Assembly (NCBI RefSeq): GCF_004010195.1
Contig: NC_057749.1
Span: forward strand, 8,903,787-8,967,786
Source of the DNA: Chiloscyllium plagiosum
Taxonomy: Eukaryota
Reading direction: 5' to 3'
Length of the DNA: 64,000 nucleotides
Shown: positions 1 through 64,000 of the stretch, one piece after another
How the letters are laid out: each line of letters opens with the position of its first letter
Numbering within the stretch: the first letter of the stretch is position 1
Notes under the pieces: model-generated
Told to the model about the DNA's origin: nothing
The model's input: the letters and a program-made list of their open reading frames with translations, nothing else
Database searches by the model: none
Position numbers and translations under genes: made by a program

Positions 1-401
1 GGGGAGACTTAATAGAGACTTACAAAATAATACATGGCTTGGAAAAGGTGGATGCTAGGAAATTGTTTCCGTTAAACGCGGAGACTAGGACCCGTGGACA
101 CAGCCTTAGAATTAGAGGGGGTCATTTCAGAACAGAAATGCGGAGGCATTTCTTCAGCCAGAGAGTGGTGGGCCTGTGGAATTCATTGCCACGGAGTGCA
201 GTGGAAGCTGGGATGCTAAATGTCTTCAAGGCCGAGATTGATAGATTCTTGTTGTCTCGAGGAATTAAGGGCTATGGGGAGAACGCTGGTAAGTGGAGCT
301 GAAATGCGCATCAGCCATGATTGAATGGCGGAGTGGACTTGATGGGCCGAATGGCCTTACTTCCACTCCTATGTCTTATGGTCTTATGTCTTATGGTCTT
401 A
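1..401 (+). mobile_element. CR1-clade LINE 3' end
   Basis: ORF2 tail TRGHSLRI...RRHFFSQRVVGLWNSLP...FKAEID then a (TCTTATGG)-type tail. Confidence 0.9.
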
Positions 402-1141
402 TCAGCGAAGATGTTCTCCAAGTCTGGGGCACCCCCGCCTGAAGCAGACACAGTGAGGTGGAATATTGCAACGTTAAATTTGTAAGAGTTTGAGTAATAT
501 CTCCCAGCTTTGCTGAGCCCAAGGATCTGATGTGAAATGAATATGAGGGTGCCATGCCCTTATTTGGCAAAAATTCACAACTTGCCTCGATAAGGGGAAG
601 TGGAAACGCTGCATTGGTACAGAAGTGAGTTTTCACAGAGGTTCAGCTTATGAGACTTTGTTAGGACAGAAAACAGGAAGTTCAGTCTTGTCTTCCCAGC
701 ACACGGACAGAGTACATGGCGCAACAGGTCCATGCCTGGTTTCATCGCACATTTTTAGAGAAGAGATCCAAATGCGCAAAATCTGTCTTGAGGCGACACT
801 TCACTTCAGGATTCTTATAATGATCGATTCATCAGAGAGCTGGTTGAGAGTTTCATACATCGCCACATACATTCACACACACATAAAACATACACTGACA
901 GGCATGCACGCACATGGACATTTATAAATATACAAGCAGGCCAGCTCTATATGTACACAAGTGTACGCATGTACATTAGTATGTGTGTATATTTAGTCCA
1001 ACAGGCTTATTTGGAAGCTCTAGCTTTCGGAGCACTGCTCCTTCATCAGCTACCTGAGAGAGTGGCCCCCCAGTCCTCTGGGACGATGGTGACTTCACAG
1101 TCAAAGCATCCACTGAGAGTCCTCAGTGTCACTTTGCTATT

Positions 1142-1508
1142 AGAATCATAGAGATGTACATCATGGAAAGAGACCCTTCGGTCCAACTCGTCCATGCCGA
1201 CCAGATATCCCAACCCGATCTAGTCTCACCTGCCAGCACCCGGCCCATATCCCTCCAAACCCTTCCTATTCATATACCCATCCAAATGCCTCTTAAATGT
1301 TGCAGTTGTACCAGCCTCCACCACTTCCTCTGACAGCTCATTCCATACCCGTACCACCCTCTGTGTGAAAAAGTTGCCCCTTAGGTCTCTTTTATACCTT
1401 TTCCCTCTCACCCTAAACTTATGCCCTCTAGTTTTGGACTCCCCGACCCCAAGGAAAAGACTTTGCCTATTTACCCTATCCATGCCCCTCATAATTTTGT
1501 AAACCTCC
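1142..1508 (-). mobile_element. CR1/HER1-type LINE 3' end
   Basis: YKIMRG...TRGHKFRVRG...FFTQRVVRVWNEL...FKRHLD on the minus strand. Confidence 0.9.
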
Positions 1509-1957
1509 TGGTGTTCTTCACAGTTCAGCCTTCTTCGGAGAGTGGATATGAGAGTGTGGTGCTGGAAAAGCACAGCAGGTCAGACAGCATCCGAGGAGGA
1601 GAGAATCAACATCTCGGGCATAAGCCCTTCATCAGGACCAGGGCTCCAATCTCCAGCATCTGCAGTCCTCATTTTCTCCCTGTGTGTATATTTATAAATA
1701 TATTACACACACCTATGCACGGACACGCATCCACTCACACACACATACGTATTTGATACACATGAGGAAACATCAGTAGTAAGTAATGATGCTCGTTCGA
1801 AGATCCAGGGCAGGTAGATGGGCCAAATAGCCTCCTTCTGTGTGCTGCGTGATTCCATGACATGCACACACACAAAGGGATTCATCCACTCATGTATACA
1901 ATGAGAAAAGCAACGATTATAATTGTAAAAGAGGCACAGAGAGGTTGTGAATAGTGG

Positions 1958-2371
1958 AAAGTTAAAAATCACACAACACCAGGTTATAGTCCAACAGGTT
2001 TAATTGGAAGCACACTAGTTTTCGGAGTGTCGCTCCTTCATCAGGTGTTAGTGGAGGGCTCAATCCTAACACACAGAATTTATAGCAAAAGTTTTGTGAT
2101 TTGCACATGAAGAAGTGAAACTATCACGGTATTCTAACAGATGAAAGGCTTAACAGACAATCAATTTTTCAATGTATAATTTCAGTTACATCACACTGTA
2201 AATTTTTGCTATAAATTCTGTGTGTTAGGATTGAGCCCTCCACTAACACCTGATGAAGGAGCGACGCTCCGAAAACTAGTGTGCTTCCAATTAAACCTGT
2301 TGGACTATAACCTGGTGTTGTGTGATTTTTAACTTTGTACACCCCAGTCCAACACCGGCATCTCCCGAATC
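1958..2371. mobile_element. Young foldback Penelope-like insertion with 12-bp target-site duplication
   Basis: Inverted arms 1958-2090 and 2204-2336 (133 bp, 1 mismatch), flanked by direct repeat GTGAATAGTGGA at 1947-1958 and 2372-2383. Confidence 0.8.
2246..2282 (+). ncRNA. Hammerhead motif, third PLE family (inverted twin at 2012-2048)
   Basis: ACAC-CTGATGA-A-GGAGC-gac-GCTCC-GAAA-ACTA-GTGT; related copies at 1021-1049 (-) and about 2660-2690 (+) carry the palindromic GAAAGCTA. Confidence 0.65.
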
Positions 2372-5300
2372 GTGAATAGTGGAGGCAACGTGGGTTAAAG
2401 TCAGGTGTGAACTGAAAACAGAAGCAGAAGAAACCGGTCAGTATCCTGAGGCAGGAACTGTGGTGCAACTCTCTCCCCTCAGAATGGTGCCAGTGAACCA
2501 GCATCCCTCTCCCTGACACTCTCACATCCACTCTCTGAAGAAGGCTGAACTGTGAGGAACAACAACAATAGCAGAGTGACATTGAGGACTCCCAGTGGAT
2601 GCTTTGACTGTGAAGTTACCATTGTCCTAGAGGACTGGGGGGGCTACCCTCTCAGGTAGCTGATGAAGGAGCAGCACTCTGAAAGCTAGTGCCTCCAAAT
2701 AAATCTGTTGGACTGCAACCTGGTGTTGTGTGATTTTTAACTTTGTCCACCCAAGTCCACAACTTTAGAGAGGGAGAGAGAGACAGACGACTGATGATGC
2801 TTTTACCTGAGGGTAAAAGTTGAAATGAAAATTCTTCATGGTAACATCAGCTGCGACGGGAATTGAATCCACACAAACCAACCGTCCAGCCGACTGAGTT
2901 AACTGACCCCTAACTCTGGCTATACTGTGCCAAGGGGCAGAGTGCCAATGTAAGGGAGAAAGATATCTTTGGAAGTCTCATTGCTCTCTTGTTTTAGAAG
3001 CCAGGTTTGCTTGAAGTTCAAGCCTGTCTTTATCGGTACCTTCACTGGTAAGGTTTGTCACTGTTATCTCTGATTTAATTACATCCAATCAGTACCTAAT
3101 TATTGAGTTTCTTTGTGCACCATAGAGCAATACAGCACGGTAAAGAAACATCTTATCTTTGTTGGTGACACTGTTTACACTGCATTAGAACATTACGGGT
3201 TTCAGGCCCAGGGTCCATGACTTGCCTGGCCAATCGAGTTACCTCAACCAGTAACCCCTATAAGAAAAAGACATTCGCTGACTTGAGTCTGGGCGATTTG
3301 CAGGGCAACTCTGGTTAGGTGACTGCTGGGAAATCTCATCATGTGACATCCTTCCTCCACACTTCTCTACCCCCCCAACACTCACTATTGGGCACTCAGT
3401 TTGGTGCGTTGGATTTGTACGGCCAATCTAAAAGTGACCGAACACTTGGATGATGCATACAATTGGGTGAAGCATCTCTGTCAGTCAAACTGCCTTTGAA
3501 ACTCATTAAAGGGACAGAAGGAGGCCATTGAACCCATTGAGATTATGCTGACTCTCTGCAGAGTCACCGAGTCAGTCCCATTGCCCCTATAGTATTTCAA
3601 GCTTCTTCTCTTGATCAATCATCCCATTCTCTTTTGAAATCCCTAAAAATCTCATTTAACCTCTCCACTTCTGTCTAACTTCTGAACAAAAGTAAATGAT
3701 TAAAAAAGGGAACACAGTTTTGTTCTATTGCCCAATGATTTTTCTCCTGCGTCTCTCCCAGCAGTTTCTTGGTTTTCATTTTCTGGGTAACTGTGGGTGG
3801 TTGATGACACTCAGTGCCTGAACTGGCGGCCACCCCCACTTCGAGGTAGTTCAGTTCTCAGAATTTTTTTAAGTGGAAGCTTTTCATTCGAGAAAACACA
3901 TTTGAGATGTGAAAATGTTGTGTGTGAGCAAGTCAACTTTTTGTTTTCGGTGCTGGAAATGCGGCTTCTGTGGTTTGCTTCATTGTGATATTTACACTAT
4001 TTCTTACTGCCCGTGTCCTTAATGACCTAATGTGACTGCCACTTCATTTCAGAAGTTTCAAGGAAGTTCTCCTGTGGTTGGAAGTCAATACAGTACCGCG
4101 CACTGATAACAACACTGAAAGACAGTGAAATCTTCAGCCTGGAATAAGGGGCGCTAAGACTAGGATCTGTGGTCCCATGATCAATGAGTCAAGCAACTAT
4201 GGAGATTTTGGGGACCTCAAATCTTGACATTTTATGTATTTCCTTCACTGTGTTTGAAAGACATGCAAAGTCACGGATTTCTGTCTTGCACCCATTAGAG
4301 CTGAAACCCAAGTATTTCAAGGGACTGGGGGTTCAACTGTGGTCGGCATGGAAACCTTAATTAACTGGTTAAACTGAAACCAGACCAGTCAACTCTGATT
4401 AGTCAGGGCATTTCCGTTGGGATTGGGAGTTTCCACATTGCTTTGTCCAGGTGGGCTTGATGCTACAGGGTTGGAATTAGATCTGCAATGTTTTGTGTTA
4501 AATAGCCCAGAGAATGCAGGGAGTGTGGCTTAGCTACTCAACTGTCAGAGGCATCGCCGATGAGCCAACATGTGCGTGTCCAACATTGCATCCCAAATAT
4601 CGCTGCAAACTTTCTTCATGTGCGTACAATGATTCAGTTTAAAAGATATTTGGATGGATACATGAAGAGGAAAGGTTTGGAGGCATATGGGTCAGGAGCA
4701 GGCAGGTGGAAGTAGTTTACTTTGGGATTGTGTTCGGCATGGACTGAAGGGTGCGTTTCCGTGCTATATGAAACAATGTGTCAGGCAATACCCTTTTCGA
4801 TGCTGACTGATGTTTTCAAACTACAACCTGAATACTTGAGCACACAACCCAGGCTGGTGTGGTATTGAGCAAAATGTGCACAGTTGGAAATGTCACCTTC
4901 TGCACAAGGTGTTAAACCGAGGCCCAGTCTGTCCTAGAAAGATCGAAAACAGGAGCAGGAGGAGGCCATTCGGCCCAACCAGCCTGCTCTCCATCCAACT
5001 CTGTTCCCGCTTTCTCCCCATGCTCTTTGATCCCTTTAGTCCGAAAGAACTAGACCTAACTCCTTCTCAAAAACATTGTATGTTTTGGCCTCAGCTGCTT
5101 TCTGTATTACACACCAAACCCCCAAGGTTAAAGAAGAGTCAGCTGGTCTCCCTAGTATTCTGAGCACTATTTTTCGTTTAACCACTTTGATTTGATTTGA
5201 TTTGATTATTATCAGATGAAGAGATGGAGTGAAAAGGATTATTTTGCATGCTATCCAGGCAAATTATGCCTTGTATAAGTACATCACAGTAATAGAGAAT

Positions 5301-7109
5301 GCAGAATATGGTGTTGTAGCTACAGAGTAAGATCCCACTACAGTCAGATTGTCCAACATCAAAATAATGCTGCTTCACAGAATCCCTACAGTGTGAAAGC
5401 AGGCCATTGAGGGCACACCAACCCTCTGAAGAGCATCCCACCCAGACCCACTGCCCTACCCTGTGCCTGTAACCCTATGGCTAACCCACATAGTCGGCAC
5501 GTCCCTGGACACTATGGGGCAATTTAACATGACCAATCCGCCTAACTTGCACATCTTTGGACTGTGGGAGGATACAGGACCAGCCGGAGGAAACTCCACA
5601 CAGACAGTCACCCGAGGCTGGAATCGAACCGGGTCTCTGGCGCTGTGAGACTGTGGTGCTAACCAGTGAGGCTCCGTGCTTGTGGGAGCCGACTGTGCAC
5701 AGCCACATTTCTGATAACTCAACAGTGACGGCACTTCAAAAACAATCCTTCAAAGCTCTTTGAGAGATCTTGAGTTTGTGAAAATTGTGGTGTAAATACA
5801 ATTCAAAGTTAGTCAATTATGGAGGCCACTCAGCCCATCATGGTGCTTTGAAGGAGCTATCCAATTAGGGCCCTTCCCCTTCCCCATTGTAGCCTTGAAG
5901 ATTTTGGTTTTGTCAGTGTTGACATTTTTTGTTATAGAATCCCTACAGGGAACAGGCCCTTCGGTCCAACAAGTCCACACCGACCCTCCGAAGGATAACC
6001 TACCCAGACCCATTCCCCTGCATTTAAACCCTGACTAATGCACCTAGCCTATGCACTATGGGCTATTTAGCATGGCCAATCTACCTAAGCTGCACATCTT
6101 TGGACTGTGGGAGGGAACCAGAGCACCCAGAGGAAACTCACACAGACGTGGGGAGAATGTACAAACTCGGCACAGACAGTCACCCGCGGCTGGAATCGAA
6201 CCCAGGTCCCTGGCGTTGTGAGGCAGCAGTGTTAACCACTGAGCCACCATGCCACCTTGTCTTTTGAAAGTTGCATTGGAACTCAAGGAATACTTCGACA
6301 TCATCAGGAACGAGCTCTTTCCTTCTATCCCTTTTTTGGGTATTGCTGGATGCACAATGCATTGCTTGTCTCCTCCCTGGTTAGTGCCACCTCCCCACCA
6401 AGCCCCTGGTAACGGATTTGGGTGGGATTCAATCACACTTTTCTCAATTCCAATGGAGTTACCACCACAGCAGCTTTCTCGGGAGCCCATGACAAAATAT
6501 TCGTGGAGCCTGACCAACCCTGGTTTATTTTGACACTGTCAATACGATTTGTATTCAAAATAATCACCAGGCAATTGAGTGTTCTGGAACTCTTGGGTTT
6601 CACTGTACATTAGCATTTTCCCGGTTTCATTTCCCGGCGTCTGTGTTGAAGGAGAGAGCAGAGGCGGTCTCCCGCTGAGAAAGAAAACACTGTGCTTCAT
6701 ACGGTCCCGCTTCCTCTGTTATAACTTGCACAATGTCGAATGCAAGGAGCAAGGAATTCAATCACCCCCGCCACCTCCCCAGCATTTGTAATGATATTCT
6801 GTGATCCCAGCAAGGGTTACTTACTTTAAACTCAATCCTGGACATGGTATGTGTGTGGTTCTGCAAAGTGAAGGATTTGATGGTGAAGGTTTCTCTCCCT
6901 CTAATGAGGACATTTACAACATTTTTATTACTCCTCCATGGGACATTGGTGTCATTCACTGGCGTGTCCCTTCTTGCCCTTGAGAAGGTTGTGGTGAGTT
7001 ACCTTCTTGGAATATGTTGGAATGTCATTGCAAAAAGAAGATGACTTTTTGTCTTATGCTCATCAGGACATTCGCAAGAATCATTTGAGATTTGGCACTC
7101 ATCCCAATG

Positions 7110-8440
7110 AGTGCAAGATGGCAGGGTCAATGCTGAGAGGATGCTCCCCTCATGGGAGATTCTCGGACCAGAGGACATGGTGTCAGAATTTCAGACTGCG
7201 ATGCAGAGGAATTTCTTCTCTCTGAGGGTTGAGAGTCTTTGGAACTCCTTGTCACAGAGAGCTGTGAGGGCAGAGTCCTTGTGTATATCTGAGGCTGAGG
7301 TAGATAGATTCTTCATCTGTCGCAGAATCAAGGATTAAAGAACAGGAAGGTGGATGTGAGGAATGTTGGATCAACCATGTTCGGCTGATCAACCTCGAAG
7401 GGCCAGATGGTCTACTTTGTTACCTATTTCTTACAGTCTTATCAAGGGTTATGGTTAGACAACGTCTAGACAAGTAGTTAAACAAGTAGCAAGAGATTGG
7501 CCAACCTGTTTCTTTTCTTGGCAATGTTCAAGTTCGATACTACCCAGCAGATGTTGGGATATTGAACAGGCTAATCTTAGCACGAGGGAAGCCATTTATA
7601 TGTAAATTCATTGACCCTGCTCTTCCCATTGGAGCGATACTGAAGAGGAGTGTGAACTGGGTATTCAACATGGTACTGCACTTCCCAGCTCCCCCTGTGC
7701 CCCTCAGGCCAGTCTGACATTATCTTTCATCTTCTACCTGCCCTTAGTCTCGTCTTGACTTTGGAATTTCCCAGAGTCATTTCCAACAAACCTTTGGAAG
7801 GAAAACACGATTGCGATGTGAATGGCCAGTTTGTATCCCACAGACAGGCAAGAAATAATGATTTCACAGCAGAAGGCTCTGGAAAATGTATAAAAGTTGA
7901 GACTTTATGTCGATGTTGTACAGGATGTTGGTGAGACCCTTGCTAGTGCACTGTGTGCAGTTCTGGTCGCTCTGTTATAGGAAGGATATTATTAAACTGG
8001 AGAGGATTCAGAAAAGATGTTGCTGGGAATGGAGGGTTTGAGCTATAAGGAGATTTGTTTCACTGGAGTGTAGGAGGTTGAGGAATGACCTTATAAAGGT
8101 TTGAAAAATCATGGGTGATATAGATAAGGTGAGTGACAGGTATCTTTTCCCTCAGATAGGGGATTTCAAGGCGAGGTAGTGCATTTTAAGGTGAGAGCAG
8201 AAAGATTGAGAAAAGACATGAAAGGCAACATTTTTTACACATGTGTGGAATGAACTTCCAGAGGAAGTGATGGATAGGAATACAGTTACAACCTTTAAAA
8301 GACATTTGAATAAATACATGAACAGGAAAGGTTTGGAGGGATATGGGCCAAGAGCAGGCAGGTGGGCCTAGTTTAGTTTGGGATGGTCATCGACAATGAC
8401 TGGTTGGACCGAAGTGTCTGTTTCCGTACTGTATGATTTT
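7110..8440 (+). mobile_element. Two decayed CR1 3' fragments (about 7110-7445 and 7880-8440)
   Basis: RNFFSLRVESLWNSL; CVQFWS...KDIIKLERIQ motifs. Confidence 0.75.
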
Positions 8441-9072
8441 ACAAATACTCCTCAGGTTAAGCAGAATCTGTGGAGAGAGAAAGACAGAATTAATGTTTCA
8501 CGTCAAATGTGACTCTTCTTCAGACCTCTTTTTGAAATGTTAATTCTGTTTCTGTCTGCCCAGGTGCCCATCTGACCTTGCATTTCAGCATTTTCTGTTT
8601 AAATTTCAGATTTCCAGCATTGGCCGAAGTTTGCATTCATTATACATTCATGCCAAGCTGTCCCATCTTTGGATGCCATTGGTTGTGAGTTCAACATTGA
8701 CCCAAGTTACCACATGAGGGCGAGGGAGAACACTCCTGTCCTTTATTGAAGTGGTGCGGTGGGGAGGGGATATTTTCTGTTGGTCGTGGCTCAGCTGTTG
8801 TCTCTAAGTCACTGGCTCCAAGTTCAAGTCCTGCTCAAAAGTTAAAGCTGATTGTCCCAATGCAGTACTCAATGAGAGCTGTACTGTCAGAAGTGCCATC
8901 TGTCTGAAAATGTTAAACTATATCCTGTCTGCTCTCTCAAACCTACCTAAGAGGTTTCAGGGCATTCATTCAGTGAAGAGCAGTCGGGTTACCTCTGTTT
9001 TCCTGGCCTGTGTTTGTACTTCAATCATTTCTCTTTAAAAAGTCCATTACTTTCTGCTTTGTGCGTGGGAAA

Positions 9073-10065
9073 TCATGTCTCACAAAACTTGATTGAGTTT
9101 TTTGAAGAAGTAACAAAGAAGATTGATGAGGGCAGAGCAGTAGATGTGATCCATATGGACTTCAGTAAGGCATTCGACAAGGTTCCCCATGGGAGACTGA
9201 TTAGCAAGATTAGATCTCATGGAATACAGGGAGAACTAGCCATTTGGATACAGAACTGGCTGAAAGGTAGAAGACAGAGGGTGGTGATGGAGGGTTGTTT
9301 TTCAGACTGGAGGCCTGTGACCAGTGGAGTGCCAGAAGGATCGGTGCTGGGCCCTCTACNNNNNNNNNNNNNNNNNNNNNNNNNNNNNNNNNNNNNNNNN
9401 NNNNNNNNNNNNNNNNNNNNNNNNNNNNNNNNNNNNNNNNNNNNNNNNNNNNNNNNNNNNNNNNNNNNNNNNNNNNNNNNNNNNNNNNNNNNNNNNNNNN
9501 NNNNNNNNNNNNNNNNNNNNNNNNNNNNNNNNNNNNNNNNNNNNNNNNNNNNNNNNNNNNNNNNNNNNNNNNNNNNNNNNNNNNNNNNNNNNNNNNNNNN
9601 NNNNNNNNNNNNNNNNNNNNNNNNNNNNNNNNNNNNNNNNNNNNNNNNNNNNNNNNNNNNNNNNNNNNNNNNNNNNNNNNNNNNNNNNNNNNNNNNNNNN
9701 NNNNNNNNNNNNNNNNNNNNNNNNNNNNNNNNNNNNNNNNNNNNNNNNTTCCCTGGGGTTGGGGAGTCTAGAACTAGAGGGCATAGGTTTAGGGTGAGAG
9801 GGGAAAGATATAAAAGAGACCTAAGAAGCAACTTTTTCACACAGAGGGTGGTACGTGTATGGAATGAGCTGCCAGAGGATGTGGTGGAGGCTGGTACAAT
9901 TGCAACATTTAAGAGGCGTTTGGATGGCTATATGAATAGGAAGGGTTTGGAGGGATATGGGCCGGGTGCTGGCAGGTGGGATGAGATTGGGTTGGGATAT
10001 CTGGTCGGCATGGACGGGTTGGACCGAAGGGTCTGTTTCCATGCTGTACATCTCTATGACTCTAC
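9073..10065 (+). mobile_element. Young CR1/HER1 LINE, RT to 3' end, spanning a gap
   Basis: NLIEFFEEVT...DFSKAFDKVPH...SGVPEGSVLGP RT motifs before the gap, ORF2 tail after it. Confidence 0.92.
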
Positions 10066-10649
10066 TTGATTTGAATTAGAACCCCTACAGTGTGGAAACA
10101 TGCCATTTGGCCCAACAAGCCCACACCAACCCTCTGAAGAGTAACCCACACAGACCCATTCCCCTACATCGATTACTAATGCACCTGGCCTACATATCCC
10201 TGAACACTATCAGTAATTTAACATGGTCAATCCACCCTAACCTACACATCTTTGGATTGTGGGAGGAAACCGGAGCACCCAGAGGAATCCCACGCAGACA
10301 CAGAGAGAATGTGCAAACTCCACACAGACAGTCGCCCAAGGATGGAATCGAACCCAGGTCCCTGGCGCTGTGAGGCAGCAGTGCTAACCACTGAGCCACC
10401 ATGCCATTTGCTTTCTGCATATATTGGCTGCTGTGTTTCCCACTTTACAACAGTGACTGAACTTCAGAATAAAGATGGAGTTGGCTATCAGTGGTCTGCT
10501 GAAAAATCGCACAACAAGAGCAAGTTTGTGTTGATTTGTCTGAGGGACTAGGCAGGGCCATGGGTGAGCATGTCATCTGTAAGACCATAGTTTGTAACAA
10601 CACAGCAATCCCTCAGTCCTACACTGGGTATCTGAAACATAGGGTCACA

Positions 10650-11200
10650 CAATCCTGCAGCACGAAAACAGACCCTTCGATCCAACTCAGCTGCAGCAAC
10701 CAGACATTCCAATCTCACCTCGTCCCCATTTCTCAGCATTTGGCCCAGATCCCTCTAAACCCTTCCTATTCATGTACCCATCCAGATGCCTCTTAAATGT
10801 TGTAATTTATCAGCCTCCACCACTTCCTCTTGCAGCTCATTCCACACGTGCACCACCCAATGTGTGAAAAAATTACCCCATAGGGCCTTTTAAAATCTTT
10901 ACCCTCTCACCTTAAACCTATCCCTCTAGTTTTGGACTCCCCTATCCTGGGGGTAAGACTTTGGCTACTCACCCTATCATGCCCCTCGATTTTATAAGCC
11001 TCTGTGGAGTCATCCCTCACCCTCTGATGCTCCAGAGGAAGAAGTGCCAGCCTATCCAACCTCTCCATAAAGCTCAGACCTTCTAGTCCCGGTAACATCC
11101 TTGCAAATCTTCTCTGTGCCTATTCCAGTTTAATAACATCCTTCCTGTAGCAGAGTGACCAGAATTGTATGCAGTACTCCAAATCTTTTCTGAACTCTTT
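10650..11200 (-). mobile_element. CR1 3' fragment
   Basis: MLPGLEGLSF.ERL...; homologous to other copies. More minus fragments at about 11900-12200 and 13860-14130. Confidence 0.8.
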
Positions 11201-12204
11201 TAAGTTTAACAACATGCTCTGAAGTGGGAATTGAGAGTGCTACTCTGACTTCACTGGAACAGCTCCAAAAGATTAACATCTTCAACCCATCCACATTATT
11301 TAGCATTTATTCTGCACTAATAAAACCCTATCGATTTCAACCTCCCTTATTGTAACAGGGCATGGATTTATAGGCGGCATAGGTCAAAGTTCAAGGCACC
11401 AGGCTGTTTAACTGAGGACAGACTGTCATTTGTAGTTTTGGAGGATGCAGAGCTGGTGTTGTCAGCATCACTGCACAGTTATCTGCACGATAAACCGGTG
11501 TTAATATTTAATCAGAGGCAGCATTTATCTGACAGTATTGTGGAGCTCCTTTGGGCTCACTCACCTGTGTAACAACAGTCAGATTGGTTGCTTCAAGTGA
11601 AAATTCTTGAGAAAGCATTTCAGCACAGGAAGGGCTCTATCTGTACAAATGTTTGTTCAGTTCCGACACTGGAACACGGTGGAAAGTTAGGTCAGTCGAT
11701 CTGAAATCCAGCCCCGATTTACCGAGCTCAGCTCTATTTAAACAGCTGCTCAGTGACAATAGCCTGCGCTTATTCAACAGCATGAACAGAGTAACTCAGT
11801 CTTTCCCAAACTGTTTCCCACTGTCACCCCTCTGCCAAACTTGAAAATTGCTGAGACTCAATCAGTGAAAGGTAGAGGAATGGCAATGTGGGGTTGAGAG
11901 TCATAGAGGTCTACAGCCCAGACAAACGTTCTTCAGCCCATTACTGATCAACAACAATGCCCTCTCTGTTCTAACCCCATTCCCCAGCACCTAGCCCATA
12001 GCCTTGTATACCTTGGCATCTAAAGCACCTACCTAAATATTCCTGAATGTTTCTGCCTCTCCCACCCTTACAGGAAGCGAGTTCCAGATTCCCACCACCC
12101 TCTGGGGGGAAAAGTTCTTCCTCACCTCCCCCTCTAAACCCCCAGCCCCTTCCCTTAAATCTATGTCCCTCGGGCATTGATCCCTCAGTCAAGGGGAAAA
12201 GGTG

Positions 12205-12710
12205 CACAGCATTTCAACTCCCCCTCCCACTCCACCGAGGATATGCAGGTCATTGGACTCATCCACCGCCAAACCACAACAACCCGACGGTCGGAGGAGG
12301 AGCGTCTTATCTTCCGACTGGGAACCCTCCAACCGCAGGGGATGAACTTGGACTTCACCAGTTTCTTCATCCCCCCTCCCCCCACCTTGTCTCAGCCGGA
12401 TCCCTCCAGCCCGGCACCGCCTTCCTGACCTGCAGTCTTCTTCTTGACCTCTCCGCCTCCATCCTACTCCGACCTATCACCCTCACCTTGACCTCTTTCC
12501 ACCTATCACATTTCCAACGCCCCTCCTCCAAGTCCCTCCTCCCTACCTTTTATCTTCTCCTGCTGAACACTCTCTGCTCATTCCTGAAGAAGGGCCTGTG
12601 CCCGAAACGTCGAATCTCCTGTTCCCTGGATGCTGCCTGACCTGCTGTGCTGTTCCAGCAATAAAGTTTCAACTTTGATCTCCAGCATCTGCAGACCTCA
12701 CTTTCTCTCC
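12205..12710 (+). mobile_element. Penelope-like element 3' end: GIY-YIG endonuclease C-terminus plus pseudo-LTR
   Basis: AQHFNSPSHS...RRSEEERLIFRLGTLQPQGMNLDF matches the PLE endonuclease tail pattern (HF..H...R...E...I..L.T..P.G.N), followed by a C-rich tract and the repeat end seen in many other copies here. Confidence 0.85.
12580..12615 (+). ncRNA. Minimal type I hammerhead ribozyme motif in PLE pseudo-LTR
   Basis: ATTC-CTGAAGA-A-GGGC-ctgt-GCCC-GAAA-CGTC-GAAT: stem I ATTC/GAAT, CUGANGA box, stem II, GAAA box, GUC cleavage triplet, palindromic ACGT stem III. Confidence 0.8.
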
Positions 12711-15700
12711 GAAAAGGTTGATCCTGTCTGCCGCTCATACATTTTGTACGTCTCAATCATTTTATACCTGTCAGTCTCCTCTGCCCTAAGGAAACAACCC
12801 CAGTATGTCCAATCTCGCTTCATGACTGAAACTCTCCAGCGCAGGCAACACCCTGGTAGGTCTCCCTCTCACATCCCAAGGATAATGTGGATTGCGAAAA
12901 CAGTGCACACACCACCCACCCCCTTCCCGTGACCACCTTCTGCCCCCAAGTGTAACAGAGCCTGAGGTGGCTCCATCGGTCTGTACAGCCACCTACACAC
13001 TCAACGCTGAGAGTGGGTGAGTGTCATCCCCGTGATGATGATAATGACAATGTGAGAGGGGAGAGGAGGAGTGGGACGAACAGAACTCCATAACCGCCTC
13101 TGAACTCAAACTTCCAGCTCGCGACAGCCACCTGGGCACCCTCCCCCCACGGGGGCGGCGTGAGCAGGGTGGAATTCCAGGCCATCCCCTCCATTCTGAA
13201 CCCCTCCTCCTGCCCGCCTGAGCATTTATAGGAAACGGCCTCATTGGGTGCCCCCTGAAAGGTGGAGGCAAGGGGCTGAAAAATTGCAGTCAGGGCAGAG
13301 GGAAGCTCATCTGGACAGACATACAGCTTCCCCCCAACACCCGTCACCCAACAAACCCGCAACAATAGAGGCAACATTCAGCTACAGTTCTAATGGAAGA
13401 TACCCCATCAGCCCCCCGAACCAGATTAGGGTTTCTACATTCACTGTGTATCGCAGGAGCCAAACTGTCCTTGCTCCTTGCAGGCGGGGTTTTGTGCTTG
13501 ACCTGCTGCTGTGACCAGTAGCAGTAGGCCGAAATCTCGCCAGTAGGCCGAAATCTCCCCAACGATCGCCTTCTGTCCTCAGCTATCAGTGGATTGATTA
13601 GGCAGCCTCAAGGGGCACTTATTGATGACGTTAACAAACAATGGAAATTCTAACCTTCACATCAAACTGTCAGACCAGCTGATTAATTGCGAGCTGAACT
13701 TGTTGCACAGTATAATAGCCCTTTCAGCTACTGCCTTGCGATGAGCATTTGGCCATTAAATAGCATAATGTAAAAATTAACAGCAAAAAAATGTCTGCGC
13801 AAAAAAGATGTGGCCTTAAATCATACAGTATAACAAATCGCATTTACATAGAGCCTTTGATATAGAAACATACAGCACAGAAACGGACCCTATGGTCCAA
13901 CCAGTCCATGCCGACCATAATCCCAAACTAAACCAGCCCCACCTGCCTGCACGTGGCCCATATCCCTCCAAACCTCTCTTATTCATGTATTATCCAAATG
14001 TCTTTTAAACGTTGTTTCTGTACCCACATCCATTAATTCCTCAGGATGTTCATTCCAGATACAAACCATCCTCTGTGTAAATATGTTGCCCCTTACGTCT
14101 TTTTAAAATCTTTCTCCTCTCGCCTTAAAAACAAACTTGACACTGAGCCGCATATGTAGTCCCCAAAGAAGCAGGTTTTTAGTATGTTGTCGGTCAGGTT
14201 GCGCTGCTCAGGAATATTTACGCAGTCTCCTGAGGTAAAGGATGGATTAACGCTATTTAAGAAGCATTGTCCCATAGCTTTATGTTACCGTGAGGCTGCA
14301 GAACATGCGTATGACATTGCATCACTTCCTGTGATGGTGTATACTGTGTCATATTTGCATATCATACAATCAGACCTAAGGCATATCCTAGGGAACATCT
14401 TAAAGAAGGACTATGAGATGAAATGGCTCAGAGGTTTGGTGGTGGGGGGGGGTGAGGGGTGTGTGGTGGTAGGCATGTGAGTGACTTCATCATCATTTGT
14501 TCATGAGATGTGATGTCACTGGCTAGACTACCATTCATGGCCCAGAGAGGGGTTAACTGTCACTAATATTCACAGGTAGAGTCACAGATTCCCTTCTCTA
14601 AAGGACACTATTGAACCAGATGGGCGTTGGTTGGCCTCAGTTGGTTGGATGGTGTTGCAAAGTGATGTTTAGTAGAGTGGGTTCAATTCCCACACTGGCT
14701 GGAGTTACGTCTCCTTCTCAACCTCCCCCTCACCTGAGGCATGGTGACCCTCGGATTAAGCCACCACCAGTTGTCTCTCTCTCTAATGAGGGAGCAGATC
14801 TAGTAAGACTTTGGTGGCTTCACCTTTTTTGTTAGTGAACCAGATGGATTTTTGTTTGCAACAGTTGATGTTGGTTACATGGTTGCCCCGAGACTAGCTT
14901 TCCATCCCAGATTTTTATTGAATTCAAGTGTCCGCGTTTGCCATGTCTGGGATTCGAACCCACATCCTCAGAAGATTAGCCTGAGTTCTGGGTGACTAGT
15001 CCAGTAGCGTGACCGCTACGCTAGCACCTCCCCCTGGCTGAATTCCAGAGTTGAGGGTATGGTCACCAATGCTGCCTCAGGATGCTCAGAGGCCTGACTG
15101 GAGGGAAAGGAAGATCCCAGAAGGTTGTGGCGATGCAGTAAGTTACAGAAAGAGGGAAAGGGTCAAGACCCTGGAAGGAATTGAAAAGAAGAATGCAAAA
15201 GTTGAGGCATTGCTTAAATGCAAATAAGGCACGGGGCACACGAGGATGGCGAACAGGACATGGTATGAGTTCAATAGGAAGGAACATAGGAGCAGGCATA
15301 GGCCACTCAGCCCTTCAAGCCTGCTGTGCTGTTCTAAATCATGGCTGATCATTACCATCATGTTACCACACTATCCCCATCTCCCTCGATGACATTTTTG
15401 TCACTGCCCCATTAGAGGCTGTGCCCTCCTGCTGCCAGTCACCTCCTTGACTCTCTACCCCTTTGACATTTACCTATCCTGATGTGTCAGAAAGTGTTGG
15501 AGAAACTCAGCAGGTCTGCGGAGAGAAAGAAGAACAGGGCTTCGGTTGGACGAAGAGCCAGGCTGGACTCGAAACATTAACTCTTGTTTCTCTCCCCACA
15601 GATGCTGCCAGAACTACTGAGTTTCACCAGCAATTTCTGTTTGTGTTTCCAATTTCCAGGGTCTGCAGTATTTTGCCTCTTCATGCGGTTTGGAGTCAAA

Positions 15701-15715
15701 TTGCGTCGTTGACCA

Positions 15716-17185
15716 AAAACAGAAATTGCTGGAAAAGCTCAGCAGGTCTGGCAGCAGCTGGTGGAGAGAAATCAGAGTTAGCGTTCCAGGACGAGTGACC
15801 CTTCCTCAGGACAGACTCTGACGTGACACCACCCACACCCTGCACCTTCTCCATGACTTTCGTTTGCCCGCGCCCCCATAACACTTCACCTTCACCATGG
15901 ACATCCAGTTCCTGCGCACATCCATCGCCATGGCAAAGGCCTCCAAGCTCTCGGTTTATTCCTCTCTCGCCGACCAAACCTGTACCCTTCCACCGACACA
16001 CTCATGCAATTGGCAGAACTGGTCCTCACCCTCAACAATTTCTCCTTCACATCCTCCCACTTCCTTCAGACCAAAGGAGTAGCAATGGGCACCCGCATGG
16101 CCCCCAGCTATGCCTGTCTCTTTGTCGGGTACGTGGAATAGTCCACCTTCCACAGCTTCACCTGCACCATTCCCCACCTTTTCCTCTGCTACATTAATGA
16201 CTGTATTGGTGCCACGTCGTGCTCTCACAAGGAGGTTGAACAGTTCATTGACTTCACGAACACCTTCCATCCTGACCTCAAGTTCACCTGGACCACCTTG
16301 GGTACCTCCCTCCCCTTCCTGGACTTCTCCATCTCCATCTCTGAGACCAACTTCACTCAGATATTTCCCCTCCCATGTGATCAACAATGCCTCGAGTGCA
16401 CTTCCTCCACTTTTGCACCCCACCCCTCCAACCGCAACAAGGACAGAACCCCCCAGCCCACCCCCCAGTCCTCATCTTCCACCCCGTCATTCTCTCTTTA
16501 CAGCACATCATCCTCTGCCACATCTGCCACCTTCAGTCAGACCCCACCACCAGAGATATATTTCCCTATCTGCATTCTGCAGAGATCATTCCCTCCCCGA
16601 CTCCCTTGTTAGGTACATGCCAACAACCCCCCCCCCTCCCCCACAGACNNNNNNNNNNNNNNNNNNNNNNNNNNNNNNNNNNNNNNNNNNNNNNNNNNNN
16701 NNNNNNNNNNNNNNNNNNNNNNNNNNNNNNNNNNNNNNNNNNNNNNNNNNNNNNNNNNNNNNNNNNNNNNNNNNNNNNNNNNNNNNNNNNNNNNNNNNNN
16801 NNNNNNNNNNNNNNNNNNNNNNNNNNNNNNNNNNNNNNNNNNNNNNNNNNNNNNNNNNNNNNNNNNNNNNNNNNNNNNNNNNNNNNNNNNNNNNNNNNNN
16901 NNNNNNNNNNNNNNNNNNNNNNNNNNNNNNNNNNNNNNNNNNNNNNNNNNNNNNNNNNNNNNNNNNNNNNNNNNNNNNNNNNNNNNNNNNNNNNNNNNNN
17001 TTAACCCAACCCCACCCCCATCTATTTATCTTTCAGCCCCCTTCCCCCTCCATATATTCGATGAAGGGCTTATGCCTGAAATATCAATTCTCCTTCTCCT
17101 TGGATGCTGCCTGACCTGCTGTGCTTTTCCAGCACCACACATTTCAACTCTGACTCTCCAGCATCTGTAGTCCTTACTGTCTTTC
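15716..17185 (+). mobile_element. Decayed Penelope-like element: inverted pLTR, RT remnant, gap, pLTR
   Basis: About 15990-16345 reads LAELVLTLNNFSF...QTKGVAMGTRMAPSYACLF...YINDC...HPDLKFT...LPFLD (PLE RT motifs GxAMG, YIDD-like, FLD) with an in-frame TAG; pLTR-type sequence follows the gap at about 17055-17185. Confidence 0.85.
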
Positions 17186-17204
17186 AGAACAGACTTGACT
17201 ACTA

Positions 17205-17868
17205 GATGTAAGTTTGCTCACTGAGCTAGAAGGTTTATTTTCAGACGTTTCGTCACCATACTAAGTAATGTCATCAGTGAGCCTCTGGTGAAGCATTGAT
17301 AGTATGGCCCACTTTTTATTTGTGTGCTTAGGTTTCCTTGGGTTGGTGATGTCATTTCCTGTGGTAATGATTTCCTGTTCTTTTTCTCAGGGGGTGGTAA
17401 ATTGGATCCAGTCAATGTGTTTGTTGATAGAGTTCCAGTTGGAATGCCATGTTTCTAGGATTTCTCCCATGTGTCTCCTTTTGGCTTGTCCTAGGATGGA
17501 TGTGTTGTCCCAGTTGAACTGTTGACACCACTTTGACTGGGACAATTCATCCATCCGAGGACAAGCCAAATAGAGACATGTGCGAGAATTCCTAGAAGCA
17601 TGGCACTCCAACCGGACCTCTATCAACAAACACATTGACTTGGACCCTGTTTACCACCCCCTGAGAAAAAGAACAGGAAATGATATCACCAACACAAAGA
17701 AACCTAAATGCATAAATAGAAAGTAGGCCATACCACCAGTGCTTCACCGGAGGCTCACTGAAGATGTTACCCATTATGGTGACGAAACATCTGAAAATGA
17801 ACCTTGCAGCTCAGCGAGCAAATTTACATCCAGAACCTCAACCTGAGCTACAAATCTTCTCAAAACTC
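17205..17868. mobile_element. Foldback Penelope-like element (two inverted 3' ends)
   Basis: Arms about 17205-17518 and 17532-17830 are reverse complements; each encodes FDWDN.SI.GQAK..H.REFLEAWHS...SINKHIDLDP, a PLE endonuclease tail. A further fragment lies at about 63728-63845. Confidence 0.8.
17755..17794 (+). ncRNA. Decayed hammerhead motif, fourth PLE family (inverted twin at 17241-17280)
   Basis: TCA-CTGAAGA-T-GTTACC-cattat-GGTGAC-GAAA-CATC-TGA; the minus copy retains GAAACGTC. Confidence 0.6.
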
Positions 17869-17889
17869 AATAAGACTTTGATTACTTTA

Positions 17890-18440
17890 CTGTGTTAAGG
17901 ATGCTTGGTGAGACCACTTTTGGAAAACTGCATTCAATTCTGGTCTCCTCGCTATAGGAAGGATTTTGTAAAACTTGAAGGGTTCGGAATAGATTTGCAG
18001 GGATGTTGCCAAGGTTGGAGGGTTTGAGCTACAGGGAGAGGCTGAATAGGCTGGGGCTGTTTTCCCTGGAGTGTCAGAGGCTGAGGGGAGACCTTCTTGA
18101 GGTTCATAAAATCACGAGGAGCATGAATAGGATAAATAGACAAGGTTGTTTCCCTGGGGTGGGTGAGTCCAAAACTAGAGGGCAGAGGCTTAGGGTGAGA
18201 GGGGAAAGATATAAAAGGGACCTGAGGGGCAACCTTTTTCATGCAGAGGATGATAAGGGTATGAGCTGCCAAAGGAAGTGGTGGAGGCTGGTACAATTAC
18301 AGCATTTAAAAGGCATCTGGATGGGTATGTGAATAGGAAGAGTCTGGAGGGATAGGAGCCAAATGCTGACAAATGGGGCCAAATTTATTTAGGGTTCGCA
18401 TGGATAAGTTGGACTGAAGGGTCTGTTTCCATGCTGTAAA
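17890..18440 (+). mobile_element. CR1 3' fragment
   Basis: MLPRLEGLSYRERLNRLGLFSLE..RLRGDL. Confidence 0.85.
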
Positions 18441-19737
18441 GCTGTCTGATTGGAAGGACATTAGCTGTAGATGTTGAATAGCTCAAAAGAAATGGACACA
18501 TTGGACTTGAAAAGAGAGGGAAACCAGACAACCAGGCACAAACAGAAGGTCACTGTTTGCATGGTATGCCCTTCAAGACAAAAAGATTTCATCTCTGTCG
18601 ATGTTTTACAGAGGCTGAACTCGAGCAAGGACTACAGAAGGACCTCGAGGGCAAAATGTTCAAATAGATTTAGTGCGAAAGTTTATTTTCTCTCTCTTGC
18701 TCGGTCTCTCTTGAAAAAGGGGTATAGGAACCCAGTGAAAGGAGCACTGTCTGTCCCTGATATTTGTGGCTGATGAATGGGGGCCCTGCGTTCAGTGGTG
18801 TTACCAAATGTTAAACAGGGCCATCTGAGTTTGATTTAGTCCTTTGAAGGGGTGTTGGTCAGGGGTGGGTGGGGGTGCGGTGGGGTGGTGGTGGCATTAT
18901 TACTGAGTACCTGTATTAGATTACACAGCCCCAAGTCCCCTCCTCTGGGCTACAAGAAGCCTATGGAAATTGGTGCCAGTGCGGAAGGCTTTGATTTCTT
19001 ATCAGATGAAGGGGAAGGAGAGATGGGGGGGGGGGGGGGGGAATTGGAGAGAGGGAGTCCTTCGCAATGTGGCGCGCCGGATAAATTATTCCCAACCGTT
19101 CCAAGAGAAAAGGAAAGGGAGCGGAAGGGGATTGGTCAGTGCCTTCAGTTTTGGGAGGCGCTACCTCAGAACCCAAGCTGGGTTGGCTGAAAGGTCCACA
19201 ACCTTTCCCCTCTGGAATTCTGCCTTTTGACCCAGGGCATCATTAATCACGATGTGTCAAATGACAATCATTCATCATGCAAGTGACAGGATGTGGAAAC
19301 AGCAACCCAAAAGCTCAAATCACCAGAGTGTTAACAGAGGCCACGCTCAGATTTTCACGGCTGCTGGGCAGATTACTCTGCTGCCTACTTTCAAAATAAA
19401 AGGCGCATTATTGAATTCTCCCCCTTCCGTCTGGCTTTTGAAACCTCCTCAGTTTTTGTTTCCAGAATCTTTAGTTCAGTTTGCACCTTTTCCTAATTCC
19501 CTCCCACCTCGGTAAGGATTTATCCTGCGGCTGCCCAGTTTGGCAACTGTCAGTGGGCGTTTAGTATCTCCCTCACTCAATTGTTCACCCGATCTGAGTT
19601 GAACTTCGACGGTCTCCTGCCTTTCTCTCTTTTAAGATGCTCCCTCAAATCAATGTGGACTAAGTCAGCTCTTTCATAAGAGCTCAGACTCAGTTTTGTC
19701 CTGATCTTTTTTTTAATCTGCTTGGAGGATATGGCCG

Positions 19738-20246
19738 TCATAGAACATAGAAGAATACAGCGCAGTACAGGCCCTTCGGCCCTCAATGTTGCGCCGATCC
19801 AAGCCCACCTAACCTACACTAGCCCACTATCCTCCATATGCCTATCCAATGCCCGCTTAAATGCCCATAATGAGGGAGAGTCCACCACTGCTACTGCAGG
19901 GCATTCCATGAACTCACGACTCACTGAGTAAAGAACCTACCCCTAACATCTGCCCTATACCTACCCCCCCTTAATTTAAAGCTATGCCCCCTCGTAATAG
20001 CTGACTCCATACGTGGGAAAAGATTCTCACTGTCGACCCTATCTAAACTCCTAATCATCTTATACACCTCTATCAAGTCACCCCTAAACTTTCTTTTCTC
20101 CAATGAAAACAACCCCAAGTGCCTCAGCCTTTCCTGATACGATCTTTCTACCATACCAGGCAACATCCTGGTAAACCTCCTCTGCACCCGTTCCAGTGCC
20201 TCCACATCCTTCCTATAGTATGGCGACCAAAACTGCACACAATACT
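19738..20246 (-). mobile_element. CR1 3' fragment
   Basis: YCVQFWSPYYRKDVEALERVQRRFTRMLPG...TRGHSFKLRG. Confidence 0.9.
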
Positions 20247-20272
20247 GGCTAGCTAGCAGATCATTGCTATCC

Positions 20273-20311
20273 AGTTCTGAAGAAGAATCAGCTAGACTCG
20301 AAACGTTAACT
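20273..20311 (+). ncRNA. Hammerhead motif, second PLE-derived family
   Basis: AGTT-CTGAAGA-A-GAATC-agcta-GACTC-GAAA-CGTT-AACT; 4-bp stem I, one stem II mismatch, GUU triplet. Confidence 0.6.
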
Positions 20312-23074
20312 TGTTCTGTCTTCACTGTGATCTCCAGGACTTTTTGTTTCTATTACAGATTCAGTCATCTGCAGTAGTTTGCTCCTTATTTATTGCCCAT
20401 CCCTAGTTGTCCAGAGGAGGTTTAACCAAGGATGGCAGTATTTATGTGGAGAGAGAAAAACACCGAGTTAACATTTCAACCCTGATGTGTCTCTTCTTCA
20501 TAGTTTTGCAATCGTCAACGTTAACTCTGTTCCTGTCTCCAGAGCTGTGTCCAGATACTCCATTCCTCATAGACACAACCAGACCTGCTGAGTGTCTCCA
20601 GCAATTTCTGTCTTTATGCCTGATTTCCAGCGTCCGTAACATTTGACTTTTATAAAAGCGAGCCACGTTGCTATGGGTCTGGAGTCACCTGTAGGCCAGA
20701 CTGGGTAAGGACGGCAGTTTCCTTCCCTAAAGGACATTGGGGAACCAGATGGGTTTTTGCAACAGTTGCAATTAAGCTACCACTTCATTTAATTCCAGAC
20801 TTTTTGTTTTAAAAGTTGAATTTAAATTGCACCATCTGCCCAGGTGAGATTTGAGCCCAGGTCCCTTGAATGTTATTGGGTGTGGGGGGGGAGGGATTCA
20901 GAATTTCGTGCCGAACAGTATATGGGCAGCTATTGCAATGCAGTGAGGTTACACTGAAACCTAAATGGTTGTCCGTGGTAGCTGGAACCAGTGATGTGAT
21001 TGGCTCCAATGGTGAGTTTGCACCTGTGCAGCTGATGTCACTGTATTCTGTGCGTGATGATGTCAGCACCAGTACATGGGCAGGCTGCCCAGCTTTAGAG
21101 AATCAGTCCTTGAAAGAGCCCACCCCACCCTTTCCTGTCCCAGTGGTTTTCTCTCATGTTTTCCCCCAGTGTTTCCGGGAGTGGGGAACTCGGTCGCCTG
21201 TACCAGGCGCCCACCCCACTCTGCCCCGTCTCCCCTGCAGCAACATTGTGCTGCTCCCAGTCATGTTAGTGTGCACACTGTGATCCAATAGAATTCCTAC
21301 AGTACGGAAACAAGTCATTTGGCCTAAGTCCACACCGAGCCTCTGCAGACTATCCCACCCAGACCCGTACCCTAGTACTCTACATTTCCCCCTGACTAAT
21401 GCACCTAACCTACACATCCCTGAACATTATGGGTAATTTAGTATGGCCAATCCACCTAACTACACATCTTTGGACTGTGGGACAAAACTGGAGCACCCAA
21501 AGAAAACCCATGCAGACGCGGGGAGAATGTGCTAACTCCACACAGAGATAGTCACCTGAGGCTGGAATCGAACCTGGGTCCCTGCGCTGTGAGGCAGCAG
21601 TGCTAACCATCGAGCCTCAGCATCACCCCTCCTCTTTCAAGCGATCCGACAACCATGTTAAACAATCCCTGATTTGGAAACTGAAATAAAAACAGAATCT
21701 AGGTAACTGACAAAAGGTCAATGAAAACTGAGTAAATCAAGATAATATTGATGCGTCTCAGTCCCTGCAGTGCTAAAAATCTCTCCGTTCCAAGCCCCAG
21801 TGTGTCCTGCTAATTTTGTTTTCTTATTAGCATATCCTATTCAATGCGCTATGCAGCAAGCTCTGGAGAAACTCAACAGGTCTAAGCAGCATCCGTGCAG
21901 TGAGAAAGTTAATGTTTTGAGTCCAGTTTGACTCTACTTCAGTTCTGAAGAGGAGCCATGCAACACTAACCCTGTTTTTCTCTCCACAGATGCTGTCACA
22001 GACTTGCTGAGTTTCTCTACCGCTCTTTTTTGTGTTTGTTTCAAATATCTGACACACACACACACACAATATCTTGCTTTGGTTCATCTCTGGATCACAG
22101 GCAGCTGAATAAGTCGTATTAGCCCTGTGAATCCTGGTCTTTCCTTTTATTGGGGGTGCCCCTTTACCGGTGTTTACGATGCCCGGTGCAGCATGGGCGA
22201 CAGTTGTCCATGGTAATGGGTTCCTGAGCTTAGCCAAGGATGTTCACTTAAGAAGGCTTCATTCAGTAAGACTGCGGTAGGTCGCTACAGAGTTCTCAAT
22301 CACTTCCTGCCCCCTCGCATGTGGCAGCACAGATGTTTATCAGCTGTGCAAGGCTGAGGGATTTGTCCCTGTTTCAATGTTTGCAACAGCTTTGTCTGAC
22401 AGGCCTATTACTTTCCATTCAACCTCTGTAAATTCAATCAACATTCCCAAAGTGACAAAGCGGCCTGGCTAATATAAACCATTTGAAGTTTATTTCAACG
22501 TCGGAGCTAATTAAATTTCCTCCTTTCTCACTGCTAATCTGTTAACAAATTTCCTTACACACCGCTGCATTGATTTCCGCACACCTTCTTAAATTCACAC
22601 CGACTCACGCGATGTTTGATTTTTGGGTGCGTCATTCCAGACGGTTCCCCTTCACAGGCGATGGGAATGAGGGTGGCATTTTGTGGCTTTTGGGTGTGGT
22701 GTTGGCCAGTGCACAGCATGATCCCATCACCCTTTAGATTAGATTCCCTACAGTGTGGAAACAGGCCCTTCGGCCCAACAAGTCCACACCGACCCTCTGA
22801 AGAGTAATCCACCCAGACCCATTTCCCTCTGACCATTGCACCTCACACTATGGACAATTTAGCATGGCCAATTCACCAGCACATTTTGGACTGTGGGAGG
22901 AAACTGGAGCACCCGGATGCACTTTACAACAGACCTCCCCTGACTTGGGGCAACCAGATAGGTTTTCTGGGGTCATGTGGCCTTTGATTCTTGCCATCTT
23001 TGACGAGTGGAATTGCCCACAGTGAGGAGCGCAAGCAGATAACCTCTCTTCACAAAGTCATATAGCACAGCTAA

Positions 23075-23550
23075 CTGCATACAGTTCTGGTCACCCTGCT
23101 ATAGGAAGGATGTTATTAAATTGGAGAGGGTGCAAAAAAGATTTACAGCTATGTTACTGAGACTGGACGGAGTTATGGGGATAGGCTGGGACATTTTTCC
23201 CTGAAACTTTGGAGGTAACCTTGCAGGTAACCTCTTACGCTCATGAGGGACATCGATAAGGTGAATAGCAAAGGTCTTTTTTCCCAGGGTAGGGGTGTCC
23301 AGATCTAGACATAATAGGTTTAAGGTGAGAGGGATTGAAAAGGGACCTGAGGGGCATCTTCTTCATGCAGAGGATGGTGTGCATGTGACAAGGAAGTGGT
23401 AGAGGTGGGAACAATTACACCGTTTAAAAGACATTTGGACGTATGCATGAATAGGAAAGGTTTAGAGGGATATGGGCCATCTGCAAGCAAATGGGACTAG
23501 TTCAGTTGAGGAACTGGATAGGGCTGGACTGAAGGGTCTGTTTGCGTGTT
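23075..23550 (+). mobile_element. Decayed CR1 3' fragment
   Basis: Homology to the other CR1 tails in the window. Confidence 0.75.
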
Positions 23551-25768
23551 GTCTGACTGGAAGCCGATATAGGCGAGTGAGTAGGTGGGTAGACTGGTGC
23601 GGATACAAGTTAGGGGGTAGGCTGCAGTGGATCCCACATGATACCTCGCATGATTCAGTCTGCTCCATCAATGCGCTGAAGCATCCCAGTTAAACTAGAG
23701 CAAAAGGACAAGGGTGGAGAAGCTGAAGGCTACCTTCCCTCTCAAGCGCTTTTTAAACTTAGAACAAGGGAATCTGGTCAAATCGTATTCCGCTGACAAT
23801 CAGGATTGAGGAGGGTTATAAGCTGTGAGACCATGGCAGCTCAGTGCCACATCTCTGAAATCAATTAGGAAAATGATCATTACAGTCATATTAGCAGCAC
23901 TTTGTGATTAAATGTGAAGTCCTGACGTATGGAGTGTCTATAAATCAGGTTATTCAGTACATGTGGGAGCACTACTTTAAGTTGCAGTGTTAAACTCAGT
24001 GTGATCCCAGGTCACTCTGTATTGATTGGACCATCATTGTGAGGCCGGTTAATATGATGTGACTCAGTTTCTTGTCTCTTTACATTTTATGCCCTCTCTT
24101 CTGTCACTTTCCACATAGTGATGTCTCAGAACCACAGAACCAATTTCACGTGTTGCAGCCCTTACCCTGTTCACGTGTTCAGGCACTGGGGTGTCCGTTC
24201 TTTGAGGTCTCACAGATATCAGGACAACAAGCGATAGGGTTAGGGCCAACCCGTCCAGGTCCTATCCAAATTATCCCCTGGGCCAGCAACAAGCACCTGC
24301 ATTGATGCAGCGCCATGTGGTCCCAAGGGGTGATTATCGAACCAAACTTAATACTGAGCCAAGTATTAGGACACACGTGACTGAAAGCTTGATCGAGGAG
24401 CTAGGCTGCACGGAACTGGAATGAAAGGGAGGTTTTAGAGAGGGATTTGCAAAGTTTGCAGATGGAAGCGAAGCCGTCAGTGAGGAGAACGATTACAAAT
24501 CGCTGGTGAAGGTGGGCTCAAGAGGCCAAAGACAGAGGAAGGTCATGGGACTGGAGGAGTTTAGAGAAATAGGGGAGGGTGGGATGTTTGCTCACACCGG
24601 CGAGGGTGTTAAAAAACAAGGCCAGTGGGGCAGAGTCTGACCTAGGGTATGGCGACAGTAATCTGGATAGATTTATTGGAGATTCGGGGGGGGGCTCTTG
24701 CAACTGTAGTATCACAACCTCTGAGCTAGGAGACCTGGGTTCAAGCCCCACCTGTTCCAGAGATGTGTAATTATCTCTCTGAACAGGTTGATTAGAGAAT
24801 ATCTAAAATGCTAATCCGAGAAAGGACTCTTGTGGTGCATGCCTCTGAGCTAGCAGACTATATTGAAAGTCCCGAATGGGTTCTTTAGGTCTGATCAAAA
24901 TGATTACAAGAGTAAGCGTGAGCTTTGATGTGAAACAAATTTATTAGCTTAAACTACTTAATATGTATATCAAAGACTTATACAAATGAGTGAATATGGG
25001 CTTAAACTACACAATATGCTGACAGAGTGTAGGCCCGACAAGGAAGGTTGTCTCAGCACATTTATTGGCAACGAATGAATAAACGAATGAATAATAACAA
25101 TGGGTTTCTGTCCATCGGGGACCCTGCTTTGCAATGGCTGGTCTGGAGGACTCCGGATTGAGGTGAAGTCAATGAGATGGGCAATTTCCCTGATATTAGT
25201 GCTGTTCTCAATCTAAGACCACGTGCTGTATCACCATTCCACTGGGGGCGGCACGGTGGCTCAGTGGTTAGCACTGCTGCCTCACAGCACCAGGGTCCCA
25301 TGTTCGATTCCAGCCTCGGGCAACTGTTTGTGTGGAGTTTGCACATTCTCCTCGTGTCTGCGTGGGTTTCCTCAGGTCAGGTGGTTGGCCATGCTAAATT
25401 GCCCACAGTGTTAGGTGCATTAGTCAGGGGTAAATGTAGGGGAATGGGGCTGGGTGTCGGTGTAGACTTGTTGGGCCGAAGGGCCTGTTTCCACACTGTA
25501 GGGAATCTAATCTACTTTCAGTACTTCCGTAGACGGGAAAACAGCTCCAGGAGGCTCCGAGTGAGGATCAAATAGGACAATTCTCACGGACAGTTTAGAG
25601 TCACTTGGTCACCTCTCTGTCAAGACATGCTGGGTTTCCATTTGGCCTGTTTTCCACGTACTTTCCTATTTTATTTCAATTGCTAGTTGTAATATCCGAT
25701 TTACCCCTAACGCTCTGGGTTGAAGGTATCATTTTTAATTCTACCACAAGCAAACCTTGACTATTTGA

Positions 25769-26001
25769 CTGTAAAGGCATCACATCGAAGCTTGTGCATA
25801 CACATATAACTTACTGTGTCTCCAATGTCTGGGCACCATCTTGAAAAACCCCCCAAGACTCCTCATTCTCTGCAGCCCAGAAGCGTCCACACCCTCATGG
25901 TTTTGTCATCTCTCTTGGCCTCGCCACATCCACTCGCAATCCCCAGCCCGTTATAGTAAGTTATATGTGTATGCACATGCTTCGATGTGATGCCTTTACA
26001 G
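25769..26001. repeat. 47-bp inverted repeat (25769-25815 / 25955-26001), 1 mismatch
   Basis: CTGTAAAGGCATCACATCGAAGC(T/A)TGTGCATACACATATAACTTACT and its reverse complement. Confidence 0.88.
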
Positions 26002-26176
26002 GTCCATCCATAAAAACAGACCTCAGCGATCTGTAGAGCTATCCTGAGCCACGCCTTTAGAGAAGAGAGTAGGGTAACTATAAAAATAATCACTAAGGTG
26101 ACTCATCTCCCTTTCTAGTTTGTATATTTTCTCCTTCCCCCACCTCACAGTGGGAAGGTTCCTCTTCTTCAAACTG

Positions 26177-26695
26177 TGGTTTAAAGAGCTGGTTGAATGT
26201 GGATTAAATAAAGTCTCTGGTTTAGAGTGCCAGTTAATGTGTGGATTTAATAAAGACCTGGTTTGGAGTGTTGGTTATGTGTGGACTTAAAATGGATCCC
26301 ATGTTCGAGTGCTAGTTATGTATAGGTTTATTATAACCTTGGTTTAAAGTGCTGGTTATTAGTGGGTTAAGTAAAGACCGAGGTTCAGAGCGCATGTTAT
26401 ATGTGAGTTTAATATAACCCTGGTTTAAAGTGCTGGTTATATGTGGGTTTAGTATAACCTTGGTTTAGACTGCTAGTTATGGGTGGGTTTAGTATCATCC
26501 TAGTTTAGCGTGCTGGTTATGGGTTGTTTAGTATCATCCTGGTTTAGAGTGCTGGTTGTGTTAGGGTTAGTTTAACCCTGGTTAGAATACTGGTTATGGG
26601 TGGTTTTAGTATAACCCTGGTTGAGAGTGCTGGTTATGGGTGGTTTTAGTATAACCTTGGTTTAGACTGCTGATTATGGATGGGTTTATTGTATG
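26177..26695 (+). repeat. 40-bp minisatellite TGGTTTAGAGTGCTGGTTATGGGTGGGTTTAGTATAACCC, about 13 units
   Basis: Period of 40 seen at 26421/26461/26501. Confidence 0.9.
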
Positions 26696-28193
26696 AATGT
26701 AAGACAGCCATATTGTGGATACAGTGATGGATCCCCTTGTGCAAACAGTTTTATTGCATTCCACAAAATGAGAGAAAGGGCCCTGTGTGGAAATATGATC
26801 CTGCTAATCGCACACAGATTGCGATCTCCATTGTCAGAGGCTGGACCTCCTCCTAAAGCCAAATTGGAATTCACTGCATTTCCAGTTGTTGTGAGCAGGA
26901 CAAGAGGCCTATCCAAGCTTTACACTGAAGGATCAGAGTTTAAAACGCAGACAGTATGAACCAGCACAGAGCAGGGTGTGTCATGTTGACACCTGTTTCG
27001 TGGGGCCTCTATCATCCATTGGCTTTTCTTTTGGAAGCGAACAGAGCAACAGTGTGTCCAAAAATAGTCAGCAGCAACTGCACAGTTTGTGTCCCCGGGA
27101 TTTATGTCTTTTGACCAGCTGAGGAAGACTAATGCTCTCATCCTTGTTTTAAAATCCTTCCGTGACTGCCTTCCACCCCCACCCCCATCTCTCCCAATCC
27201 AGTCCCTCCCTGTCTCTGTAACGTCCTCAAGTCCCATAACACTTCCAGTTCTGGCCTCGTGTGAATCCTTGGTTTCCATAGAATCCTGACAGTGTGGAAT
27301 CAGACCAATTGGCCCAACAGGTCCACGCTGACCCTCCTAAGAGCATCCAACCCAGACCCATCCCCCTACCCCGTACTTCCCATGGCTAACGCACCTAACC
27401 TACACCTCCCTGGACACTATGGGCAATTTAGTATGGCCAAATCACCTAACCTGTACATCTTTGAACTGTGGGAGGAAACCGAAGCATCCGGAGGAAACCC
27501 ACACAGACACGGGGAGAATGTGCAAACTCCACACAGTCAGTCGCCTATGGCTGGAATCGAACCCAAGGCCCTGTGAGACAGCAGTGCTAACCACTGAGCC
27601 ATTCTGCTACCCATCAAGTGCCTGGGCCCTAAGTTGAGGAGTTCCATCATCTGCCTCACCATCCCCCTTTCTATTTCTCTCTCCGTCCTTCTTTAAACAA
27701 TTCTCACAGCTACTTTCTTTAACCATTTTGTTCAATGGTTCTAAGATCTCTGTCGTGACAAATATTGGCTGGCTATATATTTCTACAACATGCCTTGGAA
27801 TCTTTTAATATGTTAAAGGGCGCTATTTGGTCATTAAGAGGAAACATTGCTTCCTGTCTATGCCCCTCATCATTTTATTAACATGTGGTTGGCATGTGAT
27901 TGCCCTCTGGGCATGAAGGGATGAGTAATAAATGCTGACCTGGCCAGTGATGTCCTCATCCACTGAAAGAATGAGAAAAAGAATTCTGATAGTTAATATC
28001 TATCCAAAGTTCAGGAGCGTAGAGAAACACACCTCAAAACTGTGGTAAGCCCTTTTCAGCACTTCAATTTTCCTCCTTCCTGTTATCAAACGTGTCACTT
28101 CCTAACAGAGAGACGGGCCTTTCTGTTCAAAATGGTAAGCGTTGAGGAGACAGAATTCCTGTTGGAAACCCTTCTGCCTCTTGTATCTTGCAG

Positions 28194-28377
28194 GAACGCC
28201 AGTGAACCGGATTCCCATCATGGCGAAGCAGGTGTTGGATTTGTACATGTTGTATAAGCTCGTCACAGAGAAGGGCGGACTGGTGGAAGTTATCAATAAG
28301 AAGATTTGGCGGGAAATCACCAAAGGCCTCAACTTACCTACCTCAATCACCAGTGCAGCCTTTACACTCAGGACCCA
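28194..28377 (+). CDS. ARID3B: ARID3B internal exon, ARID DNA-binding domain (G)TPVNRIPIMAKQVLDLYMLYKLVTEKGGLVEVINKKIWREITKGLNLPTSITSAAFTLRT(Q)
   Basis: Acceptor tcttgcag ends 28193 and donor gtaagt starts 28378; 184 nt, phase 1 to 2. Translation is the ARID3-family ARID core. Confidence 0.96.
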
Positions 28378-28889
28378 GTAAGTAGCAGCCACTGTGTTTG
28401 GCCATAACCACGTCAGGAACGATCACCTCTCAGGGGATTTTCGGCTCCGTGTCAGATGAACTCCCCTCTGTCACCTCCCAACCAAAAGACACAGTCACCA
28501 GCCACATCTACCAAAGGGTGGGAAGGGCATAGATATAAGAAGCGCAGGATTGCATTAGCTCTATGTTCACTTTGTTAAACCTTCATCATCTCGGGTCAAA
28601 GTCTTTAAAATTTCTGCCCCCCTCCTCCTAAAGATATGGAATTCTTGAATGGATTTATGGATTCCAATTGTATCACATGTTCCAGGTTTAATTCTTGACA
28701 TCTCTGTTGATCAGGTATCTGTGTAGAATTTATACAGTATAGTTGTCTGTTACTGTCTCTGATCACCTGAAGTTCTGTTTCTGATGTAGTTTCACCCTCC
28801 TCATGTTTGTGTTCGACACAAAAATGTCTAATAGCATTAAAAAGATAAATGTTAATGTTGCACCTGAACACACAGAGCATTCTTAATAA

Positions 28890-31100
28890 GGTAGATGAAT
28901 TAATGTCGCAAATAGCTGTTACGATATGATTGTGAGTACAGACTCATGGTTACAGTGTGACCAAGAATGGGATTTGAATATTTAAGGATATTCAATATGT
29001 AGGAAGGACAGGCCGAAAGAAAAGGAGATGAGGTGACTGTTTTGGTCAAAGATGTAATCAGCACAGAAGGGATGTTAAGCCAGGATCTCTCGATGTGGAA
29101 TCAGTCTGGGTGATGCTGAGGAACAACATGGGGGTGGAATACATCACTGGGAGTTCTCTCTCGGCCTCCAAAAAGGGATGACATTAAATGGGCAACTAAA
29201 GAAGTGGGTATCATACAGTCATCAATCGTGGTTTTAATATCGATACAGTCTGAGCAAACACATCAGTAAGAATCTTTTGCAGATTAATTCTTGGTGAACA
29301 CACAAGATTTATTTTAAGACAGGTGTATTGAGGAACCAACTCAGGAACAGGCTATCCTAGATTTGATATAGTGCAATGAGAAGGGGTTAATTACTGTTCT
29401 TGTTGTGCAGGGTCATTTAGGGAAGAGTGACCTTAACGTGATAAAATTCGTCATTGGGACGGAATGTGAACTGAGTCAATCTGAAACTAGAATGCTCAAT
29501 TTAATCGAAGGAAGGTGCAAAGTTATGTGGTGTGAGTTGGCTGAGAATTGACGAGCAGACAGAATGTAAGACTAAGCATTAATATTCAAATCCTCTCTGA
29601 CCGCAGGTGCCAAATAACTGGACAACTACTAACATTGTCACATTATTTAAAAAGGGAGGCAGGGATAGACTAGGAAATTACAGGCCAGTTGGTCTAACCT
29701 TGGTGGTGGGGGCACATTATTAGAAAGAATTCTGTGGAACAGAATACATCTACCTTTGGAGAGATATAGATTAATGAGGGATAGTCCACGTGGATTTGTT
29801 AAGGGAGGGTTGTGTTTGACCAGATGTTTTGAGGAGGGAACCAGGAGGGTTATTGAGGATCATTTGATGTGGTCTACAGAGGAACCTCGATTACCCAAAT
29901 GACACGGGTGGGGTGTATTTTGTTTGGTTAATTGAATGCCGGATAACATAGTTAGCCAAGCATCGGGACCTTGTGATCTTGTTCAGATAAACCGAAGTTC
30001 GGATAATTGAATGCCAGATAATTGAATGCCGGATAACATAGTTAGCCAAGCACCGGGACCTTGCGATCTTGTTCAGATAAACTGAAATTCGGATAATCGA
30101 ATGCCAGATAATCGAGGTTCCTCTGTACATGGAGTTAAACATGGCTAAGGTCCCTCACAGCAGACAGGCCAATGGGATCCAAGGTAAAGTGGCATGTTGG
30201 ATCCAAAATTGGCAGGGGAGGGGGTAGAAGCAGAGGGTGATGGTCGAGGGAAGTGTCTGACTGGAAGCCTGTTTCCAGTGGCATTTTGCAGGGCCCCTGC
30301 TATTTATCATGCGCATGATTCCAACTTAAACACAGAGGGAATGATTGAGAAGTTTGTGGATGACTCAAAAGTTGATAGGGAGGTAACTAGTAAGGAGGAT
30401 AACCTGTAAACTACAGGAGGATAACGACAGACTGGTCACCTGGGCAGAGCGCGGCAATTGGAATTCAACCTGGAAAGGTGTGAGGTAGTGCGCTTGGGGA
30501 GGGGTGACAAGGTGAGGGGCGATATTGTGTTAGGTAGGACCCTGATGATCAGAAGGATTCTGGTGTGCGTGTCCACAGTTTCCTAAAGGTAGAGAAGTTG
30601 GTCAAGAAAGCACGCAGGATGGTTGACTTCATTTGCCATGGCACAGAACCGAAGATCGAGGAGGTGAGGCTGGAACTGTATACAACACTGGTTCTACCAC
30701 AACTGGAAGATTGCATGCAGCTCTGGTCGCCACACCTCGGAAGGATGTGATTGCCCTCGAGGGGGTGCAAAGGGGTTTTACTGGGATGCTGCCTGGGCTG
30801 GAGGGTCTGAGCTATGAGGAAAGACTGGGATTATATTCCTTGGAACAGCGAAGGCTGAGACAGGACTTGGTAGAGTGTTTAAAATTATGAGGGGCATAGT
30901 TAGAATGGATAAGAAGGCACTTTCTCCAGTAGTCGAGAGGTCAGTGACCAGAGGGCATAGGTTTAAGGTAAGAGGCCAAGAGGAGAGTCAAGGAGAAGTT
31001 TTTTTACCCAAAGGGAGGTGGCAGTCTGGAACTCACTGCCTCAAAAAGTGATTGGAGTCAGAAACTCTTCTACTATTTCAACAGTATTTCCATATTCACT
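28890..31100 (+). mobile_element. Old CR1 ORF2 remnant(s), endonuclease to RT to tail
   Basis: Fragments such as LFKKGGRDRLGNYRPV, KFVDDSK, LYTTLVLPQLEDCMQLWSP, MLPGLEGLSYEERL; many stops and frameshifts. Confidence 0.8.
29877..30125. mobile_element. Tc1/mariner-pogo (Tigger-like) MITE inserted in a CR1 RT remnant
   Basis: Perfect 17-bp TIRs CAGAGGAACCTCGATTA/TAATCGAGGTTCCTCTG, TA on both sides (29875-29876, 30126-30127), internal 90-bp tandem duplication (29931-30020/30021-30110). Confidence 0.9.
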
Positions 31101-31751
31101 CATAGTGAATGTACTCATACGGTACATACTTTTGACTGACAAGGTGCGCTTTTTTTATCACTGCTGAGAAGCCATTTAAACAATAGCACTCACAGTGTCT
31201 CTTGGACATCCAGCTCGAAGTGAAGAGTAGGGCGAAGAAGAATTGTCAATGGGACGGAATGTGAGAGGACAAGACAATGGCCGCGGGTTTTTCCCCACTT
31301 ACACCCAGACCCGTGTTAGCCTTGCTTTTCTTCAAAGCTGCTTCTTGTGTCTCTCAAGAAACTGTCTGGCTGTGGGAGGGGTCAGTACATTTTCAGCCCA
31401 TCTACTGGGTCGATGGACCAACCAGCCAGACCTCAGCTGTTATTTCCAACCATGTCATGTGGCTGGGGGGGGTTTGAACGTGGGTAAGAGGCGAGGAGAT
31501 GGTGAACAGAGACCAGGAAAAAAAACCTTACTCTTTTCACTCAGAGGGTGGGAGACTGCAGACTCAGAGTGCATGTCCACATTTACAATGGGTTTGGCAG
31601 GGCAAGGAACAGGTAAAGGGGGCAGAAGAGGAAGCGTCAACCAGTGTTTCTGTCTTGCATGTCACATACATCCGATTGAGTCACTGTCCTGAGGTGAGAA
31701 CAGTGCAGTGAAAATCTGTTTTCACCGCTGTATTTAACCCTGAGACTCAAC

Positions 31752-32150
31752 CACGGGGGGATCTCACAGAGACTTATAACATTCTAACGGGACTAGACAG
31801 GATAGATGCAGGGAGGAGGTTCCCGATGGTGAGTGCGTCCAGAACCAGGGGTCACAGTTTGTGGATTCAGGGTGGGCCATTTAGAACCGAGATGAGGAGA
31901 CATTTCTCCACCCAGAAAGCAGTTAGCCTGTGGAATTCATTACCACAGGAAGTAGTTGATGCCAAAACATTGAATGTATTCAAGAGGCATCTAGATATAG
32001 CACATGGGGAGAATGGGATCAGAGGTTATGGGGAGAAAGCAGGATTAAGATATTGAGTTGGACAATCAGCCATGATTGTGATAAATGATAGAGCAGGCTC
32101 AAAGGGCCGAATGGCCTCCTTCTGCTCCTATCTTCTGCATTTCAATGTTT
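31752..32150 (+). mobile_element. CR1 3' end
   Basis: TRGHSLWIQG...RRHFSTQKAVSLWNSLP. Confidence 0.85.
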
Positions 32151-32532
32151 ACAGCCATACCCCAATGAAAACCCCTATTTATGGCACTTGTAATAAAGCC
32201 TTGAGTTGACAAATATTGTTGGCACACTCACTGAGATTTGCTGTTCCTGTGCATTCTCTGTATGCATTCCCCTCTCCAGGTCGGTTTTGTGGTGCCTTGG
32301 GCGTTGAGGGCAAGGCGCCCATTTATTGCCCATCCAGAATTGCCCTGAATGGTAGATGGGGCCACTTTAGATGAACCAACCATATTGGAGGTATTAATAT
32401 TAGCATCCTGCCTCCACTATCTGCGTTAGCAAGCTGTTTGGGAAGGAGAGGGATCATCGCTTCCCAAATGCAGTGTCACAGTCGCCCAGAGTACAGAGAG
32501 CCGTGTAACACACACCCCTTGTCCTCCTGCAG

Positions 32533-32777
32533 ATACATGAAATACCTCTACCCATATGAATGTGAAAAGCAATCACTCAGTTCACCCACAGAGCTCCAGG
32601 CAGCGATTGACAGCAACAGGCGTGAGGGCAGAAGACCCAGCTACAGCTCGGCTCTCTTTGGCTATTCACCATGTTCGGCGACCCCCCTTCTGTCCCCGGC
32701 CAAGGTCCATCTGTCGTCCCTGAATGTTCCCACCTCCAATGGAATCCACCTCTCTCCAGGGCAGCTCATCAAAAAAG
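32533..32777 (+). CDS. ARID3B: ARID3B internal exon, ARID C-terminus/eARID: YMKYLYPYECEKQSLSSPTELQAAIDSNRREGRRPSYSSALFGYSP...QLIKK
   Basis: Acceptor tcctgcag, donor gtaagt at 32778; 245 nt; CA+A restores Gln in frame with the previous exon. RRPSYSSxLFGYSP is ARID3B-like (from recall of the family). Confidence 0.95.
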
Positions 32778-32789
32778 GTAAGTGACGTT

Positions 32790-33345
32790 TCATGAGGAGC
32801 CACGTTGAGGTTGTACAGGGCATTGGTGAGGCATCTTTTTAAGCACCTTGTCCAGTTCTGGTCGCCCTCCTAGAGGAAGGATATTATTAAATTAGAGAGA
32901 CTTACCAGGATGCTGCTGGGAATGGAAGGTTTGACTTATGAAAAAAGGCTCTGGGACGGTTATCACTGGAGTGTAGGAGGTTGGGACATGACCGTATACA
33001 GGTTTATAAAATCATGAAGGGTATCGATGGTAAATGTCTATTGGGGTGAGGGATTTCAAAACTAGGGGCACATTTTTAAGGTGAGAGGAGAGAAATTTTA
33101 AAAAGATGTGTGAGGCAAATTTCTTTTTCACATTGAGGGTGGTTTGCGTGTGTACTGAACTTCCTGAGGAAGTGGTGGATGTGGGTACAATTACAAAGTT
33201 TAAAAGACATTTGCGTAAGTGTATGAATAGGAAAGGTTTGGAGGGCTATGGACCAGGTACGGGCAGGTGGGCCTGGTTTAGTTTGGGATTATGTTCGGCA
33301 CGGACTGGTTGGACCGAGGGGTCGGTTTTTGTACTGTATGACTCT
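32790..33345 (+). mobile_element. CR1 3' fragment directly after the exon donor
   Basis: VQFWSP...; FFTLRVVCV.TELPEEVV. Further fragments at about 34680-35070 (-) and 35270-35585 (+). Confidence 0.8.
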
Positions 33346-33699
33346 GTGAGTCTTCCTGCATTTGCTGCATTGGACACCACATTTGGGAGCCTCCCCTCCC
33401 CCTCCCAATCTCCCTTACCTCCTCCATGCCTACAACCCAAGCTTTTCCAATTCTGGCATCTGACAAGTCTACACAGTTCCCCAATACGCCGTCCCTTAGC
33501 CATAAAACCCACTAAGTCTCTGTTTCTTCACCTCACCCTCCTCCTTTAACCCTCTTCTTAAAACCCTCCAAACATTGCTTCATCTATCTCGAAACGTCCT
33601 CACGTGGCTTCATGTCAAAATCTTGTCAGATTTCACCTCCAGTGATCCACAGTAGAAACAAAGAAAATTTGTAGCAACACAACGATATTAAACGTGCTC

Positions 33700-33902
33700 C
33701 AGGCAGTCCCTGATTTGCAAACATTTGACTTATGAACATTCATACTTACAAACAAGATCTCACATTAATATTAATTTCAAAGATCTGACATGCTTGCACT
33801 TATGAACAGCTATTTTATACAAAATTCTGTTCCAACTTGTGTACAAGTCAACTTGCAAGCATACTCAGTATTAGAATCTGTTTGTAATCTGGGAACTGCC
33901 AG
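33700..33902. mobile_element. Old Tigger-like MITE
   Basis: Degenerate TIRs CAGGCAGTCCCTGATTTGCAAAC / GTTTGTAATCTGGGAACTGCCAG followed by TA; internal ACTTATGAACA repeats. Confidence 0.55.
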
Positions 33903-36199
33903 TATCAACATGTAAGGTGTTGTTATTAGATGGGCAATAGTGAATCTTTACAGAAATAGTTTTATAGAAATGTTTATGTTTCCCCCTGAATTTGGTCATT
34001 TGGGGAGTCAAAGAATGTTTTAGGTCCTCTTTGAGTTGAGTTGACGATTTGGATGGATCACATCTGGTGAACTTGTGAGAGATCACATTACCCTTCAGTG
34101 GTCCCTGTAGCGTGGATCTTTGACTGGGCCTCTATTGATTCGATGAGACAGAATTAGATCCGAAGATGTGCAGGTCAAGTGAATTGGCCATGCTAAATTA
34201 CCCATCGTGTTCAGGGATGTGTACTTTAGGTTCATTAGTCAGGGGTAAATGTAGAGTAATAGGGGAATGGGTTTGAGTGGGATACTCTTCAGAGAGTCAG
34301 TATAAACTTGTTGGGCTGAAGGGTCTGTTTCCACACTGTAGGAATTCTAAGCAAATTCTTCTAAGCAAATCTTTAGCAACCGTGTTATCCTCCAATCCTC
34401 TCTCTGAGTCATGAGGAGAGAGAATCTCCTCCATCTTAGTCCAACTTGGAATTAACAATGATTACAGAAAGATAGAATCTGCATTTACATAACGCCTTTC
34501 ACAATTTCAGATTGTACTTTACAGCTAATGACACATCCTTTAAGATGTAGCGACTGATGCAAGCTAAGGAAAATAGCAATTTAATTACAGCTAGCTCCTC
34601 CACAACCTCTTTTTTTGATCCCAACTGAGGACATGCCATTCTTTGAAATAGGGGCATGGAATTATTTATGTCCACTCGGAGATGCGGAGATGTACAGCAC
34701 GGAAACAGATCCTTTGGTCCAACTCGTCCATGCCGAGCAGATATCTGAAATTAATCTAGTCCCATTTGCCAGCACTTGGCCCATATCCCTCTTAAACCCT
34801 TTTTATTCATATACTCATCCAGATGCTTTTTAAATATTGTAATTGTACCAGCCTCCATCACTTCCTCTGGCAGCTCATTTCATACATGCATCACCCTCTG
34901 AGTGAAAATGTTGCCCCTCAGGTCCCTTTTAAGTTTTTTCCCCTCTCACCTTAAACCTATGCCCTCTAGTTCTGGGCACCCTCTCCCCAGGGAAAAACCT
35001 TGCCTATATCGCCTATCCATGCCCCTCATGTTATTATAAACCTCTATAAAGTCTCCCCTCAGCCTCCTTGAGGACTCAGTTTAACATCTCACCTGAAAGA
35101 TGGTGCCTCTGATATTTAGGCATTCCTTCATTTCAGCACTGAGACATCAACTGGAACTTTGCACTCAGGTCTCTGCCATGGAACCTGATCTCGTAACCTT
35201 AAAATTAAAAGGCAAGTGCCAGACTAGTGCTGGCGAACAGCAATGAAGTTGTTGCTACAAAACCAGGTGAAACTAGGAGAGGAGGGCATGGCCTCAAAAT
35301 TAGGGGGAGTAGATTTAGGACTGAATTGAGAAGGAACTTCTTCACCCAGAGGGTTGTGAATCTGTGGAATTCCCTTGCCCAGTGAAGTAGTCGACGCTAC
35401 TTCAGTAAATCTTTTTAAAGCTAAGGTAGATTTTGTTTTGAACAGTAAAGGAGTTAAGGGTTACGGTGAGAGGGCGGGTAGGTGGAGCTGAGTCCATGAA
35501 AAGATCAGCCATGAGTTTATTGAATGGCGGAGGAAGCAGGAGGGGGCAGATGGCCTACTCCTGCTCCTGTTTCTCATGTTCTTATGTAGGCATGTAGCTA
35601 CTGGCTTGCAGGCTGTTGGAATGTGATCAGTGCTAAAGCTCTCTGGTCCTGTCCTGTCCAGATGCAGCATTGTGACCACTCAATGTCAGTCATTCCAGTC
35701 ATCATTGCCTGCTGTTCCCTTTAGGTGTGCGACTCTACTGATGGTTCATGGAACCTGCTGCCCTCAGCGATCTGCAGGACCTTTATCTCTATCGGAATAA
35801 AATGCATGTTTTTCACAAAAGAGCATGAAGGAATGTATCTTCTGCTGTGGCAATGTTTGGAATGTGTCCATTGACCCTTTGAGGTGAAAGGGCTGGTATA
35901 TTGTTCATCAGTGTCCCTGGAGGTTTGTGGTGTGTCGAGTGTGTGGTGCTGGAAAAGCACAGTAGGTCAGGCAGCAACCGAGGAGTAGGAGAATTGATGT
36001 TTCAGGCATAAGCCTTCATGAGGGCTTCATCGGATGCTGCCTGACCTGCTGTGCTTTTCCAGCACCGTACTCTCAACTCTGATCTCCAGTGTCTGCAGTC
36101 CTCACTTCCACCCAGTTTGTGCTACGGTTTGCACAGGTCTGGCTACATTTTCACGATCAATAAGATCGAGGTGAAATAAGAGCAACAGAGGGTCACGGT

Positions 36200-36770
36200 T
36201 AGTACTGAACCAAACAGACTGCAGCCTTCCAGATAATACAGACTGAACTAATCAGAGCAGAGAGCTCTATACAACAATGAGCCAATCAGACCAATGCACC
36301 CTGGCTAGTATTAAACCAATCCGACTGGAGAATTCCAAATGTTACTGACTCAGTCAAACTAGAGGATTCCAGGTGTATAAAATTAACTAATCAGTTTCTG
36401 GGTGATATTGACTTATACCAGAATAACAGCTCCCAAATAGTAATGAGCCAATAAGACTGAAGGATCCCAAGTGATAATGAGTAACTTGATGGGAAGAACC
36501 CTTAGTCATAATGGCCCAGTGAGATTGGAGAATTCATGTTGATAATGAGCCAATTTGACTGGAGGATTTCAGTTGATAATGAGCCAATCAGACTGGAGGA
36601 TCCTAATGGATAATGAGCCATGAAGATTCCATTTGATATTGAGCCAGTCAGACTGGAGGTTTCTGGGTGATAATGAGCTTATCAGACAGGTGAATTCTAG
36701 GTGATAAGGAACCAATCAGACTCTAGGTGCTTTGAGCCAATCAGACTGGAGAATTGTAGAGGTACTGAGC
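36200..36770 (+). repeat. Degenerate minisatellite with core ATAATGAGCCAATCAGACTGGAG, related to the 39.3-kb array
   Basis: Repeated AGCCAATCAGACTGGAG variants at roughly 35-40-bp period. Confidence 0.85.
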
Positions 36771-37799
36771 TGTATGCCGTATGGTATATGGTAGCAGAGG
36801 GGATATTAGAGGTAGAGTCCACTATTTGCCACAGGTTCCAATCCCACTCCATGGTAGGTTTTCAGCAGACTGCCTGCTGCAGAGACCAGACGGAGTTGGC
36901 CGGGGTCAGAGAGAACAGCTGTGGTGGAGCCTCTTTCTCTGGTTTTCCAATGGATGGGAGAGCTGCTTGAAAATTCTCCAAGAACGCTGAATGCATACTG
37001 CCGCAAACCCCACTTGCTGCTCCCACCCCCACCCCCACCCCACCCCCATGTGGAGTAAACACCCAGCAATCCCAGGAATTACCCTCATGGCCATGAAAAT
37101 CCTGCTGACTTTCCCCCTGACCTCACTGGCTGTTTTGGTTCCTGCTGTGAGCATATTTTTCATACCTGGTCCAATTGGGTTAGGAAAGTGCTTGCAGATC
37201 AATTACAGCTGTACGTTTCTTTGATCTTCCCAATAATCCCCTTAATCCTTCCTTTTACTTCCTATTTATCTTCTGCTCTTTCAGAACCTTTCTTATCTGA
37301 TAAAATGCATTGGTCCACTCCTCCCCGAGACTGAAGTCTGTAACAGAGCAGGAATCATCCATTAAATTTCTTTATGAAAATAGGACAGTGCACAGCAGCA
37401 GGCCGTCCAGCCCATCAAGTCTGCATTGCTTCTTCAGAGCAGTCCACCTTGAAAAATGGCACCTGCTCTTTCTGATTATTCTTGGAGTTTACTTCCTTCG
37501 AGTATCGATCTCAACCCCTTGTCTGAAAGCTACAATGGATTCTACTAGCACCTCTCTGTCATGGCAGCTCAATGTGTGAAATAGTTTTCCCTACGTCACT
37601 TCAACACACCTTAAATCGGTTCCCTCAGCTCAAAGCCATTGATAACAAGGACCCATTCCACTTGAATCATTCATGATTTAAAAATGTTCCATTTAAACGC
37701 TTCCTTGCTTTATCTGCTCAAAGAAAGGTAATTGTAGATGCCCCCTGTATACTGATTTATGCTTATTTGAGAGACTGCCAATGCCTCAGGGAGAATTTA

Positions 37800-39160
37800 G
37801 TCACAAAGTCATAGGCACAGAAACCGACCCTTATGCCCAACCAGTCTGTGACGAACATAATCCCGGAATAAACAAGTCCTTCCTACCTGCCTGCTCCGAG
37901 CCCATATCCTTCCAAACCGTTTTCCTTATGTACTTATCCAAATGTCTTCTAAACATTGTACCCACGTCCGCCACTTAGAGTCATAGAGATGTACAGCATG
38001 GAAACAGACCCTTCGGTCCAACCTGTCCATGCCGACCAGATATCCCAACCCAATCTAGTCCCACCTGCCAGCACCCGGCCCATATCCCTCCAAACCCTTC
38101 CTATTCATATACCCATCAAAATGCCTCTTAAAGTTGCAATTGTACCAGCCTCCACCACTTCCTCTGACAGCTCATTCCATACACGTACCACCCTCTGCGT
38201 GAAAATGTTGCCCCTTAGGTCTCTTTTATATCTTTCCCTTCTCATCCTAAACCTATGCCCTCTAGTTCNNNNNNNNNNNNNNNNNNNNNNNNNNNNNNNN
38301 NNNNNNNNNNNNNNNNNNNNNNNNNNNNNNNNNNNNNNNAACTCCTGTACTCAATACTCTGACCAATAAAGGAAAGCATAACAAATGCCTTCTTCACTAT
38401 CCTATCCACCTGCGACTCCATTTTCAGGGAGCTACGAACCTGCACTCCAAGGTCTCCTTGTTCAGCAACACTCCCTAGGACCTTACCATTAAGTCCTGCT
38501 AAGATTTGCTTTCCCAAAGTGCAGCACCTTGCATTTACCTGAATTAAACTCCATCTGTCACTTCTCAGCCCATTGGCCCATCTGGTCCAGATCCTGTTGT
38601 GATCTGAGGTAAGCCTCTTCACTGTCCACTACACTTCCAATTTTGGTGTCATCTGCAAACTTACTAACTGTACCTCTTATGCTCGCATCCAAATCATTTT
38701 TGTAAATGACAAAAAGTAGAGGACCCAGCACTGATCCTTGTGGCACTCCACTGGTCACAGGCCTCCAGTCTGAAAAACAACCTACCACCACCACCCTCTG
38801 TATTTTACCTTTGAGCCAGTTCTCATTCCACACACAAACTACTCTCTGTGTAAAAGAGTGGCCCCACCTGTTTTTTATAAATCTCTCTCCTCTCACCTTA
38901 AAAATATGCCCCCTAGTCTTGAAATTCCCCATCCTACCACTAATGTGATTAACTCTACCAATAGCCCACATTATTTTATAAGCTTCTATAAGGTCACCTC
39001 TCAACTTGCTATGTTTCAGTGTAAAAGTTCTCTCTCCATCCAGCCTTTCTTTATTACGCAAACCTTCTGTACCTGGTAATGTCCTGGTCAATTTCCTCTG
39101 AACCCTGTCCAGCTTAATAATATCCTTCCTATAAGTGGGTGACCAGAACTGGACACCTTG
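37800..39160 (-). mobile_element. Nested CR1 LINEs (younger copy about 37976-38821 inside an older one)
   Basis: SGVPQGSVLGPLLF...KFADDTK in the inner copy; the older 3' end continues on both sides. Confidence 0.88.
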
Positions 39161-39284
39161 CTAAATGCTGTTTAAATATGTACAGATAGTGGGCATTCAC
39201 TTGGAGAGCAGCTCCCATGCTGTGGATTGGGACAGGCATCAATCTGTACCAACGTCCATGAGAAGAATCTCAAAGCAGGATAAG

Positions 39285-39808
39285 TAAGCCAGTCAGACTA
39301 GAGGATCCTGAGTGGGAATGAGCCAATCAGACTGGAGGTCCCGAGTGGGAATGAGCCAATCAGACTGGAGGTCCAGAGTGGGAATAAGCCAATCAGGCTG
39401 GAGGTCCCGAGTGGGAATGAGCAAGACTGGAGATCCCGAGTGGGAATGAGCCAATCAGACTGGAGGATCCTGAGTGGGAATGAGCCAATCAGACTGGAGG
39501 ATCCTGAGTGGGAATGAGCCCATCAGATTGGAGGTCCCGAGTGGGAATGAGCCAATCAGACTGGAGGATCCTGAGTGGGAATGAGCCCATCAGATTGGAG
39601 GTCCCGAGTGGGAATGAGCCCATCAGACTGGAGGTCCCGAGTGGGAATGAGCCAATCAGACTGGAGGTCCCGAGTGGGAATAAGCCAATCAGGCTGTAGG
39701 TCACGAGTGGGAATGAGCCAGACTGGAGGTCCCGAGTGGGAATGAGCCAATCAGACTGGAGGTCCCGAGTGGGAATGAGCCAATCAGACTGGAGGTCCCG
39801 AGTGGGAA
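39285..39808 (+). repeat. 33-bp minisatellite GAGTGGGAATGAGCCAATCAGACTGGAGGTCCC, about 16 units
   Basis: Read directly; 33-, 34- and 29-bp variants. Confidence 0.95.
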
Positions 39809-39919
39809 GCTCTACGTCTCTGTTAACAAAGTCTAGGTTATAGTGCTTTTCACTGTTTTCTTGTTTGGATCTTTGCTGTTGTGCTCATTGTCCGAGTTAG
39901 GTAGCTCTAGGACACTGTA

Positions 39920-40348
39920 CCCTTTATTAAGGACTCTGGGTTTATACTCAATGGAGTTTAGAAGAATGAGGGGGGATCTGAAACATACAGAATACTGAAT
40001 GGCCTGGACAGAGTGGATGTTGGGAAGATGTTCCCATTGGTAGGAGATACTGGGGTCCGAGGACACAGCTTTACAGTTAAGAGAAAACCTTTTAGAACGG
40101 AGAGAAGGAGAAATCTCTTCAGCCAGAGAGTGGGGAATCTATGGAATTCACTGCCACAGAAGGCTGTGGAGGCCAGGTCATGGAGGATATTTAAGACAGA
40201 AATAGATAGGTTCTTGAGGATCAAGGGTTACAGGGAGGAAGCGGGCGAATGCTGTTGAGAAACGTATCAGCCATAATCGAATGGCAGACCAGACCCGATG
40301 GACTGAATGGCCTAATTTCTGCTCCTGTGTCTTATGTCTATGGTCTTA
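39920..40348 (+). mobile_element. CR1 3' end abutting the acceptor of exon 40372
   Basis: VRGHSFTVK...FSQRVGNLWNSLP...FKTEIDRFL with a TCTTATG/GGTCTTA tail. Confidence 0.88.
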
Positions 40349-40371
40349 ATCACTCTTGCCTTTCCCTACAG

Positions 40372-40623
40372 AAGATACGGCCGGGCCCTGCTCTTTGACC
40401 CCAAGCCGGATCCACGTGCCGTTGTCCCAGGCGGGTAACCATTCCACGGCGCAGGCCGTCACTCTGGAGCAGCTGAGGGAGAAACTGGAGAGCGGGGAGC
40501 CACCTGAGAAGAGAATGGCCAGATTGGCGGAGGGACAGCAGCGTCTGATGCAGCAGGCCCTGCAGCAGAACCTCTTCGCCATGGCAGCCCACGTGCCTAT
40601 GAGCATCAAAATCAACGGGAAAG
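40372..40623 (+). CDS. ARID3B: ARID3B internal exon, REKLES-alpha region (LEQLREKLESGEPPEKRMARL...MSIKINGK)
   Basis: Acceptor tttccctacag, donor gtgagg at 40624; 252 nt, phase 1-1; contains the literal REKLES motif. Confidence 0.95.
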
Positions 40624-41805
40624 GTGAGGCTTGAGTGGAGACAACCCACACAGAGGGAGTGGCGGTAGCACAGCAGGAATGTCACTGATTCCAGAGGCCA
40701 ACCAGTTGTCCAGCCTGGGAAACGCAAGTTCAAATCCTGCTGTGGCAGCTGAGGGAATTAAAATTCAATTGATCAAAATTGGGAATTGAAAACTATTCTT
40801 GGTAAACTGTCGTTGATTGATTGTTGTAAGACAATCTATTTCGTTTATGTTTTGGGAAAGGAAGTCTGCTATCCTTACCCAGTCAGGCCGACATATGACA
40901 GCAGGCCCACAGCATTGCCATTGACCCTTAACTGCCCCCCCACCCCCGGAATGGCCCAGCAAGCCACTCAGCTCGTGGCGCAATTAGGGATGAGGAACAA
41001 ATGCTGGCCTTACCCATAATCCCACGAAATAACAGACCAATGTTAATCTGGTGTCCCATCAGGAGCAAAATGGTGATCTTTGGGAGGTGGGGGCGTGTGG
41101 TTCTAAATGGAGACCAACTCTTCAGCAGTCCATTGATACTGGAGACCGGGCTTGGATTAAATGGCCCTTCTAAAATATGGCGGGTGATTCGTGATCCATC
41201 ATACCATTTCCTCCCCACCAAATTATGCCCCCACCCCCAAAATAGTATTTTCCCTCCCTCTATTGCTGCTTTCACCTGACTTTATACAGACTTGATGGTT
41301 GGGTTTTGTCTTTGGTGATGATTGTTATTGATACAATCATCTTTCAGTCCCATATTGAAAATATCTCAGACCAGGGCCTCGGTCAGTCTTGGCAGTGACC
41401 CTCCCCAGCAGGCTCTTCAAGAAGTGAGGCCATTTCCTCACTGCCTCAGCTCATCCATCAAGATTAGCAACTTGGATGAGATTGGGTTGGCTGAAATCTT
41501 CACTCCCGCGGGGTCTGTATATTAATGCTGAGCTGACTTTGCATTTTTCCAATATCCCTTTAACTGCTGGGGGTGACTGTAACAGTGAGGAGAAACAGGA
41601 TGGTGAGCCAGTATTCCCCAAAAACTACCCTGCCCCAGCAGAAACCAATTCAAGCAGCACAGACATTGAGAACAGAATCAATAAATGTGAAGCTAGAAGA
41701 GCAGCACAGGTCAGACAGAATCCGAGGAGAGGGAAAGTCAATGTTTCGGGCCAAAATCTTTCATCAGGATACTGCCTGATCTGCTGTACTCTTCCAGCTT
41801 CACAG

Positions 41806-42088
41806 TGGGCAGCATGGTGGCACAGTGGTCAGCACTGCTGCCTCACAGCGCCAGAGACCCGGGTTCAATTCCCGCCTCAGGCGACTGTCTGCGAGGATTT
41901 CTTTCGGGTGCTCCGGTTTCCTCCCACAGTCCAAAGACGTGCAGGTTAGGTGAATTGGCCACGCTAAATTGCCTGTTATGTGAAGGGGTAAATGTAAGGG
42001 AATGGGTCTGGGTGGGTTGCTGTTCGGAGTGTCGGTGTGGACTTGTTAGGCCGAAGGGCCTGTTTCCACACTTTAAGTAATCTAATCT
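41806..42088 (+). mobile_element. HE1-type tRNA-derived V-SINE
   Basis: Pol III A box TGGCACAGTGG and B box GGTTCAATTCC, V-domain-like core, CR1-like tail. Other + copies at about 25245-25515, 34160-34350, 46915-47180, 53730-54010, 58058-58305, 60825-61230, 63620-63725. Confidence 0.88.
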
Positions 42089-42174
42089 ATTGACTCTGGC
42101 TTCCAGCATCTGCAGTCTTTACTGTCTCCTACTCATGGAGATCAGAGGTCTCTGTCTGGTCCACAGTCATGGCA

Positions 42175-42800
42175 AGAAATTGTGTGTGTCTGTTTGTGTT
42201 TCTGTTTCTGTGTGTGTGTGTGTATGTGTGTTTGCATTTATCTCTCTGTGCATGTGTGCCTGTGTTGACGTGTCTGTGCGCTGCAGTATCTGTGTATGTC
42301 CTTTGTTGTGACCCTGTGTGTGTCTCTATATGTTCCTCTGTAAATGTCACATGTGTTTTTTTTATACGGCTGTGTGTTTGTTGTGTGTGTCCATGGGAAT
42401 GAGGGAGAGAGAGAGACATGAAGAGGGGGATAGATAGAAAACATGACTGGGAAAGAGGGAGGGAGAAAGGGATGTCAAGGAGAATACAAAGAGAAAGTGG
42501 AGGAGGAAGAGTATGAGAAAGGGGGAAAGAGGGAAATGTCAAGAGAACAAAGAGAAATAGTAAGAGGGAGAGATAGTCATTGAGAGAGAGAAATAGACAG
42601 GGAGCAGGGAGAGAGCGAGACGTGTGAGGGGAGAGAGCGAGACTTGTGAGGGGAGAGAGACGTGTGGAGAAGGGGAGAGAGAGAGGGAGAAAGAGCAAGA
42701 GAGAGAGACGTGTGGAGAAGGGGAGAGAGAGGGAGAGGTGTGTGGAGAGTGGTGTGACGTTGACGAGAGAGAGAGGTGAAGACAGAGACATTGGAGATAT
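42175..42800 (+). repeat. GT-rich followed by GA-rich low-complexity tract
   Basis: Read directly. Confidence 0.85.
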
Positions 42801-43904
42801 GCCAGAGAGGTAGCATGGAGGGAAATGCTGAGACCATGGGAGAAAGAGGAAGCCCACTAGAGTAAGAAGCAAACATGGGACAGTAGGAAAGAAAGAATAT
42901 CGGAGCAAACAGGATGAAGATGCATGATAATCCCTAATAGAGAGCCTCAAGTGAACAGCCCCTTGCAGACTGTGGGCGGGAAGGGGATGAGCTAGAGTGG
43001 TGCAAGGAGAGAGTCAGTAACTTAAAGAACACATAATCTTGATGAACACACAGTGTTTCAGAGATAAAGGAGTTGGATATATTTTGACAGTGTTAGATTT
43101 AATCTCAGTGACAGTTAGTTGTGTGATTCAGCAGAACGTGGATGAGAGCAGACAGTTGTTCATTTGTTGCCTCGCGGTCACCCTGCTCTCACGCACACAC
43201 ACACACGCAGCTCTCGATAGAATGGTGATGGCCGGCAAGCAGGGTAGGTCTCCAACCCAGTTTACATCAGCTTTGTCCACAGCCTGAGCCCTTTCACCAT
43301 CAGCGAGGTGGATGGATTGTTCCATACAGCCAGCATGGGCTCAGTAGGCCGAATGGTCTCTTTCAGTGCTGCATCATCTCTTTGATCAATGAGAATTTGA
43401 AGTGAGTAGACAACTTCAGGCGTCCAGTGGGAGCAGACATCCGGGGGGAGGAGGAAGGTAAGCTGAGAAGCAAGCTGGTATGAGAGTGTGATTGCTGGAA
43501 ACTAAGGTCAGTCTGGAGAGGGGTTGTGGGCATGGGGCTGGGAGGTGGGGGATTGTGAGCATACTGGCACACCATGAGCCCCCTCTGTCTCTGTAATCCC
43601 ATCCAACCCTACACACCCCTCAGGGGAGGCAATGCCCCAGTGATATTCTCGATAGAATGTTAATCAAGAGCCCTAATATTCTGGGGGCCTGGGTTTGAAT
43701 CCTGCCATGGCAGATGGTGGTCTTTGAATTCAATAGAAGTCTGGAATTAAGTCCAGTGAATCAATTGTTGGCAAAAAAAAACCCATCTGGTTCACAACTG
43801 TCCTTTAGGGGAGGAACCTGCTGTCCTTACCTGAACACAGTGTTCTCAACATACCAACAGCATGGGTTCAATTCCCTCAACTGAGGTTACCATGAAGGAT
43901 AGGG

Positions 43905-44210
43905 TGAGTAGCCGAGGTCTTTTCCCCCAGGGTAGGGGAGTCCAAAATTAGAGGGCATAGGTTCAAGGTGAGAGGGCAAGATTCTAAAGGGCAACTTTTT
44001 CCGCACAGAGTGTGGTGTGTGTATGGAATAAGCTGCTGGAGGACGTGGTGGTGGCTGGTACAATTATAACATTTAAAACATCTGGATGGGTGCATGAATA
44101 GGAAGGGATAAGGGCCAAATGCTGGCAAATGGAACTAGATTAACTTAGGATATCTGGTCGGCATGGACGAGTTGAACGAAGGGTCTGTATCTGTGCTGTA
44201 CGTCTCTCAG
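43905..44210 (+). mobile_element. CR1 3' end
   Basis: Homology to 9750-10065. Others at about 49645-49970 (-), 53095-53235 (+), 53500-53700 (-), 59830-59950 (+), 61440-61900 (+, split by a SINE). Confidence 0.8.
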
Positions 44211-44239
44211 ACTCTCCTTCCTAACCTTTCCCCTTACCT

Positions 44240-44450
44240 GAGGATGAAAGGTTGGGGAATGGGTAATGGAAGATTGAGGGGTATTGGAAAGTCAGGGATT
44301 GGGGGATAGAAGGTTGGGGGAGGTGAAAGGTCAGGTGGGATAGGGTGGAAGGTCAGGGAGTGCGGGATGGAAGATCGGGGGGGTGAAACGTTGGTGGGTA
44401 TTGGAAGGTCGGGGAGTGGGGGATAGAAAGTTGGGGAAGTGGAAGGTGAC
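44240..44450 (+). repeat. G-rich repeat (GGAAGGTC-GGGGAGTGGGGGAT-like units)
   Basis: Read directly. Confidence 0.75.
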
Positions 44451-44809
44451 CCTCAGTTTAAAACACCACCAGTCATCTCTCTGTAAGGGGAGAGCAGCCC
44501 TATGGTCTGGTAGGACTATGGCAATGTGGCATTTATTTTGTAGATAGTAGGCACTGCTGCCATCATGGTGGGAGTGGAATATTTCTGGGAGTGGATGGGG
44601 CAGCTCCATCTAACCAAGCTTGATTGCTTCATGTTGACACTCATTGACCAGAAAGCCAAGACATTCACGTGTTGGAAAGATCATTGCACAGTTCTTTTCG
44701 AATTGCACTCTTCGCTTCTGTCACTAGTTACATGTTAAAGGATGTTTGTGGTTCCATCATGGCTAAAACTCATGTGACATGCCCACTCAATCCTTGTGTC
44801 TCTGCTTTC

Positions 44810-45806
44810 TCCTGACCCCACTCCACTCCCAAACCCCCAAATTTCCATTCCCACCCCTGACCTTCCACACCCCCACCCCCNNNNNNNNNNNNNNNNNNNN
44901 NNNNNNNNNNNNNNNNNNNNNNNNNNNNNNNNNNNNNNNNNNNNNNNNNNNNNNNNNNNNNNNNNNNNNNNNNNNNNNNNNNNNNNNNNNNNNNNNNNNN
45001 NNNNNNNNNNNNNNNNNNNNNNNNNNNNNNNNNNNNNNNNNNNNNNNNNNNNNNNNNNNNNNNNNNNNNNNNNNNNNNNNNNNNNNNNNNNNNNNNNNNN
45101 NNNNNNNNNNNNNNNNNNNNNNNNNNNNNNNNNNNNNNNNNNNNNNNNNNNNNNNNNNNNNNNNNNNNNNNNNNNNNNNNNNNNNNNNNNNNNNNNNNNN
45201 NNNNNNNNNNNNNNNNNNNNNNNNNNNNNNNNNNNNNNNNNNNNNNNNNNNNNNNNNNNNNNNNNNNNNNNNNNNNNNNNNNNNNNNNNNNNNNNNNNNN
45301 NNNNNNNNNNNNNNNNNNNNNNNNNNNNNNNNNNNNNNNNNNNNNNNNNNNNNNNNNNNNNNNNNNNNNNNNNNNNNNNNNNNNNNNNNNNNNNNNNNNN
45401 NNNNNNNNNNNNNNNNNNNNNNNNNNNNNNNNNNNNNNNNNNNNNNNNNNNNNNNNNNNNNNNNNNNNNNNNNNNNNNNNNNNNNNNNNNNNNNNNNNNN
45501 NNNNNNNNNNNNNNNNNNNNNNNNNNNNNNNNNNNNNNNNNNNNNNNNNNNNNNNNNNNNNNNNNNNNNNNNNNNNNNNNNNNNNNNNNNNNNNNNNNNN
45601 NNNNNNNNNNNNNNNNNNNNNNNNNNNNNNNNNNNNNNNNNNNNNNNNNNNGACCTTCCATCCCCACCCTCCCATGACCTTCCATCCCCACCCTCCCATG
45701 ACCTTCCACCCCCACCCTCCCATGACCTTCCATCTCCACCTGCCGACCTTCCACTCCTCCACCTGACCTTATATCCCCCAATCCCCCGACCTTCCACTCC
45801 CACCCC
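44810..45806 (+). repeat. C-rich 24-bp repeat GACCTTCCATCCCCACCCTCCCAT spanning a gap
   Basis: Units visible on both sides of gap 44881-45651. Confidence 0.8.
44881..45651. other. Assembly gap (others: 9360-9748, 16649-17000, 38269-38339)
   Basis: Runs of N, all flanked by repeat sequence on both sides. Confidence 1.
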
Positions 45807-45821
45807 TATGTTGTCTTCCAG

Positions 45822-45911
45822 ATGACCGACAGGAGCTTGCATTGAACTTGTCAACGAATGGTATCAGCAGCATTAACATGTCGATTGAGATTAATGGTAC
45901 TCTCTATACAG
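45822..45911 (+). CDS. ARID3B: ARID3B internal exon, REKLES-beta: (D)DRQELALNLSTNGISSINMSIEINGTLYT(G)
   Basis: Not in the ORF track; read directly. Acceptor ttgtcttccag, donor gtaagg at 45912; 90 nt, phase 1-1. SINMSIEINGxxYTG is the ARID3 REKLES-beta signature. Confidence 0.94.
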
Positions 45912-47719
45912 GTAAGGTACTGACTCCTCTTAGTCGTAGCCTGACAGGTTAGAGATCACAAAGTACACCTGAACCAGTGTCTGCGAGAGGGCAAGCTTAA
46001 TAAGCCACGCAGCTATGTGGAGTTAAATGTAATCTCTCCTGTTTTATCAGTGCGATTCTAAAGTCCATTTATTGCAGACAAGTTCGACACTTGACATTTT
46101 TCCCAATCTCTGAAGGGAATCCCAGCTCCCCAGTTCCAGGTAAGTTGTCCACATTTAGTCAGCGGGCCTGTGGTTTTAACATGGTCCACACTCCAGCATC
46201 TGCGGGTGTGCCCTCTGGGATTGCCCTGTGCATATGTCACCCTGCACTGACATTTGCTGGATCTGATTTTCCCAATGCCCTTTTGCCTCAGAAACTTCCT
46301 TTTAAATGTGCAATACCATTCCTGTTTTTTATTTAAAAGGGAAAAATAACAGCAAAAGAAATGTTATAACTGATACTAAGTATGGTTTTTACATGAGTAA
46401 ATCATAGAATCTCTGCAGTGTGGAAGCAGGCCATTCAGCCTGTCAAGTGCACACTGACCCTCCGAAGAGCATCCCACCCAGATTCACCCCCCCACCTTCC
46501 CATCCCTATAACCCTACATTCCCCATGGCCAATCCACATCGCCCACACATCCCTGGACACTATGAGCAATTTAGCATGGACAGTCCATCCTAACCTGCAC
46601 ATCTTTGGACTGTGAGAGAAAGTCCATGCAGACTCGGGGTTAATGTGTAAAACCCCACGCATACAGTCACCCAAGGGATCAAACCTGGGTCTGTGGTGCT
46701 GTGAGGCAGCAGTGCTAAACACTGAGCCACTGTGCCACCCAAATGGCAACAGAAGTGAATGGGCAGCTTGTTATCCAGGGGATGTTAGAAAGCACAAAGC
46801 CGCTACTTCTACCTCCTGTTTCCAGGATTATGGCCATGCCGATCCAGTCTTGGTGTGACTCTTCAAAAGCATTTGAAAAATCAGGTTGTAAACTAACATG
46901 TCACATGCTAATTGCAATGGTGGCTCAGCGGTTAGCACTGCTCCCTCACAGCGCCAGGGACCTGGGTTCGATTCCACCCTCTGGCGACTGTCTGTCTAGA
47001 GTTTCCACATTCTCTGTGTGGGTTTCCTCCCGATGCTCTGGTTTCCTCTCACAATCCAAAGATGCACAGGCCAGGTGGATTCTGGGAAATGTAGGGTTAG
47101 AGGGATAGGCTGGGATGCTCTTTGGAGGGTCAGTGCAGACTCGATGGGCCAAGTGGCTTCCATCTGCTCTGTAGGCATTCTGTGCTGCAAAGAGCAACAC
47201 ACATTGCCGAAGCTGGTCATCATGCTATCCTCAGGTCAGATGCAAGAATGTCCAAATTTCAGACAATCACAACAATTTATAATGCAGGTGGAAAGAGTGC
47301 CGATTGGTTGGAACGTCAGATCTGATGGGCAGCTAGGGATAAAAGAACAGAGAACTGTAGCTTGGATAGTTCAAAAATATGCAAAGGTTTGAGCATTCTT
47401 TTATTTTGTAATGAATGGATCCCTGCTTATGAATGCAGGCCTTTATTCAGTTTTGAAATTTGGCATTCTTGCATGTGTCCTGATGAGAAGCTTCGATGAC
47501 ACGCCTCCCTTTTCAGCACGATTCAATTCTGTGCATCACTAAGTTTAACTTGTAAAATTCATTGGAACAGAGGGGAGTGAGAGTGAGAAGGAATCTCTCT
47601 TTTGACCCGGCTGCCTGATTGCATTGATAGAAGATTAGTCAAGCCAGGAGCAGAATTACCTCTGCCAGGGACGGCTTTGCAAATATTATTGTCCAAAGAG
47701 CTGGAATTATGTCGGCCAC

Positions 47720-48125
47720 TTCTTCGTGTGTCGCGTTCTTGTCTCTTAGTCAGAAGGTCCCACTCCGGAAATTTGAGGACAGCATCTAAGATGACACTGC
47801 CGGTGCCGTGCTGTGGGAGTACCACACTATCAAAGGTGCCGTCTCTCAGATGAGTCACTCACCTACGATTGTTCTCTCAGATGGATGCAAAAACACCTCA
47901 AGACAAAGAAACGTTATTCCTGGGGCTTTAGTCAATATTTATACTTTGACCAGTACAACACACAATCTGCTCGTTATCATCTTGTTGTTTATGCAAATTT
48001 GCTGATTTGGTGAACCCCCTTCCTCCAGCACAACAGGGACTGCATTTCATAAGGTCCTTCACCGGCTATGAAGTACTTTTGGGAAATCCTATGGTTGTGA
48101 CAGGAGCTAGATAAATGCAAGGTGT
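47720..48125 (+). mobile_element. Ancient Deu-domain-like SINE remnant
   Basis: Motifs GGTGCCGTCTxTCAGATGAG...TGCAAATT...ATAAATGCAA recur at about 4850-5800 (split), 8770-10470 (split), 35070-35220 (-), 49300-49640 and 52120-52460; family name tentative. Confidence 0.5.
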
Positions 48126-48212
48126 ATCATTCTTTTCCTGAGGACTTATTGTCTTTCCCTGCAGTTTGAACGGTACCAAAAGAAACTTCCTTATTATTTT
48201 GTCCCTGCACAG

Positions 48213-48352
48213 GAGTGTTGTTTGCCCAGAGACCAGCTGTGCATGTGATCGCAGGACCCAGCAGCAGCACATCTGGTTCACAGAGCACCTCCAGTCCTAC
48301 CTCTGTCAAGGGCCCCGCCTCTGCTGAGCCCTCCACCAGTGGCTCCCCCTGA
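48213..48352 (+). CDS. ARID3B: ARID3B last coding exon: (G)VLFAQRPAVHVIAGPSSSTSGSQSTSSPTSVKGPASAEPSTSGSP*
   Basis: Not in the ORF track. Acceptor ccctgcacag ends 48212, TGA at 48350-48352. GVLFAQxPxVHxI and the SAEPSTS end resemble the ARID3B C-terminus rather than ARID3A/3C (from recall). Confidence 0.93.
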
Positions 48353-50274
48353 AGCAGCCAACTGCCACAGCGTCAGCAAATGGACTTGTCTCAATTGTAT
48401 TTTTCTAGAGTCAGGGCAGGGAATAATGAGCGAGAAGTGGAAAAATGCAGGAACAGAAAGAACACATAAAAGGATTGCACAGATCTTTTCAGCTCAAGGA
48501 ACCTATGTGACAATTCTTTTGTTTTATTATTCAGTCAATCTCTTGTGTTGCACAGGGGGCAATCAAAACTGAGTGTTCTCTTCAGGTAAAAAAGGTGTTG
48601 GAGTGGGTCAGGGGTTAGAGGTTAACTGGGCCTGGTTTTGCAGATGTGACTGTCTCCCCACTGTGAGATGATATGTATGGGTTCTTATTTTTGTACGTCA
48701 TTTCAATTATGCGCATCCCCATTTATTCTGGGAGTTGCCCTGAGTCCATTTGTCACTCTGTAATCCTGCCCTCTGAGCAGTGGCGGAACTGCAGTGTCAC
48801 CTCTGGGCGGGAGGGTGTAATTACAGCGTGACATGTTTACATGAATAATTCCCATTATAATGGCGGACGTGAAATTAATAACAGAGACCACTGACAGGAT
48901 GCAGGCACAAGAATGTTTAATATATTATGTAAATATGCAGCCGGTGTGGTTTTAATTTGACTTTACCTTGAAGTGACAGTGTACCTTTTGTTGGTTTCCA
49001 GCAGTTATTCGAAAGTTACATGGGAGGGAGTCCAGACTAAAACTGGGCCTTGTTCATTTTTCACTTCAGTCATAAAGAAATTCAGCAACCTGTTCAAAAT
49101 GCAGTGGAAAATAGTTCCAGAAACAAGAAGATTTTATTCCTTAAATTATAGAGAGTCACGCTGAGGTGGAAATGTTGATGTCCTTGGCAGAACTGGGTCT
49201 GACTGACCCTGAGCTGCAAACCCAAGGGTGTTGCTTCCCTCCAACTGAATGGCCAAGTATGCTAGTCAGGGGTGAGTGTCAACAGACTCTCTTCCACCAT
49301 CGTAAGCAGCACACTGGGATCTACCCATGCCCCTGCCTTTTGTAATCCACCGTGACTCAGCGGGTAGTGATCCCATTGGTGAGTCTGACGGGTCCCACTT
49401 CAGCAACCCGAGCACTGATGCCCAGGCTGAAACTCCCATGGAAGCATTGATGGAGTGCCACACTGCCAGGGGTGCCACTTGCCCGCCTGCCCTCTCGGGT
49501 GGAGGTATCGTGAGGAAGACCAGGGGGCTTCTCCCCATGCCCAGCGTCCTGGTGACTACTCATCCTTCACGTAACATTGCTGGAACAGTTTATCTAGTCA
49601 CTGTCACAGGCTTGTTCATGGGAGCCTGCTGTGCACATCATTTCTGAGAGTACAGCATGGAAACAGGCCCTTCGGCCCAACCCGTCTGTGCCGACCAGGT
49701 TTCCGAAATTATACTAGTCCTATTTGCTAACATTTGGCCATTATCCCTCTAAACTCTTCCTATTTATATACCCTTCCAGATGCCTTTTAGATGTTGTAAT
49801 TATACCAACCTCCACCTCTTCCTCTGGCAGCTCATTCCATACACGCACCACTATTTGCGTGTAAAATTTGCCCCTCGGGTCCCTTTTAAATCTTTGCCCC
49901 CTCTTCTTAAGCCTAAACCATCTAGTTTTGGACTGCACTACGCTGGGGAAAAGACATTGGCTATTCACCTTATCTCTGACTTCATTGGCTGGGAAGCCAC
50001 GGGACAGTGAAAGGCGCTATATAAGTGCAATCTTGCCTCTCTCGCTGAACATCTCCAGCTCAAGGCAGTGTTCAGGGGAACCATCCTGGTATATTGTCGT
50101 ATTGATGTAACCCCATGATAAGGGGGATGTTGAGTGAGGCAGTTCAGAGCACTTAACCCTGAGTCAATAGGGGGATTGTAGCTGTTAAGAAGAAAAATGT
50201 GCCCTCTTGTTGGGAGAGCTGGAATACAGAAGGGGTGATTAAAACCAGCCATGCTTCATTTAGGGTACCACTAA

Positions 50275-51462
50275 TAATTAGTTAGAAAAACACTGTAGTG
50301 GGAAAGAGACTGTTAGAGTGACAGGAAGAATAATCCAATCAGGAAATGATGAGTCTCCGATTGGTCTATTCCTGTAGAGAATGTCCTGTGGGCACCAGTA
50401 ATGATTAAGATGCTTCCCCTTTTCACAACATGGCACTTATACTGTGGGCGGGAATGTAACATTTACATTACTTTTTAAAATGTGATGTTTTGCAGTCAGT
50501 TGGTCAACCTTTACCACTCAGATGGGCTATGTTACCCACAACCTTCCACATAAAGTAGTCAGTAGTCAGGGGTAGAAATAAAAGTAGAGCAAAAATATCA
50601 ATTCTGAAAAGGTTTCCCTCCTCCAAGCTGTGAAGCCTGGAGTAGGTAGGCCTCTGCAAAGAGACAGTCACAGTTCCCACCGATCGCTGGAGTTTGGTTG
50701 AACTCTGGCCAAGTGTTTGCCAAACACTTACCTCCAAGATCATTTCCCCCCCGAGTTGGGGATCTCTGGAGGCCATTGAAAAGCCCAGTTAGAAGATGCC
50801 ATGGGGTTAAATTGAATTCCACATGAGGTAGGCTCAACCCTTAGAGCAGTCACCCAACATGGCTCCCCCACCCCCGCTCCCAGGGAGACAGTAAATTTGA
50901 TTTGACGCCGTTGCATGAACCCTCCGAGTTGCCAACAGAAGGTACACAGTCTCACCAAGGGAGATTGCTGTGGCCTAAGGACTTCTCCATGTCATTGTGA
51001 ATGTGGGGCAGATTGTCAGCTGGTTGGCACCTGGAAAGGTGCCAGTGGCCATATAGGTAGCCTAGAGGGTGCAGTCAAATTCAAGAGAGTTGGGCTGAGG
51101 TGTCCATGTGTATTGGTTTGCGTTTGTACGTGAGTGTCTTTTTGTGTGAGTGTGTGTTTTTCTGAGTGTGAGTTTGTGTCTGTATCTGTGTGTATGTGGT
51201 TTTGTGTTTATGTGAGTGTGAGAATGTGTTTGTGAATGAATGTGTGTGTCAATTTGTTTGAAGGTGTATGAGTGTGTATGTGTTTACAAGTTTGTGTGTG
51301 ATTGTGTATATGCCTGAGAGTGTGCATATTGGGGGAGAGAGAGAGGGAGGGGGGAGAGAGGTAGGTGGGTGGGCGAGAGAGTGAAGGAAGGGGCGAGTGA
51401 GAGAGGGAGAGCGCGAGAGAGAGAGGGAGGGGGCAAGAGACAGAGAGAAAGTGAGAGAGAAT

Positions 51463-51493
<31 letters not shown>

Positions 51494-51798
51494 TGAGAGA
51501 GAGAGAATGAGTGAGAGAGAGAGAATGAATGAGAGAGAGAGAATGAGAGAGAGAGAATGAGAGAAAATGAGAGAGAGAGAAAATGAGAGTCTGTTGGTTT
51601 TTGCCCACCCTAATTGAATGTACTCCCAAAAGATTTCCAGCTGCCAATTACAGCTCCTGTTATTGGTTGCCCAACACCCCATCCAGGCGCTACCCTGCCC
51701 CTGATAGACCAATCGGAGACTCATCATTTCCTGATTGGATTATTCTTCCTGTCACTCTAACAGTCTCTTTCCCACTACAGTGTTTTTCTAACTAATTA
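50275..51798. repeat. Perfect 95-bp inverted repeat (50275-50369 / 51704-51798)
   Basis: Base-by-base reverse complement, no mismatch seen. Confidence 0.92.
51115..51590 (+). repeat. GT-rich followed by (GA)n/GAGAAT low-complexity tract
   Basis: Read directly. Confidence 0.9.
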
Positions 51799-54258
51799 GC
51801 AGAAACGCAAAAAAGAAACACACACAATATTTATCAACACCGAGATCTTTCATTCAGGGGACATGAATCTTCAACCCCTGGAAGGGTTGGCAGTGCTAGT
51901 TTCTGTGAGATGGCAGTTAGAGCCCCATACAGGAGCCCACTCTTGTGTCACTCTCTCGGGAGTGACTTACAGCCAAGGCTTGGTTTCCGTCAGGATTTGC
52001 CGCCCGTGCAGGGTGTTCACACTCAGAGGTAACAGCGACAGGGTCACTAATTTCTTGTTCGATCTCAGTGTCAGCTGTACCTCAGCTTCTTGCCCCCACT
52101 CCCCCCCCGAGCCACAACCTTCCACACCATGAAATCCCAGGCTGGAAATTGAGCGTGGAAATCTCAGCCGGCACTTCACCGCGTAGTACTGCAGGAGTGC
52201 TGTGCAGTTGGAGGTACCGGCCTTCAGGTCAGACGTTGAAGCGGGGAAAAGTCTGGGTGGATGTAAAAATATCTTGTGGCACTATTTCAGAGAAGAACAG
52301 GGCAGCTGGTTTCTCAGTCAACAGGTTTCTCAGTCAACACACAATAAAATAGATTGTCCTTTCTGGGATCTGTGCACAAATTGCCTCCCGCATTTCCTAC
52401 CTCAAAACGATGTCATTCGCTGTAAAATGTTTCATGACATCCAACAGTGGGAAAAGACCCTATTGAAGTTCAAGATTTCTCTTCTCTCTGCTGCATATTT
52501 GCTTTCCCACCTCCCATTCTTGGGAACATTGGCCATGTCAGTGATGGAAGGATGTTGAGGCCATTCAGTTGAGCCCAGGTATTCTCAGGAAACTTGACAT
52601 CTGATCAGCAGCTGGGCAGTCACTCAACAGACGGCCACATCAACAAAACCAAGCACTTCTGACTCCGCGGCCCCTCTCTGGGAAACAACGATCTGATCGT
52701 AGGTTGGGTAGGGAGCTGGTGAAATGGGATTGGCCTCTATTTCTGAGAACAGGAAGTGGATATACAAATCTGTGAGGCAATGATTAAATATCTCCTCCTT
52801 TGGAATTCTATAGTCCATGGACTGTTGCAGTCCGAACAAAAGCCAGTTGGCAAAAGTATAGAATTTATTACACGCACACACACACTTAGTGTCATCGTGA
52901 CACCTCAGTGTCTACCGTACAAGATCTCACAACCAAAGGACTGAATTCTATTCTTAGCTGGAGTTTGCTCCTGGTATAGTGAGACATCATTTCAATTTTG
53001 CATGTGTAAAATAGGGAATGTAAATTCAGCAATCCCTGTCCTCTCACCTCTGGCTTAATTTGATAAACTCCAACAATCACGTCCAGTTATATATTAGAAA
53101 GACATTTGAACAGGTAGATGGGATCAGAAAGGTTTCGAAGGATATGGGTCAAATGCAGGCACTTGAGACGAGTTCAGTTTAGGATACTTTGTCAGCATGG
53201 GCCAAGTAGTTTGTTTCCATGCTGTATGACTCTAAAGAGGAACAGGCCATTTGGCCCACTTGGTCCATTGTAGTATTTGCGTTCCATATCAGCCTTCACC
53301 CACCCCATGGTCTCTGATCCCACCGACATCACCTTCATGTTTTTGCCAAGCCTCCTCTGAAATGTATCTCTGTTGTTTTTCTCAATGGTTTACTATGGCG
53401 ACGAGACCCCAATCTTCCCATTCTCTGAGTAAGGAGGTCTTTCCCACTGTTTATGGTCTCTTGTGAATTATTGAGGAAAATTACAGGGATGCGTTTTGGC
53501 CTTAAAAATATTTAATGATCTGACCCTCCATTACCTTCTGTGACAGAGAGTACCAAAGTCACACTCTCCTCGTGTCTGTCAGGAAAGGGTAACCCGGAAT
53601 TGTAAAACAGTGCCCCCTCATTCTGGAGTCACCCACAAGAGGAACCATCTTTTCTGCATCCACTTTGTCACCACCATTCAGGTACTCGCAAACCCCAATC
53701 AAATCAGCCCCTCCCCCCCGTTTTCTTAGGTGACACAGTGGCTCAATGGTTAGCACTGTTGCCAGGGTCCCCGGTTCGGTTCCACCCTTGGGTGACTGTC
53801 TGTGTGGAATCTGTGTGATCTCCTTGTGTCCGTGTGGGTGTGCTTTGGTTTCCAACCACAGTCCAAAGGTGAGCAGGCTAGGTGGAGTGGCCATGGGGAA
53901 TGCAGGGTTACCAGGATGGGGTAGAGGGGTGGATCTGGATGAAATGCTCTTCAGCGGAGCAGTATGGACCTGATTGGCCAAATGGCCTGCTCCTATACTG
54001 TAGCTATTCAATGATACTTGCGTATTCAATCTGAGAGGATTTGTCCGTACATATGTGTCTTCTGCATGCTCTCAATAGGCCTTATTACTTCTCCTTATCC
54101 TTCATCCCACTTTACCAGGAGAGGTTTACTCGGCTTTATGGAGGGGTAAAATGGGAGGAATCACAGGCTCTGAGCCATTAATACATTGAACAGCAAAAAG
54201 AGAATTGGTTTTATTCAGTGACCTATGTTTCCTGGCTAGTAGATCTCCTCACCTGTTG

Positions 54259-54268
54259 TACTACCTCA
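54259..54268 (+). promoter_or_regulatory. let-7 target site, 10-nt match TACTACCTCA
   Basis: Exact complement of let-7 nt 1-10 (UGAGGUAGUA); only functional if within the mRNA. Confidence 0.55.
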
Positions 54269-54839
54269 CAACTACATATTGGTGAGCGGTACTCATTCTT
54301 CGCCCAACCCTTAAACAATTCATTTTTTAATGTGTGTGTTTCTTTTTTTTACCTTCTGCAAGGTTTTTTTTGATAATTTCTGCCCTCCTTGTCTCTCCAC
54401 AGGGTGGAGAGATGGTTTCACATCGGCTAAAATCCTCCCCCCCGGACCCCAACTCCAAACACCATCATTGAGAGCGTGCCTAATGAATGCCTGCTCATGC
54501 CCTGGCCTAGGCATTGAATAGTGGTAGCCTATGCAACTGTGGGAAGGGAAGGGCACCCATGACCCACCAATCCCAGAACCCATCGCCACTTGATAGGCCA
54601 AAGGTCTAAGCAACCATCCATCTCCATCTGTCAGGCTCAGTGTACTCCCCCTACCTGTGGAAGTATGAATCTGCGTCGCTTGCTGAGCAGGGCTGTTTTT
54701 TCTCTCAGCTTCCACTTTGCATAAAAGATGGTCCAATCAATTCAGAAGGCTGCTGAAAATCTCACCGAGATGTTTCAAGCCAAGCTAGAATGGGGGGGCA
54801 GAGAGAATTAGGAATAATCTCCTCTGATTCAAATGTCTT

Positions 54840-55172
54840 CTTTTATCCATTGATGGGATGAGGGCGTCACTGGCTCTGTCAGCATTTATTGTCTGTCCCT
54901 AATTGCACCAGAGGGCAGTCAACCACATTACAGTGGGTATGGAGTCACAGGTCGGCCAGACCAGGTAAGGATGCCATTTCCTTCCTGAGTGAACCAGATG
55001 GATTCTTTCTGACAATCGACTCATGGTCATCATTAGACTCTTCATTCCAGATATTTTAAAAATTGAATTCAAATTCCACCCTCTGCCGTGCTGGGATTTG
55101 AACCTGGTTTCCCCGAATGTTACCTGGGGTTCTGGATTAGCTGTCCAGCGATAATACTATTCGGTCATCACC
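54840..55172. mobile_element. Unclassified old interspersed repeat (LINE 3' UTR-like)
   Basis: CAGCATTTATTGCCCATCCC / GTGAACCAGATGG motifs recur at about 14500-15030, 20660-20870, 40640-41010, 43620-43830, 57890-58040, 61970-62140, 63510-63620. Confidence 0.5.
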
Positions 55173-55433
55173 TCCCCAGATAGCTCGTGTTTAGAATCAC
55201 CCTGGTCTTGAACACTGCCACTCTCTCAGTCAAATGCCCTGCCGTTGTGTGCCCTCACCTTCCCTTCACCCAAGCGACTCTTCACTCCATCCCGCCATTC
55301 AAAGCAGACAGGTTTTGTAGAGGGACTGTTAAACTTGGACTGTCACCAGTGCGGCCTTTTACCCCTCTCTAACTCCCATTTCTCCAGTTTGCTTTCAAGA
55401 GCTTCAAGTCAGAACGAAGTATTTCTAAGCAAC

Positions 55434-55632
55434 AAAAACAGAAATTGCTGAGGGATCTCAGCAGGTCTGGCAGCATCTGTTGACAGAAACAGACTCAACG
55501 TTTCAGGTTCAGTTCTGAGGAAGGGTCACTGGACCCAAAAGGTGAAATCTGTGTGTGTGTCTCTCTCTCTCTCTCTCTCCCTGCACAGATGCAGCCACAC
55601 CTGCTGAGTTTCTCCAGCAGTTTCTGTTTCTG
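55434..55632. mobile_element. Short foldback PLE-derived repeat (representative; similar at about 1550-1680, 8445-8640, 15490-15680, 20440-20650, 21860-22060, 35935-36110, 57285-57430)
   Basis: CTCAGCAGGTCTGGCAGCATC...GATGCnGCCAnACCTGCTGAG inverted pair enclosing a decayed CTGAnGAAGGG...GAAACG motif. Confidence 0.6.
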
Positions 55633-58600
55633 AGTCAGTTTTTATTTTGAGAACGCCATGCCAGTGCCTTGACGTATCTACAGCAACTCAAGTTGAAAGT
55701 AATCAGGTTTTATACGGTGGGTGGGCCGATGGATACAGAGATGGCCCTGAGTAGTGGTTGTTTAAACGGGCAACTTGCGCCGCGCTCCCCCTGTCGTGGT
55801 GATAACTACTGAAGGAAATATTTGTTTCTCCTATTTGACCTTTCTCTGTTGCTGGGTTTAGTTCAAGGTCAGACATGACGATACAGCTTGGCCAAAACAG
55901 AGCTGCCAAACCCATTGTGAAAACACAGACGTGTGTATCGGTGGGCACATTGGCTGGGGGTGGGGTGGGGGGAGGGTCCCCTGACTCTGAGTTGCCTCAA
56001 AGTGTCCACCTCTTCCCTCAGATGGAATACAAAGGATTGAGGCAAATAATAGGGGTGTTTGTTCAGGGATTTAGACATCACCATTTGGTAATGAAACAAG
56101 AGTTGGAAATGGTCTGTTTCTGTGCCCCTGTGAACACAGCAGGATCAGTGAGAGCCATTAACCTTACCCCTGATTACCTGACAGTGTCAAAATGATCCCC
56201 CCCCCCCATCTTCCTCCATATGAAGACTGAGAAGGTTAGAGCTTACCCACCCGACAAAGACTGCAACTGAACTCCTGCAACCAACGCACTCATTAAACGA
56301 TCTCTTGTGTAACAGTGTTTGCAAGATTGTAAAATAGTGCTGCCGTACACATTGTGAAACCTGGGATAGAAAGCTCTTCAGAGCTGCAGTTTGACTGGGG
56401 TTGGGTGGTTAGTGGGGGCTTGTGTGTTGTGAAGGCAACACCTATTATTGTTCATCAGGCCTTTAACCTTTGAGCTGTCGGGGTGTTTTGACAACTCGAG
56501 GCAACATTCCACAGGGAATTCTCACCAACAGGAATTCGCTTTTTTTTTCCTGTTTAAGAAACGAATTAAATAATTGTCAGCGGTGCACAGCAGCATAATT
56601 CTACCTGGGTCCCTGTGCTTAAAAGATGAAAACAGAAATACCTCAGACTTTTTTTTGTGTCTCTTCACATATATACCTCAACCGTTAATTACTGTTGGAC
56701 TCTTTTGAATGCTGGCAGGTTTTGTTATGGTGATTAACCATTTTCCAAACTGTTAACACCAAAGAAGACATTTTATGAAAAACTGTTAGATCTCTTTAGT
56801 GTAAACTGCGCTGCTCCCCAAATAATCAAATCACCTGCAAAGATGATGTGTGGCTTCCCCTCCCTTTGCTTCATGTTGTGTTTGGAGTGCAGACTCTCGC
56901 AGTGAGGGCATGTCTGCAGGAATATAAGCTGCCAAATTAAAAAGCAATGAATGTGATTAGAATGGGGGCCACCAAATTCACTCGTTCTGGATTCTCTTTG
57001 TTTGGGCGAAGCAGTGACTGGGAAGGCAGAGGACGTGCACCAAAGAGATTTGCTTCTATATATAATTAACGTGACTGTCACTGAATGCACTGTACACCAC
57101 TTTCCTTTGCTGTTGGTTCAAGAATGGCAAGTGGGCCTCAGGCTCGGGATATATCACCACATTAGAATTGCTCTTTGCCGGGTAGATTCACACCTTGTGC
57201 ACGTAGATTGGGTTTGAGCTTGAACATCAAGGGGACCTCCACTCTACAGTGTAACAAAAGCAGAATGCTGTGTAATTCTGAAACGAACACAGAAAAACTC
57301 AGCAGGGCTGGCGAGACTGAGACACAGGTAACGTTTCGAGCCTAGTATGAGGACCAGAAGACTCATACTGGACCCGAAGTATTACTCTGTTTCCCTCTCT
57401 CCAGACCTGCCAAGTTTCTCCAGTGTTTATTCCCCTCAGCACTGCAATTGGCCTCAGAATATGACAGGCTGACTCCAGATGGCTTAAACATTCCATTTGG
57501 TTTTGTGGATGTTTCTCCTCCCACCCCAGTGGCTGACTACACAGGATGAGCTGGTATAATGAAGTTGAAAGCTATTGGGTGAATCTGCTTGCTTTTAATT
57601 TTATATAGACTTCAGTGGAAAGGCATTTTCAAAGTGTTTTAAGTCAAGTTGTTTTCACACTGTAGCTGTTTCCATTTCCATGCTGTTACTAGACCTGGAA
57701 TATGGAAACTTAGGAACAGGAGCCTGCTCCCCCCCCCCCCCATTCAATGCAATCATAGCTGATCTATGGCCTACCTGACTTTGGGCCCATATCCCTCAAT
57801 ACCTTTATTGAACAAATATTTATCTATCTCACATTTAAATTAATTTAAAGCTAGCCTCAGTGATGATGAATCAGATTTACTCATGCCCCTTTAGGGATGG
57901 AAATCTGCCAACCTAACCCAGTCTGGCCTACATGTGAGACCAGACCCATAGCAATGGGGTTGATTCTTAATTACCCTCAGAAATGGCCTAGCAAGCCACT
58001 CAGTTGAAGGGCGATTAGGAATGGGTTAGAGGTGCTGGGCAATGCCCTTGTCTTTTGGGACAGCAGAGTGGCTCAATCGTTAGCACTGCTGCCTCACACC
58101 GCTAGGGACCCAGGTTCGATTCCACCCTTCGGTGGTGTGTGTGTGTCTGTGCCAAGTTTGCACATTCTCCCCTTGTTTCCTCCCACAGTCCAAAGATGTG
58201 CAAGCTAGGTAGGTTAGCCATGGAGAATGCAGGGGGTAAGCCCTTCAGAGGGTCTAGGTGGCATCAATGGGCTGAATGGCCTGTTTCCACACTGTAGGAA
58301 TTCTGTGAACACATGAAAGAATAAAGAAAAAGAAAACATTCTAATCTGTTGATCAGCTGGTTCATATTGAGAAGTCTCTGAACACAAGGATGCAATAAAA
58401 GAGCTTCTAGAGTCTCTGATGACCTTTCAACTGAGCTTCCTGAATTCAGTAACTTAATGACATTCGGTTTGTCCTGTAGCACCCCACTTATTTAATCTGC
58501 TTTTGCTTTTAGTGTAGACTTTTGCAAAAAGGCATTTTCAAAGTGTCTCATGTCACCTTGTTTCCACACTGCAGCTGGTTAAATTTACACGCAGTTGCTA

Positions 58601-60767
58601 GACTCATTATTGAGCTCATTAATCATGATCAGAGCCCGAATCCTTAATATCAGCAGGCACAAAGTGGGATAGGAATCTTAATTACACAGATTTTCATCAG
58701 AGGCACTCCCTTCCCTCCTTAAACTTAATTTCAGCGTTAAGATCCGTTGCCCTAAATGCCCTTGTGAGGCAGCTGGTATCTGAGGCAAAGTTTGAGAATT
58801 TTAATGGGCTTTGCGCAGTTCTGTAGTAACTGGCCGTTGTCTTGAAAGGTTAATCCAGTGTGTGGCAGTGCCAGAGGCCTGACTGAACGTCATTATGTTT
58901 GATGACTGGCAATGAAAATGTAGTTTGGTCTGAGCTCGGTATAGATTATCATTCGCTCACTGAGTGTACCGTTTACTGTGATTCATGACGATAGTTTCCT
59001 ATTGTCAAGATCCTGTGCAGACGAAGAGAGGAAAATGATTGTTCTCAAAGTATGAAATCCATAGAGAGAGTCAGAGCACTGTGGAACGTGCAACTATTTG
59101 TGACTGCTTCCCTAAGGACAGCAGACCCTTGGCTCCTGAGCACAGTGGGATTTGTGTTCTGTCTTTAACATGCCATTGGCAGCTGCTCAGTTGTATTTTC
59201 CAGTTCTCTCTCTCTCTCTCTCTCTCACTCACACGCATGATATAATCGATAGAGGTTTCACAACATCCAACAGGCTATATTGGACTTTGCAGAGCAGCTT
59301 GCTAAGTTTAAATATTCAACCTTTATCAGTCAACTGAGTGAGCAAAACTTCCCTCCCTCCTGCCCTCAGCCAATCAGCCCCAATTCGTTAAAGACTGCAT
59401 TGTAAAACGATGGCGAAAGAAATAAGTAAATCTACACTGAAGCAAGGGGAAATAGGGCTGGGGTTATCTAGACTGGAGTATGTGGCAGTTTTTGTAACAG
59501 CCATTCACTGTAGGGTAAGGAGGTGGTGAGCACAGGGATTAATGTTTAAACATCATTTGTCAAAGCTAAGGTTGTGGGGAAAGTGCAGGAGTTAGTGTGA
59601 CCCATTGGATTAGCTTGCAAAGAGTCAGTATATGCTGTACAGGCTGAATGACCTTCTGTGTGCCATTGTTTTGAGACTGTGGTGCAAGACTGAGGTGACT
59701 GGATTTTGTTTTCTCTTTCCAGTGAGCTCACAGCAAAACAGATTAGCCCCGTTAGACTGGAAAACTCACTGAGATGTACCAACTCATAGGGACAAAGGCA
59801 AGGTCGGTTACTGAAGCAGTGATAACACTTGGGGTTACGGGGAGAGTTGGGGTAAGTGGAGTTGAAATGCCCATCAGCCATGATTGAATGGCGGAGTGAA
59901 CTCAATGGGCCGAATGGCCTTTCTTCCACTCCTATGTCTTATGGTCCTATGGTTTGGGGGGACATGCCATTGGCTTTGGAATACCTTTCAATGGTGGGAT
60001 GTAACACTTGCTTGATAAGACCCATTCCCCTCTATTGAAACCAAAATTTGAAAGGAGGGTGGGGGCGGTTTAACCAACTGATTGTTTCATGAAGTGATTC
60101 AGATCAACAGCAGAACCAGCAGGTGTACAGTGCATCATCGAACTGAGATTAACATAAACGTCATGATTTAGGGTGCACTTCGGGACTGGTACCAGGTTCC
60201 AACTTAAACCCGGTCAAGGTTCAAAGGTTACCTTGTGGTACTCAGGGGTGGAGAGTGAGGGGAAGTGACAGTGAATGAGCCTTCTGCTACGGCCTCAGCG
60301 TGGGTTTACTATTGAAGTATTACAATTTACTACGTTTCTTTTTTTTAAGAAAAAACTTTACGAAGTAAAAAACAAAACGTTTTATAGCTACCTCTTACAA
60401 CTCTTTATCATAAAGTTCAGAGATTTTAAAATATTTTTTAATTTAAAAAGAAGTGGGACTTGACAAAGCTCCAATAAAAGGCAAAATGAGCCAAAACTGC
60501 ATCATGTACAAAGTTTAGCAACATGAAAGCAATATAAAACCCACGGATTCATCAACAACGATTTGGAATGTAGACAGGCCACACAGTAACATACTGTCAG
60601 ACTTTTTATTAATTTTTATTCTTTGTGTGCATTGACTATTGTGTCTATATTATGTATTGACTGGTAAATAGACTAGATAACACCAATACCTCAAATTATG
60701 CTACTTATGATATTTCTGTATATTTTGGTCATCTCTCTTCAACATTCGCGTGAATGTTTTTTATCCA

Positions 60768-60800
60768 AATAAACTTTTACTGCTCCCAGCTTGTGTGTGT
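60768..60800 (+). terminator. Candidate polyadenylation site
   Basis: AATAAA 60768-60773, upstream TGTA motifs (about 60653 and 60717) in a U-rich tract, CA at 60787-60788, downstream TTGTGTGTGT 60791-60800. Confidence 0.65.
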
Positions 60801-61504
60801 CACTTTTAAACATATCATTTTGTGGCTGGCACTGCAGCTCAGTGGTCGGTGGTGCTGTCCCACAGTATTGGGGACCTGGGTTTGATTCCAGCCTCGGGCA
60901 ACTATCTGTGTCAAGTTTACACACCCTTCTGTGGGTTCCTCTAGATGCTCCTGTTTCTCCCAGAATCCAGAGACGTGAAGGTTAGGTGGATTGGAGGGCT
61001 TCTGCCTGAAACGTTGACTCTCTTGCTTCACGGATGCTGCTTGACCTGCTGTGTTTTCCCAGCACCACACCCTTCGACATGGGAAATTGTCAGTTGTGTC
61101 CAGGGATGTGTAGGTTGCAGCACTACAGGTGTATGGTAGTGGAATGGGTCTGGGTGGGATGCTTTTCAGAGGGTCAATGTGGACTTGACGGGCTGAATGG
61201 CTTATTCCCACACCATTGGGATTCTATGAACAAGCACTGGCTTCCCAACGATGCCTACATTTCATGAAAGAAAGGAATTAACAAAATCTACCTGTCTCTT
61301 CCCATTGTAATCCCATTCTAACATTCAAAATCTTAAAAATACTATTAAAAGGTGCAAGATGGTCCGTTTTCTGGGAGATCATTCTGAGGATTTGCCACAC
61401 TTTGAGAAGAGTGCTTGGTTTAGCTGAGCTGGATGAACAATCAGGATAGGGATATGAATGGGAAAGCTTCAGAGGGGTATGGGCCAAATGCTGGCAAATG
61501 ATTT

Positions 61505-61812
61505 GTAGATTAGATTAGATTACAGTGAGGAAACAGGCCCTTCGGCCCAACAAGTCCGACACCGACCCGCCGAAGCGCAACCCACCCATTCCCCTACATT
61601 TACCCCTTCACCTAACACTACAGGCAATTTAGCCTGGCCAATTCACCTAACACACACATTTTTGGATTGTGGGAGGAAACCAGAGCATCCGGAGGAAACC
61701 CACGCAGACACGGGGAGAATGTGCAAACTCCACACAGAGAGTCGCCTGAGGCGGGAATTGAACCCGGGTCTCTGGCACTGTGAGGCAGCAGTGCTAACCA
61801 CTCTGCCACCAC
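61505..61812 (-). mobile_element. HE1-type V-SINE (young)
   Basis: Reverse complement of the above with a (TAGAT)n tail. Other - copies at about 5380-5675, 5935-6256, 10080-10405, 21290-21625, 22740-22920, 27280-27610, 46403-46740, 62165-62370, 62625-62925. Confidence 0.88.
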
Positions 61813-63845
61813 ATTGCCCATGGGAGTAGGTCTGATTGGAATATCTGGTTGGCATGGATGAGTTGCACCGAAGGCTCTGTTTCCATGCTGTATGACTCTG
61901 TGACAACTGACTACAATGCACAGTGATGCCACAGTGTGAGTTCAATTCCTGCACCAGCTGTTTGTTCCATCTCTCATGGGCATCAGTCGTTGGGCCCAGC
62001 ATTTATTGCCTGTCCCTACTTGCCCCACGAGAAGGTGATGGTGAGCTGCCTGATTGAACGGCTGCAGTCCCTGTGCTGAAATTAGACCCACAATGTCTTT
62101 AGGTAGGCCATTCCAGGATCTTGACCCAGCGACACTGAAGCTGAAGGATTCTCCTGGCAGGTCGCAGAATCCCTACATGGGGACAGAGGTCATTCAGCCC
62201 ATCAAGTCTGAACTGATCCTCTGAAGAGCATTCTACCTTGACCCAGCATCCCAAACCCTATCCCCCCAACACTGCATTTCCCATGGCTAATCCACTTAGC
62301 CGACACGTCCCTGGACACTACTGTCAATTTAGCACAGTCAACGCACCTAACCTGCACATCTTCGGACTCTCTCCTCACCTGAGGTGTGCTGACCCTCAGG
62401 TTAAAACACCACCAGTATTCACTGTCTAATGAGCGAGCAGACCTATTGTTTGGTAAGACTATGGTGACTTTACCTTTCCTGCTAATAAATGTTTCTAATT
62501 TCACTTTTACCACTTTTAAGTCCCCTCACATTGACACTTGAAAACGAATACTATCTGCACAAGGCGGTTCACTGCCACCATCTCAGAGTGAAGCAAAATG
62601 GGCAAGGAAGATCCTGGTGTCCTTACAGAGTGGAAACAGGCCATTCGGCCCAACAAGTCCACACCAACTCTCTGAAGAGTATCACACCCAGACTCGTCCC
62701 TCTCTACCCTGCATTTCCCATGGTTAACCTACACACCCCTGGATGCTATGGGCAATTTAGCATGGCAGGTCCATCTAACATACACATCTTTGGACTGTGG
62801 GAAGAAACCAGAGCACCCCCACCGGGAGAATGTGTAAACTCCACACAGACAGTCACCCGAGATTGGAATTAAACCTGGGCCCCTGGTGCTGTGAGGCAGC
62901 AATGCTAACCACTGAGCTATCGTGCTGGGCAAAAGGTGCATCTTTGTCTGTGTCGTTAGAACAAATGTAAATAAAATGTGCTCATTTTCTTCTGCAAGTT
63001 CAGTCCCGGACACATGGAGCCAGAACCAATGTGCTCTTGCTGCCTCCCAGTGGTTGATTTCAGGAACAGCAACTTGGAGGCAGCAGAGTTGTCAGGTGCA
63101 TACAGTACATAGGAACTGGTGGCAACAAAAGAAGCCTTTCAGCTCCTCTCATTCCTAACGAAGGGTGTTTCCCCGAAACGTCAACTGTCCTGCTCCTCAG
63201 ATGTTGCCTGGCCTCCTGTGCTTTTCCAGTGCCGCACTCTCGGCTCCGATCTTCAACATCTGCAGTCCCCACTTTCTCCCCTTACCTGTGGCAGCTCTTG
63301 GAAGAAGCTGGAGAAATTCGAGTCAGTCTAGGGGAAAGAGAAAAATAATTTGGTAAGGCTGTTTTCCGGTGGCCAATGAGCCAGGAAGATGAGATTTAAT
63401 CCCCGGGATTGTGCTCAACAATTATCAAATGAACTCACTTGCAAACATGAGTTAGGAAGGGCAGGCTTGCATTCTGCCTTTAGGTTAAATGATGCGGGAC
63501 TCTTTCTTTTAATTCATTCACAGGACATGCGAATCGCTGGCTGGGTCAGCATTTATTGCCCATCCCTCGTCCTTAAGAAGGTGATGATAAGCTGCCTCTT
63601 TGAGTCCTTCCAGTCCATTTGGAGTGGCTCAATGGTTAGTACTGCTGCCTCACAGCACCAGGGAGCCAGGTTTAGTTCCAGCCTCGGGTGACTGTCTGTG
63701 TGGAGTTTGCATGTTCTCCCTGTTCTGGATGTAAATTTGCTCACTGAGGCGGAAGGTTTGTTTTCAGATGTTTCGTGACCATATTAGGTAACATCTCCAG
63801 TGAGCCTCTGGACAATGTACTGGTGGCATGGCCTGATTTCTATTT

Positions 63846-64000
63846 AGGGAGAAAGTGAGGTCTGCAGATGCTGGAGATCAGAGCTGAAAATGTATTGCTG
63901 GAAAAGCGCAGCAGGTCAGGCAGCATCCAGGGAACAGGAGAATCGACGTTTCGGGCATAAGCCCTTCTTCAGGAACGAGGAAAGTTTGTCCAGCAGGCTA
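63846..64000 (-). mobile_element. Penelope-like pseudo-LTR running off the window end
   Basis: Near reverse complement of 12560-12710. Confidence 0.8.
63945..63972 (-). ncRNA. Hammerhead core in PLE pseudo-LTR
   Basis: Minus strand reads CTGAAGA-A-GGGC-ttat-GCCC-GAAA-CGTC; stem I is weak. Confidence 0.7.

Follow-up and report, generated by a model that had tools for sequence, protein, structure and literature searches.

Hammerhead motifs in the 64-kb window

The window, a 64-kb stretch of the Chiloscyllium plagiosum genome analysed at full length, contains 22 loci with an intact or, in most cases, decayed hammerhead motif, as counted with nhmmer family profiles plus the family D site (A, 4; B-like, 14; C, 3; D, 1). 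A preliminary description had put the intact or decayed motifs at more than 15 and the lineages at four or more; both figures are borne out, the lineages being A, B, C and D/E. By inspection, each position named there has the anatomy of a type I minimal hammerhead ribozyme (min-HHR), in the order CUGANGA, one unpaired base, helix II, GAAA, a 4-nt palindrome, the cleavage base, and a helix I of 3–4 bp. The palindrome, ACGU or AGCU in families A–D, corresponds to helix III and agrees with the ACGT or AGCT named earlier. The helix II pairs listed in that description are present as well, namely GGGC/GCCC at 12592 and at about 63953 (minus strand); GGAGC/GCTCC at 2258 and 1029; GTTACC/GGTGAC at 17766; GAATC/GACTC at 20285; and GGGTC/GACCC at 55523. 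So are the helix I pairs ATTC/GAAT (B), ACAC/GTGT (A, at 2250), TCA/TGA (C) and AGTT/AACT (D).

The CUGANGA and GAAA boxes and a non-G cleavage base are intact in representatives of A, B, C and D, and 11 boxed core letters (CUGA, GA and GAAA) together with the non-G at H17 are constant across these families. In A, B, C and D/E alike, the first base of helix II is G and the last is C, giving the G10.1–C11.1 pair. An extra base follows A9 in all seven strict matches in the window, and an unpaired base lies between A9 and 10.1 in 69 of 69 full-descriptor matches from the window and the genomic loci. Helix I has 4 bp in D and in the youngest subfamily of B, and 3 bp in A and C; a U-U mismatch breaks it in the B subfamilies with the most copies, and it is absent in cis from the A copies at 1049 (minus strand) and 2660 (plus strand).

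The loose pattern CTGANGAN{6,36}GAAA has 19 matches in the window against a mean of 7.6, with 19 or more in none of 100 shuffles, while a strict descriptor requiring a helix II of at least 4 bp has seven against 0.405 expected (200 Markov shuffles, maximum 3). This excess stems from repeat copies, without independent origins. All descriptor items are satisfied only at 12584 on the plus strand; the motifs at 63972 and 1049, both on the minus strand, are nearly intact, their cis helix I being weak or absent. Rfam hammerhead models did not match the window at the gathering score, and none is among the 17 hits that a threshold of E ≤10 yields, which we take to be because the motifs have no helix III hairpin. 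Folds of the monomers are not more stable than those of shuffles (z +0.6 to −1.8).

Two families are linked to RT and GIY-YIG reading frames

Family B comprises the following copies:
12204..12707, plus strand: 5′-truncated Penelope-like element (PLE) copy (tblastn, genomic copies, full descriptor)
63843..64000, minus strand: copy running off the window end; core 63949–63972
15822..17190, plus strand: older B-like PLE copy (tblastn, nhmmer B profile, sequence reading)
1562..1637, minus strand: decayed copy; CUGAUGA box intact, GAAACGUC decayed to GAGAUGUU
35949..36027, minus strand: decayed copy (nhmmer profile and reading)
41694..41777, minus strand: decayed copy; an inverted duplicate of its tail precedes it
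60993..61062, plus strand: decayed copy, 5′-truncated within the core (nhmmer profile and reading)
63145..63229, plus strand: decayed copy, core CTAACGA (nhmmer profile and reading)

The copy at 12204..12707 contains an ORF end (12204–12425), the HHR core (12584–12611), an AATAAA (12660–12665) and the element 3′ end (12707), and its predicted cleavage site lies between 12611 and 12612. The ORF end encodes the last 74 residues of an RT and GIY-YIG protein with 98.6% identity (tblastn) to P0002, a 673-aa ORF at locus L061. P0002 is a single ORF with RT (RVT_1, E 1.1e-8) followed by a C-terminal GIY-YIG domain (E 5.6e-4), as in EN+ PLEs; its C-terminal 155 aa alone score 23.0 bits for GIY-YIG, against a cut-off of 22.6. 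The B core begins 156 nt past the ORF stop. All 40 scored genomic B copies are 99–100% identical, with ends at query positions 483–496, and the lineage is therefore young. A near-identical B-lineage copy exists under a second species label.

In the copy at the window end, helix I has just two contiguous base pairs (GAUU against GUUC). The older copy retains an RT-coding remnant (15822–16613; 67% identity to P0002 over 166 aa, tblastn), an internal assembly gap (16649–17000), and a decayed HHR with tail (17054–17190; nhmmer E 1e-20).

Family C is represented by three copies:
17202..17577, minus strand: left arm of a head-to-head inverted pair; core 17248–17277
17473..17850, plus strand: right arm; core starting at 17758, 3′ end with tail
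63722..63846, minus strand: 5′-truncated copy, core mutated to CTGGAGA, directly after the B copy 63843..64000

The right arm keeps about 65 last codons of a GIY-YIG ORF (17472–17726, stop 17724–17726), and the C core lies 31 nt past that stop. At a further genomic locus, L075, a GIY-YIG motif lies upstream of a C core in the same orientation, with a score (19.5 bits, E 0.0012) below the cut-off. Helix III is ACGT in the left arm, which has one helix II mismatch, and has decayed to ACAT in the right arm, as in most C copies. Since the B and C motifs follow the stops of RT and GIY-YIG ORFs by 156 nt and 31 nt, they mark PLE 3′ ends.

Families A and D/E and their mode of insertion

Family A, about 0.55 kb long and without coding capacity, carries a single min-HHR in each unit; genome-wide, it has at least 19,725 exact cores and at least 32,000 cores in total. 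The copies of A and D/E in the window are:
1958..2066, minus strand: family A, left arm of a long inverted repeat; core 2020–2044, helix III decayed to AACT
2150..2371, plus strand: family A, right arm; core 2250–2274, helix I ACAC/GTGT, 3′ tail ending at about 2371
994..1141, minus strand: family A with another 5′ flank, 3′-truncated at 994; core 1025–1049, boxes intact, without cis helix I
2567..2760, plus strand: family A, inverted counterpart of 994–1141; core 2660–2684, helix II weakened
20269..20315, plus strand: family D motif; core 20277–20303, helix III ACGT, cleavage base U
55455..55617: mutually inverted family D/E copies; plus-strand core starting at 55515
8451..8523, minus strand: decayed D/E-type motif (nhmmer E 0.082)
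15549–15629, plus strand, and 15729–15816, minus strand: two decayed D/E-type copies (nhmmer profile and reading)
21863..21948, minus strand: decayed D/E-type copy (nhmmer profile and reading)

The D motif pairs GAATC with GACTC in helix II, with one A-C mismatch, and AGTT with AACT in helix I, while the GAAA box of the plus-strand core at 55515 has decayed to AAAA. The sequence downstream of D/E is common to B, and D/E is probably a sister of B. A tRNA-derived SINE identity for family A is not supported: ARAGORN found no gene, and thus no tRNA-like Pol III head, in four loci with full-length A copies.

Copies show graded 5′ truncation. Their 3′ ends follow the motif at a distance of about 50–100 nt, and a tail of 32–38 nt may be added, as in 9/30 A and 15/30 C copies. 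An inverted partner lies upstream of 9/30 A and 7/30 C copies, the arm junction preceding the core by anything between 4 and 289 nt. Of the A cores, the first 100 listed include 76 without a partner inside 2 kb and 12 neighbour pairs closer than 2 kb, of which ten are head-to-head, one is tail-to-tail and one is same-strand. Tandem arrays of the retrozyme type are absent from the window, where none of the 15 tandem-repeat rows overlaps an HHR. Truncation at the 5′ end, an adjacent inverted 5′-truncated copy and an optional tail of 30–40 bp are hallmarks of PLE insertion (PMC8557442, PMC11167929).

The PLE origin proposed in the preliminary description is thus direct for B and C, through their ORFs, and probable from sequence for D/E, through homology to the B tail, and for A, through the insertion hallmarks. 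Likewise, the RT and GIY-YIG flank that defines a PLE min-HHR is found in B and C and would extend to A and D.

Genome-wide abundance and compensatory helices

Genome-wide, there are 165,696 intact-box cores (133,459 + 32,237), roughly 47 per Mb, against 103 matches (90 + 13) in reversed-pattern controls, in keeping with the very large population that had been anticipated. Helix II varies by family yet pairs in each: GGAGC/GCUCC, GGGC/GCCC, GUUACC/GGUGAC, GAGUC/GACUC and GGGUC/GACCC. In helix I, B (AUUC/GAAU) and D (AGUU/AACU) have two compensated pair differences, and the C subfamilies CUCA/UGAA and CCCA/UGGA have one. Within B, helix II is the consensus in 93,870 copies, GAGC/GCCC in 1,535, GGGC/GCUC in 1,235 and GGGC/GUCC in 1,579. 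The compensated double GAGC/GCUC occurs in 546 copies versus 20.2 expected (27-fold), and the uncompensated double GAGC/GUCC in 48 versus 25.8 (1.9-fold). The compensated double is mostly one amplified subfamily and therefore reflects few evolutionary events. Helices I and II thus change by compensatory substitution while the catalytic boxes stay fixed, and the compensation claimed earlier is real both between families and inside B.

Interpretation and alternative explanations

The motifs are very likely min-HHRs located in the 3′ region (pseudo-LTR) of EN+ PLEs and of short non-coding elements that share their insertion machinery. By analogy with the literature, two motif copies would join by base pairing of their ACGU or AGCU palindromes, which would create helix III between the two molecules, and the resulting double hammerhead would cut after H17 (12611|12612 in the B copy), a reaction predicted to process multimeric or read-through PLE transcripts. 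A poly(A) single-cell RNA run (X21), a library ill-suited to a cleavage test, gave 516 reads on the B copy, whose starts and ends piled up at no position, 12611|12612 included, and no back-joint. In-vivo self-cleavage as the selected function stands at roughly even odds.

The motif might instead be a selected PLE 3′ RNA structure with a role other than cleavage, for example in RT/EN recognition or in positioning the RT start, its hammerhead boxes being kept for binding or folding. We hold this to be possible but on the whole doubtful. The distance of about 50–100 nt from motif to 3′ end, with an optional tail, corresponds to the geometry reported for an Anolis PLE, in which RT starts at two internal sites; in that element, mutating the HHR left insertion unaffected and the cut site was devoid of read ends (PMC11167929). 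The flat read-end profile at 12611|12612, from an ill-suited library, and the low in-vitro activity reported for min-HHRs (PMC4209133) point the same way. However, 11 fixed core letters and a non-G H17 amid freely changing paired helices are unexpected for a protein-binding site, and the Anolis HHR cleaves in vitro, with rescue by a C3G/G8C double mutant (PMC11167929). That the hammerhead likeness is a by-product of repeat abundance, in which chance matches were amplified with no selected RNA structure, is highly improbable. Such a reading would account for a window excess owed to repeat copies, for fold energies no better than those of shuffles, and for copies that mostly decay freely, as with ACGT to ACAT in most C copies. 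It would leave unexplained why four lineages with unrelated helices have the same boxes, extra base, G-C first helix II pair and palindromic helix III, why compensated doubles are 27-fold and uncompensated ones 1.9-fold over expectation, and why 133,459 and 32,237 matches face 90 and 13 in the controls.

Other origins may be considered for the elements themselves. Family A could be an animal non-LTR retrozyme, with tandem units freed by two hammerheads and circularised. Its size, its lack of coding capacity, its single min-HHR per unit and its abundance (at least 19,725 exact cores) would fit, and a 2026 preprint sees retrozymes as non-autonomous PLE derivatives (10.64898/2026.07.22.740005). 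Nevertheless this is unlikely, as HHRs occur in none of the 15 tandem-repeat rows of the window, close pairs among the first 100 A cores listed are head-to-head in 10 of 12 cases and same-strand in one, the 5′ truncation and PLE tails indicate dispersed insertions, and the HHR is minimal whereas published metazoan retrozymes are defined by the canonical type with loop-loop contacts (PMC7229834). The preliminary description had likened short copies to retrozymes; the likeness stands for the short non-coding family A and fails for the arrangement, which is dispersed or head-to-head, not tandem. Long hairpin-like inverted repeats (1958–2371 and 17202–17850), to which Rfam gives weak miRNA-like hairpin scores, and many opposite-strand motif pairs genome-wide, about 40 bp apart, might alternatively suggest fold-back DNA transposons or MITEs whose long terminal inverted repeats hold the motif by chance. 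We give this very little credence: copies mostly stand alone (for 76 of the first 100 A cores listed, the surrounding 2 kb holds no partner), the distance from the arm junction down to the core varies between 4 and 289 nt, the outer ends are retroelement 3′ ends with or without a tail, B and C run into RT and GIY-YIG ORFs, and an inverted 5′-truncated neighbour is a known form of PLE insertion (PMC8557442).

Within the PLE min-HHR interpretation, we tentatively suggest that, of the populations of such motifs counted so far, that of this genome may be the densest, with about 166,000 intact cores. Such a number would exceed the highest min-HHR count of the founding survey (PMC4209133) by an order of magnitude, and the population might be sustained by a still or very recently active PLE lineage together with the dispersed non-coding family A. 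Family A could conceivably be a dispersed, SINE-like counterpart of animal retrozymes, present as single and head-to-head copies. If true, the species would be a natural system for the in-vivo role of PLE hammerheads.

Comparison with known systems

Min-HHRs in the pseudo-LTRs of metazoan PLEs were described by Cervera and de la Pena in 2014 (PMC4209133); the phenomenon has thus been in print since then, and what stands out here is the number of motifs held by the C. plagiosum genome. The present motifs share with those the catalytic boxes, the base between 9 and 10.1, the G10.1–C11.1 pair, and a loopless helix III with palindromic positions 15.2–16.2. Helix I, 4–5 bp in that paper, agrees in part: it is 3–4 bp here, interrupted in some B subfamilies and absent in cis from two A copies. 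In both cases, moreover, a genome has several consensus families that differ by compensatory changes, and copies in the thousands, most of them solitary; the motifs are associated with an RT and GIY-YIG ORF, and some form opposite-strand pairs, which are 100–700 bp apart in the paper (PMC4209133). Helix II is 4–6 bp here versus 7–8 bp in the Schistosoma families, and the 165,696 cores compare with Xenopus and coelacanth counts of about 9,000 and about 4,000, respectively, made with descriptors that are not identical (PMC4209133).

As in the Penelope/Poseidon and Neptune EN+ PLEs, RT precedes a C-terminal GIY-YIG domain, 5′ truncation is heavy, an inverted 5′-truncated neighbour occurs, a tail of 30–40 bp is optional, and an HHR lies near the 3′ end (PMC8557442, PMC11167929). 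In the Anolis PLE the ORF starts inside the HHR, whereas here the motif lies 31–156 nt past the preceding ORF's stop (PMC11167929).

Family A resembles the schistosome Sm-alpha and Sj-alpha as a short, high-copy, non-autonomous retroposon with a type I hammerhead. Those SINE-like elements carry canonical HHRs and a promoter head. Unlike the canonical HHRs and promoter head described in PMC6765202, family A has a minimal motif and, by ARAGORN at four loci, no tRNA-like head. Like animal non-LTR retrozymes (PMC7229834; Li, Clavereau and Pollet 2026), family A is a short non-coding HHR element that presumably depends on PLE enzymes, and retrozyme copy numbers are at times very high, reaching up to 120,000 in axolotl (PMC7229834). 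Retrozymes, however, form tandem arrays with canonical type I HHRs and circular RNAs (PMC7229834), whereas family A is dispersed or head-to-head with a minimal HHR, and its resemblance to them is therefore only loose.

Hammerhead motifs in the window

A loose hammerhead pattern, CTGANGAN{6,36}GAAA, has 19 matches in the window; dinucleotide shuffles average 7.6, and none of 100 attains 19. A strict descriptor, which permits a single extra base following A9 and requires GAAA and a helix II no shorter than 4 bp, yields seven matches (2250+, 2660+, 12584+, 17758+, 63972-, 2044- and 1049-), where the expectation is 0.405 and the maximum among 200 Markov shuffles is 3. All seven carry the extra base after A9. 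Using profiles from genomic copies of families A, B and C, and the D site, we marked 22 motif loci in the window (4 A, 14 B-like, 3 C and 1 D), which also contains four N runs.

Motif loci in the window (A, B and C by profile search)
994-1058, - strand: family A
1969-2066, - strand: family A
2228-2325, + strand: family A
2649-2733, + strand: family A
12561-12658, + strand: family B, well kept
63898-63994, - strand: family B, well kept
12 further B-like loci, matched by the B profile: six decayed copies of B and six of D/E type
17735-17831, + strand: family C
17205-17299, - strand: family C
63727-63824, - strand: family C
20277, + strand: family D

The motif at 12584+ alone satisfies the full descriptor: besides the boxes and the extra base, this calls for helices II and I of no fewer than 4 and 3 bp respectively, a helix III that is palindromic, and a cleavage base other than G. 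The usual mode of decay is CpG loss, and in helix III of sampled C copies ACAT is far commoner than ACGT. The preliminary description had reported at least four families of such motifs; the motifs, their stems, the 22 loci and the excess over shuffles confirm that observation, and on re-reading the sequence we found each named stem in its place.

An Rfam search of the window returned no hammerhead at the gathering score, nor any among the 17 matches at E ≤10. Weak miRNA-like Rfam matches at 17480-17570 and 2035-2259 are not miRNA genes; they are the centres of inverted pairs formed by Penelope-like elements (PLEs).

Among 125 window ORFs 88 aa or longer, a Pfam search gave a sole match, RVT_1 at 38561-39160 (-) (E 2.7e-9). 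This fragment, beside an assembly gap, has no tblastn match to the PLE protein P0002 and is therefore kept apart from the motifs; it probably represents a different retroelement class. Tandem arrays at 39287-39808 and 36441-36755 have a common unit (AGCCAATCAGACTGGAGG.., period 33-34, up to 15.9 copies) and are unrelated to the hammerhead motifs.

Genome-wide abundance

In the genome (3.56 Gb, 101,977 contigs), the core pattern CTGANGANGN{8,24}CGAAACGT occurs 133,459 times, versus 90 for the reversed control, and its AGCT version occurs 32,237 times, versus 13. The combined 165,696 intact-box cores, approximately one per 21 kb, set against 90 + 13 control matches, support the proposal of a very large ribozyme-bearing population. 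Reading of the motif sequences of the window gives four pattern-matching cores, so the window is typical of the genome. Published surveys, with which a comparison of copy number is only rough because the descriptors differ, give ~9,000 minimal type I hammerhead ribozyme motifs (min-HHRs) in Xenopus tropicalis and ~4,000 in coelacanth (2014 survey, PMC4209133), and up to 120,000 copies in axolotl, in a section where one passage deals with tandem repeats bearing canonical type I HHRs (PMC7229834).

Families B, C and D/E

Window positions 12204-12425 encode the C-terminal 74 residues of an ORF, with 98.6% identity (tblastn) to P0002, a 673-aa ORF from the genomic locus L061. P0002 contains RVT_1 (E 1.1e-8) and the GIY-YIG endonuclease motif (E 5.6e-4 with the full ORF), and its C-terminal 155 aa score 23.0 bits for GIY-YIG against a cut-off of 22.6. 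In the window copy, whose element ends at 12707, the HHR core begins 156 nt past the stop. A B query of 496 bp retrieved 1,854 first-look candidates in the genome; the 40 copies scored among them all show 99-100% identity, and their ends fall at query positions 483-496. Among 28 oriented copies, 27 are 5′-truncated, at differing points, and two keep an ORF of >300 aa upstream of the core. Lineage B is therefore very young, given this identity. The window also holds an older B-like copy: its RT remnant (67% aa identity) occupies 15822-16613, an assembly gap follows, and a decayed motif comes next at 17054-17132.

In run X1, which carries another species label, one contig spans the B copy 12204-12707 with two differences, and 0.48-0.85 of the sampled words of this copy are present in runs of three other species labels. 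Such a near-identical copy under another label could reflect a closely related species or recent spread.

Family C has 2,323 exact cores genome-wide, with homology extending ~600 bp upstream of the core. At two genomic loci (L075 and L076), a GIY-YIG block (..AIYKIPCTNCSKHYIGQTGRKL..) is encoded upstream of the C core in the same orientation, scoring 19.5 bits (E 0.0012), under the cut-off. A C copy in the window retains ~65 codons up to the stop at 17724-17726, which lies 31 nt ahead of the core. The D/E copies have a downstream block in common with B and are found by the B profile at E 3e-6 to 0.08; by sequence, D/E would be a sister lineage of B.

At 63722-64000 (-), a B and a C motif share one strand, their cores 171 nt apart; the tailed 3′ end of B is followed directly by a 5′-truncated C copy. 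A second B-C junction lies at 17190-17202, where a B copy adjoins a C copy. These abutments suggest PLE insertion into or beside PLE tails. In addition, a tRNA-derived SINE-like sequence (GGTTAGCACTGCTGCCTCACAGC.. type) at 63560-63720 (-) adjoins the C copy at 63722.

Compensated changes in the helices

We took pair comparisons from the descriptor parse; a MAFFT alignment of 23 representatives had family A one column out of register. What stays constant across lineages is the boxes, the extra base and, in helix II, the opening G-C pair; elsewhere in helix II the sequence varies with pairing kept.

Helix II by family
A: GGAGC/GCUCC
B: GGGC/GCCC
C: GUUACC/GGUGAC
D: GAGUC/GACUC
E: GGGUC/GACCC

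In helix I, B (AUUC/GAAU) and D (AGUU/AACU) are two compensated pairs apart, and the C subfamilies CUCA/UGAA and CCCA/UGGA are one compensated pair apart. Within family B, exact counts of helix II spellings were compared with the expectation under independence.

Genome-wide counts of helix II spellings in family B
GGGC/GCCC, consensus: 93,870
GAGC/GCCC, single change: 1,535
GGGC/GCUC, single change: 1,235
GGGC/GUCC, single change: 1,579
GAGC/GCUC, compensated double: 546; expected 20.2; observed/expected 27
GAGC/GUCC, uncompensated double: 48; expected 25.8; observed/expected 1.9

The 546 GAGC/GCUC copies come mostly from one subfamily, and the excess thus reflects amplification of a compensated lineage rather than many independent events. 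Monomer folds of B and C recover helices I and II, with energies no better than those of shuffles (z +0.6 to -1.8); thermodynamics alone says little about the structure. The compensated helices, together with the RT and GIY-YIG ORFs, support the interpretation that these are PLE-derived hammerhead motifs with covarying stems.

Family A, a short non-coding element

Genome-wide, 19,725 exact cores of family A have one spelling, and the generic AGCT type numbers 32,237. The unit is ~0.55 kb: four full-length copies are homologous from ~380-420 nt upstream to ~90-125 nt downstream of the core. No PLE ORF lies within 1.5 kb of these four copies, and ARAGORN found no tRNA-like head in their loci. 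Around A copies, PLE ORF fragments occur in mixed orientations and at mixed distances, and a search among nearby fragments identified no autonomous partner.

CA-rich low-complexity sequence precedes all four full-length copies (loci L003, L025, L026 and L006), ~400-600 nt upstream of the core. A microsatellite insertion bias has been described for some PLEs, and the CA-rich 5′ flanks recall it. At another locus, L008, an A copy is interrupted by SINE-like sequence resembling that at 63560-63720. The A copy at 994-1141 is flanked by another abundant repeat, of ~200 bp (75-95% identity), found at 1141-1350 and ~12 other places, for example 9857-10064, 37975-38182 and 34687-34885.

Insertion signatures

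According to Craig et al. 2021 (PMC8557442), PLE insertion units are 5′-truncated, frequently stand next to an inverted copy that is itself 5′-truncated, and may bear a tail of 30-40 bp; Frangieh et al. 2024 (PMC11167929) link this tail to two internal sites, downstream of the HHR, at which RT starts. All three features, 5′ truncation, inverted neighbour and optional tail, are present here. Specifically, 26/30 A copies attain a short 3′ end and 9/30 have an extra 32-38 nt, while 15/30 C copies carry a tail of their own. An inverted partner accompanies 9/30 A copies (≤400 nt upstream) and 7/30 C copies (≤800 nt upstream). Furthermore, the first 100 A cores listed include 12 neighbour pairs within 2 kb, 10 head-to-head, one tail-to-tail and one same-strand. 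The hairpin-like structures at 1958-2371 and 17202-17850 are PLE inverted pairs.

RNA reads

X21, a poly(A) single-cell RNA run that bears the same species label, has 516 reads within 12204-12707, from both strands. Only part of the read lies on the B stretch in 475 of them, and these mostly run on into unlike flanks. The X21 reads on 12204-12707 show no stacked starts or ends and no joint, which speaks neither for nor against cleavage because the library is poly(A) single-cell. Run X22 has no reads on the B copy. The Anolis PLE study likewise describes no read that ends at the cut site of its element (Frangieh et al., PMC11167929).

The B copy contains AATAAA at 12660-12665. In X21, 33 reads have mostly A-rich unmatched sequence straight after 12674, the border between the element body and its final ~33 nt; the consensus of these loose ends is GGG followed by A's (agreement 0.62). 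This border may mark a poly(A) site used by B-family transcripts.

Comparison with known systems

With a very young, very abundant PLE lineage and several covaried sister lineages, the genome supplies a wealth of natural 'mutants', along with an active element, on which cleavage, RNA ends and circles can be tested. In annotation, the motifs and their inverted pairs are best masked under the label of PLE 3′ ends; they should not be listed as novel ribozymes, hairpins of the miRNA type or fold-back elements.

The preliminary description had likened short copies to retrozymes. A short non-coding element, family A, does exist; the likeness is loose, since in the material examined we found no HHR tandem array and the HHR is minimal. 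Animal retrozymes, as characterized in PMC7229834, have tandem arrays and a canonical HHR, whereas the tandem arrays of the window overlap no HHR. A 2026 preprint (10.64898/2026.07.22.740005), argues that animal retrozymes derive from PLEs, takes tandem arrays as its criterion, samples one chondrichthyan and gives 363 bp as the mean length of consensuses in Chondrichthyes. A limited literature search found nothing specific to PLE ribozymes of shark genomes. PLE hammerheads are described as having low in-vitro activity (PMC4209133), and catalytic mutants as being without effect on insertion in vitro (PMC11167929).

The kind of motif is already known; this analysis contributes counts across the genome, a test of compensation inside one family, the finding that lineage B is young and an account of family A. 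The anatomy agrees point by point with the min-HHR class as set out in the 2014 survey (PMC4209133).

What the first reader, a model, noticed from the sequence alone, without database searches (positions are those of the whole stretch)
12580..12615. Near-perfect minimal hammerhead ribozyme, sense to the ARID3B pre-mRNA
Seen: ATTC CTGAAGA A GGGC ctgt GCCC GAAA CGTC GAAT has both catalytic boxes, stems I and II and a GUC triplet (predicted cut after 12611). It sits downstream of a PLE GIY-YIG tail. Established: Penelope-like retroelements carry minimal type I hammerheads with a tiny palindromic stem III (here ACGT), thought to work as dimers, and an extra nucleotide after CUGANGA is a tolerated variant. 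Inference: if 1-28193 is ARID3B intron, the nascent transcript contains a potentially self-cleaving RNA.
Basis: partly seen in the sequence, partly recalled or inferred. Interest (0 to 1): 0.75.

Follow-up and report, generated by a model that had tools for sequence, protein, structure and literature searches.

The report
Penelope-type hammerhead in ARID3 intron
The hammerhead ribozyme motif is real, but it is one of well over a hundred thousand copies scattered through this shark-like genome by a Penelope-like jumping gene, and a lone copy like this one is unlikely to cut the ARID3 transcript.

Summary
The 36-nt motif is at 12580-12615 (+) exactly as described and is not chance: 0 pattern matches in 100 shuffles.

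It is not special to this locus. The exact 36-mer occurs 8,512 times in the 3.56-Gb genome. The core pattern occurs 118,554 times, against 32 for a reversed control.

It lies in a roughly 507-bp, 5'-truncated Penelope-like element (PLE) fragment at about 12204-12710. The fragment is flanked by a probable 8-bp target duplication and is 96.8-99.8% identical to 11 other copies. Every feature published for metazoan PLE minimal hammerheads is present, including the "extra" A, which is a conserved trait of that class (PMC4209133).

The copy is sense-strand inside a ~75-kb intron of an ARID3 gene, named 3A-like or 3B-like by its sources.

Self-cleavage of the pre-mRNA is unsupported:
- A monomer cannot form helix III.
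- No compatible intact partner lies in the window.
- Published monomers are inactive (PMC4209133; PMC11167929).
- 324 family RNA reads show no ends at the cut site.

Rfam models do not detect the motif. The scan had already noted this family elsewhere in the same genome.

Verdict: a correct catch of a known kind, of low interest.

The parts
12196..12203 (.). Left copy of the probable target-site duplication, GAAAAGGT
   Evidence: this 8-mer is shared with 12711-12718. It abuts the point (12204) where reads from other copies stop matching the flank (loose ends at 12204). An 8-mer match between two ~100-bp stretches is not rare by chance, so this is probable, not certain.
12204..12710 (+). 5'-truncated Penelope-like element insertion, about 507 bp, of a young subfamily
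   Evidence: read and contig depth is confined to 12187-12719 and is near zero in the flanks; 96.8-99.8% identity to 11 other long copies; the encoded peptide is 100% identical in all 150 scored genomic matches.
12204..12428 (+). C-terminal remnant of the PLE ORF (second half of the GIY-YIG endonuclease region through the stop codon)
   Evidence: open frame 12159-12428. Pfam finds nothing in the fragment itself. In longer copies the same frame carries GIY-YIG (L053; 22.4 bits against a cut-off of 22.6) and RVT_1 with a YIDD motif (L044; 23 bits against a cut-off of 29.6).
12429..12579 (+). Non-coding stretch between the ORF stop and the hammerhead (pseudo-LTR region)
   Evidence: the 30 nt before the motif are conserved in 8 of 29 sampled copies, the 'long' ones.
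12580..12615 (+). Minimal type I hammerhead motif; predicted cleavage after C12611
   Evidence: It is identical to 8,512 genomic sites.
12616..12672 (+). Proximal 3' region shared by all copies; contains AATAAA at 12661-12666. The short-form element ends at about 12671-12674.
   Evidence: 16 of 29 copies end here; loose ends at 12671-12674, some of them poly(A) in the RNA run X19.
12673..12710 (+). Optional ~35-nt 'tail' extension (long-form 3' end)
   Evidence: 13 of 29 copies carry it; loose ends at 12707. This matches the PLE 'tail' signature explained by two internal RT start sites (PMC11167929).
12711..12718 (.). Right copy of the probable target-site duplication, GAAAAGGT
28172..28384 (+). 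ARID-domain exon of the host ARID3 gene; the next exon downstream of the intron that holds the insertion
   Evidence: PF01388, E 1.7e-13. C40:8931958-8932170, aa 256-326 of P0004.

Best explanation
The motif is the minimal hammerhead carried in the 3'-terminal (pseudo-LTR) region of a Penelope-like retrotransposon.

This copy arrived as a 5'-truncated, roughly 507-bp cDNA that integrated into a ~75-kb intron of an ARID3 gene, in the sense orientation. It belongs to a young and extremely abundant family.

In the element's own life cycle (inferred from published work, not shown here), the hammerhead works only when two copies pair. Their ACGU palindromes form a 4-bp helix III, and each core cuts the other strand's GUC. 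In the one PLE studied biochemically, cleavage needed the element's protein. Reverse transcription starts at internal sites about 60 and 95 nt downstream of the motif, which is why genomic copies end there.

At this locus the motif is a passenger. As a lone monomer in the pre-mRNA it cannot form helix III, and most likely it does nothing.
For: Copy number:
- The core pattern occurs 118,554 times, against 32 in the control.
- The exact 36-mer occurs 8,512 times.

Element anatomy:
- Depth and loose ends bound the repeat at 12204 and 12707.
- A GAAAAGGT duplication lies at both edges.
- Identity to 11 other long copies is 96.8-99.8%.
- The upstream frame continues in longer copies into GIY-YIG and RT segments.
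- There are two discrete 3' ends, 13 long and 16 short among 29 copies, as in the published PLE 'tail' (PMC11167929, main text read).

Class features (PMC4209133, Results and Discussion read):
- Two further families in this genome keep the same plan with different helices. One reads CUGAUGA-A-GGAGC...GCUCC-GAAA-GC-UA, with an AGCU palindrome, and has 41,100 copies against 3 in the control. The other has a 6-bp helix II and a pyrimidine bulge.

Inactivity of a lone copy:
- ACGU has no loop, so a monomer has no helix III (read from the sequence).
- No second intact motif with an ACGU palindrome lies on the + strand of the window.
- In 121-441-nt contexts helix I is predicted with p of 0.05 or less, though helix II keeps p about 0.9.
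- The double-hammerhead fold scores -14.3 kcal/mol, against -15.4 for two monomers and -19.5 for an alternative duplex.
- Published monomers are inactive, dimers are weak (PMC4209133), and the anole hammerhead is protein-dependent (PMC11167929).

Host gene: ARID3 exons lie on the + strand on both sides of the motif.
Against: - The motif is fully intact and identical to its subfamily's commonest form, so nothing in the sequence itself rules out catalysis.
- The family is young and is transcribed: 324 reads in RNA run X19 lie on the element. Partner RNAs, and possibly the element's protein, may therefore exist in cells.
- The RNA evidence is weak. It comes from a poly(A) single-cell library of which about 2% was read. 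All reads come from the repeat and none from the unique flanks, so this locus was not observed at all.
- Both Pfam domain hits fall just below their curated cut-offs.
- No Rfam hammerhead model matches.
- Nearest-neighbour energies ignore tertiary contacts.
- No cleavage assay was possible.
Confidence: 0.88

Rival explanations
1. The intronic hammerhead does cleave the nascent ARID3 pre-mRNA. It would do so by pairing in trans with transcripts of other family copies, or with help from the PLE protein, and so lower ARID3 output.
For: - The core is intact.
- The motif is in the sense orientation in the intron.
- Family RNA is present in run X19.
- Thousands of identical partners exist.
- The anole PLE protein switches its hammerhead on in vitro (PMC11167929).
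Against: - There is no partner in cis.
- The dimer fold is not favoured energetically.
- Min-HHR dimers cleave poorly even as tandem constructs (PMC4209133).
- No molecule ends at 12611/12612 among 324 family reads, and none were seen in anole RNA-seq (PMC11167929).
- At about one motif per 30 kb, sense intronic copies must be commonplace. That is hard to square with efficient cleavage.
Confidence: 0.05
2. The insertion matters to the host through its AATAAA signal (12661-12666), not its ribozyme, by causing premature polyadenylation of some ARID3 transcripts.
For: RNA run X19 shows loose ends at 12671 and 12674 that run into poly(A): 10 and 29 reads, with consensus agreement 0.58-0.63. So copies of this subfamily are polyadenylated there somewhere in the genome. 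Here the signal is sense to the gene.
Against: No read links the poly(A) ends to this locus, and the flanks have zero depth in X19. From general knowledge, not tested here, intronic poly(A) signals deep in long introns are usually suppressed.
Confidence: 0.05
3. It is a domesticated, host-conserved intronic ribozyme, like the amniote intronic hammerheads in RECK and CTCL.
For: Only its intronic, sense-strand position supports this.
Against: - It is a young insertion, up to 99.8% identical to other copies.
- Its element boundaries and probable target duplication are still visible.
- It has no helix III hairpin and matches no Rfam type I model.
Confidence: 0.01
4. It is a chance match to a loose descriptor.
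For: None beyond the shortness of the motif.
Against: Controls, and the motif's fixed position within a repeated element.
Confidence: 0.01

Closest known systems
Minimal hammerheads (min-HHRs) in the pseudo-LTRs of metazoan Penelope-like elements (Cervera & de la Pena 2014, PMC4209133)
   Same: Shared features: both catalytic boxes; an unpaired nucleotide between A9 and 10.1; G10.1-C11.1; a palindromic 15.2/16.2 pair with no helix III loop; a short helix I (4 bp); location after the RT/GIY-YIG ORF; genome-wide dispersal mostly as single motifs on truncated copies; and head-to-head pairs on opposite strands.
   Different: Helix II is only 4 bp, whereas Schistosoma families have 7-8 bp. Abundance is far higher than the published counts of about 4,000 in coelacanth and about 9,000 in Xenopus: here 118,554 strict matches for one family plus 41,100 for a second. 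I found no paper on shark PLE hammerheads.
Poseidon PLE of Anolis carolinensis, PAc (Frangieh et al. 2024, PMC11167929)
   Same: The hammerhead lies about 60-100 nt upstream of the point where genomic copies end. There are two alternative 3' ends about 35 nt apart (the 'tail'). Several short copies have target duplications that begin with ATT, which fits the reported ATT cleavage preference.
   Different: In PAc the ORF starts inside the hammerhead. Here that could not be checked, because longer copies read N in part. No biochemistry exists for this family.
Animal non-LTR retrozymes (Cervera & de la Pena 2020, PMC7229834, abstract only; Li et al. 2026 preprint 10.64898/2026.07.22.740005, abstract and first part of Results read)
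   Same: They carry type I hammerheads related to PLE pseudo-LTRs, and monomeric derivatives are scattered through genomes.
   Different: Retrozymes are tandem repeats that give circular RNAs. This copy is single and attached to PLE coding sequence.
Rfam Hammerhead type I and conserved intronic amniote hammerheads (RECK, CTCL; mentioned in PMC6155905, passages read)
   Same: The same catalytic core and an intronic, sense-strand position.
   Different: Those have a helix III hairpin and loop-loop tertiary contacts, and they are conserved at orthologous sites. This one has none of these and is not detected by the models.

Membership tests
PLE minimal hammerhead (min-HHR) | CUGANGA and GAAA boxes, with cleavage-site U16.1 and H17 | tested here: met
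   CUGAAGA at 12584-90, GAAA at 12604-07, U12610, C12611.
PLE minimal hammerhead (min-HHR) | [quoted passage not shown] | tested here: met
   A12591. The same position is occupied in all three families seen in this genome.
PLE minimal hammerhead (min-HHR) | G10.1-C11.1 pair closing helix II | tested here: met
   G12592 pairs with C12603. Helix II is predicted with p about 0.9 in all contexts.
PLE minimal hammerhead (min-HHR) | Palindromic 15.2/16.2 with no helix III loop, so that helix III forms only between two copies | tested here: met
   ACGU at 12607-10. A second family has AGCU, which is also self-complementary.
PLE minimal hammerhead (min-HHR) | Consensus families within a genome that differ by compensatory changes | tested here: met
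   Helix II differs between families: GGGC/GCCC, GGAGC/GCUCC, and a 6-bp helix. The palindrome differs as ACGU against AGCU. This was read from few family types, without a formal covariation statistic.
PLE minimal hammerhead (min-HHR) | Self-cleavage as a dimer | not testable with these tools
   Energy model only: the dimer fold scores -14.3 kcal/mol against -15.4 for two monomers.
Penelope-like element | A single ORF with a reverse transcriptase followed by a GIY-YIG endonuclease | tested here: inconclusive
   In longer copies of the same frame, RVT_1 scores E 7.4e-5 at 23 bits (cut-off 29.6) and GIY-YIG scores E 1.5e-4 at 22.4 bits (cut-off 22.6). Both are just under Pfam's thresholds. YIDD and the GIY and YIG motifs are visible in the translations. 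The window's own fragment gives no Pfam hit.
Penelope-like element | An optional 30-40-bp 'tail' at the 3' end of a fraction of copies | tested here: met
   13 of 29 copies carry a ~35-nt extension and 16 end before it. Loose ends fall at 12671-74 and 12707.
Rfam Hammerhead type I (covariance models) | A match to the family model at or near its gathering score | tested here: not met
   There was no hammerhead hit at gathering scores on the window or at E up to 10 on 12300-12900.
Non-LTR retrozyme | Tandem head-to-tail repeats, each with a hammerhead | tested here: not met
   Only 3 pattern matches in 64 kb, at 12584, 63155 and 63945. None is adjacent to this copy.

The most novel reading that the evidence does not exclude
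This genome carries at least 160,000 motif-complete minimal hammerheads, roughly ten times any published count that I saw. Many of them must sit sense-strand in introns, as this one does. If family transcripts or the element's protein allow pairing in trans, host pre-mRNAs could be cut at these sites at a low but real rate, making the family a genome-wide, ribozyme-based drag on gene expression.

A related reading concerns the very abundant ~95-130-bp units. They begin exactly at the first base of helix I and end at one of two fixed sites. They could be 'strong-stop' cDNAs, made when the reverse transcriptase starts at the 5'-proximal copy of its internal start site. That would be SINE-like amplification without a separate master gene.
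Probability: 0.06. Interest if true: 0.6.

Novelty: new member of a known kind. Interest (0 to 1): 0.15.

Why it matters
It matters little for this locus. The result shows that a striking-looking ribozyme in a developmental gene's intron is ordinary retroelement debris.

The family-level picture has modest value:
- The copy number of PLE minimal hammerheads in a cartilaginous fish is unusually high.
- Three families keep the same architecture, which supports the dimer model.
- Discrete 5' and 3' ends fit the recently proposed internal initiation of reverse transcription.

Such a genome would be a good place to test whether intact sense-strand hammerheads are selected against in introns.

Tried and rejected
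- Rfam scans found no hammerhead family, either at gathering scores on the whole window or at E up to 10 on 12300-12900. The only weak hit was a chance TCL6_1 match (E 0.98).
- Pfam on the window's own ORF fragment 12159-12428 gave no family, so longer copies were needed.
- A motif search for the upstream ARID3 exon inside the window found nothing. One search showed that the exon lies about 47 kb before the window start.
- Longer element copies: the large 'open frames' reported were mostly runs of withheld N. I therefore could not see a full-length ORF, or check whether the ORF starts in or just after the hammerhead. I dropped that question.
- Sequencing runs: no RNA holder was listed for the stretch.
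- Run X20 laid no reads. X1 is only guessed to be RNA.
- X19 gave reads on the repeat only, so it says nothing about transcription of this locus.
- Lunse, Weinberg & Breaker (RNA Biol, 'cleave RNA as dimers') is not held. I saw only its title, in the reference list of PMC6765202.
- De la Pena & Flores 2001, on the extra core nucleotide, was seen only as cited in PMC4209133.
- Supplementary figures of PMC4209133 were not opened. They hold the vertebrate alignments and could show a closer relative of this family.
- No statistical covariation test was run, because copies within a family are recent duplicates.

Full report
**Observation**

It parses as a type I hammerhead without a helix III hairpin:
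- AUUC/GAAU forms helix I.
- CUGAAGA is the first box.
- One unpaired A follows.
- GGGC-cugu-GCCC forms helix II.
- GAAA is the second box.
- The self-complementary ACGU supplies positions 15.1-16.1.
- C17 lies at 12611.

A 45-nt excerpt folds by minimum free energy into exactly helix I plus helix II, at -7.7 kcal/mol.

The motif is far beyond chance:
- The pattern has 0 matches in 100 shuffles of the window.
- A structure-aware descriptor finds 4 sites in the window, against 0 in the reversed sequence and a mean of 0.02 in 50 mononucleotide shuffles.

Rfam's covariance models do not see it, either at gathering scores or at E up to 10 on a 601-nt excerpt. I attribute this to the missing helix III.

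**It is a repeat**

The same pattern occurs twice more in the window: an intact copy on the minus strand at 63945-63972 and a decayed copy at 63155-63182.

In the window's own 3.56-Gb assembly:
- The pattern occurs 59,329 + 59,225 times, against 12 + 20 for the reversed pattern.
- The exact 36-mer occurs 4,252 + 4,260 times, against 0 in the control.

Three loop variants dominate: uuau, uuuu, and cugu (this copy). All carry the extra A.

**Anatomy of this copy**

Contigs and reads from four public runs pile up only between about 12187 and 12719 and drop to near zero in the flanks. Loose ends mark 12204 as the point where longer copies continue upstream, and 12671-12674 and 12707 as alternative ends. 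GAAAAGGT lies at 12196-12203 and again at 12711-12718. This is a probable target-site duplication, though an 8-mer alone is weak evidence.

The roughly 507-bp insertion is 96.8-99.8% identical to 11 other long copies in my sample. Two of the 13 alignments of at least 400 bp belong to other subfamilies, at 81.6% and 72.1%. So it is young.

Its first 225 bp are the end of an open frame. Pfam finds nothing in that fragment. The peptide is 100% identical in all 150 scored genomic matches, out of 75,289 first-look candidates. In longer copies the same frame runs upstream through a GIY-YIG segment (E 1.5e-4, 22.4 bits, cut-off 22.6) and an RT segment with YIDD (E 7.4e-5, 23 bits, cut-off 29.6). Both scores sit just under Pfam's thresholds, so the Penelope-like assignment rests on the combination of ORF order, hammerhead and tail.

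**Family architecture**

I examined 29 distinct copies that carry the exact 36-mer. They came from the 30 loci, after dropping duplicates from overlapping loci and contexts with N.
- 8 continue upstream into the conserved pre-hammerhead sequence.
- 21 do not. About 9 of these are head-to-head junctions with an inverted copy, and about 11 abut unrelated DNA at the ATTC that forms the 5' strand of helix I.
- 13 carry a ~35-nt 3' extension and 16 end before it.

Several short copies are bracketed by 11-13-bp duplications that begin with ATT.

These traits match what is published:
- Cervera and de la Pena (PMC4209133; I read the abstract, Results, Discussion and part of the Methods) describe single motifs on truncated copies and paired motifs on opposite strands.
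- Frangieh et al. (PMC11167929; I read passages and the second half of the main text) describe the optional 'tail', explained by two internal reverse-transcription start sites, and an ATT cleavage preference.

**Class membership**

Cervera and de la Pena list four features that emerged beyond their search descriptor:
- consensus families with compensatory changes;
- G10.1-C11.1;
- palindromic 15.2/16.2.

This motif meets the last three directly.

The first feature is met at genome level. A second family is present in the window at 2660-2688 (+) and 1021-1049 (-). It reads CUGAUGA-A-GGAGC...GCUCC-GAAA-GC-UA, with a different helix II and an AGCU palindrome in place of ACGU, and it has 20,614 + 20,486 copies against 3 in the control. 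A third family has a 6-bp helix II and a pyrimidine bulge. It is seen at 17244-17277 (-) and in locus L056.

**Host gene**

The window holds an ARID-domain exon (PF01388, E 1.7e-13) and further exons on the + strand. One exon is 100% identical to carpet-shark proteins that their sources name both 'ARID3A-like' and 'ARID3B-like'.

Mapping one such protein (P0004) on the assembly places exons on C40 (+) as follows:
- 8767222-8767821
- 8851036-8851119
- 8856517-8856603
- then 8931958 onward

The motif, at C40:8916366, therefore lies sense-strand in an intron of about 75 kb. Two paralogues lie on C1 and C31. Which paralogue is 'B' I did not settle. The best named hits outside cartilaginous fishes lean towards ARID3B.

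**Would it cut the pre-mRNA?**

Probably not, for these reasons:
- ACGU leaves no loop, so a monomer has no helix III. This follows directly from the sequence.
- In the double-hammerhead model, a copy's GUC is cut by the partner's core. The window has no other intact + strand motif with a compatible palindrome. The copy at 63155 has a broken box, and the copy at 2660 has AGCU.
- In 121-441-nt contexts, helix II stays at p about 0.9 but helix I falls to p of 0.05 or less.
- The dimer fold scores -14.3 kcal/mol, no better than two monomers at -15.4 and worse than an alternative duplex at -19.5.
- In print, a single Schistosoma min-HHR showed no cleavage, and dimeric and trimeric constructs showed low activity (PMC4209133).
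- The anole hammerhead cleaved only with the element's protein, was dispensable for insertion in vitro, and left no read ends in RNA-seq (PMC11167929).

That last result has little power. None of the reads touched the unique flanks, only about 2% of the run was read, and the library was a poly(A) single-cell one. The locus itself was not observed.

**A side observation**

This subfamily carries AATAAA at 12661-12666. RNA reads show poly(A) starting at about 12671-12674, so some copies act as polyadenylation sites. At this locus the signal is sense to ARID3. I rate an effect here as unlikely but no less plausible than ribozyme cleavage.

**Novelty**

PLE minimal hammerheads are well described in fishes, coelacanth, amphibians and reptiles (PMC4209133). 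PLEs are recorded in shark genomes (PMC8455134, one passage read).

I found no paper on shark PLE hammerheads:
- (hammerhead ribozyme + Penelope + shark) returned one paper, in which 'shark' refers only to the motif's shape.
- (Penelope + Chiloscyllium + transposable) returned two papers, neither about ribozymes.
- A 2026 preprint sampled one cartilaginous fish for retrozymes (10.64898/2026.07.22.740005; abstract and first part of Results read).

The copy number here exceeds the published counts that I saw (about 4,000, about 9,000, and 14,255 retrozymes).

Earlier notes of this scan on the same genome reached the same classification. They are not independent evidence.

**Verdict**

It is a new member of a known kind, and interest at this locus is low.

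Noticed in passing
window 2660-2688 (+) and 1021-1049 (-): A second minimal-hammerhead family, CUGAUGA-A-GGAGC...GCUCY-GAAA-GC-UA. It has an AGCU palindrome in place of ACGU and A17 in place of C17. There are 41,100 strict matches genome-wide, against 3 in the control. The + copy is also sense to the ARID3 intron.
   Followed up: partly
window 17244-17277 (-); similar sequence near 63770-63820; L056 5199-5232 (reverse-complement coordinates): A third hammerhead family, with a 6-bp helix II, a 6-nt loop and a C/U bulge after the first box. Its ending is GAAACGUC or GAAACGUA.
   Followed up: partly
window 12661-12674: AATAAA is followed about 10 nt later by poly(A)-containing loose ends in RNA run X19 (10 reads at 12671 and 29 at 12674). 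Copies of this subfamily serve as polyadenylation sites somewhere in the genome.
   Followed up: partly
loci L011-L040: Many short copies begin exactly at the A of ATTC, the first base of helix I, and end at one of two fixed 3' sites. They carry 11-13-bp target duplications that often start with ATT. This discrete 5' end suggests an RNA 5' terminus, possibly a transcription start, just before the hammerhead.
   Followed up: partly
genome-wide (listing); L001, L009, L012, L020 and others: Head-to-head inverted pairs of the motif are frequent, with start-to-start spacings of about 34-40 nt or about 246-251 nt.
   Followed up: no
window 63945-63972 (-), 63155-63182 (+), 1560-1640 (-), 17060-17140 (+), 35940-36070, 61032-61053 (+): Further copies of the same element tail lie in the window. 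One is intact, on the minus strand. The rest are decayed, mostly by CpG-type changes in the core. One decayed inverted pair lies at 35940-36070.
   Followed up: partly
window 9361-9749, about 38260-38340, about 44880-45640: Runs of N lie inside repeat-rich stretches, so those parts could not be read.
   Followed up: no
G000 C1:45876001-45898079 (+) and C31:15359652-15382759 (-): Two paralogous ARID3 genes are detected with the same query protein. They would help to settle which paralogue the window holds.
   Followed up: no
window 12024-12200 and 12719-12800: The PLE fragment sits inside another interspersed repeat, so this is a nested insertion. The minus-strand frame of that repeat resembles the FFTQRVV...WN.LP tail that recurs throughout the window.
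   Followed up: no
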